From Camelus dromedarius (Eukaryota), in NCBI RefSeq assembly GCF_036321535.1, contig NC_087436.1, positions 12,710,001 through 12,774,000 of the forward strand: 64,000 nucleotides of DNA. The letters are read 5' to 3'. Every line of letters starts with the position of its first letter. Within the stretch, counting starts at the first letter, position 1. The notes below the pieces were generated by a model that was not told where the DNA came from, did no database searches, and saw only the letters and a program-made list of their open reading frames with translations. The translations under genes were made by a program, and so were the position numbers. Shown in pieces: positions 1 to 64,000 of the stretch.

Positions 1-272
1 AGGTGCCTGATTGGTTTGTGCGCAAGTCTGGTTGCAGGTGATGCAAGAAGTTTAGAGTCTGTGAAGGGCGGTGGGGTTTATGACTCTAAGGTGGGCGGAA
101 ACAAGCCAGCCTGAGCTATCATGAGATTAGGCATTACCTAGGGCTATTAGTTTGTTAGGGGAAACATGCCCAGTAAAGAATGTACTTTATCTGTTGAGGG
201 ATCACAGGCAGATGTCTGAGGGCCCAGGAATGGGAGGCCATTGGACTTTGAAGGACATCAGAGGGCCCAACA
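1..272. mobile_element. Probable LTR fragment
   Basis: ATTGG and GGGCGG promoter-like motifs in LTR-like sequence ending in CA; truncated by the window start. Confidence 0.4.
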
Positions 273-1499
273 GTATGCACACACACATATCATATAATAG
301 TATGGACTAATGGACTATTTTATATATGTGTGTATTTCTGTCTATGTGTGCATGAATGGAAATTGTTCAGAGAAGATCCACACTGTCTAGGGCAGCGTGA
401 AACAGGCTATTGGGACCAAGATGTGTATCTGTGAAAGGAGCAAGGCAAAAATGGGGAAACTGAATGAAAAGGGAAAGGTAGCTGAACTGCTTGGAGGTAA
501 ATTCACTGTCATCTAGTAACAAAATATTTTCCTTTACTTATGATATTTTAAACAGTGCTTTGGTTAATTTATTGAATAATAACATGGAAACCAGTGAATA
601 TAATTGAAGCTATGCAAGGATGTATAAAAATAATACAATTATTATGGAAGTAGAATAAATATATTGATGGATTGCTCAGGCACTAATATAGGAATTTATA
701 CATTGAATTTTTTTTTCTGTCATTAAGACTGATAGAAGACAGTTTCATCATCGATGTCTTGAAAGTAATTTTTTCCATTTTGTTTTGATGTCTACACGCA
801 GGATATATTGTGTTAATCAAAAGATTGGTACCAGATTTTCTTTTTCCCTCTCCAACTTTTTACCTTCGAGGAACTGAAACTAGTCTTTGATTTTTTTTTT
901 CCAACTATGCAATTTCAGCTACCAATTTTACATAGTATTAAATACCTTCCTTATTACTCAAATGAATAAAGGCCATATTTAAGAGCAATTTCTAAATGTT
1001 GTTATTTCAAGCAAAAATTAATTTTAAATAGGAGAACCTGCCCTAGGTTACTATTTCCTTTGTAAGTTGATGATTGTTAATATAAATTTGACTCATTTTT
1101 TTTCTATGTACATATAGCCAGGTGGAATGTGGACTTAATGAGATTCAAAGACTTAATGAGATTCAAAGTTATATAAGAACTGTTATTAATCATACTTCCA
1201 TAATAACTGAAATTATATTCACACATAAGTCTGCTTGTGAATTTCAGGTGATACAGAATTCTCCCCAGGCTTCTTTCATTTATTTTTTGATTTATGGACA
1301 AATATGGACAAATACTAGTATATGTACTAGTTTTCCATAACAATCCAGGGCAGTCTGTGACAAGAGAATAATATAAGATCTTTTAGAAGCTCAAAGAAGG
1401 AGGAAATGTTGGCCAAGATTGATTCATATTATGTAAAGTGGAATCACTTTAAGCACATCAGTGCTAGGTCAGGGCAAAGCCCCAAACCCACATGTAGTG

Positions 1500-2426
1500 A
1501 TTCCGGAAAACATGGGGTGTGAGAGGATGGCCATGTCCCAGGTCTTGGTTGAGTCCCTGAGACAAGTCCCACCAAGTGAGGGTCCTTGGCTTCATGCAGG
1601 AAAGAATTCAAGAGTGAACCATAGTTGAATAAAGGTAGATTTGTTCAGAGAGGCGTACACTCTATAGACAGAGTGTAGGCCGTCTCAGAAGGCAAGAGAG
1701 AGAGCGACCATGAGGTGTGGGGTTGTTAGTTTTTATGGGCTTGGTAATTTCCTATGCTAATGAGTAGAAGGATTATTCCAACTACTTTCGGGAAGGGGCA
1801 GGGATTCCCAGGAATTGGGCCAACGCCCAATTTTTGACCTTTTATGGTCAGCCTCAGAAATGTCAAGACCAGCTTTGAGGTTGACCATAAAAGGTCAAAG
1901 AGCGGGCAGTGGCCCAGTTCTTGGGAATCCCCACCCCTTCCCCAGGGTAGTGAGAATGGTCCTCCCACTTGTTAGCATATGAAGCTACCGAGCCCATAAA
2001 AGCTGGCAACACCATGCCTGGCCTCACCTTTTCACTCCCTCCTCTTTGGAGACAGCCTGCACTCTGTCTGTGGAGTATGTACCTACTTTTACTTTAAACT
2101 GAGCACCCAACCCTGACACCTTGTGGCCTCTCTCTCGCCTTCTGAAACAGCCTGCACTCTATGCAGTATGTATCTCTCTAAATAAATCTACCATAAGTCA
2201 AAAAAAATTTAAAAAAAAAGAACTGTCATGGCATCTGTGGGAGTGCCATTTACCATGCTAATATATTACAATGAGCATATAATGAAGCTCAAGGTCTATT
2301 GGAAGTCAAATCTCCCACCATCCTGGGCCCCCAGGTCTATTGGGAGTTGACTTTTCCACCATCTTGGTGCTAATTGCTGTGTTATTCCTTTACTGGCTGT
2401 GCCCTGCCCCCTTCCTTCCTGTCTCA
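1500..2426 (-). mobile_element. ERV solo LTR, interrupted by an inverted LTR-derived insert
   Basis: 2220-2426 is the reverse complement of the LTR start at 17407-17610 (TGAGACAGGAAGGAAGGGGGCAGGGCACAG); internal duplication gtctattggragt. Confidence 0.8.
1866..2218 (+). mobile_element. Polyadenylated retrocopy of an LTR transcript of the same family
   Basis: LTR sense sequence, AATAAA at 2181-2186, A-rich tail 2200-2219, TSD AGAAATGTCA (1856-1865) / AGAACTGTCA (2219-2228). Confidence 0.75.
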
Positions 2427-5400
2427 GTACCACACAACCCATCATACTTTAGAAGTATCAGTGTCCAACTAATGCAAGAGAGGAATGGTGCAGAGAGAGA
2501 AGCTGTGAATGAGATTAACAATTTATTTACTGAAACAGATCACTAAACTTCAGATAACTAAGAATCAAGGTACTAATCTTAATATTTAAAACCTACAAAA
2601 ATATTTTACCAGATTCTTGAAAAACAGAAGTTCCAGTCTCCTGTTCAAACTAGCAGCAAACTAAGCTTAAGAAACTCACACTATTAAAATCTGGATCACT
2701 TTAAGCATATCAGGGCTGGATCAAGGCAAAGCCTCAAACCCACATGCACCTCACATCCCATTATACCTCGGAAGCATAAATGCCCAACTTTGCAAAAAGA
2801 AATAATGCACAGGAGAACGTCAGTTTCCTGGTTGCAGAGAGGAAGCCTGTGGCAGGCGTTCCTCTGGTGAGGTGAGGTGATGGAGCATAGTGGTCCACAG
2901 CACAGACTGGGGAGCTAGCCTGCTTGGGTTTGAATCTGGCTCAACTACTATGCCCTTTGGTAAATTATTTCATCATTGTGTGCTGTACTTCCCACCTGGT
3001 ATCATAAGAAGGTTGTGAGGAGGAATAAGTGAATTCGTAAGTGCTGAAAAACCCTGAAGGGGTCAAACAGACTTCCACTAAATAAGTAAGACCCATTGAA
3101 TGCATTGATACAGCTCAATATACATTCACGAAGTCCTTCTATATACAGGACACTGTGCTGGGGTTTACATGCTACTTCTGACAAGGATCTTTACTATGGT
3201 CTGTATAAAATTATCTGTGACTCTGATGCAAGCTCGTTTCTTAAGATCTTCACCAGGAAGAGTGAGTACTTGACTGACTCATCAGAGAAGGTGTGTTTTT
3301 ATTTCCCATGAGATTGCTAATCTGACGAGCAAATCTGACTGACTACTTCTCTCTGGACCCAAACTGGCACTGTGCCCTGTCATTGTGAGTGACTTCCCAG
3401 GCACCCAGTCTGCCCGTCTGCCTCCCTTTACCCCACACCCACCCTGCAATGGGAACGTGAACATCTGGGGTGCTGAGCACGCACCCTGAAAGCTCACTGT
3501 TGGGAAAAGGGTTTTAGGAAAAGTGAAAGTACTGAAAAAAAATGTGATGGAGAGGAGGGAAAATATGTCAGGAAGATAAACTAGTGACACAAAGAGGGAA
3601 CTAGGTCAGAAAAAAAGAAGAAGAAATAAGTCTGAACACAAGACTATAGGAAGCAAGAGAGGAGATTCTACGAAAAATCAGTTGAGTTCAATGAGAAGTG
3701 GAAGAAGGAAAAGGAGTTGGGAGGTGATGGGTGAGAGAGTCGCTGTGAGGGTTCCATGAGTCAGTACGTGAAAAGCGCAGCTGCGCTTGGTAAGTGGTGG
3801 ACCCGGTACAAGGGCTAGTCATGACCGGGGCTGCACTGGAGAGAAACCAATGGAAGAGCCAAAGGTCAGAAAGCGCATTAGCTACCATGTTCCAGGGGAA
3901 TAGAGGAGCGCCCATTGAGTACAGTGATGAAACAGGAGACCTTTGCAGTCTTTCACAATTAATGATCATCCCGTGACTGGTATGGTGTATAGCATGTACA
4001 CACACACTCACACACACATACTATAGTGTGTGTATATATAATTAGCTAGAAAATACCTATGGTTTTTATTACTTTTTTTGTGTGCAAATTGAAGAGGTAC
4101 TTTTGTTGGCATATCTAAGCCATTCATTTCAAAAAAGTCGTCTTTAAATTACGTGAAGAATAATTTAAAAAAATAAATGTTTATAGAGTAGCATTGCTCC
4201 TAACAAATTCTTTTAAATTTCTCTTTTAAAATGTAACATACTTTAAATTTGACAAAAGCTCGTAAAAACAGAAAGCTCCTCTGTTTTGGCTGACCTAGCA
4301 TACCTAGACACAATGGGGTGCCTTCTTAATTGCTTCCTTCAATATGCTGAGCTTGGTTTCAGTATTCACTAGAGATCAGACGTCCAGGAGAATTTCCTGT
4401 TAAGTTGGCTAAATTTTTATTAGTGAATTATATGGAAAAATAGAACATTATCAACTGATTATAGGTAGTCTCTGGAAAGTATTAAATGAAAACACAAGAA
4501 AGAAAATGTCTCTGCATAGAATTAGCCATAGCAGCAATAGATGATCAGACGAAATCCTGAAACATGCTAGTGAAATTCAGCCCTCTGGTTGGCCAGTGTT
4601 GGTAATGATTGGCACCATATGGGTTTGCTCAAAGCAACTAGAAACAATTTACTCCTTTCTTAGTGAAGTTACCAAATGGCCCCCAGGAAAGTAGATGTTT
4701 TTCTCCAATTTTATTTACCCCCAAAATAAAAATCTTAAATTTAAATGTATTCTGACTTTCACAATTTCATTGTGATTGAACACACCTAGGAAACGATGCT
4801 ACACAAAGACAATCCTAGCAGCTTTAAAAGTCAATCTAAACATTAAGTTATTCAAACATATTTGGAGATGTTTCATGTGGTGTTCTCCAGTACTGACAGG
4901 AAACATTATGTCCCAATTACTCCACTATGACGAATTTATCGGGAAGAATGACAAACCAAAGTCTTTGTTCTCAGGAAAATTTCAGCACTCCGTTTGTGTG
5001 TGTGTGTGTGTGTGTGGTGAGGGAGGTGGGTGGGTTGTGGTATCACTGATCAGAAGGTAAGCCATGTGGTGGCCACATGGTTCTCTAGTTAACAAAATCA
5101 GAAATTGCTTTTCTAGGTCTACACATTTCCTAGAATTTGGTTCTTCAAAGAATAATTTCCATGATTATCCAAATATTGATAATAACCATATTATTTTTTA
5201 ATTATTGTATTCTGGGGTAGTATTTAAATTCAGCACCCCATGCTGCTGGTGCTATTTAGCCCAAATGCCCAACTGATTAGGGCAAGTTGTTAATGAGCAT
5301 AAAATTGGAATTACACAGGGTAGTTAGTTTTTCAGTCCCTAGTGCAATGGCTCTATTCTCAGGACATCCTACAGATAACAAAGGGGGCAGTGTGAGGGTG

Positions 5401-7164
5401 GCGAGGAACTGGTAGGAACCTTATGGACATCCTTAGAGATCAATGAATATATCATATCTGCTTAAATATTTAAGGTAAAGAGTGGGTGGGTGATTTAGAC
5501 TTTAAGATACTATGTGTTTTAGTAAAATCTCCTGAGGAAACCCATTGTGGGCATAAATCTACACAGACAAGATTAAACTTCATTTAATGCTGAACATTTA
5601 AGAAACTATTACATTCTTAGGGAATGCACTTTATTACTTTACTGAAGTATTGAATATTCACTGAAACAGAAATGCAAGAGCAATAGAATAAATAAGGCTT
5701 GCTTTTTGTGACAAAATACCTTCATTTGATGCAAATTAATTTCCTTAGGGACAGAAGAGTTTTTCTTTAAAGACAGAAAACTAAAAAAAAAAAAATTAGA
5801 AACATGAAAAATGTATATTTTCCTAAAATACTTTTATTTAATTACATAACTGTATATAAATGATATCCACAATGTGTGTGAAAAAAACCAATGGAATGTA
5901 TCTTTCCACCCACACAAAAATGAAACTTAAAAAGTAAAACTTTAGGAACTAAGACATCGTAACATAATGCTTATAATTTCCTCCTACAAATTAAATAAAA
6001 TTTTCTAACCTTTCCTCCAATGGCTTTACTTTCCATTTTCAAAACATCATTCCCCAAATTATACAATTTAGTAGTTCAAAGTATTTTATAGTGACCCCCC
6101 AAACTCTCTCAAAAAAGAAGTCAATATATTTAAAGATTTCCTTCACTAAAGATATTTTCTTATTGAAAAATATATTCTCTTCAGTACTAAATATGACCTA
6201 CAAATTGATACTAAACATCTATGAAAAAGTGATCTAAGAGTCACAAATATTTATTGAGGATCAACTATGTGTTGCTGCCTGCAGGAAAGAATGTAAGGAC
6301 AGGATGGATGAAGAACAAAACATACTCCCAATCCTTCAAGAAGGTGATGGTGCCAGAAAGGAGAGCCAGCAGCTTTACTGCAAGATCGGCAGACAAGCCA
6401 AAGCAAGGCAGAAAGCAATTAAACAGTGAAAAATGGAGATTTCTTCGCTTGGAAGAATTAAGGACCATTCACAAGGAGAGGGTCATTTGAACTAGGGTTA
6501 GTAAAGGTAGATGTGAGTATTTGGTTGTGAGAAGATGGATGGAAAAGGACAGGTTGTTAGAAATAGTGAGATCCGAAACACGGACCTGGGAAAGCCCAGC
6601 TTACCTTTTGGGGCTTTTAAGGTCGGTGTTCTGTAGTGCAGCAAAGAGGCTCACCATGTCCTGACCAAGGCTCCCATCCTCAGCCTCATCGGTTTCTCTA
6701 TCCTACTTGCAAATTCCCTCTCTGTCCCCTGAGCTTGAAGGGCCCTTTCTCTCATTCCCTCCTTCTCACTGGGCCACCCCCTCTCCTCCATCTCAGCACG
6801 TTGATTCAACTGGGTCTCCAGTTGCTTCCAGCTGCTACATGCCGGTCTGCTACCATACACACAAGGCTGGGGTTTGGTGCTCAGCCCCTGGGAGCCTCTA
6901 GTCCCGGGGGACCCTCATCTCTCAGTCATGGAATCGACTCTGCATTGTCTGTCTCCCTCCCTGGGGCTTGTTCACAGTTGTTTTTCCAGTCTGATCACAG
7001 AGCCCAACACACTGTAGGTACATGATAAATATTTACTGGTTATTGAATGAATGGAAGAAATGACCTCAGTTGACTGAAATGTAGGGTGAATGATAAAATA
7101 AATAAACCAAGATAGACTAGAGAAGCTTATAGAGGGCAAGAATGCTATGTGTGGTAGTCGTTAG

Positions 7165-7767
7165 TGTCACTTGCCAAATATTTCGGTTCAACATAAGCCC
7201 TCTTTTGGGGCATATAATTGCGTTAGGTAGTTAGATAAGTCGGGGGCACTGGGCAGATAAGGTGGAGGAGGGGGAGGAGGGTCCAGAAGATAGCAGTAGG
7301 CCCGCCTCCAGCATAAAGGGGCTTTGCTTTCTGTAAACGAGTGCCAGCAAGAATCCGGTTGGAACCTGACAGCCACAACTGTGCAGTAGTGACAAGGACC
7401 TAACCAGACATGACCCAGTGCTCATTGTAATATAATCGGCATTGCAGGTTAGGCCCCCATGGGTTTTTCTGTGTGCATCACCGGTAAAGACATTTGCAAA
7501 AGGGGATGAACATGACTGAGCGCTCCAGGGGCAAGAGCTGTCAATCAAGAGACCACTGCTAAGCGAGGGTACAAGAGAAGGGGGCAAACAAAGACCATTG
7601 CTACACCCCCTTGGATCAGCCCACCTCCCATTCTTGGAGGGGTGCTTCCCTTTGCTAATCAAGCCTTTAAAATCTTTTGCTACACAACGCTTTGTCTCCA
7701 ATCTGAATTCTTATCTTTTGGGTATGACAAGAACTGGGGTCTTTTCCCTTCTCCTTTTGGGGTAACA
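7165..7767 (+). mobile_element. ERV solo LTR nested in a MaLR (MLT-like) LTR
   Basis: TG...CA termini, about 600 bp; MLT-like sequence resumes at 7770-8070; its 3' end recurs at 18378-18470. Confidence 0.7.
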
Positions 7768-9832
7768 ATTGCACTTCCTGTCCCTCTTGTGTTGAGATGG
7801 GATCATATGACTAGTTCTAGCCACTAAGTTTTAAGTAGAAGTGACCTGTGTCATTTCCTGGTCAAAGTATTTCATTGCCAGTTCAAGACACTCCAGAGCT
7901 CTCTCTTCCCTTTGGCATGAGTCCATCAGCCTGAGTTCCTGAGCCACTAAAAATGAGCAGTCTTCCTGCTGACATGTGATGAACATATAACATGAGCAAA
8001 AAAAAAAAAAAAAAAAAAAATTATTATTTTTATCCACTGAGATTTATGAATTGCTTGCTAATGCAGCACTACTATCTAATTTATCCTGTCCATTGTACCA
8101 TGCTAAAGAATTAGATGTTTGGAACATTCATTAGGTAAATCATTAGGTGCCATTAAGAATCTCCTATTTTTTAGGGGCTGGGTGGTAAACAAGAGAATAA
8201 TCTATCAGAGCTGGGTTTCAAGAAAACTAGTTTAGGCATTCTTTTTAATGATGGATTTGAAAAAAAAAAAAAAAAGATGAGCTGAAGTCAAGGAGAGCAA
8301 CTAGGATGCTATTATAGTAGTTTGGGGTCTATATTTCCCAAACTTAGGCTCTACATGGAACTCTCTTTCAGAAGACATAAATTGATGTAATATCAGAAAA
8401 ATGCTTCCACGGTAAAATAATTCTGAAAAATGCTATATATTAAATTATATTGCCTTTTAATGGTATTTGAAATATATATTTAGCCAATTAAAGTTTCAGA
8501 GAGGCTGCTAATTGGAAGGAGGTTCTTCAACTGATCTCTAGTATCTACCTCCCAGGCTCCTTTGGTCCTCTTCAGCCAGTTCTTGATTTGTGTGTGTTTG
8601 TTTAGCATACCTCTGTTAACCTCTGATAGAGTACTTGATAGCAGACTGGAAAATACTGGTCTACGGGGATGCGCACACCAGCTCGGTGACAGTGGAAATG
8701 ACATAAAATGGAATATTTAAAATCTTTGAGGGAGATTTATCAGACTTGGTGACTCATTGGATTTGATGACCAGAGAAAGATCGGAAAAGACTGAGCTTTG
8801 CAACTTGGGCAACTAGGAAAGTGGTAGTATTACTGACGTTGGTAGGAAAGAAAATAGTAGAAGCTGGCGTTGGAAGACAAGGAGACAGATTAACTCAAAA
8901 AATATTTGTATGGTTCCTACAATGTGCTGAGAACTGTGCTCGGTATTGGACCACAGATACGATGGACACAGTCTATTTTCCAAAGGACCTTTAAGTCTTC
9001 ACTCAATCATCAATTTCTTTACTATCCAATTAACATTTCTAAAACACTAGATTCTAGAGCAGAAATTAAATAAGAAACGATTGTTGTCTTCACAGAGCCC
9101 CTAGGATGGTCATAGAGACATTCACCCATAAAAATAATTCCCAAACTTAAAGTGCTATAAGAGAAACACACTAAAACGTTGTAGGTTTTATTTTGTTGAA
9201 TTTAAGGAGTGATAGTGAACTATTGGATGGAGTTACCTGTCAGGCAGCTGGCAGTCTGGCCTGGAGTTCAAGAGAAGGGTTGTGGTTAGTTAGGTGTGTA
9301 GGTTTGCAGATCATTCACTTAATTGAGAAGAAGGCTAAGTACAGTGAGTGGAGTGCAGCCAATCCTGTATCCGGGGTATGGGAAAAGGATGAGGAAAAGG
9401 AGCCTGGAAGATGAAACAGCCAGGATCCTATGCAGGCACAGAGATGGAAATGTTAACGTGAAGCGCAGGACAACGAAGATGCCCGTATAGTGTTGGTTGG
9501 CCCTAGTCTTGGGAACTTCCAAGAGGCCACTGAAGCAATGGGAGAAGGAATGACCTTCTGTCAGGGGCATATCAAGGATCCAGTTTTGCAGAATAATGCA
9601 AGGAATTTGAAGAGTGAGTGATTGGGCAACAGACCATGGAGGAAATCTTCAAGGGAACAGAACTGGGGACTGGAAACCAGATCATGAGTGTCTTAGGAGC
9701 CAGTGGATGATGAAGAAATAAAATGCAATGTTAATTTGAGGGGCTAAGTAGCAGGTGTAAGAGTTTTTGTTTTTACTTTTATTTGGTATTTGGGATAGAA
9801 AAATCAAGCAATTAAAAAAAAAGTTTGCTCGC

Positions 9833-9944
9833 TTTATTTTATTTATTTTATTTTTAAAAGTTTATTGCTAACAGAAGTACTGGGGATTGAACCCAGGACC
9901 TCGTGCATGCTAAGCAGGTGTTCTACCGCTGAGCTATACGCCCC
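9833..9944 (-). mobile_element. tRNA-derived SINE (camelid vic-1-like)
   Basis: Reverse complement of GTATAGCTCAGCGGTAGA...CCTGGGTTCAATCCCCAGTAC (A/B boxes) with TAAA tail. Confidence 0.85.
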
Positions 9945-10439
9945 TCACACCCCACCCCCAAGCACTTTTCTCAAGGGAAGAAGGGACTGGCAACGCACTG
10001 AAGATGCAAGAGACTGAGTTGGGATGGATGGGACCAACACCTTGGGTGGAGCTGTTGTTACCCTTGGAAAGATTTCTTTCTCTGAGAAGGTAGGAAGGAG
10101 AACAGGGTGGGCACACATGGAGGGAATTTGACAAAGTTTCTGTTGAATGATATGAAGAGTCTGAGAAAACAAGAATGTGAAATTATGGCAGTAACTGAGT
10201 GGTTCTGAGAACCAAAAATGTCTGGGACAGTAACTAGTGGGAACGCAGCTGGGAGTCAACTAGAGTGCACTACAAATGTTGTCAACCATCGGTGTGCCGT
10301 GGGAATGTTATGTGAGGTTCCTCCAGGTTTTGCAGGACTGTCTTGTTTATTACAGGAAGTTTAGCATCACTGGCTCCTGTCCATTCAGTGCCAGTATTGT
10401 TTCCCCTGTCATTGTGATAACCAAAAAAAACACTCCCAT

Positions 10440-10653
10440 TGGGTGGGAAGGGATAAATTGGGAATTTGAAAAATTGCACCTCTTGGGGAGTGACGGAAAT
10501 GTGAGCTATCTTGATTGTGGTGGTGGTTTCATTGGCGTATACGTCTATCAAAATTCATCAAAGTGTACATCTGAAGTACGTGTAGTTTACCGTAGAGGAA
10601 CCAAACCACAGTAAAGGCGTTAAAAAATAAAATAAAATTGTAGTAATAACTTA
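10440..10653 (+). mobile_element. Short L1 3' end, same 3' type as 59780-59950
   Basis: Aligns by eye to 59777-59950; TSD AAAAAAACACTCCCAT on both sides. Confidence 0.75.
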
Positions 10654-12811
10654 AAAAAAACACTCCCATGAATTCCTGAATGCCCTGAGATGAAAGTCAC
10701 TTACCTGACATTAGATGGCCTGACATTACAATGCAATCAAATCACACTGGATACAGGCTTCCCCAGTAACACTTAGAAACCCAAGATCAGAGTTCAGTAG
10801 TTTTAAAAGCTTTATTAAAGAGACAGTAACAGAAATGTTCCTAGATGTTTTTCTCCCACTGACTGAGGATATTTATACCATCCCTGACCAACCTCCATAG
10901 ATCTGTTTCCAGTTAGAGCAATTGCTAAGCACACACAGCATTTCAGAGCCACATACAGTTGCACAGGAGATTAATTATTGCTGATTCAGAGACATTTTTA
11001 TAGGCAATGTATGTGTAAGCCCTGATCCAAAGCCTGGTTTTATAAGCCTGGCCCTTGGCCCAGGATGTGGGGGTGGGGAGAGGCCAGAGTAAAAGCCCCA
11101 CAAAGGAGGCTAAAAAGGCAATCAGAGGACTCAGCCTGGAAGAGAGGCCCTGCTCAGGTCTCCGGGCAGAGCACTGATTTTCTGCACAAACACGGCTCAG
11201 GGCTGGGGAGTGAAAATATAGCTGCTGATCTGTCCCAACAGAGTCCAACAAATATGAACAGAGAAGGCTTGTGCCCGCCCAGAGAGAGAGAAGGTCTAAG
11301 TTTAATAGAGCTCATTGAAACAGCTTACAGGAAGTAATAGTAATAGCTCGAGGCTAGACCTCAGCCTCTGCTTATCTGGCTGTTTTATGTTCCTTAAGAA
11401 ATTCTTGGTAGGCTGCTAACTCATCTGATCATGTTCTCAGCCCTCCCTGTTTGGCTAAGATGGTAGGTTTCAACCTGCCAACAGCTTCGCCCTGTTCTGA
11501 CTGGGTCTACTGCACCACAGTCCTCTGCTGAGCCTTGCCCCAGTGACTCTTCAGTTGCAAGCCGGGCCCATTTCAAACTCTCCTCTCACTCAAAACACTG
11601 ATGGGGATCTGTCTGGTTTTGGTCCCTGCCTGTCTTCCCAAAACTCTTGCAAAAACTGCAATGCTCTGCCTTCTAAAGGTTGTTTATCAAACTGCAGCAG
11701 CGCATTCCGGTGCTAACAGCTACTGATTTGACATTTTCAAACATCAAACATAAGCCAGAGCACTTCATAAAACCCACCTAGAGTGTGAGGGAGTGCCAAC
11801 TGGCTTAATTTGGGGGTTAAGCAGTGCCAAAAATAATGTAGAGCCTCACTGTTGCTTTTAGTCAGGCATAGAATGCTAACGAACTAAAGGAAAGGAAACT
11901 TGCAATGTTGTTAAGTAGGACCACATTCCAAAATCAAGGCTACAGAAAAGATTATTTATATAGAAGTAGTAGCATCTATTATACCACCTTTAGCTTTGAA
12001 CGTTCTGATGGTTGATTTTGGACAGTAAATAAATTATCTGCTGATTGTTTATTCCAATCCTCTAGTCTTAGATTAAACTGTTAAGATGCATGAATTTCTA
12101 AAAGTCAGCTATCAGAAAATGAAAAGAAGCTAAATAATAATGAAATCATCATCTAATTAAAAGAAAAACTGTATAGTGTATTTTTCATTGGAAATGTTAA
12201 TCATCACTAAAGCAAACAACATAACAAGTCAAATGATAAATATACAGAGTTTTAAAATGTATATGCTATCTCATAATTTTAATATATTTTTATATGTTTA
12301 AAAACTTTTGAATTTAAAAAAGATAGACTATTCACATTTCACTTAGAGTGAGCAACCAAAAGAAATTTACATTTCATTACTAAATATTCTCTGGCATATG
12401 ATTCAATTGTATTAAAATTCTGAAACGGAAGCAGCATTTAAAGGGCCAATATACTATTTCCATCAAGTTTTTCCCTCGCCCACATCACACAGCTCTCTCC
12501 CATTGCCCGGGTTAGTACCTAGACTACCCAGTTTAGCATGTTTCAAAGGGTTCTGTATTGACCTCTAGATGCCCCAAATCTTGCCAATCTAACAGATGTA
12601 CAAAGAGTGCCAATTTAGTAAGATGGCCCATTCATTCTGAAGGATAAAGATCATGCCTTCTGCTTTTTTTTTCTCCCATAATGTGGGCAAAAGATAAAAG
12701 CCCTAGAATCAAAATAGAACTATTGATCTCCTAATTCAAAGCAGACGCCCTCAAATATTTGTAAGTCTCAAATATAGATGTGGTTATTCAGTCACTGAAG
12801 TTGAACCATAC

Positions 12812-12936
12812 CTTAGTACTGAATTCCCTTCAGGCTGTTCTTTATGCAGAATATGCTGGAAGTAATCTTCTATGGCTTGAGAAGTTGGAAATTTTTTTCA
12901 GGTGTGAGTAGTAGAGGGGGAGCTGGGCTATGACAC
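12812..12936 (-). pseudogene. AtuA-like exon G (125 nt, contains a +1 frameshift)
   Basis: Acceptor ttttatgtacaacag, donor AG|gtatgg; (G)VIAQLPLYYSHLKK, extra base at the A7 run (12892-12898), then FPTSQAIEDYFQHILHKEQPEGNSVL(R). Confidence 0.85.
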
Positions 12937-14206
12937 CTGTTGTACATAAAACATCACATTAACAAGCACATGTACTGAATGTCAATCAAGATGACGATAA
13001 TTGGAAGTATCTTACTCTGATTCACTGAGGATACTGTGTGCCAGGTGGGTATGGGAGAGACAGAGGGGTCTGGGGGATACCATTGACAAATCATTGCCAT
13101 CAGGGTGAATTTCCTGCTGATGAATGTCATTCTCTCCGTTTTGTCAATGTCCTGTTTCTCTAATTCAGGGTGGCCAGATTTAGGTATGTCTAATTTAGGG
13201 CATATCTAAATATTGCATGGGGTATATTTATACTAAAAATTATTCATTGTTTATCTGAAATTCATATTTTATAAGATATTCTTTATTTTATCTGTCAACT
13301 ATAATTATCTCAAGGGGTATTAAGAAATTCTAAGAAAATTTACTTTCATTCATTTTCTTTTCAAAACTAAGCATATGATGTATAGTTGTAACTTGCCAAG
13401 AAGGGACGGAAGATTGACACAATATCAAATGAAGGATGTTAGAATGTTGACTTCTAAAGACTCTAAGTTTTAGAGGTCAAGAACCTTGACCATCCAGCTC
13501 ACTCCTCTATTCTCACCCACCACTGATGTTCTAGGGAATGGTAGGGACTAAATTCTTTTTTTTTGAGTAAAAATTAGCAGGTATAAATGTCTCAATTTTT
13601 GGCCAATACAAACTCTTCTCTCCTATTATCAGGAATGGAAGATTGACCAAACCATTCCTTTAGGTCACTTCAGCTCAGACAGCTCAAATAACTGCAGTGG
13701 GTGATGGTGAGGCACATACACACAAACTATGGCCATTACGCAGATGGCCTGCCAGGTGGAGACGGGGCATCAGTGCAGTGGGTGTTCATAAGACAGCGGA
13801 CATGGGTACCTTTAAAAGGAGTTTGTACACATGAGTTCTTTTAAGCTTACAAATTTACTAGACGATAGATGTTTAGGTCCACTCTGGTTTTGATATATTA
13901 TTTTTACTATAGAACAATGGCTTTTACAGTCCATTTATTGAAAAAATAGTCTGGCTATTCTTGGGATTTCAGGAAAGAGATGAATGAATGACATTTTATG
14001 AGATTAAAAAGGAGAAAGAACCAGGGACGTTATTCTAAGGAGAAAAGGAAAGGATTCAATAATTTCTGAAGAGGAAAAGAAGGAGAAAGGAGTTTCAAGA
14101 ATAAGAAGATATTCTTTAAAATATATATAGGAAATATGTATGAATAAGGAAAAACAGAAATACGGTGATAATAATGAGGTATTGTCCTATTTAAAGAACA
14201 TTAGAG

Positions 14207-15536
14207 GGAAAAGCAAGATGGGGAGTAGAAGGACGCTTATAGCTCACCCTCTCCCACAAATGCACCAAAACTCACACCTATGGGCCCACTCAGCCAACCA
14301 GAGCACCTGCCGAACTCCGACAGAACATCGCCCTCTTCAAAAGACAAAGACGCCAAAAATCTGGTAGGAGAAAAGGAAAAAAGAAAGAAGAAAAAGCAAA
14401 ACAGTGCAGGACCGGTCCCACAGGGAGGGAGCAGCAAAGGAGGACTGGCACTCTTTTGCTGGGTCTCCCCCCTCCAACGGAGAGGCCAATGGGACGGAGG
14501 GAGAGCCTCTAAGGCTCAGATCTGCCCCGAGCACCCCTTGACCGACAGAACTGAGTTAAATGGGCACAAAGGGTCCCCACGACACCCAGCCCGAGATGCA
14601 AGCTGGTAGCTGGGGGCCAGGACAGGTCGCCTGAGCCGGGCGGAGGACTGGGGTGGCTGCACTGAGGCAGCCCTGGGGGACTGCAGGGTGCTGCGCACCG
14701 TGGCTGGGAGGGGATACGGAGCAGAACAACCTCGGTCCCCCATAAATTGTGAAAAAAGCAAAGCAACATGCCTGATGTGCCCTGGGGGGAGGGGCGCCAT
14801 AGCCTTTGTCTCCTCAGACCTGCAATGCCATTACTGGAGCTTCTTGCGAGAAGAGAGGTGAGGCACAGCCACAGCTGCCATCTCCTCCTGTGCGCAGCGC
14901 CCGGGCCGGGGGGGGGGGGGGCGAGACCTGAATCTGCACCCGGGGGCTCCGCAACCTCCTAGGCAGGACTGAGATTTGTTTACAACCCGAGGCCGATAGG
15001 ATCTTTCTGCTCAGAGAACCTGCGCCACCAAGACAAACAAGGAGCTGAGATTTGGCATGGAGCAGGGGCAGGGCCATTTCATGGTCTTCCCCAAGCCCGC
15101 CTACGGAGCGTCCACCGGAGGCGGAGAGGGCAGCTGCACAGAGCAGCGGAGCGACCTGCACCAGGAGAGGGCAGGCGGCCCCCTGCCTTCCTGGCAGGAA
15201 CGCAGCACCTGACCACAGTGCTGGGAGGGGGCGCGATCAGCCCACCTGCCTCACTGGAGCGCAGCATCTGACTGCGGCATTGGGAGGGGGAGTGACCTGC
15301 CCGCCCACCAGGTAAGAGCTCAGCACCTAACCCAGTGTTGGGAGAGGGTGCGATCTGCTAGCCCACAGCCACTGGGGGCAGCATAGACGAGGGCACCAAC
15401 AGAGGGCCTCTGGAAATAGCAAGCTGAGTACGCAAAACAAGGTGAAGACACAAAGACCTCTCGATAAAATCATTAAGAGCACACAGTCTCCAGAAGTAGA
15501 TAACTGATACTCCTTAAGCCACAGTGCCAGAGAGAT
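14207..15536 (+). promoter_or_regulatory. L1 5' UTR (internal Pol II promoter region)
   Basis: GC/CpG-rich 1.3 kb upstream of ORF1, with a CAAGATGG YY1-like motif at its start. Confidence 0.65.
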
Positions 15537-16436
15537 ATGAGCAATATAAAGAAGCAGAGGAACCACTCCCAATTAAAAGATCAAGAGAAATCCCCTAAAA
15601 GCATGATCAAGGAAATAGGCATTGATGGCCTACTAGATCAAGATTTCAAAAAAGGAGTGATCAAAGTACTGAAGGAACTAAAAGAAATAATGTTTAGAGA
15701 TATAAAATATGTCAAAAATGAAATAGAAGCTATAAAGAAGAACCAAGTAGAATTAGTCAACTCATTTGCTGAGATGAGAGCTGACCTAAAGGCTGTGCAA
15801 AGCAGACTAGATAATGCAGAGGAATGAATAAGTGACCTAGAAGACAGGACAACAGAAAGCACCCAATCAGAACAGCTGAGAGAAAAACAAATGAAAAACA
15901 ACGAAAACAATATAAGGGACCTATGGGATAACATAAAGCGTGCCAATCTACGCATAACAGGGGTTCAAGAAGGGGAAGAAAGAACAAAGGGGATTGAAAA
16001 GATATTTGAAGAAATCATGACTGAAAACTTCCCAAACCTAAACGAATCAGATATCCAAGTACAGGAGGCTCAGAGGGTCCCAAACAGGAAGAACTCAAAC
16101 AGACCCACACTAAGACATATCATAATCAAGATGGCCAGAGTCAAGGATAAAGAAATTATCCTAAAGGCAGCAAGAGAAAAACAAAGAGTGGGTTACAAGG
16201 GAACCCCCATAAGGCTCTCAGCTGATTTCTCTACACAAACACTACAGGCCAGAAGGGAGTGGCAAGATATGTTCAAAGTCCTGAATGAAAAAAGATGCAG
16301 CCTAGGATACTCTATCCAGCAAGGCTATCCTTTAGAATAGAAGGAGAGATAAAGAACTTCATAGACAAGCAAAAACTAAAAAGAGTTTAGCAACACTAAA
16401 CCCATGCTAAAAGAAATATTGACAGGTCTACTCTAA
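15537..16436 (+). pseudogene. L1 ORF1p, disrupted
   Basis: Coiled-coil region, then RDLWDNIKRANLRITGVQEGEE, ENFPNL, PIRLSADFS, ARREW; in-frame TGA at 15825-15827 and a frameshift in an A-run near 16290. Confidence 0.9.
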
Positions 16437-17406
16437 ATAGAGAAGAAGCAGGATGCTACAAAAATGAGAAACTCATAACTGGAAAGAAGATAACTGCCAT
16501 GAATTACAAAAAGAATAAACACAAAATTGTAAAAGAAGACATCTAAATCATTAAGAGTGGGAGAGGGAAGCAAGGAAAGCCACTGTGGAAAACAGTATGG
16601 AGATTCCTCAAAAGACTAGGAATAGACTTACTGTATGTCCCAGGAATCCTGCTCCTGAGCATACATCCAGAAGGAACCTTACTTCAAAATGACACCTGCA
16701 CCCCAATGTTCATAGCAGCACTATTTACAATAGCCAAGACATGGAAACAGCCTAAATGTCCATCAAGAGATGACTGAATAAAGAAGATGTGGTATACTTA
16801 TATGATGGAATACTACTCAGCCACAAAAACCGACAACATAACGCCATTTGCAGCAACATGGATGCCCCTGGAGAATGTCATTCAAAGTGAAGTAAGCCAG
16901 AAAGAGAAAGAAAAATACCATATGAGATAGCTCATATGAGGATTCTAAAAAAAGCCAAAAAAAAAAAAAACCCAAAATAGAAATACAAAACAGAAACAGA
17001 CTCATAGACATAGAATACAAACTTGTGGTTGCTAAGGGGGTGGGGGGTAGGAAGGGACAGACTGGGATTTTAAAATGCAGAATAGACAAACCAGATTATA
17101 CTGTATAGCACAGGGAAATATATACAAGATCTTGTGGTAGCTCATAGCGAAAAAAAAAAAAGTGACAATGAATATATATGTGTTCATGTATAACTGAAAA
17201 ATTGTGCTCTACACTAGAATTTGACACAACATTGTAAAATGACTATTACTCAATAAAAAATGTAAAATGAAAAATAAATAAATAAATAAATAAAACAGCA
17301 AAAAAAAAAAAAATATATATATATATATACAGAACATTAGAGAAAAGATGTTTCCCTAAAGGGTGCTCTTAGCAAAAGACCAATTCATAGAAGTGCATTA
17401 TAATAC

Positions 17407-17910
17407 TGAGACAGGAAGGAAGGGGGCAGGGCACAGTCACTAAAGGAATGACACAGCAATGAGCACCAAGATGGCAGAGAAGTCAACTCCCAATAGACCT
17501 TGAGGCCCAAGATGCCAGGAGAGTCAACCTCCAGTGGACTTTGATTTTCATTAAACACATTATAATGTACTCGCATGGTTAATGACATACCCACGGGCGC
17601 CATGACAGTTCAGAGGCTAACCATGAAAGGTTGAAGAGAGGGCAGTGGTCCAATTCCTGGGAATCCCCACTTCTTTTCCAAAGTAATTGGAGTAATCCTC
17701 CCACTTGTTAGATATAAAAATCAACAACCCCTCACCTCATGGTCACTCTCTCTTTCTTGCCTTCTGAGACGGTCCGCACTCTATGTATCTACTTTTAATT
17801 TAACACCTCCCCCACACACACACACACCTCATGGCCTCTCTGGCCTTTGGAGATGGCCTACACTTGGTGTATATAGTGTACATCTTTCTCAATACATCTA
17901 CTTTTACTCA
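17407..17910 (+). mobile_element. ERV LTR, 3'-truncated, same family as 1500-2426
   Basis: Starts TG; aligns by eye to both the host LTR and the insert at 1.5-2.4 kb. Confidence 0.8.
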
Positions 17911-18377
17911 CCAGTCCCCTGACAGCATGGTTCCAATTTCAGTTACCAAGATATATCAACTGGATGTAATTGCAAGATTATCATTCAGTTCATGCACACA
18001 CCCAAAGTGTGCAGTTGTGTTGCCTCCCTGTCTCTCAGTGACAAATCCACAGGGCATTTTATAAAAATAGATCACCGAGAGAGAGAACTGGCCAAGAAAG
18101 ATGAAAGTGTAGCAAAGAAAGGACGTATGATACCAGGGCAAGTAAAATTCGGATCAGTTGTAAAGGAATTATAGAAGAAAGAGCTGACAGGAGGAATGCT
18201 GACACTGTCAGTACTTGAAAGAGCAGATGTGCAGCCAGAGAAAATTGGTAAAGGCAAACTTATCAACATCAGTGAAGAAGTGATTGTGATTAAAAGGATG
18301 AAGATATCCCAGAGGAAATGATGCCTGCTGAAAGAAAACCTTCACCCTAAAGGAATTCTTGGAGCTACGTCACAACA
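17911..18377. mobile_element. Tigger-family (TcMar) DNA transposon remnant
   Basis: gatgtgcagccagag...aaaggatgaagatatcccagaggaa...cttcaccctaaaggaa resembles the Tigger consensus as I recall it. Confidence 0.65.
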
Positions 18378-18470
18378 TTCTTTCACTACAGACCTTTGTC
18401 TCCAATCAGAATTCTTTTCTTTCGAGTATGACAAGAACTGGAGTCTTTTCCTTCCCCCTTTGGGGAGACA
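18378..18470 (+). mobile_element. Isolated 3' end of an LTR of the 7165-7767 family
   Basis: ctttgtctccaatcagaattc...gtatgacaagaactggagtcttttcc...ttggggagaca matches 7676-7767. Confidence 0.8.
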
Positions 18471-18646
18471 TTACCACGCCCTGACCTCAGGTAAACCACA
18501 CTAGTACTTCCTGCCATGGTGTGCTACATACTTGTCATATCATCTTCATAGACACACAAAAACACACTGGGAGACAGAATAGATAATGAAAAATGGAGAG
18601 AATAACTGCTTTGGCAGAAAATACCAGATAGAGAAAATGAACGTAC

Positions 18647-18757
18647 TTTCGAGTCATCAGCTATTGTGGGTAAGTTTGGTGGAGCCAATGTGTCCAGGCT
18701 AAAGGTGAGATCTTCCTGAAAGGTTTCAACATGTTCTCCATTAATATAGATATTAAC
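18647..18757 (-). pseudogene. AtuA-like exon F (111 nt, phase 0 to 0)
   Basis: Acceptor atttttcag, donor AAA|gtacgt; open frame VNIYINGEHVETFQEDLTFSLDTLAPPNLPTIADDSK, fitting the linker after the FFFLYP motif. Confidence 0.75.
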
Positions 18758-21059
18758 CTGAAAAATATTACTTTTAAGCCAGGAAATGGTGAGGGGGGTG
18801 AGATTTTATGAGCAAGTACTTCTCTTCTAGCTTAGCTGGAAGACAAATTGGTCAATTCTTTACCCTCACATTAGAAGTTCTATTTTTGAAGATTTTATGG
18901 AACTACCTGGAGCATACTGCTTTGCCACTCTATTTAGTGCAAAAAAACAAAACCAAACAAACAAAAAACATAACCTGCTTCCAACTTCTCTTTTCTTCTG
19001 CTCTGGCAAGCATTCCTCTCTCAGGAGTACCTTCCTCTGCTTGCTGTTGATGAAGAGAGAGTGACAATGAACTCTAGCTGCTAGTCTGGGGCAAACTAAG
19101 TCGAAGAGCACCAACAAGTGTGGACCTGCGACTGACACTGGAATCAAAGACTCTTTGTTTCTTGAGAATTGATGACTGGTGGCTGCGTCACCAGCACAGC
19201 TCCCTGGAAAAGCATTTCCAGCTTCCTTACGCCGTCCTCCAACAATTGAATCAGATCTGAGGCATACCTGTTCTCAGGTGCCAGGGCCTCACGATGGAGC
19301 TTTTTGTGTCAAAAACAACATCTGCTTCATTTTTTTATCAGGTGTGTTGAGCCTGGCTCATACACCAATGCACAGTCAACTCACATGGTGGCAGGGAACC
19401 TAGAATAGCATGTTTTTTTTGAACTGACTGCATTCGTTTATATGGTTATATGTGGGTGGAACCATATCTCCTTTTTCTTTGTGTCCTAATGCTTAGACAG
19501 CCAGTGCCTGCAATATAGAAACACTCAGTAACTGTTGTGCCAAACATAAGAGTTTTATTTACTTGATTTGCAAAGCAGTTACTCTTGACCTTTTTCATGA
19601 CCAGTGCAAGTGCTGTGAGAACTGGAACCAAGCTGCACAGAGTAGGCAGGCAATAAATACCAAGACGCTCCATCTACACAGATGGCAACACAGATGGCAT
19701 CTTCACTCTCATCCCATCCTGTCCAGCCTGATTAAAATTACTGCTTAGTTCTCCTTCCTTAAGGTTACCAAGGTGAAAGTAACTAATTAACTGTGCCGCT
19801 GTCATTTTAATGTACAGACAATTCACGACTTGTTCATGCTTCTCACCATTGCAAGCTCTGGGCAAAACTGAGCTCTCCTGAAATAATAGGTTTCACTTAT
19901 TTTACAAGGTGATCAGGCAAAAATGGATGCAGCCATACTGAGTGCTATCACCAGGTACTTACCTACGGATTCTCATTCAGGATATGCTTCTTCCAAATGT
20001 TAAGAAATATGCAGAAGCAGAGGCATTGACTATTTACTCTGATAAACTATCTTTCAAGTGTTGCCAGATCTCCATCTTTGATACCTATGAATTAGTTTAT
20101 AATCCATTGCCCTATTGTTTTTGACTTCACAGTGGCTGATGAGAAGATTAAGAGCCTCGATCTTTTCATTAACAGGTGAAGAGGAGGCTTCTTTAAAGCA
20201 AATGATTAAAGTAAGTTGTAAATCCCTTTAAAAAATTAGCTTTATACTCATGCCATACATCGACTCATGTCAATTTGTTATGGCCCAAATTTCTAATAAC
20301 TGCATAAAAAAATCTGCAGATGACATTGGCTGGTGATGCCATGCACTCCTTTTCCATCATGGAACATTTCCATCATTTTCTATGGTCAATGAGATTGGAT
20401 CATCTTGATGATGATCTAGTTTCTGTGATATTACAGATAACTGAAAACTTGGCAGCCATATTGCCAAAAGTCAAGCTGCCAAGAATCCTGCCAATGAATT
20501 CATTAATGAAAAAGATTATATTCTGTTATTGTACTTTCTCAAACTCTAAGCAATTTGCTTTTCACAACAGAGGGCAATTCAGGAAGGTGACGGTTATAAT
20601 CCATCACTTAGTGGATTATAAAGGCAAATCCAGAAACTCCTACACAGGGTGTATTTTCTATGGCCTTTGACAAAGATGGAGTAATTCTAAGAAGCTTGTT
20701 TTTGAGAAGAGCAGAAGTCTCACATACTTCCATTTGGAGTTTAAGGAGAAAATAGAAAGGGGAAAGAAACTGTTTTAAGAGATAGTGGCTTACAAGTTTT
20801 CAGAATGATTGAAAAAACAAGTTCTCTGATACAAGAACCAAATGAATCCCAAACAAGGTAAGAAGGAATGGATAGCTACACAACAGGGTGAAACTGGAGA
20901 AGACCAAAGACAAAGAGAAGCCAGGAAAGAGAAGATGCCTTATCACTCAAGGACTGCCAAACTGACAGCTGATTTTTCAGGAGCTATAGTGGAATAATCA
21001 AGTGCTACAACATTCAGCCTACAAATATTCCTAGTAAAATTATCACTCAAACAAATATA

Positions 21060-21870
21060 GACTCATTTTTTAAGCCTTCATTTTTTAGGAGAGTTTTAGG
21101 TTCACAGCAAAATTGAGTAACACATACAGGGAGGTTCCATTTACCCTTTACCCTCCCACATACACAGCCTTCCCCACTATCAGCATCATCCACCAGACTT
21201 GTATCATTATTACCAAGGATGAACATCATCACCCAGTAGTTTACATTAGGGTTCTCTCTTGGTCTCATACATTCTATGAGTTTGGACATATGTCTTATGA
21301 CATGTATATATCATTATAGTATCATACAGAGTATTTTTACTGCCCTAAAAATCCTGTGTTTCACCTATTCATTCTTCCCTTCTCCCTAACCCTGGCAACC
21401 AGTGATCTTTTTACTGTCCTTATAGTTTCAACTTCTCCAAAATGGCATATAGTTGTAATTATACAGTATGCAGCTTTTACAGATTGGCTCATTTCATTTG
21501 GTAATATGCATTTAAGATTCCTCCATGTCTTTTCATGGCTTGACTGGTAATAATATTCCATTGTCTGATATACCACAGTTTATTTATCTGTTCACCTATT
21601 GATGGATATCTTGGTTGCTTCCAGGTCTTGGCAGTTATGAATAAAGCTGCCATAAACAACTGTGTGCAGGATTTTGTGTGGACATATGCTTTCAATTCAT
21701 TTGTGTAACTATCAAGGAACATGATTGTTGGATCGTATGGTAATAGTATGTTTGGTTTTGTAACAAACTGCCAAACTATCTTCCAAAGTAGGTGTACCTT
21801 TGTGCATTCTCACCAACAATAAATGAGAGTTCCTGTTGTTCTACGTCCTCACCAGCATTCAGTAATGTCA
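21060..21870 (-). mobile_element. Old L1 3' region, minus strand
   Basis: Minus-strand peptide FMAALFITAKTWKQPRYPS plus L1 3' UTR-like sequence. Confidence 0.85.
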
Positions 21871-23890
21871 ATTAAACATTCAGTTAACCCAAAAGAATAC
21901 AAAAAAAGAAAAGACAAAAAAAAAAAAAACAACCAAAACCCAGAAAGGGTGCAACAAATAGCCAAAATATGATGGAAATACATCAGACTATATTGGCAAA
22001 CACAATATGTGTAAACTGACTACTGCAATTAAAAGACAAATGTTACCACTTGGAATCAAACAAACATACAAATTCAGTTGTTTACAATAATCCCATTTAA
22101 AGCTTAATGACATAAAAGCAAAAGCATTTAAAAATTTTACTAAATATATACTAATAAAAGTTAGATAATGTAGATATATTAATTTTGACAAAATATACTT
22201 AGCAAAAGAAAAGCATTAATAGATACAGAAAAGGATTTTTTTTAAAAAAAAAGAAAGAAAAATCATTTCTACATAATGAAAAATGTTAAATTCGTAAGTT
22301 TGAAACTTGTATGTATTTCATAACATAACTTCAAAATCTATAAAGAAAAAACTGAAATAACTACTATGAGAAACTGAAAAATCTACCGCTGTGGTATAAG
22401 ATTGTAATACAGTCTTAATACAACACAATACAATAGGTCAAATAGCCAAAAAAAAAAAAAAAAAAAGTCAGAACATGGAAGACCTAGACAATGCATCAGC
22501 AAGCCTGAATTAATGGCTACATGTGTATATATGTATGTATGTGTATATAATAAATACTATATATATACATACATACAATTTTGCACCTACCAATTAGGGA
22601 AATATGTATTATTTTTAAGCATACAAGAAATATCTAGGAAACGAAACACATACTAAGGCTTAAGACAAATCTCAACAAATTTCAAAAAATTCAATATCTA
22701 TTGTGTCATTATTTTACCATAACAAAATAAGGTTGGAAACCAATAACAAAATAATACATAAAAAAGTACATTTAGAAATTTAAAACTACACATCTCATGA
22801 GTAAAAAGGAACAAACAGAATTTAGAAAATAATAATGAAAACTGCAGAGATAATTAAAAAATTTTATTAGAATGCATGAAAAAAATTCAAGTTGGACTAA
22901 GAACATAAATACGAAAGGCAAAACTTTAAAAATTTTAGAAGGAAATATAGGGGAATAAATGACCTCAAAATAAGTAAGAGTTTTGTTAAAAAGACACCTA
23001 GAGCAAATCATAAAGAAAAACTTTGATGAAATGAACTACATTAAAATGAATAATTCTGTTCATCAATAAATCCCATAAAGTCATAACCTGGGAAGAAATT
23101 ATATGTGATGTATATACCTAGCAAAGGATTAGTTTCCAGGCTCTATGGAAGTCAAAAAAGAACTCAAAGAACTCAGATCTGTAAGAAAAAGACAGACAAC
23201 CCAAGAGAAAAAAATGGGTGAATGATGCAAATGGTTATTTCCCAGGAGGGCAACAGGACTGGGTATAAACATATGGGAAATGCACATTAAAACGACATGA
23301 AATACTACTTTGCATCAATCACACTGGCAATAATTAAAAGTTGGATAATGCCAAGTGTTGGGCAAACTTTCACTCATATATTGCAGGGTGAGTGTAAATT
23401 AATACCATGGAAAACAAGTTGGCATTAGCCAATAAAGCTGCACATATCCAATGACTCAAGACGTTGACTTCAAGGTAAATACCTAGAGAAACTTCTGTTC
23501 ACTAGTACCGGGAGATATGCAGTGCTGTTCCAAGCAGCTTTGTTCGTTAAGAGCAAAGTGGACAAACAAGTAAACGAAAACCTGTAAGAGTTGCTGTGTT
23601 CTTCTACAACAAAAATAAGTTTATAAACTATAGCATATCCGTAAAATAGAATGTTCTAGAGTTATGAAAAATGAATGAATAATCGCTACTTGCCTCAACA
23701 CTGATAAACCTCAGAAGACAAATTTGAGGGAGAAAAACAAGTTACAGAAGAAAACAAACAGCTCGAGTCCACGTGAAGTTCAAAATTACACAAAAGTAAA
23801 CAATAGATTGTTTAGAAATATGTACATAAGTGGCAAAACTATATGCACAAGCAAGAAAACAATAAACATGAAATTCAAGTACATTACTAG
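21871..23890 (+). mobile_element. Highly diverged ancient L1 fragments
   Basis: A-rich sequence with degraded ORF2 landmarks (caaatctcaacaaatttcaaa, ttttagaaggaaatatagg, gataatgccaagtgttgg); probably continues from ORF1-like fragments at about 20720-21050. Confidence 0.65.
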
Positions 23891-26841
23891 CAATCTGAGA
23901 GGAAAGACTGTAACTTACACTTCTGTCTACCTGCCTCTCTCACCACCTCTACCACATAGACATAGTTTAGCAGGGAACGCAGAGCCTCGCAGACTGCACA
24001 CGGAAAACAGCATCAGATAAGCTGGTTTGTGTTGAATTTCACTGCGTTTTCTTCTGCTTTACTCTCTGACTTCACAAAATATTTTGTTTTCCAAAGAGTC
24101 AGACTGTAGTAGAAGGAAAGGACTGACAATTCTCCAGTTTCTTTTCTCTACCCTTGTGTAGGACTCTTCGGGCTACCAACCTTCCAGCTATTTTAGCTGC
24201 ACTAAGAACAGCTACCTTGAAGAGTTAGCAGCATCTTTTCAAAACACCCCCTCTGAATCTTTGAGATGAAAAAAACAAATCATTTAATTTTTCAAATGGC
24301 CTGCTGGAGACTCTCATCGGACGGATCCACTCTGAATTTGGATTAAACCACCCATAACCACATTCATGATGAGTATAAACTTTTTGCCGTAAGCTTCATT
24401 TCAGTAGCTGAATTTCCAAATAAAATCTGAATCACATTTGAAAGAACCTATTTTGTATGAACCAGAGTTTCTAAATGTAATTATGAGATGCAGACTTCCA
24501 ATTACGAGTCCGTGGTCCAGTTTATAATTATGCTGTAAATTTCCTTTTGTATAAATCCATATTTTCCTCATGTCTACACTTCTTAGAGCCACAATTTTCA
24601 TGAAAAAAAGTAGCTTCGTAAGATGAGGAAGTTGGTTTCTCAGTACTTTATAGCATTAGTATTTTATGCAGACTTTTTAGGCCTTAATTCTAAGAAAATA
24701 AATGAAACTTAATATGAGCCAAGCAAAATACGCTTCTTTCTTGGATTATAATGCCTTCTTACATCCTTGGGCTCTTGATTTTTAAGATAGTTAGGATCTG
24801 GTAGGTAACAAAAAGAAAAAATGAAAAAAGGAGAATTTCTCCCAACAGGTAGTCATGAACCCCAAATAAACTGGCCTGCAATAAAGCTTACTGATGCCAG
24901 AGAAAAAAAGAGAACTACTTTTTTTTTCAAGATTGCATGTTTTAGTGTCTTTTCTGCCACTCTAGTCAGAATGTGTATAAGTTCTCAGAAAGATGCAAAT
25001 TAATTCCTTTATGTAATTGAGCACTTGTAGTTAATAATTAATGTAACCATCTAGTTTAAAAGTCTACCGCACCCACTTCTAGAAAGGCCCGAGGCAGTTT
25101 ACATATTAACACACAGTTCAAAGGCACACTATTACGTTTAAGTACTAAATGAAATAGATTCTAGAAAACATAAAGGAGTTGATGCTATCAAGGACCAGTC
25201 CTGTTCCGCCTCTTTTGAATGGCTCCCCGCCCCAGACACTACCTCCTCCCTGCACTCTGAAGTGGAGGCTGTTTGTTCTCAAATCTTCCGCGTAACCACA
25301 GGGACTGGCCGGGTCCGTCCGGCAGAACCAGCAGGACAGGGACATGGGCCAGGGTGTGCACTTTGGAGCCTAATTGCCTGGACTGGGACTATGACTAGGT
25401 ACCTTGAGCAAATCATTAAATATCTCAGAGCCTCAGTTTCCTCCTTTGTAAAATGGGGGGTAATAATAGGACTTACGCCATAGGTGAGAATTGAATAAGT
25501 TTAGCTCATGTAAAGTACTTGGAACAGAACCCGGCACACAGTACACGCTAAATACTGCTGGCATGCGCCCACTCGATATTCCTCCGATCTCCTGTGAAAA
25601 TCCTTCTTTGAAACTTGGGCCTCTCACGTGTACTATCCTCCAGCCCTTCTTAGTGCTCTTGTGTGCATCAGAGATTTGGGAACATGGCTTATGATTTTCC
25701 TCTCCATCCAAAGTCTCCCTCTTTAAGGCTCACATGAACGACCCTTCCGATACCTAGCACCTTGGCTTCTTCAGCTCCCATGACCTGCATCTCAACACAG
25801 AGATCAGCAACTCATCCCTTCCACCTGTAAAATCTTAAACCGTCCGGTTCAGCTTTCTTCCCACAAGCTCCTATTCTCCTCACCACTCCAATTATACCCG
25901 CGTATCCATGTGAATTGTGTCTCAGGCCCTATTCTTTACTGCACACATTAGACCTTCTGCTTTTGCTTCCTTTCCCACCTCGCTCTGGTTCAACAACTCC
26001 AACCTGGCTCTTTAAACAGTACCTCCAACTTCTTGCTCCTCTTGCTCCTTTGTCCTTCTGCAGTACTTACCCACATGTGGATCAATCCAGTCCTCTGTGC
26101 TCCTAAAGTCACACGAGGTAAGTCGTTCAGCCTTGTGCACCGGAGCTTCTAATTCATGGTCTCCGTCCTTCCGAGCCCCCAGAACACAGCCTGGGAGTCT
26201 CCCCCATACCCCTCTCCAGCCCTGCTTTTCTTTGCCGACTTCCTACCACTATTCTCTCACCCCTCATATCCAGTCAACAAGCTCCATCTAAACTATGTCA
26301 TAAATATCTCTTGAATCTAACAGCCTCACTTTATTCCTTCTCTCCTTCTCATCCCTTCTCATGATCGCTAACCATCTCCTTCCCCTCCAAAATATCCTCC
26401 TTCCTGCTGCCATCAAGGGGCATCATGGTCTGTACATCCTTCATATCCTTCAGTAACTCCCACTGCCTGCATAGCTTGACCCCAAGGCCCCTGTTCAGCC
26501 CTCCCGACTCCTTTCCCGATTCTTCTGACCCGAATCTTACACACTCAATTACTTGTGCTTCCTCGATTGTGCCCTAGTCTCTCAGACCCTCATGCACTTT
26601 CCATCTATATCTGCTGGTTCTGCATCCATGCATTCAACCAGCCATGGATTGTTCAGTACAGTAGTATTTACTATAGAATCTGCATGTAAGTGGATCTGTG
26701 CAGTTCAAACTCTGGTTTTTCAAGGGTCAAGAGTAGTTCGGGAGACTTATCAAGACTAACCTCTCTCTAAACCATCCATACCACGCATGCTTGAAAGTAT
26801 AATTAAGATGCTATCAAAGCAGATTAATGAGTCTCTCTTAC

Positions 26842-26894
26842 CTTAAACTTTTTGGGGGGGATAAAGGAAGAAAAATGGTTTTAGAACAGGAGAC
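26842..26894 (-). pseudogene. AtuA-like exon E (damaged acceptor, +1 frameshift)
   Basis: SPVLKPFFFLYPP followed by donor AAG|gtaaga; a C7 run (26854-26860) shifts the frame into TAA; the phase-2 acceptor reads ttctaa rather than ttctag. Confidence 0.85.
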
Positions 26895-27090
26895 TTAGAA
26901 ATATAATGCAAAAGAAGTGACAAAAAACATTAGGCTTACAAATCTGGGGGCCCAGAAAAGAGGGAAGGGGTTTCCACAGACCTCTGCTCACTTATCATGC
27001 CCTTCTCACCTCTATCTAGTTATATGTTGACATATACACTGATCTGTTTCTTGTTTAACTGAGATTCCTTCATTACAAAGTGTCTTTGTT

Positions 27091-27304
27091 GGGGAGGGTA
27101 CAGGTCAATGGTGGAGCACATGCTTAGCATGCACAAGGTCATGGGTTTGATCCCCAGTACCTCCACTAAATAAATAAAATAATAATAATAATTAAAAAAT
27201 AATAATAATAATAACAATAACAATAACAATAATAATAATAAACCTAATTACCTCCTCCAAAAAACCAAACAAACCAAAACCAAAACCAAAACCAACCAAC
27301 AAAC
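27091..27304 (+). mobile_element. tRNA-derived SINE with (AAT)n-expanded tail
   Basis: GGGGAGGGTA head, B box, CCTAATTACCTCC motif; TSD AAGTGTCT. Confidence 0.85.
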
Positions 27305-28789
27305 GAAGTGTCTCTATATACATAAAAACCAAACATTAGTGGGTCGACAAATGTTGAAGTTGTTTTTCTAGTAGGACCTAAGGATTTTCATCAGTGCATC
27401 CTTTACCCAGTCTTAGGATGACGTGAGTACCAAGTAGTATCTAAAAGAAGTCTGAGAGGAGCTAGGGCACCATTTTTAGGCATGGACAGAGATTAATGAC
27501 CTTTTGTTGTGACATAACGTTTAAGTCTAACCTTAATCACAAATAAAATGGTAGGAAGGAAATCTACTTATGCAAAGTGGACAGACAACAATTAGAAGAA
27601 AGACCCACAAAAGTAACAAACAGAAATACAGAGAAGGCATTGAACATTTGTGGGCTGCATTAACTAAGAGTTGAAACTAGAGCTAAAATATCTTATCAAA
27701 TTTTATGGTGTGTAAAGATTAAGTTGATGGGACCAAATATCTTGAGATTATTAGACATTTCAACCTTTTATAGAGAAATATAATACTTATAGAGAAAAGT
27801 TCAAGGAACAAACGTGCAGTTTGATGATTTATCACAAAACAACACCTACGTAGTCACCTCCAATTTTACCTGAGAAGGTTTCCTCCTGCTTCTGCCAATC
27901 ACCACCATCCTCAATACAGGTAATCGCTATCTTGACATTTATGAAAACCATTTCCTTGCTTTTCTTTGTAGTCTTCCACCGAAGCGTGCATCTCAAAACA
28001 CTAGTTTATTTTTGTCTTTCTTTTGAAGTTTATATAAACAGAATTAGAGTACATCAACTTTTGTTCCTGACTTACTTTATTTAACATTGTGTTTGTGAGA
28101 TTCATGCATGTTACTGAATATCACTGTAAGTTGTTCAGCTACATAAAGTATATACTATGCCTTTTCATTACTATATAGTATTTACATGAAGATATGGACT
28201 TTTTTTTTTAATTGAAGTACAGTCAGTTACAATGTGTCAGTTTCTGGTGTACAGTAATGTCCCAGTCATGCATATGCATACATATATTCATTTTCATATT
28301 CTTTTTCATTAAAGGTTATTATAAGATATTGAGCATAGTTCTCTGTGCTATACAGAAGAAATATGGTTTTTTAAAATCTATTTTTATATATAGTGGCAAA
28401 CATCTTTTTAACTTATGAAGTTGATTCATTTAAGGGAGAGAAACAAGAAAAGTTTCTTAAATTCAATGGAGAGCGCTGATTCTGATTGATCTGGCAGAGG
28501 GGGAAGATGCAGGGAGAACTGAGGTTTCTTCCTCCATTTTTTGCCCCCGGAGAAACACTTGAGGCCATGCTCCAAACCAAACAGCTCTGTCTTCTGTCAT
28601 GAAGGAGGAGCAAGGAGACAATGGCTCTGTGGGCAGAGTGTGTGCACTTGGTATGACAGAAAGAGCATGTGTGTTCAGTTCTAGTTGTTATTCTGTTAAT
28701 TCTTGATATTAACTTTGATATATTTGCTGTGTTTTGGCCATAAAACCCAAAAAAGTTCTATTAATCACAGACTATTTGATTACAAAAAG

Positions 28790-29215
28790 GGTTGCTGCTT
28801 TGGGTTGGATCAGGTTATTGTTCAGCAAATACTCAGCCCCCTCCACCTCTCTTGGAATGAAGTATGTTTTCTGGTCTTTGAGCTTGGCCATGTCACATGC
28901 TTTGGCCACTGGGAAATCAGAGGTGTGATACCAACAGCACCTCCAAATATGCTTGAGTGTTGGACTCAGACTCTTGTGTTCTAGTGATCTGCTGGGGACG
29001 AGCAAGCCTTGGTGGCCTCTTCCCTGGAGCCCCAGAATGAAAAATGTGGAGCAGACTTGAACCCATATCACAGCCCAACCAACCCACAACTTGGAACAGA
29101 ACTGCCCAGCCCAGCTAAGCCTACGTCAGTCTAGCTGCAGTTGACCATGTGCTTGAGAATAAATGCCCATTATTGTGAGTCACTGAGTGTGGAGAATTTT
29201 GCCATTACAGCAGTA
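28790..29215 (+). mobile_element. MaLR (MLT1-like) LTR
   Basis: ttggccatgtcacatgctttggcc...tgtggagcagacttgaaccc...aataaatgcccattattgtgagtcactgag pattern. Confidence 0.65.
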
Positions 29216-29935
29216 GATGGTTTTATAGTTGCAGTCAGAGGTGTAAAGGTCAGGTCATTATCACTCCATCATAGTGGACTTGGCTCCATTAACTTCATTC
29301 TGCATTTGCTCAATGAAACCTGAGAGTCTGGTTTCAAGATTTCTTTTTTTAGTGCAAATTCTAAATACACAGGGGACTCCTACCAGACCCCCTTGGAATT
29401 TGAGGAAAGGGCTGATAGGAGATGGGAATATTTATCCTCAGGTTTAGTGGAGAGGAGCAAGGATCAGTAACGGACTTCTTGCCAGAGGTACGGTGAGCAA
29501 AATGGCAGAAGACTCTTCCCTGCATCCAGGTTAGCAGGTACGCTGCTCTGGGCTTACTGAGAAAGGGAGGAGACCCCCTACTTTGGTTGGAAGCATACAG
29601 AGAGTTAGAGCACAGGTAAGTTATGTTTTTTAGCAGCTAACTAGCTTTGTTGAGGTCAACAAAGCTGTAACCTAGGAAAAGTTCAACTTTAGAGGTAAAA
29701 ACTGCATGGAGAAATGGTAAATTTCATATCCTGCTGGTAGGAGTGTAATTTGGTCTAAACACTTCAGAGAACTTGGTGTAATTAGAAGTTACTTTGGAGA
29801 ACAAGCATATATTACATAAAGTTGAAGACGCTTATCTCTTAAGACCCAGTAATTTGGTGCCAGATATGTCCCAATAGGACTCAACAGGACTGGGGCCACA
29901 CCAGGGGGGCATTTTTGTTCATAAGAATGATATAA

Positions 29936-30106
29936 GGGAGGGTATAGCTTAAGTGGTAGAGTGCATGCTTAGCATGAACAGTGTCCTGGGTTCCATCCCC
30001 AGGACCTCCTCAAAAAAATAAAAATAAATAATAAATAAATAAGTAAACCTAATTAACCTCCCCCAAGAAAAGAAAAGAAAATTTTAAAAATTAAAAAAAA
30101 AAAAAA
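29936..30106 (+). mobile_element. tRNA-derived SINE
   Basis: GGGAGGGTATAGCTTAAGTGGTAGAG...; TSD AAGAATGAT. Confidence 0.88.
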
Positions 30107-31136
30107 AAGAATGATGGAGAGTTTACTGTCAGGTAGTAGGTGGGAGCGAGGTATCCCATTTGTCCTGCACCTTGAAGGCTCATTCCATTCAAAACAGAAC
30201 TGTCCAAGGTCCTCCATGATGTCAGAGGTTCTACTAGAACACTCACGCAGATGAGCAGCCCGTTTATCCAAGACTATAACATAGCTTTGCTTTAGGTACA
30301 AATACCAAAATATTTTTGTAAGATTTTAATATATATAAATTTCCCAGGGATGCAACTTCTAGTAAAGGGAAGACTGTATTTCATCTTGCTCAGAAACTTA
30401 CCAAGAGTTTTTCAAGTCACCAATAGCAACATCACTTTCGAGGTTTGAGTTTCCAATATCACGAGCCTCTGTGAGTCTGCATTTGCAGATGACTTCAGTT
30501 TGTCTCCTAATGCACTGCTAAGTATCTGTGGCCATTGATGTATTGAAATACCTGTTATTTGATTCATTAGTTTTCTTGTATTTCTACTTTATATCACAGT
30601 AAATATATTTGATTTTTCTAAATGTGTGCAAATGAGTTAAATTACTTACAAATTTCATTTCAAGATAGTAATAGAGGTGATACAAAATATATTTGTTATG
30701 AGTACACTGAGTGTCTCAGTATTGAGAATTACTGCCCTAGATAAATTCTCATATGCACCCAAAGAGAAAAACGTAGTCCAGAACTGTGGTCTCCAATACA
30801 GTGGTCATTAACCACATTCATTAAAATTAAGTAGTTAAAAGTTAGGTCCCAGAGTCACACTAGCCATATTCTAAATGCTCAGAAGCCATATGTGGCTAGG
30901 GGCTGCAGTATTGTAGAGTACAGATACAAGACATTTCCATCCAGGCAGAAATTTCTATTGGTCTAGAATGTTAAGGCAATCATATTTATAATATCAAAAA
31001 CCTGGAAACAATCTATACGTCCATGAACAAGGGAATGCATAAGTAACTGGAATGCTATCCAGCGGAGTAAGTGAATGGTTACCCGTATTGACATAGATGA
31101 ATAGCACAATAATACTGAGAAAAAAAAAGACCTGTG

Positions 31137-31266
31137 GGTTTTGGTTTTTTTGGGGGGGAGGAGGAGGTAACTAGGTTTATTTATTTAATGGAGGTACTAG
31201 GGATTGAACCCAGGACCTCATGCATGCTAGGCCTGTGCTCTACCACTGAGCTATACCCTCCCCCTC
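31137..31266 (-). mobile_element. tRNA-derived SINE
   Basis: Reverse complement of the same head; TSD AAGACCTGTG. Confidence 0.88.
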
Positions 31267-31358
31267 AAGACCTGTGTTTTGACACCATTTAAACATAACA
31301 ATAATATGTGTGGTTTAGGGGTCAATGTATAACAAAAGTATTTTAAAAATGCATGGGT

Positions 31359-31580
31359 TTAGGAATTTGGGATGTACAGATACAAACTACTATATATAAA
31401 ATAAACAATAAGGACCTACTGTATAGCACAGGGAACTATATTCAATATCCTGTAATGAGCTGTAATGGAAAAGAACCTGAAAAAAAATGCATGTATATGT
31501 ATAACTGAATCACTTTGCTGTACACCTGAAACTAACATTGTAAACCGACTACACTTCAATAAAAAATAAGAATTAAAAAA
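31359..31580 (+). mobile_element. Short L1 3' end
   Basis: ctgtatagcacagggaactatattcaatatc L1 3' UTR motif; TSD-like AAAAAT(T)GCATGGG. Confidence 0.75.
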
Positions 31581-31789
31581 ATTGCATGGGAAGGATAAGT
31601 CCCAAATTCAGGATAGCAGTTACCCCAGCAAGGAAGGAGACGCAATTGGAGAAAAGTAAAATGAGGACTTACCTGCACTGATAATATTTTATTTCTTTGG
31701 ATATAACGTGGGCACACCAGAACTCATTATTGTTCATGTTTTTGATGGAAAGAATATATATTATTATTTATATCTCTTTTGTATGCAAA

Positions 31790-34020
31790 ATAGAATTTTA
31801 AGCAGAGGGCATTTCATGAGCACGGGGCCTTGTTTTGCTCACCTCTCTGTGCTTAGTCCCAGATGAGGCCTGGTACAGCGTAGATGATCTATTAGTATTT
31901 GCTGAACAGTCAACCAAACGTGCAAAAGTTCATCCAGTCTCAGTTTTGACTCTTAGAAACAGAATGTTTCCATCCTAGCACAAGAGGGTAACCATCCCAA
32001 ACTTTTTTTAATCATGCATTAATTTTACAAATATCTATTATAGGCCTACTCTGTGGCAGGCACCCCTCCAGTGTTAAGGGCACCACCATGAATGCAAATA
32101 AACAGAATTTTCTGCCCTCAAGGGGCTTATATTTAAGGATGTGTGTTGCGGGGGGGTGGTGGGAGGGTGGCAGAGAGTATAATAATGAAGTATAATAATG
32201 AAGAAAACAGATAAAACAGATGTCAGGTGCCCTCAAGACTAATGAAGCACAGAACGGGGACAGGAAGTGTTCAAAGATTTTAGGCAAAAGTAAATAGCGT
32301 GGCCAGGTTGTACTCTTTGAGATTTGACCTTTGAGCTAAGACCTGAAGTGAGGCAGAGGGCCATGAACCTCTGAGTCAGAGGGAGGAGAAAGGGCAAAGA
32401 TGTTCCAGCAGCCTGGAAAGGAGGGCAGGGCAGCTGAAGCAGAGCGAGTGCCTGGGAGACGGTCGGAGGGGACGTCGGGGCCTGGGCAGAGCCCACTACA
32501 CCATTTGAAGGACTTTGGCTTTTACTTTACGTGAGATGAAGGACTTGGAGCAAAGGACAGACATTGTCTGGCTTAACACCTTTACAGGATGACCTTCTTT
32601 CGGTTATCAATGATTGTGGGAAGTAGAAACAGGGACATAAGTTAGGAGATTATTGCAGTAACCAAGGGGGTGGTGGCTGCAATCAGGGTGGCCACGGTGG
32701 GGGTCATCAGGGCGCAGATTTTTGACATGTTTTGAAGACACAGGTGTGGAACTATTGCTGATGGATTGTAGATAAGGCACGAGAAAAGGGAGCAGGCAGG
32801 GATGACACGAAGGTTTTTGGCTTGAAGTTGTCATTTACTGAGAAGAGGGGGACTTGGTTGGATGGCAGTGGGGTGGGCTTCAGTTTGCAATATGTTAAAA
32901 TTGAAGTGTTTCCTAGGCCTCCAAAGTGGAGTTGTTAAGTAAAAAACTGATATATGAGGTTGAGGGTTAAGGGAGACAGAGAAGCTGGAGAAATAAATGT
33001 GAAAGCAGTTAGCATACAGGTGGTATCTGAAGGTTAAAGACAAGATGAGACCATGGGGCAGTATGTGTCGCTGGAAGAGAAGAGAAGTGCAAAGACTATG
33101 TCTTGAGGCGCCACCATGTTTAGAAGTCAGGGAGGAAGAGGAAGATTCAGCAAAGGGGATGGAGGAGGATCAGACGAGGAGGTGAGAGACCCCCATGGAA
33201 ACACAGTGCCATTGAAATAAAAGCAAGAATAAACAAATGGGACCTAATCAAACCTAGAAGCTTTTGCACAGCAAAGGAAACCATAAGCAAAACAAAATGA
33301 CAACCTATGGAATGGGAGAAAATATTTGCAAATGATGCAACTGGCAAAAGGTTTAATTTCCAGAATATACAAACAGCTCATACAACTCAATAACAAAAAA
33401 CAAACAACCCAATCCAAAAATGAGCAGAAGACCTAACCAAGCAATTCTCCAGTGAAGACATACAAATGGCCAATAGGCACATGAAAAAATGTTCAATATT
33501 GCTAATTATCAGAGAAATGCAAAACTACAATGAGGTATACCCCCTCCCACCATCAGAATGGCCATTGTTAAAAATGTTAACCACTATATATAAAAACAGA
33601 CAAAAAACAAGTTTCTTCCATATAGCACAGGGAACTACATTCAGTATCTTGTAATAACTTTTAATGAAAAAAGGATACGAAAATGAATATATGTATATAT
33701 ATGTATGATTGGGACACTGTTTTACACACCAGAAACTGACACATCGTAAATGACTCTAATTCAATTTAAAAAAAGAAAAAGACACAGCACCTTCGGAGCC
33801 AAGTTAAGAAAGTATTTAAAGGAGGAGAGGAGTGACTAGCAGTGTCAAACAATGCTCAGCATCCAGGTAAGATGACAGTAATGGACCTCGGTATGAAACC
33901 AAAGGTTGTGGGAGACCCTGAGGAGGGGCACTTCTAGAGGAAGGGTGGCTGGTGAAGCCCTTCTCGAAGTGGGTTCAGAAGAGAGTAGAGAGGAAAGAGT
34001 AAACAGGACAGACAATTCTT
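31790..34020. mobile_element. Ancient L2 fragments, interrupted by the L1 at 33211; similar L2 relics at about 8700-9760, 39870-40530, 41720-42950 and 45830-47000
   Basis: Typical L2 motifs (tttgagctaagacctgaag, gactttggcttttact, gaaggtttttggcttga, ggatggcagtg). Confidence 0.65.
33211..33780 (+). mobile_element. L1 fragment (ORF2 piece fused to a 3' UTR end) inserted in an L2
   Basis: Matches the ORF2 segment at about 52635-52990, then switches to an L1 3' end with A tail; imperfect TSD ACACAGTGCC / ACACAGCACC. Confidence 0.8.
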
Positions 34021-34702
34021 CCAAGGCCTTATCTTTTTCTTCTTTTTCAGCCTTATCTGACTTTTAGACAGAAAGAGAGAGAAGTCACACATTCCTGATT
34101 AAACTGACACAAAAACATACCGAGAGTCAGTCATCTAATCACCCCATATCTTATCCCAAAGGAACAGAACTCAAAGCAGCCCGGAAAATTCCACCGAAGT
34201 ACAAGAACGTGCTTGACTTTCTACAAATACAAAGAACTGTCTTCTGTGCCAGGAGAAACTGAACGAGGGATTCTGGCAGGAGAAGGAGAAACCTAAGGGA
34301 GGTGGTCACGTTCCTCTAATTGTGTTATGTTAAGCCCAAGAATTGTCTTTCATTTGTCAACAAATCAAATTTCCCTCATTGTAAATTAGCAATTGGAAGA
34401 ATCGATTACCTCCGCCTTATGCTATTTCTTTGAAAAGCCATTTATCTCCTGAGAACTTTAACCCCGGGACCAGTTCACCTGTCTGGTTCCTCCAGGAAAA
34501 ACAAAGTTGATTCTCAGATAAGGCCCGCTCACTGTTCAGGAACCTTGGCAGGGCTCCCGTGAGTCTCAGGAGATTTGTGACCAAGATGTGCCAGGAGGGC
34601 ATGCCGCGGACCCCTGATCTGGCCCTGCCCTCACCCTCCAGAAAGCTGCGCCAAGGGGAACGACAGATAGAAGACACCCCAGCGTATGGTCAGCAAACTT
34701 AC

Positions 34703-34742
34703 ACCTTGGGACGTCCTCCAACCACTGCCATCAGACCAGGTG
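34703..34742 (-). pseudogene. AtuA-like exon D (40 nt, phase 1 to 2)
   Basis: Strong poly-T acceptor ending ttcttctttag, donor GT|gtaagt; (A)PGLMAVVGGRPK(V); phase fits the ATG G end of exon C. Confidence 0.88.
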
Positions 34743-35149
34743 CTAAAGAAGAAAAAAAAAATTAGAACACTTTCCTTTTTATAATAAAAGGATTTGCTAA
34801 AGTAGCAAACTATAACTCCAGGGTGGCCCCATGTAACAAAGGATTAATTTTCTAATACAACAGGGCGCTGTTAGTTCTCAGAAATGACAGGAGAAACAAC
34901 GGTCAGAATTTGTTAAGTAGGAGTCAGTGAATGGAGGAATAATTGGACAATTAAAACTTCTTACAGAAGAGAGTCATGTTCTTACATCTGAGAAAGCAGA
35001 AAGAGAGGAAAAGGCAAAAATGTTCCCTCACATTTATTGAGTCAAATTTTATTTATTTGAAACATTCTTCTAATGTTCAAGTATTCAATTTGTAGAATCA
35101 ACTATTTTAATAGCCAACAGAAATCTTAAAATTTATTAAAGAAAATCAT

Positions 35150-35270
35150 TTTTGGTTATTTTGGGGGGACGCAGGGTAATTAGATTATTTATTTATTTAA
35201 TTATTTATTTATTTAATGAAGCTACTGAGGATTGAACCCAGGACCTTGTGCATGCTAAGCACGCACACTA
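35150..35270 (-). mobile_element. tRNA-derived SINE, 5'-truncated
   Basis: gattgaacccaggaccttgtgcatgctaagcacg with TTTA tail. Confidence 0.8.
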
Positions 35271-38200
35271 TGGTTATGTTTTTTTGATGGAGACATCTTT
35301 TCTTTGCTCTAAAAACCAAAATGTAATCAGAAATTTTTAGCCTTCCCCTTAAATAGAAACTTTTAACTTGAGCTAGAGTAGAAAAAAATGAACTAATTCC
35401 TCTTTATCTCTGCTCATATGCACCATCTAGTGGATTCATAATTTAATCAAAACAGGAATGAGGAAAGAGCTATGTGATCTAATAACTCAAGTCAAAGATG
35501 CTGGATAAAAACATGGCAAGGAGATTATTATAAGAAAAAAATTAGAGTTTGGCATATTAGAGTATCCTGTCTGCATAGTAAGTCCATCTTGGAATGTTAG
35601 CTGGATATCTAGGTATTTGACATATTTGTAAAAGGTAAGGAAGGAATCAAACAATTATACTGGGAAGAGTAATCATAAAGTTAAGTTACTCTGAAGAAGG
35701 AAGTTAACTGAACTTTCATTCATTAACATAAAGCACAGACATGCAATATTTAGGTGTATTTCACATTATAAGAAAGAACACACCAGCATTCAAGATTTAT
35801 GTGTATTTCACGCGATTACCACACACTGGTAGCATTCTAATACCATCAATTACAAGGCTTTAGAAATCAACCAGTGTGGTTTTCCCATTTTACAAATGAA
35901 AAAAACTGAAGCCCCGAGAAGTGAAGTGATTTGCTGCAGGCCACAGTTCTGCAGGGGTAGGATCAGAACTCAGCTCTCCTGTGACTCAACAGAATAATTT
36001 TTCCCGCTACCCTAGCCTGGTAGAGCAAAAAGTGGTGCACACGACAGACACTGATCTCCAAACAAATAAATATATAATTTCATCCTTCTGTGAGAGAGAC
36101 TAGTAAGGGAGTCTAATTTAGACTGGAGACATTTTCTCCGTGAAAGTCACAGATGAAAGAAGAGCATAAGCAAAGGAAGTGAGCATTTCAGGCGACAGGA
36201 AGAATATACATGAAAGTGCGTGCAGTCTCTCATTCCTGAGATTAAAACCCTGGACTGGGTTTTAATCCTAAACGCAAAGGAACTCATAGAAAGATGCTAA
36301 GCAGAGAAGCCTTGGGCCCAATATTTTGACTCTTTAAAGATCACTCTTTAAAAGAAAAGTATTTTCTTCTTGAATGTGTAAACTACATACAGTATCAAGT
36401 TCAATAAAGGGTATTCATTAAAAATCACCTCTCTCCCATGCTTGTCTTACAACTACTCAGTTCTGTCCCAGACCAAACTTTCTCTCTTTCTTCCTTTCTT
36501 TTTTTTTAACAAAAATTGTAATATACATATTGTTTTGCATTTTACTTTATTCCTTTAACCATCTTGGAGCACCTTTCACAGCAGCTCAGAGCTGACCAAA
36601 AGCTACATAGTATAATATTATTGCATGGACATACCACTCTTTATTTTAAATCAGTTCTCCATTGATGGACGTTCAGCAGATACACACACACATATGTGTA
36701 TGTACGTGTGTATATATATATGCGCCACATTGAATATGCATATATCACTTTGCCCTTCTGTAAGATACCTGAAGGCTAAATTCCCAGAAATAAACAGGCA
36801 GGCCAGCAAGTCTCTATATACATTTAATTTGGATAGATATTGCCAAGTTGTTCCCCAAAATGAGTGAATTAACTTGCACCCCCACTGATGAGTTGAAAGC
36901 CTATGATCCTCTACTTCTTGGCAACAAAATGTAGGATCAGAATTTTTTAACTTCGCCACCCTAAGAGGTGGCAAAGGCATCCCCTTGTAGCTTGTATTTC
37001 TCTTATAATGAGAGCAGATCACCTCCGCTGCACGCGGGAATGCCTTGAATGGGACAAGGGTGAAGTCAGGGAGACAAGTGAGAAGCTCATGCAGTAAGCC
37101 CTGCACGAAGTGCCTGTGGTGTGGCGGCGGAGACGGTGAGAGGGCTCGGACGCACAACGTATTGTGCGGGTAGAAAGTGAATATCTACCAACAATGGATT
37201 GTTTTCCCTTGAAAGAACAGCTGGCTTTACATGATGATCATTATATTTGCTGCTTATTCACTTTCATTAGCTACTTTAACTTTGAACTTTTGTTTTTGTG
37301 AAGATGAGCACCAAAATACCAAAAAGCATGTTGCTGTTTGCCTCCCATCAACTTACAGAGCGAGGAAGCTCAATTAATCTTAGTTAACTTTTACTTTCTT
37401 GTCAATACCACTTAATGTTAGTTTCTCTAGGTCTCAGAATAAATTGGCCTGTCCAGTCTATTTAGGACAACTTTTTATTTTCTGGTCTTTCCATCTCTAC
37501 TTAATATTTTGAGCAGAGACATAAAAATATATGACCTCGTACATATAAGGCTATGGCTGAAGCACCATTTATAGGATCAAAGGACTTGGAAACAACTCAA
37601 ATGTCCATCACAGGGGACTGTCCCATTTATAGGACAGAATATAATGTAGTTGTGAAAAGGAACTGAGGACATTAGGAAGAATGAAACTATAATCTATTAG
37701 ACTAAAAAAGCAATGACTTGCATGCTATCTGTGTGAGAAATGGAGGCATTGTACATAATACTACTTTTTTTTTCCAAAAAGAAGTTGTATATAAATGCTT
37801 GTCCACACATAGAACATAGAAGGATTTACAAGAAAGAGTTACCTTCTGGAGGGCAATCAGGGACTGGGAGTTGGGGTGGGAAGCTGACAATTCTCATTCT
37901 ACTTTCCATTGTACTGTTTAAATTCTGTCCCTTGTGGACTCACTATCTTTTTCAGTAAACACAGAAGTAAAATTGTGCATCTCAGCCAAAGCCAGCCATG
38001 CTGTCTCCCTCTTCTTTCACTCCCTGCCTTTTCTCTGCCCCTCAGATCTGCACTCACACCCTGATTACACGGCTCTAGTCAGACTCCACTTTCTTGAATT
38101 AATTGATGCTAACGTCTTTTAGACATGTTACAAGCTTCATGGGAAAGCTTCTGCCTGAACTCTGCACTGCTGATAATCTAGTCTGTCTACTAACAAAACT

Positions 38201-39239
38201 ACATTATTCTGGCTTTTGTTTATCACTCTTGCTCCTATTCGCTGCACTCTGTCATCCTAAGCTTTCCTTGTCCACAGAAAATGGCACAGAAGACCCCAAG
38301 TAGATATTATATAATATTCACCATAAACAGTAGCTTGAATGAGATTTTGTTTAAAAGCTGAGATAATTTTAAGGAGCAGAGGTTTGATAGTAGGTGTGCC
38401 CTTTGGTACACCATGAGACTAGACTATAGGAAAGATCTGTCATGACATACAGTTGGTCCCTGAGACTTCTCCTTGCCCTAACAGGTTCTGTTGTGAAAAA
38501 GGAAGCAGCAAAAATAAACATTAGTGATGAAATTTCTACATACTATTGCTATTGGCATCTCTTTACATAAAGTTAATTTGGAGCAGAAAGTGGTCAGTCA
38601 CATTCAGAGGATGAAACTCCAGTCTTGGTTCTGTAGAGTTTAACTACATGTTTTTAATTATTCTACTTGCTCTAAGTCCAGAAGATGAAACTTTTTTTTT
38701 TTGGAGGAGGGGGAAGGATATTTCCCTCCAAACAAAAGGGGAGAATGTAGCCAACTGTTAAACCAAGGACCTTTCTTAAAGCGTTTTCCAACACACTTAA
38801 GAGATCAGTCATAATATTTATATATACTCAAGCGCTTTGAAATCTCAAGCTGTTTTAACCAGCTGTCATTTTGGTGTCAAACTCCGGTCATTTTCATGTG
38901 AAACGAAGGTCAACAGCGGGTCTGTCTTACTCTCCTCCTATTAGTGAAATGCTCTACAGTTCAAGAACTCTGCTTCAGCTCCCAACACTAAGTCCCTGTC
39001 GCACACTCCTGTTATCCAGGTCACATGGGGTTCTATGATTGTTTGCAAATAAAATACATAGAAATGGCAAAAAGCAAAAATAGCACATTAACATTTTAAA
39101 GTATTTAGAACAATCAAAAATATAGACAACCAACTATGGTCTTTACAAGTTTGGCACTGCTTATTAAGAAATGTATCTATCTAAGAATGATTTCCAGTAT
39201 GTGCTCATGCCGATCAATTCTTCCTCTGTGTCTAAAGTA

Positions 39240-39610
39240 AGAGAGCACAAACTTAAGAGGTACAGACTTCCAGCTGCAAAATAAATGAGTCACAGGTATG
39301 AAATGTACAGTGCGGGGAATGTGGCCAATAACTCTGTAACATCTTTGTATGTGATGGCTAGTGACGAGTCTTACCATGGTGATCAGTTTCAAATGCACAG
39401 AAAAATCAAATCACTATGTTGTGTAACAGGAACTAACATAGCGTTGTAGGTCAGTTATACTTCAAAAACCAACCAACCAACCAACCACAGAAAAAGAGAT
39501 CAGATTTGTGATAACCAGAGAGGGTGGGCAAGGACTGAGATGAAGGCAGTCAAAAGGTACAAACTTCCAGTTATAAGAAAAATGAATACAGGGATGTAAT
39601 GTAAAGCAAT
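39240..39610 (+). mobile_element. L1 3' UTR fragments
   Basis: Twice-repeated gtacaracttccag.t..aa L1 3' UTR motif and tcactatgttgt.taac. Confidence 0.65.
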
Positions 39611-41080
39611 ATATATGTGTGTATATGTATGTGTATGTGTGTGTGTGTATATGTATATGTGTGTGTGTGTGTGTATGCCAAATCTACTTCTGGCTTTTTT
39701 TTAGAGTTTTGACACTCACTTAAAATTTTTTCTTGTTAATCTGCATCAGGATAATGAATTATATGGAATTATTTTATTACAAGAATTAGCCATCATATTA
39801 AAGACTAAGGGATTAGAGTGATACATTCTCCCAGTTAGCACTTTGCTGCCATTTGCACCCGGTTCCTTCCCCCATTCGTTGAACATAAATATACTGCACA
39901 TCTGCTGTGAGCCAGGCACTACTTTTGGTGCTGGGGAGTTGGTGGTTCATGATAACAATCACTTGTCTTCTAAGAGCTGACACTGTAGAAGGTGGTAAAG
40001 GCATGACAAATAATGTAACTGCAGACAGGAGTAAGTTTTATGATAACAGGAAGTAGGGTCACAGGCTAGAGAGTGACAGGGGAGCTGCCGCTTCAGTTGT
40101 GGTGTTAAAGACAGCCTCTCTGGGGAGGTCCATCTGAGCTGAGACCTAACTCATGAGAAGACGTCAGGACAGAAGAGAAAGAACAAGAGCCCTGAGTTTG
40201 GCATGTCTGAGGTGCAGCAAGAAGGCAGGGAACAAGGAGTGAGAGGTAGGGTGAGGTCAGGGAGATGGGCAGGGTCCCCCAGAGAGGCTCTGCGGCCATG
40301 GAAGGAGTCTGTATTCTGCTGTAATGGTTGTGGGAAACCACGGCAGGAAGCTCACTCTGGAACTTACGTAGAGACAAGATGCAAGGTTGCAAAGGCAGTG
40401 AGCGACACTAAGAAATCAAAAGGCTTTCGAAACAACCCAGGCAGAGAGGACAGTGATGTAGATTGGAGTTTAGCTCAGGGTATGGTGGGTAGGAAGTGGT
40501 TAGCCTTGGAGGCAGCACTGATAAGGCCTGGCTGAAAAGAGATAAAGAATCTTACAGTTTGCTATACTTGAGCACTTTTCATGTCAAAGAGGATGAGTAA
40601 TAGCTAACGAAAAGCAGGCACATTGCTTTTTCTTAAGGGTGTATAATCCTGTTTCTCCAAAGGCACATTACTCATTGATACCATTTAATCACAAAATACT
40701 AGAACTGGAAGAGATCACAGAGTAACAGAACCTAATTTTCTGGTTTGCTCTAGCTTGAGCAGGCTGGAATCAAGGAAAGCACAGGGAATATCACAAGCTG
40801 CCACTAATGCCTCTTGTTGTAATTATAACAGAAATGCTAAAATGCCAAAATTGGAAATCATTTTTTATGTTCACAGAAAAATTCAGAATGAACAAGACTT
40901 CATTACAAACATTTTTTTTCCCTTGGGACATAATTCTGTGAGCAGCCTAGAGTTCTAAAATAGCAATGGGCTGATCATAACAACAGATTTTCTTTTAATT
41001 TTGTATTTCTAGAGGACATCTTTAACTTAAAATATAATTATTTTTTCAGGACACCAATTTTAATTCAAATGTCTAAGACC

Positions 41081-41370
<290 letters not shown>

Positions 41371-41463
41371 TTTTTCCGCCAGGATGCAGAGGTAACTAGG
41401 TTTATTTACTTATTTATGTATTTATTTTTTAAGTGGAGGTACTAGGGATTTAACCCAGGACCC
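41371..41463 (-). mobile_element. 5'-truncated SINE whose tail is the adjacent microsatellite
   Basis: gaggtaactaggtttattt...ggaggtactagggatttaacccaggac; TSD TCTAAGAC at 41072 and 41466. Confidence 0.75.
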
Positions 41464-41872
41464 TATCTAAGACTTTCTTAATAAGACCCCAATTAAGGTC
41501 CTATACCATAGCTTTAAGCATTAGAAAAATAGTTGCCCTGAAAAAATAAATCCTATTTATGGAAATACTATACTTGAATGTAGAGCTGAGTAAAATGTTA
41601 ATATGGAAGTGTGTTCCCAATTAACAACTATGATTTAAAACAGTAATAGTTTATTTTAAAACCTTCATATTCTTCATATCCTAGAGATAGTGAAAAATCT
41701 GTGTGGAAGAGAAGAAATGATTTATTCAACAAATATTTACTGAGTATCTATAGGGGCTGGCATTGCTGTAGCCATTAAGGATACAACGGTGGTCAAGAGA
41801 GACCGAAGTCCTTGACTGCACGGAACCTACATTCTGATGGTGGAAGAAAGGCAAAAAAAAAGCAATTAATTT

Positions 41873-42038
41873 GGGAGGGAGGGTATAGCTCTGTGGTACA
41901 GCGCATGCCTAGCATGCATGAGGTCCTAGGTTCAATTCCCAGTACCTCCGTTAAACAAACAAACAAACAAACCTAATTACTTCCCCTCCCCCCAAAAAAA
42001 TACAAACAACCAAAACCAACCAAACAACAACAAAAAAA
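41873..42038 (+). mobile_element. tRNA-derived SINE
   Basis: GGGAGGGTATAGCTCTGTGGTAC...GGTTCAATTCCCAGTACCTCC; TSD-like AAAAAAAGYAATTA. Confidence 0.88.
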
Positions 42039-42410
42039 GTAATTAGTTTGTAATTCATAATTAATTTCTCAGGTCATAATTAGTGCCATGGGGAAAAATA
42101 AAGCACCAAAAAGGTGATGACTGTGCAGGCAGAGGGAACAGCAAACACCAAACGCCAAGCCCGTGAGGTGCAAGCACGCTTGGTGTATGGGAGGAATGAC
42201 AAGAAGTGGTTGGAGTGGAATGAAGGGTGTGCGGTGGGACACGGGTCACGGAGTTAGTCAGGGGCCAAATGATGGGGGCCTCATGGATCATTGTAAAGGC
42301 TTGGCTTTTCCTTTGAGTAGGAAAGCCACTGGAGAGTTCCAAAGAGAGGAGCAGCATAATCTAATTAAAGTATGTCTTAACAGGATCATCCTCGCTGCTG
42401 TTTTGATCAC

Positions 42411-42416
<6 letters not shown>

Positions 42417-42453
<37 letters not shown>
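42417..42453. repeat. (TG)n microsatellite; others near 4995-5016, 39615-39675 and 44728-44752
   Basis: Directly visible dinucleotide runs. Confidence 0.95.
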
Positions 42454-42455
<2 letters not shown>

Positions 42456-42959
42456 ATGTACGTGTGAACACGTCTACACTGTGGGTTGGGTAGTCAGTGG
42501 TGGAAGTCGTGAGTGCTGTTAGGACACTGCTGCAAAAATCCAGGCAAGAGAAGGTGATCGCTTGGACCAGGATGGACAGTGTGGAGCTGGTAAGAAGTGG
42601 TTAGCGCCTATGTACATTAAATGATACAGTCAGTGAAACTGCCACTAGATCAATGTGGCTCATGAAAGAGAATAGTGTAGGGTGACTCCACGGGTTTTGG
42701 CCTGAGCAACTAGAAAAATGGTGTTGCCCTTTACTGAGGGGAGAAGACTATAAAAGAGGTTCTGAGTGACACCTGAGAGCTTGGTTTCTGACACGGTAGG
42801 TTGGAGGTAATAATTAGACATCCAGGAGGAAATGCTGAGCAGGCAGCTGAAGATATGAGTTTAGTGGCTGGAAAAGGGAGGTTGCGGCAAGAAATATAAA
42901 TTGGGAGGCAAGAATTTTCAATAACATTGAAAGCTGTGCGATTAGAGACAATTTAGGGT

Positions 42960-43460
42960 ATGGACTGTTAAAAAGCTTTTGTGCCGTGAACCCCTTTGAA
43001 AGTCAGTTAAAACCCCCAGATTCCTTCCCTGAATGACATTTTAAATGAATAAAATAAAGTATATTTAAAATATATTTTCATGTATATAATTAGTATAAAG
43101 AAAACCAATTACAATAAAATACGCCATCAAAATATTTTAAAAGTTAACACTATGGTAAAATAATCTTTTTTATTAATAACTAAATAATGGAATCTAACAG
43201 TGAGCATAATAATTACAGTCACTTCAAAGAAGTCATGAGCATAAATATTTCAAGATCTCTGTAACAGCTATAATGAGATAAAAATACCTGCAATTTTTTA
43301 CTGAAGTCACAGATACACCTAACATTACTGTGGTCTGGTTGTCTATGTTTGCAATGGCAGGAAATGCAAAGTTCATTTAGAGGTTCGTGAAAATAAAGAA
43401 GTGTTTCCCTTTCAAGACCACTGAGGCCTGGACTGTGGACTCCAGGTTAAGAATCCCTCA
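42960..43460. mobile_element. hAT-Charlie-type non-autonomous DNA transposon
   Basis: gtgccgtgaacccctttg at the start and ccaggttaagaatccct at the end. Confidence 0.5.
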
Positions 43461-44188
43461 GCTTAAGGGGGAACACAGCTAGAGAGGTGGGGCTGGCCAA
43501 GTGTGCACCCAGGGCCTCTCCAACACTGAGAGGAGTGAGAAAGGAGAAATAGCAAAGAAAATGGGAAAAACAGACAAAAATGAAAACTCAATGGAGACAA
43601 CACAAGTCAAGGCACTTGTTCCTGTTTAAATATTCTCAAATGCAGTCCTACATTTGGCAGACAGCCTGAATGTACGGGCTCCATTTTTTAATCAATTCTT
43701 TTATTTACATGTTCATTTCCATGTTGTTTTAGGAAGGCCAGTTCCTTGATAAGGAGTTATGTTTTTATTATATTTAGGAAAACCCAGTGTCTTCTACAGT
43801 GTCCTTCATTAGGGGACATTAACCACTAGTATTTTCAATGTTACATAAATTGATTTTATCTGTGAAATGCCTTCCTCTCAAGTGCTGGGTTAGATTTTAT
43901 TAATTAATGGTTCTAATATAACCATAAAATAGCTACTTTATCCACTTGGGCAGATATTAAATCACATTTATCATTCAAACAATAGAATATACACTCACAT
44001 ATAGGCTTTAATTAGTTGGTTGAAGAGACAATGTTGATAACTTACATCTAACACACAATACTCATCCATAGTCAAAAATGGAGGATGGAAAGGTGGATCA
44101 TTAAACTGGGAAGCAGAATGATACTGGAAAGATATAGATGTAGGTTTTAGATATATATATGTATGCATCTAAAATGAAAACCTAGGGT

Positions 44189-44320
44189 CGGGGAGGGTAT
44201 AGCTCAGTGGTAGAGCGCATGTTTAGCAGGCATGAGGTCCTGGGTTCAACCCCCAGTGCCTCCTCTAAAAATAAATAAATTAAATAAGTAAATTACCTCC
44301 CCCCAAAATAAATTAAATTA

Positions 44321-44363
<43 letters not shown>

Positions 44364-44366
44364 ATA
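44189..44366 (+). mobile_element. tRNA-derived SINE with (TAAA)n tail
   Basis: GGGGAGGGTATAGCTCAGTGGTAGAGCGCATG...GGTTCAACCCCCAG. Confidence 0.9.
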
Positions 44367-47300
44367 CCTACAAAGATTGTAAGGAAGCCCTGACACCTGG
44401 CAACAAAATTTCAACATTAAGCCAACTGCTAAAAGGCACTTCAAAATCTGCTAAAGTAATTTAACAAATAACAATCGTTTTCAGATATTTTCCTTTAGAC
44501 TATTTGGGTTGAATGACAGTTTGAGGACAACCGGGAAATGTAAACACATACTGAAGATCAGACAATGATATTAATGGTAATTCTCCAGGGTGCAATTGTG
44601 CTGCTGTGGTCACACAGGAGGTTGTCCCAATTACTAGGAGATGCATGCGGAAGTGTTTAGGACTGAAGTGTCTCACTGTCTACAACTTACAGTTTCAAAT
44701 GATTCAGGAAAAAAAGTGTGCAGGGTATGTGTGTGTGTGTGTGTGTGTGTGTGGAGAGAGAGAGAGAAAGGACAAAGAGACAGAGAAAGGAGAAAATGTG
44801 GGAACGTGTTAATTAGTGATAAAGGTATTCATTCTACTAGTCTTTAAAGTTTTCTATAGATCTGAAAACTATCAAAATAAAAAGCTGTGGAAAAAAAATC
44901 CACAGGAATGTATATGTTATTAACCTCCTCCAACATCGGTAGGTAAATCTATAACAGACATACCTACAGGGAGGTAATGATTTATACAGCATAATCTTAA
45001 AAATTTAAAAAGAGTAACCATATGCATTTCATATAAGCAGAATTCAAAATAAAAATGATTAAATAGGGCAATCACTTTATATGCATCAAATATGTGATAC
45101 ACAGGGAAGAATAACATTCCTCCTGTCCCGTCGTCACTTAATGAGAAGTCACACAATCCTCCAGTAGTACCCTGGACTCCAGGGTCTCTAATCTCAACTG
45201 AGCTCAGAAATCCCCAGTCCCCAGTATCTCTAAATCTCCAAAGAGGGCGTTTCCTATTCTCACCACTTGCAAATGTTCCATTACTCTCTGAGAAGACGAC
45301 CTCATTTCCAAGTTCAAAGCAAACAGAAACATCAGATGGCAAGTCTTTCATCTACACGCTCTCAAACTGATAAAATCTGCCCTTGCTCCGTGGTAGACCA
45401 TTTGGCCGATCAACTGCCATTCCCAAGTCCTGTCTCCCATGACCCCTTCCACCTGAGGATGGGAAAGTGCCCGCAGGCTTCTTTGTAGAGGGGCGCGGTC
45501 AAGTGACACCGCGCTGGCCAATGAGATGTACGCAGACGTCTCCTGGCAGCCTCTGGAAACACTTTAGTGATTATTATGGGACCAAGTGTAGCCAACACAT
45601 CCCTTCCCTCTTTTTTTTTTTTTGCCTTGCTCACAGCGGAAAGGCCAAGACGAATACAGGGATGTCCACCCCCTTAGTGCTGACATCACTGACTGCCGGA
45701 GCCATGCCAGCAGTTGCTTAGCTGAGAAAAATACTGTCACGTGAGAAAAATAAACCTCTGCTTGAGTGAGGCAGGATGAGTAGTTGGGTATTCCGTTGTT
45801 TGCAGTTGAAAGCACTCCTGACACTGAAGCCATTCTCCCGTCCCTTTCACAATGAGAAACCCCTTAGCCAGTACTGCGGATCCATCTTCCACCTTTTCAG
45901 GGATGCCCCTCTACTGACTGCACCCCCTGCCTTCAGTATCTGCAAACTTCATCTCTCCACTAATTAGTTCACATCACCAGTGTTTAACATGCTCAAGTCT
46001 CACCTGTATTAAATTTAAAACATTAAACTGTCCCTCAGTCTTCCATCTTCCTCTGGCGTCTGCCTTATCTTTACCCTCCCTTCCACTAACATTCTTCTTA
46101 AAAGAACTGTCTGCGTCCACTATCTCCAGTTCCTTATTTCCCATTCACTCTGCAACCCCCCGCATCTGGGTTCAGCCCCGGCCACTTTACTGAAAGTGTT
46201 TTGGCCAAGGTCACCAGCAACATCCTCACTGCAAAATCCAATGGGACTTGTTCGGCTTCTTATCTTAACCGACTTCTGCATAGCATTTGACACCACAGCC
46301 ATTCTCTCCTTTTTGAAATACTTTCTCTCCTTGAATTTTTATAAAAGCATTCTGTCCTAGTTTTTCTTCCTTACTCTGGCAGATCCTTCTAAGCCTCTTT
46401 TGAAGGATCCTTTTTTGCAAACCCCCTGTATGTTGGTATGAAATTAGTATGTATATACTGCTGTCTCCTCAATCTGAATCTCTCCAGCAGCTCCCTGCTA
46501 GATGTCCTGAAACGTCCCCCTACTCCCCCAAACCTGCCTCTTCCCCCATGTTCTCTTTCTCCGTGAGTGAGTGGCACCACCAGCCACCCAGGGCTCCAAG
46601 CCGGATTCCAGGATCATCTCTGATGCCCCTCTCTCCCTTGTTTCTCAAATCCAGTTAATTAGTCAGTCCCGTAAATTCAGCCTCCCAAAGGGCCGTGATC
46701 AGCCCACTTCTCTTAGCCCAGCTAATCTTCTCTTAGGTTAGCCTTTTCTGTCATCCGTTTCCTAATGCCTCTCCCTCAGCTGACCCCAACCTTCCGCTGT
46801 TGTTAAGGGGAACTTCAAACTGCCAACCTCTCTTTTACTTCTGAGCATTAATGCGTTTCCTCTGACTAGAACTCTTTTCACAAGGCTGAGTATCACTACT
46901 AGTAATCTTTGGATGCTCAGTTTAAGCTTCCACTGCTTTGGTAATTTAGGCTCCTGCTGTGTGTTTCCAGCACATCCTATACCCACTCCCTCAAGTCTTT
47001 AGTTTCCTTTTGTTCCATGAGGACACATTTCATCTCTAATAACCCATCTCTCCAAATAGATTTCTCAATTAGATTATAATGCCAAGATTTTAATTTTCCT
47101 GGCATTATAGAGACAGCAGTTCTCCCTAGGGCACTGGCTTTCATTAAATGTTGTGGACTGAATCCCTGGAATATTAAGGATCCCCACTTAGTTTCTAAGA
47201 GCCACTAACTCTACAATGAAAAAGCGACATGAACTCTGGGATAAATAAGTTAAAATGATCTTGGTTGTCATTAAAAGAGTTATATTCCACTTACTAGCAT

Positions 47301-50098
47301 GGATAAATCCTACTTTTGAAGGCAAGGAGTGATCCTCTATCATCACTGAAGCAAATAAATTGGTTACTGCCAATTGCGATAAATGTTCCAAGAAAGAAAT
47401 AATTAAACAAAATATGTATCAACCACTAACCACATCTATATGGATTGTCCACAAGGAAAAGGGTATAAAATGCATTCAAAAGCTTTGAGATGGACATGTT
47501 AAGTATAAAATTCAACTAAACAAAATCGAATGAAGCCAGTCTAACTTAATCATCAGAGAAGCAGAGGCCAACAGGACTAAAACAATTTAAAAATAAGACC
47601 CTTATGTAACAGTGTTACACGTAACTTCAGAAATAACAATGTGACATTATTAAAACATTCAGATTATTACCAGGATTTACTGCAATTAGTTTTCTCTACT
47701 TAATATGCATGTGCTTCAGATTACAAAGATTCATTCAGATTGATCCCAAGGAGAAACTCACTTTTTTCAGGTTACACAAGCTATGTTCATAAAGCAAAAG
47801 ACCAAAGGACTATGTTGTCCCGCTTATAGCTTAAGACAAAGTGTATTCAGTACAATAACATAACTTCACAAAGGAAAATGCTACCTATACATCAACACAG
47901 TCAACATCCAAGAAAAAAGATCATGGGGAAAAATTCGAGAAAAAAAAAGTCAGTTTTATATTTTACCAATGATGTTTCAAGCCAAATGTGATTTGCCTTG
48001 GGAGTATGACTTGGGACAAAATGCCTGGCAAACACTGCTGTATCAATGCAATGCATCCTTCAAGTTCCGTATTCATCTGCTTTAGGATTTCAGATCTTTC
48101 CTTAAAGCCATTATATTGTTTGTCTATGGCTAGGACCTCTATGCCTCTAATTGTTTTTACCTCTATAAAAAAAAACCAAAACTGTAAGCTCCATAAATTC
48201 AGGTGCTCAGTCGTATATGCTGTTTGTTTCTATTAAACCCCACCCAACATTGAAACTCATAAAAATAAAAGCCTGATGACAAATGAAGAAAGCCTGCATC
48301 ACCTACAGGGACACCCTAGATCTCAGAGTCGGCCTGGGTCGCAGACGGAGGCAGCTGACTGCTTCAAAAACAAGCAGTCTCTCAGCTGGCCATGCCTGTG
48401 TGACGCCCTTTCTCTGGTTAAAGACTCTACCCTCTGGCCACAAAAGTGGTCACACAAACCAAGCCTGGCTACTGAGAGTCCTTCTTCCAGAACTGAGAAA
48501 TGGATTCTGGGAAGGAGGAATCCTTTTCCTCTATAACCTCAGAGTTGCTGGGTCCTGAGCCTCGGGGCCGTCAGGGGCTGCTTCTCCAGTTTCAACAAGA
48601 AGCTGGTTTTTTAAAGCCAACACACAGACAGTGGGAGGTCAGATGAGCCAGACAAGGCTAAAGTCAGCTTCACCCTGGCCCTTCTCACAGGTAGGTTCAT
48701 GTAAGGATTCCATCACTGGAAGCCAGAATGCTAACTAGCACAGACACAGATTTGTATTGACACAGATTTGTATTACCATAAGGACTCTTGGAATTCAAGG
48801 AGTCCAAAATCCTCATGCTAGGTATTAGGCTAATGGATTAGCTAGAGAGGTTAAGTACCTTGCCTAAAGTCTCCCAATGAATTCACAAGGAAGCAGGAAA
48901 CGCTGGAAGATTCTGCAGGTTGGCTCACCCTCACTCAGTCTAACTCCCAACATTGTTCAGTGTCCTTGCAGCTAGGGTGCAGGCATGTGGCCTACGTCCC
49001 CAGCAAGCAGAAGCAGCTAGCCAGGACTTGAATGACAACTAAGCAGTGAGACGTGATCACTGCATGCAGGGGGTCTGTATCTTCTGGGGAGCACAGTGTG
49101 GAGCCATGTGGTTCTTCCAAGACAACCAAGGTGGGCTCACATGCAGCTCCTACCTGATGCAGCTGTGGCTCCCTAGGACCACTGCGTCTGTGTGTGCGTG
49201 CGTGTGTGGTCTGACTGAGGATACCTAAAATTGGTACACCCAAGATTCTGGAAGACACCTGATAACTTTCAGTAAATCTCTTTCTGCTTAAACTAGCTAG
49301 AATTTTGCTTGAGATCAAGAACCTTGACCTACATGGAATTTGGTACCTGGAAATGAGGTGTTGCACCTCAGATGCGGAACTAGATACTGACGGAGGTGGA
49401 GCTTTGAGCAATGAAGGCACAGATAATGGAAGCAGAAAGCCGGTCACTCTTCTTATGCAGTGATGTAACATTTGGTCAGACTATCCCCTGTTGTACCTTA
49501 GAAAGCAGACGAGGTGCTGTGAATGTTCCATTGGAAGAAACAGTAAGAAAGATTTGGCCTAAAATGAGGACCTTTAAATAGGAGGCCCCAGAACTCCTGA
49601 ACTCCTTCCCAAATTCAGTATCACTTAGTAAATTGTTTTCAGCTGCATCAGAATCTACAAAATACAGTGACTGAATCAAGTTGGGGATTTTAGTTTTCTC
49701 AAACCTGAAAATGAATGGACACTCTAAAGAGTCAGGCTGTGCAGGTCATATGTTGACAATGACAATCCCAAACCATCAGGAAAAGATAAAATTATGAGCA
49801 ACAGGCTAAGACGAGACAGGAGGAGGCCATATACTGTGGCAGGGTTTCACTGAGATCACTTCGTGTCTTGCTCATGCATGCTGCTTTGTGGTCCACAACA
49901 TACTGTCATTTATTTCCCCCCTCCCTCCCTCCCTTCTCCCTTTACTTCCCCTCTCTCCTCTCCCTCTGTCTTTCTCTGAGAACCTGATAACCCTGTAGGG
50001 TATTATTCATTATTCATTACTGTTCTCAAAAAAGAGAAGGAACTGGGGCTTTAAAACGTTTTCTAACTTGTTTTTAACATTAAAAATCAAGTAGCAGA

Positions 50099-53000
50099 TA
50101 ACATCACTAGACAGATCTTCCAGACAGAAAATAAACAAGGCAACAGAGAAATTAAATACTACAATAGAAAAACTAGATTTGGTGGATATTTTCAGAGCAT
50201 TACACCCCCCAAAAATAGGATATACATTCTTTTCAAGTGCACATGGAACATTTTCCAGGATCGATCATGTACTTGGACACAAAAGAAACCTCAACAATTT
50301 TAAGAAGATAGAAATTATCTCAAGCATCTTTACTGACCACAATGCCATGAAACTGGAAATCAACAACAGAGAAACAAAGAAGAAAAAAAGGAAAGCATGG
50401 AGATTAAACAATATGTTATTGAAAAAACAATGGATCAATGAGGAAATCAAAGCTGAAATTAAAAAATACCTTGAGACAAATGATAATGAAAGCACAACCA
50501 CTCAAAACCTATAGGACACAGCAAAGGCAGTGCTAAGAGGGAAGTTTATAGCGATACAGGCCTTCCTCAAAAAAGAAGAACAATCTCAAATAAACAATTT
50601 AACCCACCACCTGAATGAATTAGAAAAAGAAGAAAAAAAGCCCCAAAAAGCAGCAGAAGGAAGGAAATAATAAAGATCAGAGAGGAATTAAATACAATAG
50701 AGATTAACAAGACCATAGAAAAAATCAACCAAACCAAAAGCTGGTTTTTTGAAAAAGTAAATAAAATTGACAAACCTCTGGCCAAACTCACAAAGAAGAA
50801 AAAAGAGAGAGCACAAATTAGCAAAATAAGAAAGGAAAATGGAGAAATTACAACAAACAAAATAGAAATACAGAATATCATACGAGCATATTATGAAAAA
50901 CTATATGGAACCAAACTGGATAACCTAGAGGAGATGGACAAGTTTCTGGAAACATACTGTCCACCAAAACTGAATCAAGAAGAATCTGAACACTTGAACA
51001 ATCCGATCGCTAGAAAGGAAATATAAATAGCAATTAAAAACCTCCCTACAAATAAAAGTCCAGGACCGGACGGCTTCACCGGGGAATTCTACCAAACATA
51101 CAAAGAAGAACTCATACCAGTCCTTCTCAAACTCTTCCAGACGATTGAAAAGGAGGGATTACTCCCAAACTCATTCTATGAAGCCACCATCACCCTGATA
51201 CCAAAACCAGGCAAAGACACTACAAAAAAAGAGAATTATAGGCCAATATCACTGATGAACATAGACACCAAAATCCTCACCAAAATTTTAGCAAATAGAA
51301 TCCAACGACACATAAAAAAGATTATACATCATGACCAAGTGGGGTTCATCCCAGGGACACAAGGCTGGTTCAACATACGCAAATCAATCAGTGTAACACA
51401 TCACATCAACAAGAGAAAGGACAAAAACCACATGATCATCTCAATCGATGCAGAAAAAGCATTTGATAAAATTCAACACCCATTTATGATAAAAACTCTC
51501 GCCAAAGTGGGTATAGAGGGAACATATCTCAACATAATAAAAGCTATATATGACAAACCTACAGCCAGCATAGTACTCAACGGTGAAAAACTCAAAAGCT
51601 TCCCACTAAAATCTGGGACAAGACAAGGATGCCCACTATCACCACTCCTATTCAATATAGTCCTGGAAGTCCTAGCCACAGCAGTCAGGCAAGAGAAAGA
51701 AATAAAAGGGATCCAAATTGGAAAAGAAGAGGTAAAAGTGTCATTATATGCTGATGACATGTTACTATATATAGAAAACCCTAAAAGGTCCACACAAAAG
51801 CTACTAGAGCTGATTGAAGAATTCAGCAAGGTAGCAGGTTACAAAATTAACGTTCAAAAATCAGTTGCATTTCTTTACACTAACGATAAATCAACAGAAG
51901 AAGAAAGTAAAGAAACAATCCCCTTTAAAATAGCACCCAAAGTAATAAAATATCTGGGAATAAATCTAACCAAGGAGGTGAAAGAATTATACATGGAAAA
52001 CTATAAACCATTGATGAAGGAAATTAAAGAAGACTTTAAAAAATGGAAAGATATTCCATGCTCTTGGATTGAAGAATCAATATTGTTAAAATGGTCACAC
52101 TGCCCAAGGCAATCTACAGATTTAATGCAATCCCTATCCAATTACCCAGGACAGATTTCACAGAACTAGAAAAAATCATAATAAAATTCATATGGAACCA
52201 TCAAAGACCTAGAATTGCCAAAGCATTACTGAAGAGAAAGAAAGAGGCTGGAGGAATAACTCTCCCAGACTTCAGACAATACTATAGAGCTACAGTCATC
52301 AAGACAGCATGGTATTGGTACCAAAACAGACATATAGACCAATGGAACAGAATAGAGAGCCCAGAAATGAACCCACAAACTTTTGGTCAACTCATCTTTG
52401 ACAAAGGAGGCAAGAATATACATTGGAATAAAGACAGTCTCTTCAGCAAATGGTGTTGGGAAAACTGGACAGCAGCATGTAAAACAATGAAGCTAGAACA
52501 CTCCCTTACACCATATACAAAAATCAACTCAAAATGGATTAAAGACTTAAACATAAGACAAGATACAATAAACCTCCTAGAGGAAAACATAGGCAAAACA
52601 TTATCTGACATACATTTAAAAAATTTTCTCCTAGAAGAAATAAAAGCAAGAATAAACAAATGGGACCTAATGAAACTTACAAGCTTCTGCACAGCAAAGG
52701 AAACCAGAAATAAAACAAGAAGAAAACCTACGGAATGGGAGAAAATTTTTGCAAGTGAAACCGACAAAGGCTTGATCTCCAGAATATATAAGCAGCTCAT
52801 ACGACTCAATAAGAAAAAAATAAACAACCCAATCCAAAAATGGGCAGAAGACCTAAACAAGCAATTCTCCAAGGAAGACATACAAATGATCAAAAAGCAC
52901 ATGAAAAAATGCTCCATATCACTAATTATCAGAGAAATGCAAATCAAAACTACAATGAGGTATCACCTCACACCAGTCAGAATGGCCGTCATTCAAAAAT

Positions 53001-53767
53001 CCACAAATGACAAATGCTGGAGAGGCTGTGGAGAAAGGGGAACCCTCCTACACTGCTGGTGGGAATGCAGTTTGGTGCAGCCACTATGGAAAACAGTGTG
53101 GAGATTCCTCAAAAGACTAGGAATAGACTTACCATATGACCCAGGAATCCCACTCCTGGGCTTGTATCCAGAAGGAAGTCTACTTCAGGATGACACCTGC
53201 ACCCCAATGTTCATAGCAGCACTATTTACAATAGCCAAAACATGGAAACAGCCTAAATGTCCATCAACAGGTGACTGGATAAAGAAGAAGTGGTATATTT
53301 ATACAATGGAATACTACTCAGCCATAAAAACCGACAACATAATGCCATTTGCAGCAACATGGATGCTCCTGGAGAATGTCATTCTAAGTGAAGTAAGCCA
53401 GAAAGAGAAAGAAAAATACCATATGAGATCGCTCATATGTGGAATCTAAAAAACAAAAACAAAAACAAACAAACAAACAAAAACAAACTGTAAATAAAGG
53501 ACAGAAATAGACTCACAGACAGAGAATACAGACTTGTGGTTACCAGGGGGGTGGAGGGTGGGAAGGGATAGACTGGGATTTCAAAATTGTAGAATAGACT
53601 ACACTGTATAGCACGGGGAAATATACACAAAATGTTATGATAACTCACAGAGAAAAAAATGTGACAATGAGTGTGTATATGTCCATGAATAACTGAAAAA
53701 TTGTGCTGAACACTGGAATTTGACACAACATTGTAAAATGATTATAAATCAATAAAAAATGTTAAAA
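50099..53767 (+). mobile_element. 5'-truncated young LINE-1 (ORF2 from mid-endonuclease, 3' UTR, poly-A)
   Basis: EN motifs FSRIDH and TDHNAM, RT motifs [10 protein letters not shown] and YADD, C-terminal CWRGC..HCWWEC; TSD AAAAATCAAGTAGCAGA at 50082-50098 and 53768-53784. Confidence 0.97.
50101..53449 (+). pseudogene. L1 ORF2p (endonuclease/reverse transcriptase), partial and disrupted
   Basis: ORF pieces 50179-50514, 51255-52169 and 52091-53449; stops at 50512 and about 51024; frameshifts near 50640 and 52070. Confidence 0.93.
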
Positions 53768-53796
53768 AAAAATCAAGTAGCAGAATCATTAATTAG

Positions 53797-55242
53797 AGGT
53801 GGAGCTGATCCAGGTTTCATGAGGCCTGAAGCTAACAGAATTTGCAGAAAGTTTGTTGAGAAAAATAATAAATTATAAAATCAGATATGAAAATGAATGA
53901 GAAAAAAATCACAAGTTATAAAATTGTAGAAAGCTGACAAGTGCCACTAATATTACAGAATGTAGAAGAAAGTATAATTTTTGTTAATTTATTGCCTAAT
54001 ATCTTCTCCTACATTTCTGTGCTGCATACTCTGATCATCTCTTCAAATGCAAATAATTTCTATGTAAATATAAATGCAAATATATACAAATGCAATTGCA
54101 AATACTATTTTAAATTTCTATGTAAATAGTCAAAAGGTTTTTCAGTCATTTCTTCAGCACAGCAGATTGAAATGTATTCTTTATCATTAACAGTTTTGCA
54201 AAAAATATTCAGCTTCACAACTCTTTTATGTCCCGTAAGTTTAAGTTTGGGACAGAAGTCTCCTTCATACTTGAGTCGTAAGATTTCAGGGCATTTTGAT
54301 TCTCTTGTGCAAGTTAATCTTGAGTGCTTTATGACAACACTCAACCAGCTTGTCACTGATGGTTCATTTTGTGGGGTGTTATAAGGTTTTTGCTAGTTTA
54401 CTGATGGAAGTACTTGTTGTCAAATCAGCGAGAAAGTTAGATCTTTTTCCAGTGTGTTCATATGATTCATTACATCACTTAATTAATTACTTTCTATTCG
54501 AAATTTCTCTCTCTCCATGAATGACTGCTTTTGACTTGGTCTGCAAATTTCTTATGGTTTAATTCTTGATAGGAGAGTATCTATTGATCACACATAGAAA
54601 TATAGTCAGAGTAATTTCACTTTGGTGTGCTATTATAATTACAGATGTTTCACTGTCAATTATATTTCTGAGAAGGAATATAAAATATAAAAGGAATATA
54701 AAACCTCTAGTTTTGATTAGGTGACAGTGAGAATTCAATTCTGCCTACAGGCCTAACGAATTTTACACATTTGATGAATTTTATGCACGTAATGATTAGA
54801 AGAATTTTCCACATATGGACTAGCTTCTGCCTGCACACCTTTCAAATCTGCTTCTCCTCCACTACGCTGTATTTCTGATGCTGGACCATTCAACACAGCA
54901 ACTAAACTTCTGGCTCCACTGTCCACTTCGTGAAATTAGGTGAGTCAGTGTGGCTGGGCAGGACTATTGTAGACTATGTATCACACAGCCGACACCACAA
55001 AGGCTGACAATACCGGACACAGATCAGGCTGGGGGGGCACAGAAACACAGTCTATGGAAAAGTTTGATGAAAGGGAAAAGTGGAAAGAGATAATAATATT
55101 CTTACAGATAAAACATCTTACTCTTAGAAAATTTACAAAAATATCTGACTATGTGAGCACAACAGTAGAGCCCCAGAAGGAGATGTGTAAGTGAGGGGCC
55201 CTGGAGTTTAAGCTCCACTAGCTTTTTTGTGAATATACCTCT
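53797..55242. mobile_element. hAT-type DNA transposon remnant (Zaphod/MER115-like)
   Basis: Ends gatccaggtttcatgaggcctgaagct and gtgaggggccctggagtttaagct...atacctctg resemble hAT-Tip100 termini as I recall them. Confidence 0.5.
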
Positions 55243-55274
55243 GCTCTTTCCCTAATGTGGTTCTTGTTTTAATT

Positions 55275-56420
55275 TAATTTAATTCTTCTGTAGCTTTATT
55301 GAGGTCTAATTGACATATAACACTGTGTAAGTTTAAGGCGTACAACGTGATGCTTTGATGCACCACATATTTTGCAAAATGTTTACCACAGTAAGGTGAG
55401 TTAGCACACCCTTCACCGCACATAATTATCACTTTCTTCTTGTTGTTATGGTGAGAACATTAAAGCTCTATTCTCACAGCAACTTTCGAGTATACAGAAC
55501 AGCGAGGTCAGCACACTGCACATTATCTCCAGAACTTATTCAACTTAGAACTGAATCTTTGGACCCTTTGACCAACACTTCCCCAATTCCCCTACCCCTA
55601 GGCCTAGGCAACCAGCATTCTATTCTCTGTTTCCATGAGCTCCATGTTTCTGATCCCATATACAAGAGAGATCATACAGTGTCTGTCTTTCTCTATCTGA
55701 CTTATTTCACTCAGGCTAATGCCTTCAAGGTCCATCTATGTTTATATATATACACCACATTTTTTTTATTCATTCATCCATCCATGGACACTTAAGTTGC
55801 TTCCATGTCTTGGCTGTTGTACATAATGTTGCAAAGAACAGAAGGGTGCACATATCTTTTTGGGTTAGTGTTTTCATTTCCTTTGGATAAATACCCAGAA
55901 GTGGAACTGCTGGATCATATGGTAGTTTCAATTTTTTGAAGACCCTCCATACTATTTTGCATAGTGGCTGCACCAATTTACATTCCTACTAAACATGTAC
56001 AAAGGTTCCCTTTTCTCTACATCTTCACAAGCACTTGTCATCTCTTGTCTTTTGGTAACTGCCATTCTAAAAGCTAAGAGGTGATATCTCGTTGTGGTTC
56101 TGGTTTGCATTTCACTGATGATTAGTGATACTGAGCACCTCCTCATGGACTTGTTTGTCTTCATGTCCATTTGTATGTCTTCTTTGGAAAACTGTCTATT
56201 CAAGTTCTCTGCCCATTTTTTTTAAATTGGACTTTTTTTTCTGCTATTGAATTGTACAAGTTCCTTATATATTTTGAATATTAACCCCTTATCAGGTATG
56301 TGGTTTGCAAATATTTTCCCCCATTCTATATGTTGCCTTCTCATTTTGTTGATTGCTTCTTTTGCTGTGCAGACACTTTTTAGTTGAATGTAGTTCCACT
56401 TGTTGATTTTTGCTTTGTTT
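55275..56420 (-). mobile_element. Older L1 3' region, minus strand
   Basis: Minus-strand peptides [29 protein letters not shown] and [12 protein letters not shown]. Confidence 0.9.
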
Positions 56421-57091
56421 TAATTTTAAAATGTAAGTTTTGCACTGCCAAAATTCAATTTTCCACTCCACTTTCATCATTGGTGGAAGAGGTAAGACGT
56501 GGCCACAGAATAGAACTTCTCCCTGGGACATTCACGTGACTATAAGATTTTATTTTTCTTCTTGGGAGCCAGAGGAGGATGCCTGCCCTCTCTCAGGTTA
56601 CCCACTTCACCTCCCTAAGCCTCAGTTTCTCCATATGTACAATGTGGGAATTCAAGGCCTTTCAAAAATTATGTCCCAATGAAGGAATGAGTTCATTGGA
56701 TTAGAAACTGAAGCCTCCTGAGTGGCCTGGTCCTGGGATCATGGCAGGTCCATTTCAGCTGTAAGGGAAAAGCCAGAGCACTGCAGGCACGGCCCTGTGT
56801 GCCCGGGGGTGGCGTGGCACATGGCACCATCATGCCTCATCACGGGGCACCAGGAAAGAAGAGACCATTCTGGACAAATGGATCTGAATGTAGGGAGACC
56901 GGAAGCCAGGATGGGAGTGGTGGCATGGGCACAGCAAACCCAAAATGAACTCCACAAGGTTGCTTTGTCTGGGACAACCACCTAAATCCATCATTTGACA
57001 AACACATAATGGGAAAACAGGTACAGCCACACTTAATGTCAGGAGGTTTCTAAAATTTCGATGAACTTGAAATAAATATTACGAGAAGGGG

Positions 57092-57180
57092 TATATACTT
57101 GATGAATGTTTAAAGGTTGATGAATGTTTAAAGGTTTAAAGGATGAATGTTTAAAGCTATATACTTGATGAATGTTTAAA
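57092..57180. repeat. Short irregular tandem repeat of GATGAATGTTTAAA
   Basis: Four copies of GATGAATGTTTAAA with variable spacers. Confidence 0.9.
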
Positions 57181-57337
57181 TGCTCAAAGGCAAGAGGGGT
57201 TTGAGAACAGCATGACCCACGTAGCGTAGCACACGTTGCCAAGTTCAGAAGGGCAAACTAATGAATACTATAACTGAGCTGGTGGTAAGAAGGCAAGGGA
57301 TTTTCAGAGCTGTAACCGTAAAAATATATGTATTTAC

Positions 57338-57435
57338 CCATTACAGTCCCTGCTGGTGCAATTTCTCTTGAAAAAACTTTTTACTGCCTTCTGTTTATGA
57401 TGAGCTGAAAGCCAGAGGACCACTTCTCGAGGACC
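57338..57435 (-). pseudogene. AtuA-like exon C (98 nt, contains a +1 frameshift)
   Basis: Acceptor ctttgttaatag, donor G|gtaaat; GPREVVLWLSAHHKQKAVK, then an extra base in the A5 run (57378-57382), then VFSREIAPAGTVM. Confidence 0.88.
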
Positions 57436-59480
57436 CTATTAACAAAGATTAGAAATTAACAAATGCATAGCTCAAAAAAAAGGCACAAATCTGTGTTTGC
57501 ATGAAAGATTTTTTTTCTGGACCGTATAACTATCTCTGGTTTGCACGATTACTCTAAGGAGTTTATTATTATGTTTTCCTGATTATGCCATGCATGTCCA
57601 CAAAAATAAACACTTTATTAAAAATAGATAACACTCTTAGTCCCCGATAAATGAATAATAATTAATTTTATCTAAAGAACACAACTTGACACATGGTAAT
57701 TACAGCTTGGAAAAACTGCTAAAATTATCTTGGTAAAATTCCTATTTTTTTCATTTCCCTCTTTTATCCCATTGATTTTGATTAGTTTCTTCACATGTCA
57801 GGTGATCTTAAATTATGTGTGTATAACTGCTGTAACTCCATTTCTCCTTAGAATATCTACACCATAGAGGAAATACAGTCATTGGATAGTTTATTACAGA
57901 ATGAATCAATTATCCTACTTTGAAATAGAGTTATAGCTTATAGATATGTAAATAAAAATGTCTTATTTGAAAACTTGAAGAATCCAGCAATCCCTTTCTT
58001 TGAAACGTGTGGTCATCTGCGAGGGCACTAAAAAGGAGCAGAAATGTGAGGACGAGTTCTGCCGCTTCTTCTAAAGACCTGCTTGTCTTTAATTAAGTCA
58101 GTTCTTTTCTCCATGACACAATTTTCCCTTTTAGTAAAATGCAGATCATATCAGCTTCCTAACTACTGCGTAGACCTATTATGATGAAACTAAGTGTGTC
58201 TTCAGATGTGAAACATTTCTTCAAGTACAAATATGAGATACAATTGTTTTTAATAGGACCAATAATTAAAGTAAACGTCTACTTTTCCCATTATGTTTAC
58301 TGTCAATCTGTCTAAAACCAACTTAATGAATCTACTTGACAATTTAATTATCTGACTCTATTGAGGTTCATAGGCACAGCAAGAGAAAAAGGCAGAGGTA
58401 CTGTTTTCCAGCATCTTTTAATAAAACATACCTTCCAACCAACAAATCAAAAGTTGACTTTCACAGTAACCTTTCATTTTAAGTTCTACATTCACGAGTT
58501 CTAATTCAGTGGAGTAAATATGGTGATTAAGCCACCATAGTGGCAATAGAGCACACATTTCTATGAACAGTGAAATATCTACACTTTGACACCTGGCTCC
58601 TGTTTCTGGGTTTTATCAAGCATCTAAAATTTCCTATATAATTTTAAAAGGCCTCTAGTTTATATCCTGACCTTACCACACACTAGTTGTACAAAATAAA
58701 ACACAGAAGTTCTTGGCATTTTGGGGGCTCTATAAAATGAAATGAATAACAGACTGAAAAAATTACGGAACCAAGAATTCCTTCTCCACAAACCTGTTAT
58801 CAAAATAAAATATTTAGTCAATATCTTGTTGAGCTTACTTACTATTTTATAGAAAAGAAGAAATTCATAAATAGAAAAGAATCTCAATAAAATTTTGAAC
58901 ATAGACCTTTGAGTTATTTACTTTAATATACCTAGGACTATAAATAACAATATAATTTTTCTCTTCTAAAATAGAATGAATTATCTTTTTATGTCATTCA
59001 AGCCTTACTAATTCAGTTACAAAGGTCTTAGATCTTTTTAATTCACTGCACTAAAATGATACTCTTGCTCCTAGTGGTTAAAAATGCAGATATTAGAACT
59101 AGACTGTAATGGATATAAAATCTGGTCTTGTTCCTCAGGAGCTGTTGGACATTAGACAATTTATTCAACCTCTCTGTGCCTGAGTTTGCTCATTTATAAA
59201 ATAGAAGTACTAACAGACCTGCCTGGAAGATTGCTGTGAGAGCTAAAGTTCAACACCAGTAAAGCACTTAGAACAGTGCCTGACACTTATTAACCCCTCA
59301 ATTCATGTTAACTGTTACCACTACGGTTGTCACTGCTGTTTCCCATACATTTTCCCATCTTTGATTAACACTTAAGTGAAAGCAATCACTATAAACCAGA
59401 ATATCTACAAATACTCCAGAATAGATAAGATGGTCAGACCATTGTGAATATGACTGTTGGGTTAAAAAATCTTTTAAAAG

Positions 59481-59958
59481 ACAATAGACAAGACATGGAA
59501 ACAACCTAAATGTCCATCAACAGATGACTGGATAAAGAAGTTGTGGAATACTACTCAGCCATAAAAAAGAATAAAATAATGCCATTTGCAGCAACATGGA
59601 TGGACCTGGAGATCTATCATTCTAAGAGAAGTAAGCCACAAAAAGAAAAAAAAAAACATCATGGGATATCACTTATTTGTGGAATCAAAAAAAAAAGACA
59701 CAAATAAATTTATTTACAAAACAGAAACAGACTCACGGATATAGAGAAAAAACTTTTGGTTACCAGGGAGTAAAGGGGGTAGGAAGGGATAAATTGGGAG
59801 TTCGAAATTTGTACCTCTTGAGGAGTGATGGAATTGTTAGGTATCTTGATTGTGGCGGCGGTTTCATAGGTGTATACATCTATCAAAATTCATCAAATTG
59901 TATGTCTGGGATATGTGTAATTTACTGTACAGAAATTACACCACAATAAAGTTGTTTT
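59481..59958 (+). mobile_element. L1 3' fragment
   Basis: ORF2 C-terminal [10 protein letters not shown] / FAATWMDLE-like sequence plus 3' UTR; imperfect AAAAA(A/G)TCTTT flanks. Confidence 0.85.
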
Positions 59959-60735
59959 TAAAAAGTCTTTAAAAAGGGTTAAAGATGTGAACAGAAAGTT
60001 TATACAAGACATATCTGTAATAATGCTGCTAGGAATAAATACAGAGATACAGAAAAAACTACCTAGATAAGGTCAAGTTAATTACCTATAATTTAATAAG
60101 ACATTGATCATACATCATTTTATTTAATTTGGCTGTTTAAAAAATAATCCCAACATACCTTCAGTTAAATTAGATTAATAAAATTGATTTATAATGGGCA
60201 ATTACAATAGATTTTGACATGACTTATATGTGAAATTTTTAAATGTAAATAAAAACTTAATTCTGAATCACTGATCCCTTTTCTAGTCAATAGTGAGAAA
60301 TTTTCCAGCAAGAATGGAAAAAATATTTCTTCTGTTTTTACTGCTGAAGAACAAACAACATATTAAGACCAAGTTAGAAGTTAACATTTTAAATTTATAG
60401 CTCTCTAAAAACTTTTGAAGAAAACCATATATATGACACCCAAGAGCCTAAACATAAGTCAAATATTAAAGGTGGAACAAGAAAGGAAGGGAATGGAATT
60501 GAGGTGAGTTTTGCCATAGGCAAATAGAAAATTCAAACTGAATTATAAGCTTGTTAAAGAACTATAGATTTTTTAAAAAAAAATACACACTGTAAAACAG
60601 AAATAACCCCAAATTCATTATCCATTAAACCTGAGCCAGGTTGGTCTTTACAATAAACACTTTCATACATAATTTATTGAGAATATTTCAACCCATTCAT
60701 TTACACTGGAATAAGAAATCCCCTGTTCTACTTAC

Positions 60736-60847
60736 CCCATTTAAATCTGCTTTAGCTTGTGCTCCATATGCTTCTTCAGATCCTAAAGTCTGAACGTGAA
60801 CCTCACTATAGCCTTCCAAGCCGGCTTCTTCAAACAGGAGACAAGTT
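60736..60847 (-). pseudogene. AtuA-like exon B (112 nt, phase 2 to 0)
   Basis: Acceptor tttactttgctgcag, donor GGG|gtaagt; open frame (R)TCLLFEEAGLEGYSEVHVQTLGSEEAYGAQAKADLNG; phase matches exon A. Confidence 0.9.
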
Positions 60848-62775
60848 CTGCAGCAAAGTAAATGCAATTAAAAAATATTCATGAATTTATGGTAGGTCAA
60901 TTCCAAGAATCCCTTAGTTTCGGCCCCTAATAGAGGTCACTCATTTTGGACACCAATAACAATTACAGTGAAAGGAGGGCAATCTAGGGGCATTTAAGGC
61001 CATCAGGTCACTCCCGAATACAGCTTCAGCTTCACATCAAACATTTGATATCTTATAGCCTCAATGTCCTTATCCTCTAAACTGTCTGAAATTGAAGATT
61101 TCCTCTTTGATCCAATAATTATATGTACAAGTATTTTTTATATTTCTAAGGGACTCGAGTTTTGGGGGTTTTTTGTTGCTTAAAGTTTAATTGCTAATCT
61201 GTTGTATTACATATGGTCAAAGAATGCGGTCTGCAAAATTTCTACTTTCTGAAATGGATTAAAGTAGCCTTGAGGATGCTAGGAAATAAGGTGCAGACTT
61301 GTCTTGTGGGGGAAAATGTTCTCTCTGTAGCTATTAATTCAACACTGTTATATTATGTTCTAATACTCTGTTCTTTTTTATCAGCTGGATAAATATTAAG
61401 ATCTGTTGAATTCATCCTCTAATTGGGCAGTTTGTAGCATTTGTGTTTATTAGCGCAGCTATGATTTTGACAACTTTTGAGACGTTGTTTGAATGCTTTC
61501 TGTTTTAATGTTTGCTTTGTTTCCTGACTTTTAGAATAGCATTCATTCATTGAACAATATTTACTGAATGTTGTATCAGGTATGTTTTCATTGCTTTTAT
61601 TTTATTTAAGTGCCTAAGAAAGTATTCCTCTTTCAGGTTTCTTTGTTCAAATATCCCCTAATAAAGTCTTCCTTAAGTGCTAAATTTAAATTATGTTCCA
61701 TTATTATTCTTTTACATAACACTCTTTAATATTTCTTCAAAGCACTTTTCAGTTCTTTGCAGGTTATTAGTTTAATGTCTATCCACATACTAAAGCTATT
61801 GGTCTGTCTTGCACACAAGTATACACCCAAAGCCCAGAAGTGATTGCTATGTAGTAAAGGACTCAAATGTTAGTGGAAAGAGAGGATTAATTAATTAATA
61901 ATCTGGATAGTCTTAAAAATTCATATTGTAGTTGTCTTTAATTTAAAAATACTTTGATTCTACATTGAATGATGGGATTGTGCACAATTTTAATTCATTT
62001 TCCAGTTTATTTTTTCCACTTTTAAATGTTTCATGATCATCATTGTTGATAAAGGATAAAATGATTTGCTATGAGTCCCTCCCTGTGAAAAAAGGATTAG
62101 CACTAATTTGTTTATTCCTGTGTCTCACCAGCACTTACTCATTGTAATTAATAAGGGCTTGAATCTTTAACGTAGATTCTCTTGAGTAACTCAGCAACAT
62201 GGTTTAAATACAGGACATGGTAGGAAGCATCAGCACTGCAGATGGAACGTAAAAGATTTGATTCAAGCATCAGAACTTTCATAAACGTTGTTAATTAAAT
62301 TTGGCTATAGAACTATTATGAAATTTCTTTCTCTGGATTTTTTAAAGAAAAGAAAATTTTCTGGGACAAACTATTAATGCTCTCCAGACACCAAATGGTT
62401 GAAGGTACCATATGACCTGTCAAAGGATCTGTGACTTCTGATTCTGTTGCCCGTATGCATTATGTTAACTTTCTGAATGTAATCTTCAGGATAAGAGAAA
62501 AAAAAAAGCATAGGTTTCTAGTAGAATTTAGCATCCAAGAAACTTTTCCAATACTTGTTTCTAGATATCTGTGCAAGCTAAACTGTAAAGTTGCTGATGC
62601 AAGACTCATTTGTATCAGAACCTGCCACAACATAAAATGTACCGAACAAATGTATTAATACTCAGGGGAAAATGTTAAGTGATCGTAATAATGATTCTTG
62701 TTAAAGAATTTGATTGCTAACATGCCTTGAATTTAGTTAGACTGGAGAGTCCATTTTTTTGTCTCATAGACAAAC

Positions 62776-62894
62776 CTTTTCAAAATACTTTCTTTCAGCT
62801 GTCCACCTGTCCACCTCTCCTTTTCAGCCGCTTTGGGTCCTCCCGGTGTGCAGACAGCAGTTGCTCTGAAACCGTCATGGTAACAAGCACTTAC
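62776..62894 (-). pseudogene. AtuA-like exon A (119 nt, phase 0 to 2)
   Basis: Acceptor ttatgtcatcag, donor AG|gtttgt; open frame VSACYHDGFRATAVCTPGGPKAAEKERWTGGQLKESILK(R). Confidence 0.88.
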
Positions 62895-64000
62895 CTGATG
62901 ACATAAGGTTAAGACATAAACAATGGAATGAACCTAAGCTTCTGAACACATCCTTGTGAAATGCAAAGATCTTTATCTGTCTTGCCAATGACACTGTCAT
63001 TAACAAGTGAAGTGTCAGGAAAGTTGGGCTAATTACAGCTGCATACAGTTCACATTCTGATCTCATAACATAGCTGTGTCGTTTTATACATGTCTACATC
63101 CATTAAGTATAATCTCCTTCTGAACTGAATAACATCTAAAACACTCCTCAGAAAGAATAAATTATGGTCTGAGAATAAATTGGGTGTTAAGAAGAACTGA
63201 TTCTAAGCAAGCAAATATGTTTCAGTGAATAAATAACATACATGCCTGCATTATTTGGTAAATGTAATATACGTATATGTAGTGTTTTTTTTGTAAACAA
63301 CAGGAAACTTTCAAGAGAAGCAAAAGTCTTAAGTTACTATTTTCCTATCACTGAGAACATTCTGAGTTTTTCAAGCTAACTCATTTATCAATATTGCACA
63401 ATAAATACAAAGAAATAAACTCTTTACATTCTCAAAACAAAGATTATAAAGCTATTACGGCTTTATCACACTTTTCTCTTTGGCATCTATGTCCTCAAAC
63501 AGAACATTTTGTTTCTGGGAGCACAAAACTGTTGAAGGAGCAAGGACTTGACAGTCTGGGAGACCTGGATTTAATTCCCAGTTTAGCCATCTCTTCTCGG
63601 GCAAGTTACTGAACCTCTCTGTCTCTGTCCCTCTTGTAAAATGAGCATGATAACTACTTTGCAGGAGAGTTGTAAAGACGAAAGACCTATAAGGAGGCTG
63701 CCTCATACCACAGCAGATGTAACACAGTAGTTGCTGCTCAGTTAATTTTCCTCTTCCTTTCCCAAGTGACTGGTTCAGAAACCACGTGCATCTTGAACTG
63801 AATTCCTAGCTGCCAACGATTCAAAGTGAAAAAACATTGTAGCTGATTCATAGTCTAAAATCTGAAATGGATCTTTAAAAGCCCCTAGTATCTCAATGAT
63901 TTGAAACAACAGTATTTCAGTAGGTCCAATAAAGTTATCTTAGAATTTGTTGTATTTTATGACCCAATTAGCTTCACCTTTAAATGTATATACAAGTTTA

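Follow-up and report, generated by a model that had tools for sequence, protein, structure and literature searches.

Does this 64-kb stretch of DNA (referred to below, at its full length, as the window) hold a gene of the AtuA/DUF1446 family, and can that gene still make a protein? The initial annotation had described a hidden, seven-exon gene of 50 kb on the minus strand. We recovered all seven minus-strand exons, collinear with the protein, both by tblastn with the killifish homologue P0015, the canary homologue P0010 and two other fish homologues as queries, and by alignment scored against controls (Table 1). The exon bounds are the positions of the flanking AG and GT. The 5' end of the annotated span (62894) is exact and its 3' end (12812) lies 5 nt from the bound at 12807; the annotated exon size range of 40-125 nt fits as well.

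Table 1. AtuA-family exon relics in the window (window coordinates) and neighbouring gene matches (last four rows, contig coordinates). Residues are those of killifish P0015 unless stated otherwise; scores are from frameshift-tolerant alignment, with the control range in brackets.
Feature	Position	Length (nt)	Strand	tblastn placement	Homologue residues	Peptide	Score (controls)
E_1	62894-62776	119	-	62900-62775	~365-401		103 (33-38)
E_2	60847-60736	112	-	60849-60727	~402-437		83 (34-39)
E_3	57435-57338	98	-	57435-57339	~438-469		102 (31-38)
E_4	34742-34702	41	-	34752-34702	~470-483	APGLMAVVGGRPKV	60 (27-29)
E_5	26893-26842	52	-	26893-26846	~484-495 and beyond	SPVLKPFFFLYP...	63 (27-34)
E_6	18757-18647	111	-	18802-18647	canary P0010 ~521-561	VNIYINGEHVETFQEDLTF...	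112 (34-45)
E_7	12936-12807	130	-	12937-12808	568-608, start of C-terminal AtuA ferredoxin-like domain		84 (39-44)
Fibrinogen-C-domain match group, 5' of relic	12812496-12817182		+
Fibrinogen-C-domain match group, 5' of relic	12837601-12838296		+
Fibrinogen-C-domain match group, 5' of relic	12849252-12851205		-
Best LRAT-domain match	12687452-12687835		-

Chance is excluded as the origin of the seven exon matches. For the frameshift-tolerant alignment, seven reference segments were each compared with the whole 64-kb window, and the plus strand and two shuffled windows served as controls. Each segment had its best score on the minus strand at the expected place, against 29-39 on the plus strand and 27-45 in the shuffled windows. 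Likewise, a profile of 12 vertebrate homologues gave 15 matches at i-E<50 over the six frames of 114 kb (the window plus flanks), all 15 on the minus strand, none on the plus strand, and in an order collinear with the protein.

Together, E_1 to E_6 span killifish residues 365 to ~540 without a gap. In the window an AG acceptor precedes all seven exons and an unambiguous GT donor follows six of them, while E_4 has a usable GT. Two donor positions one codon apart can be read for E_4: AAG/GTGTAAGT, which is usable, and GTG/TAAGTT, which would agree with the fish and bird protein (the slash marks the splice site). No lesion was seen in E_4, which has an open frame, nor in E_2 and E_6, which both have a CAG acceptor (donors GTAAGT and GTACGT); E_2 is compatible in phase with E_1 and E_3, and E_6 matches P0010 at E 5e-8 in tblastn. 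E_1 is also open, keeps its AG and GT, and carries ~12 extra nt, a net change in frame that can be read as tandem duplications of 8 nt (GGTGGACA twice) and 4 nt (GAAA twice). The other three exons are each one base off the length set by the neighbouring phases. E_3 (3n+1 required; AG and GT kept) is frameshifted at an A/T run, and its entering frame meets a stop shortly after the donor. An extra base in the C7A5 run of E_5 (3n required; AG and GTAAGA kept) leads to an in-frame TAA at the exon end, and E_7 (3n required; CAG acceptor and GT donor kept) is shifted at an A7 run. With these lesions corrected, the exon lengths and phases agree with the earlier statement that the first six exons join in phase. 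The long open reading frames of the window are L1 fragments or belong to no family.

The 50-kb, seven-exon gene proved to be the 3' two-thirds of something larger. Searching the locus and its flanks by tblastn with fish and bird homologues, as had been suggested, revealed seven further exons outside the window, and the relic extends past both window ends: at least 14 exons can be recognised on the minus strand between window coordinates 84851 and -2772, a span of 87.6 kb. The exon that lies 3' of the window aligns to killifish residues 637-660. The first relic exon still has a CpG island (GC 0.68-0.79, CpG observed/expected ~0.9), whereas a search for CpG islands inside the window found none.

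As to family, three exon pieces match PF07287 collinearly along the model: E_d with 25.4 bits at model positions 73-117, E_g with 21.8 bits at 260-286 and E_1 with 16.8 bits at 306-343, for a cut-off of 22.8. The AtuA/DUF1446 assignment is thereby borne out. Judged from sequence, the PF07287 match indicates ancestry and not a working member, and the relic has neither the full set of invariant residues nor the intact frame of a functional member. The E_7 piece gave no Pfam match to PF23544. In tblastn, an open 46-aa piece from the exon immediately 5' of the window matches plasmid genes at E down to 4e-5; among the 15 rows listed, the gene under the match bears the annotation 'acyclic terpene utilization AtuA family protein' in 8. 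HMMER against 1.84 billion proteins yielded 34 matches at E<=0.001, among them full-length P0015, P0010 and P0024. Word-index protein searches with open peptides of 78 aa and 46 aa from the relic returned no match because the relic is too diverged for shared 5-mers.

The lesions are spread throughout the relic, so that 'hidden gene' does not apply in the sense of a working one. Four exons are frameshifted (E_b, E_3, E_5 and E_7), all by one base in a homopolymer run, which in E_b is T7. In E_g, 19 nt are perfectly duplicated in tandem and a net 4 nt are deleted, and the entering frame meets two stops; the donor of E_c reads TT in place of GT. A TGA immediately follows the exon ending '...CLG', a TAA stands three codons short of the normal end, and the open stretch that precedes the first relic exon on its 5' side has no in-frame ATG. 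Four segments of the killifish protein, ~150 residues in total (207-280, which is the most conserved core, 346-364, 541-567 and 609-636), were not found in the locus by a profile for each interval, by tblastn with 12 homologues or by frameshift-tolerant alignment with controls; in the last, the best minus-strand scores for these intervals were 21-33, against 20-40 for the plus strand, the reversed protein and shuffles. Weak candidates for the missing segments at 68871-68786, 63798-63766, 14946-14720 and 9765-9663 (scores 26-34) were not counted as exons. We also defined an invariant set of 63 columns common to 11 fish and 3 bacterial AtuA proteins. Relic exons cover 48 of the 63, of which 33 are kept and 15 changed (including G170R, D171V, N139S, N144S, Y203C, G304W and Y326C); the other 15 are uncovered. 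Because of the frameshifts, the stops, the lost donor, the missing start codon, the undetectable core exons and the replaced invariant residues, the relic is no longer able to encode the protein.

One could object that the gene is intact and functional here and that its apparent lesions are assembly errors. All four one-base frameshifts fall where long-read assemblies err, the splice sites are mostly kept, the CpG island persists at exon 1, and within the window three exons are free of lesions and E_1 is in frame. Yet the duplication and deletion in E_g are not of the homopolymer type, and such errors leave the TT donor of E_c, the absent start codon and the 15 replaced residues among the 48 covered invariant ones standing. 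Moreover, the four segments with the most conserved core are undetectable though the 114-kb stretch contains no N. A weaker point on the same side is that 14 DNA or probable-DNA runs (ten samples, seven studies, same organism) contain 0.95-0.98 of the sampled words of 57300-64000. We therefore regard an intact gene as very unlikely. Still less credit, close to none, is due to bacterial contamination, horizontal transfer or a processed retrocopy in place of vertical inheritance. AtuA is mainly a bacterial family, and bacterial homologues from metagenomes share 51-71% identity with the best-conserved exon. Against this, introns of 1.8-22.6 kb with L1 fragments separate the exons, the nearest relatives come from fish, bird and mammal, the exon ends agree with vertebrate models, and vertebrate genes flank the locus. 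A processed pseudogene or a transferred gene would be an intronless, contiguous coding sequence; the exons found here are spread over 87.6 kb, and this intron-bearing structure refutes contamination, transfer and retrocopy alike.

The vertebrate AtuA-like gene is known in teleosts as 'uncharacterized protein lratb.1' or si:ch73-132f6.5, for example in Nothobranchius kadleci (A0A1A8CKT5, P0015), and in the canary as 'Acyclic terpene utilisation N-terminal domain-containing protein' (A0A8C9UF61, P0010). The relatives of P0015 are all teleost and all carry PF23544 and PF07287, among the 120 listed. A lenient alignment of the relic with the killifish protein covers ~441 of 661 residues, 247 of them identical, with likeness exon by exon, and the relic probably shares the domain order of the fish and bird gene, PF07287 followed by PF23544. 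Some fish and bird models are mis-spliced or truncated, and the points at which they break coincide with exon ends of the relic (YLG/, GTGM/, K/VD, /DLPSG, ANI/G and both exon ends of GFP...IPG). Annotation gives the fish and bird genes as intact proteins of 600-690 aa; the relic has a broken frame, has lost core exons and has 15 of the 48 covered invariant residues replaced.

Bacterial members, namely AtuA of the Pseudomonas atuABCDEFGH cluster and plasmid-borne AtuA family proteins (L004-L006), fall in the same Pfam family as the relic. A long Achromobacter form of AtuA (595 aa) shares 49% identity with the killifish protein and matches relic exons at E 3.8e-8 and 8.7e-5. Bacterial AtuA genes are, however, intronless and lie in operons with acyl-CoA enzymes.

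The locus stands head-to-head with a three-gene fibrinogen cluster, whose members would be FGG, FGA and FGB by the human gene order, and LRAT lies ~19 kb 3' of the last relic exon on the same strand. The genome's best LRAT-domain match (138.8 bits) is found there, and a 189-aa open reading frame at the LRAT locus matches the HRASLS3/LRAT chimera 4Q95 at 2.1e-29, compared with 3.6e-12 or weaker for PLAAT proteins. This position between the fibrinogen cluster and LRAT is shown for this genome, and the fish gene's link to LRAT consists of the database symbol 'lratb.1' only. Among the best-scoring candidates in the 2.3-Gb genome, all three matches of P0015 fall in this locus, and PF07287 finds this locus only, plus one noise match at E 6.1.

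The remains in the window are very probably those of a unitary pseudogene, of which they form the 3' two-thirds: a dead orthologue of the AtuA-family gene with two domains (PF07287 + PF23544) known from vertebrates. The homology, collinearity, retained splice sites, lesions, single copy and gene neighbours were all observed. Disabling lesions lie within a parental exon-intron structure, no functional paralogue was found among the best-scoring candidates in the genome, and intact homologues exist in teleosts and one bird. Vertical inheritance of an intron-bearing gene, which the initial annotation had presumed along with its decay, is in keeping with the vertebrate closest relatives and the slot between the fibrinogen cluster and LRAT; the decay itself is evident from the many lesions, with no second copy found. 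The relic keeps the ancestral exon-intron layout, and the gene would have become dispensable in this lineage and then undergone neutral drift. This is an ordinary case of gene loss. A literature search found no paper on a vertebrate or mammalian AtuA/DUF1446 member; genome-annotation databases may list the locus as a pseudogene already.

Loss of the coding gene could be combined with a locus that lives on as a transcribed non-coding unit, either a lncRNA or a set of upstream non-coding exons or an alternative promoter for LRAT. Long upstream LRAT transcripts may exist in human. The CpG island at the first relic exon, the splice signals that survive in the window despite coding decay, and the shared strand and orientation of LRAT and the relic would all suit such a unit, and an LRAT-type symbol on a teleost AtuA-domain protein would fit shared or read-through transcripts. 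Survival of splice sites is, on the other hand, also expected by chance over moderate neutral time. RNA-seq runs contain 0.21-0.22 (two runs) and 0.05 (one run) of the sampled words of 57300-64000, shares that are no evidence of expression. We consider a non-coding unit rather unlikely, and a unitary pseudogene remains the preferred reading.

The surmise that the gene may still be intact in relatives gained substance from a related mammal, known from one exon only (Logan contigs, cluster P0001/P0154-P0157). Its exon aligns end to end with this locus within the same exon bounds, including intron read-through on both sides, so that not only the intact exon but also its flanking introns align here. 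This exon is open and fish-like, with 55 of 66 residues identical to the canary protein, versus 40 of 64 for the relic. P0001 and P0155 are identical at all 66 exon residues and differ at 7 of the 41 residues derived from intron sequence (Fisher p 8.6e-4), suggesting purifying selection on the related mammal's exon. A metagenome scan with the mammalian exon P0155 gave no close mammal-like match among the best 80 of 218 relative-encoding stretches; those best 80 are 51-71% identical and come mostly from marine or environmental contigs.

What the ancestral protein did can be approached through the bacterial family. Pseudomonas AtuA has long been proposed to carry out a lyase step. The initial annotation's ideas of a herbivore link and of a role in terpenoid or branched-chain acyl-CoA metabolism are neither backed nor contradicted by the present findings. 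A profile of fish and bacterial AtuA proteins matches PDB entries 9ERQ/9EVF ('AtuA family protein', 'citramalate lyase, subunit A (cmlA)') at E 8.5e-6, whereas a PDB search with the single sequence P0015 gave no match. CmlAB of Raoultella planticola (9ERQ, 9EVF), the only solved AtuA-family member, is matched in chain A over profile positions 107-408 and is very distant from the vertebrate protein, with likeness at the profile level only. Because of this distant homology to CmlA and the role proposed for Pseudomonas AtuA, we infer that the ancestral protein may have been a carbon-carbon lyase of mitochondria whose substrate was a 3-hydroxy-3-alkyl acid or its CoA ester. CmlAB is a two-subunit enzyme with a free-acid substrate, Cml of Raoultella planticola converts citramalate directly into pyruvate and acetate (bioRxiv 2026, 10.64898/2026.01.16.699985), and a fungal AtuA-family protein resides in the matrix of mitochondria (PMC13399572).

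The locus offers a clean and well-anchored loss of a gene from an enzyme family whose chemistry is just coming to light, with citramalate lyase as its first structure, and it would fix the ancestral vertebrate gene position next to LRAT. That position probably explains the symbol lratb.1 on teleost AtuA-domain proteins without an LRAT domain; two retinoid studies use lratb.1 for an LRAT gene (PMC7691524, PMC13325558). A broader scenario can be put forward as a tentative possibility: the AtuA-like gene, a putative mitochondrial carbon-carbon lyase with a mislabelled LRAT-type symbol, would still be working and constrained in some placental mammals, as a mammalian metabolic enzyme of patchy retention, and would have been lost independently in others, including this species, where the CpG-island promoter and splice sites of the dead copy may persist in the service of LRAT or a non-coding transcript. 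Mammals appear to differ in keeping the AtuA-like gene, which makes the protein of fish, of birds or of a surviving mammalian copy a tractable target for substrate finding. The 19-nt duplication and the missing core exons, in turn, provide dated markers for mapping the time of loss.

A search of the whole camel genome with the AtuA-family profile PF07287 gave three weak matches, two of which lay on the minus strand just 5' of the window (21.9 and 19.1 bits, against a cut-off of 22.8 bits); the third, on another contig, was dismissed as noise (E 6.1). A 46-aa open piece of the match nearer to the window found plasmid genes by tblastn (E down to 4e-5), with 8 of the 15 listed rows under genes annotated 'acyclic terpene utilization AtuA family protein'. 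When the same piece was compared by HMMER with 1.84 billion proteins, 34 matches at E≤0.001 were obtained, full-length proteins of 661, 601 and 532 aa among them. The killifish Nothobranchius kadleci is the source of the 661-aa protein (P0015), whose 120 listed relatives were without exception teleost proteins with PF23544 and PF07287. The 601-aa protein (P0010) comes from the canary, under the name 'Acyclic terpene utilisation N-terminal domain-containing protein'.

Tblastn with the killifish, canary and other homologues against 114 kb (the window and its flanks, containing zero N) revealed a collinear chain on the minus strand, and a 12-sequence profile gave 15 matches at i-E<50 in this stretch, 15 on the minus and 0 on the plus strand. 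Exactly seven exon relics (E_1 to E_7), with bounds set by AG...GT, were present inside the window, in agreement with the initial annotation; each of the seven reference segments had its best whole-window match at the expected place, with scores of 60-112 as compared to 27-45 for the controls (plus strand and shuffles). The proposed limit of seven exons did not hold, as the gene continues past the window: the fish and bird homologues recovered more exons in the flanks, 5' ones included, and seven further relics lie outside. The whole relic covers 87,624 bp with at least 14 recognisable exons. Killifish residues 207-280, 346-364, 541-567 and 609-636 gave nothing relevant in a profile search of the expected intervals, and the best frameshift-tolerant scores for these four absent segments were 21-33, versus 20-40 for the plus strand, the reversed protein and shuffles. 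Residues 207-280 are the most conserved stretch of the AtuA family, so that an intact exon for them could hardly have been missed.

Features of the relic locus and its surroundings. Genome coordinate = 12710000 + window coordinate; window values >64000 or <1 are in the flanks. Fibrinogen-C groups are in genome coordinates.
Feature	Position	Strand	Remark
Relic, killifish residues 64-75	84851-84815	-	CASAFWGDTAAS
Relic, residues 76-108	77554-77455	-	
Relic, residues 111-131	76257-76188	-	
Relic, residues 133-173 and beyond	73656-73519	-	
Relic, residues about 177-206	71221-71134	-	
Relic, residues 281-345	66073-65862	-	
E_1	62894-62776	-	
E_2	60847-60736	-	
E_3	57435-57338	-	
E_4	34742-34702	-	
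E_5	26893-26842	-	
E_6	18757-18647	-	
E_7	12936-12807	-	
Relic, residues 637-660	-2708 to -2772	-	
L1 reverse-transcriptase ORF	51027-52166	+	PF00078, E 5.5e-49; inside relic intron
L1 ORF1 RBD-like ORF	15828-16337	+	PF02994, E 1.4e-24; inside relic intron
Rfam tRNA match 1	44193-44264	+	all four 44.6-53.4 bits
Rfam tRNA match 2	41879-41950	+	
Rfam tRNA match 3	31189-31260	-	
Rfam tRNA match 4	9872-9943	-	
Fibrinogen-C group 1	12812496-12817182	+	
Fibrinogen-C group 2	12837601-12838296	+	one exon = whole domain
Fibrinogen-C group 3	12849252-12851205	-	

Several database homologues are visibly mis-spliced or truncated models, and their break points match relic exon ends. These breaks fall after YLG (P0014, P0028; end of the relic exon at 71134), at both ends of the GFP...IPG exon (P0002, P0003, P0005, P0001; the large relic exon E_g, 5' of the window), after GTGM (P0025, P0028; E_3 donor), between K and VD (P0024, P0025; E_5/E_6 junction), before DLPSG (P0028; E_6 donor) and between ANI and G (P0010; E_7 acceptor). 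This indirect comparison of sequences is consistent with relic exon ends that agree with the intron positions of vertebrate homologues. In the eukaryote-like fragments P0004, P0007, P0009, P0013, P0019 and P0030-P0032 an intron or exon start was observed between '...AEQ' and 'LVYEIGDP', a boundary that the vertebrate exon lacks, which indicates that AtuA-family intron positions vary among eukaryote lineages.

Lesions were seen both inside and outside the window. The lengths of E_3, E_5 and E_7 each depart by one base from those expected from the neighbouring phases, which in E_5 leads to an in-frame TAA, while in E_1 the frame survives a gain of ~12 bases, interpreted as two tandem duplications of 8 and 4 nt; E_2, E_4 and E_6 were inspected and had no lesion. 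Among the exons 5' of the window, E_b has a 1-nt deletion, E_c has TT as its donor, and the exon ending in '...CLG' runs into TGA. E_g shows a net loss of 4 nt and, after it, a perfect 19-nt tandem duplication (L007:1900-1937 in the fetched flank, window ~65900-65940, minus strand, unit TATTGTATGAAATTGGTGA), with two stops in the entering frame between them. Since its copies are identical, this duplication, which falls in the best-conserved exon, arose recently, as judged from the sequence, when the gene was already dead. The open stretch 5' of the first relic exon contains no ATG, and in the last relic exon TAA occurs three codons too soon and the acceptor reads AC instead of AG.

All four 1-base frameshifts lie in homopolymer runs and could therefore be assembly errors, but the other lesions, the absent exons and the residue changes cannot. 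With regard to the latter, a comparison of AtuA proteins (11 fish, 3 bacterial) had 63 invariant columns; 15 of these are uncovered and 48 fall in relic exons, where 33 residues are kept and 15 changed. The initial annotation, a decaying AtuA/DUF1446-family gene, had read the locus essentially correctly. The finding is real, the relic extends beyond the window, and it is a unitary pseudogene, an ordinary kind of object. Consistent with a single copy, all three genome matches of P0015 (3/3) were in the relic locus and none elsewhere. The first relic exon lies inside a CpG island (GC 0.68-0.79, observed/expected ~0.9) at window coordinates ~84600-85200, outside the window, which may be a still-active promoter. 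The island persists even though a start codon is missing from the coding frame.

The top LRAT-domain match of the genome (138.8 bits) was found nearby, at C1:12687452-12687835 on the minus strand. Its 189-aa ORF matched the HRASLS3/LRAT chimera 4Q95 (2.1e-29) far better than PLAAT proteins (3.6e-12 or weaker) and was therefore taken to be LRAT; it is on the relic's strand, with its ATG ~19 kb beyond the last relic exon in the 3' direction. Three groups of fibrinogen-C-domain matches flank the relic on its 5' side, a pattern that presumably resembles human FGG, FGA and FGB adjoining LRAT. Most of the listed teleost relatives of P0015 bear the name 'uncharacterized protein lratb.1' or 'si:ch73-132f6.5', and the teleost proteins named lratb.1 by NCBI/UniRef (P0035-P0153) carry the AtuA domains PF07287 and PF23544 alone, without an LRAT domain. 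In PMC7691524 and PMC13325558, passages apply lratb.1 to a gene for lecithin retinol acyltransferase. Adjacency to, or read-through with, lratb may have given rise to the symbol, and expression data filed under lratb.1 may therefore concern a different enzyme.

The point of greatest interest is that other placental mammals may still have a living copy of the gene. A protein cluster from Logan contigs (P0001/P0154-P0157) stems from a gene called on short contigs of genomic DNA, in which one intact exon, from which alone this gene is known, is read through into introns on both sides. P0155 aligned with the camel locus over 147/147 residues, intron-derived parts included, so that its source is a related mammal. 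In P0155 the exon is open and identical to canary at 55/66 and to killifish at 52/65 residues, as compared to 40/64 and 39/63 for the same exon of the camel relic. Between P0001 and P0155, 7/41 intron-derived residues differed and 0/66 exon residues (Fisher p 8.6e-4), a sequence pattern that points to purifying selection on the exon in this lineage. Environmental AtuA homologues that are apparently bacterial (L012-L091, metagenome contigs; 80 of 218 stretches) showed 51-71% protein identity to the mammalian GFP...IPG exon, a stretch that has changed unusually little between bacteria and vertebrates.

For Pseudomonas AtuA, a role as the lyase of the citronellol pathway has been proposed. The family profile reached one solved structure, 9ERQ/9EVF ('AtuA family protein', 'citramalate lyase, subunit A (cmlA)'; E 8.5e-6), and a single-sequence search of solved structures gave no match. 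In the fish proteins ~60 weakly conserved N-terminal residues precede the first conserved motif of the consensus, which would fit a targeting presequence. Parts of a 2026 preprint (bioRxiv 10.64898/2026.01.16.699985) describe Raoultella planticola Cml as converting citramalate directly to pyruvate and acetate, and PMC13399572 has passages that locate an AtuA-family protein of a fungus to the mitochondrial matrix. By analogy, from the CmlA structure match, the Cml reaction, the fungal localisation, the N-terminal stretch and the Pseudomonas role together, we infer that the ancestral protein would have been a mitochondrial enzyme, a carbon-carbon lyase with a 3-hydroxy-3-alkyl acid or acyl-CoA as its substrate. 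None of these observations connects the protein with diet or with terpenes.

In this 2.3-Gb genome of 171 contigs, the window (C1:12710001-12774000) has a GC content of 33-43%. The L1 fragments, the tRNA-like matches and the flanking genes taken together fit a mammalian genome. Translations of its four tRNA-like matches recurred as '...GIEPRTSCML...' in tblastn noise, and these matches therefore probably belong to a single tRNA-derived SINE family.
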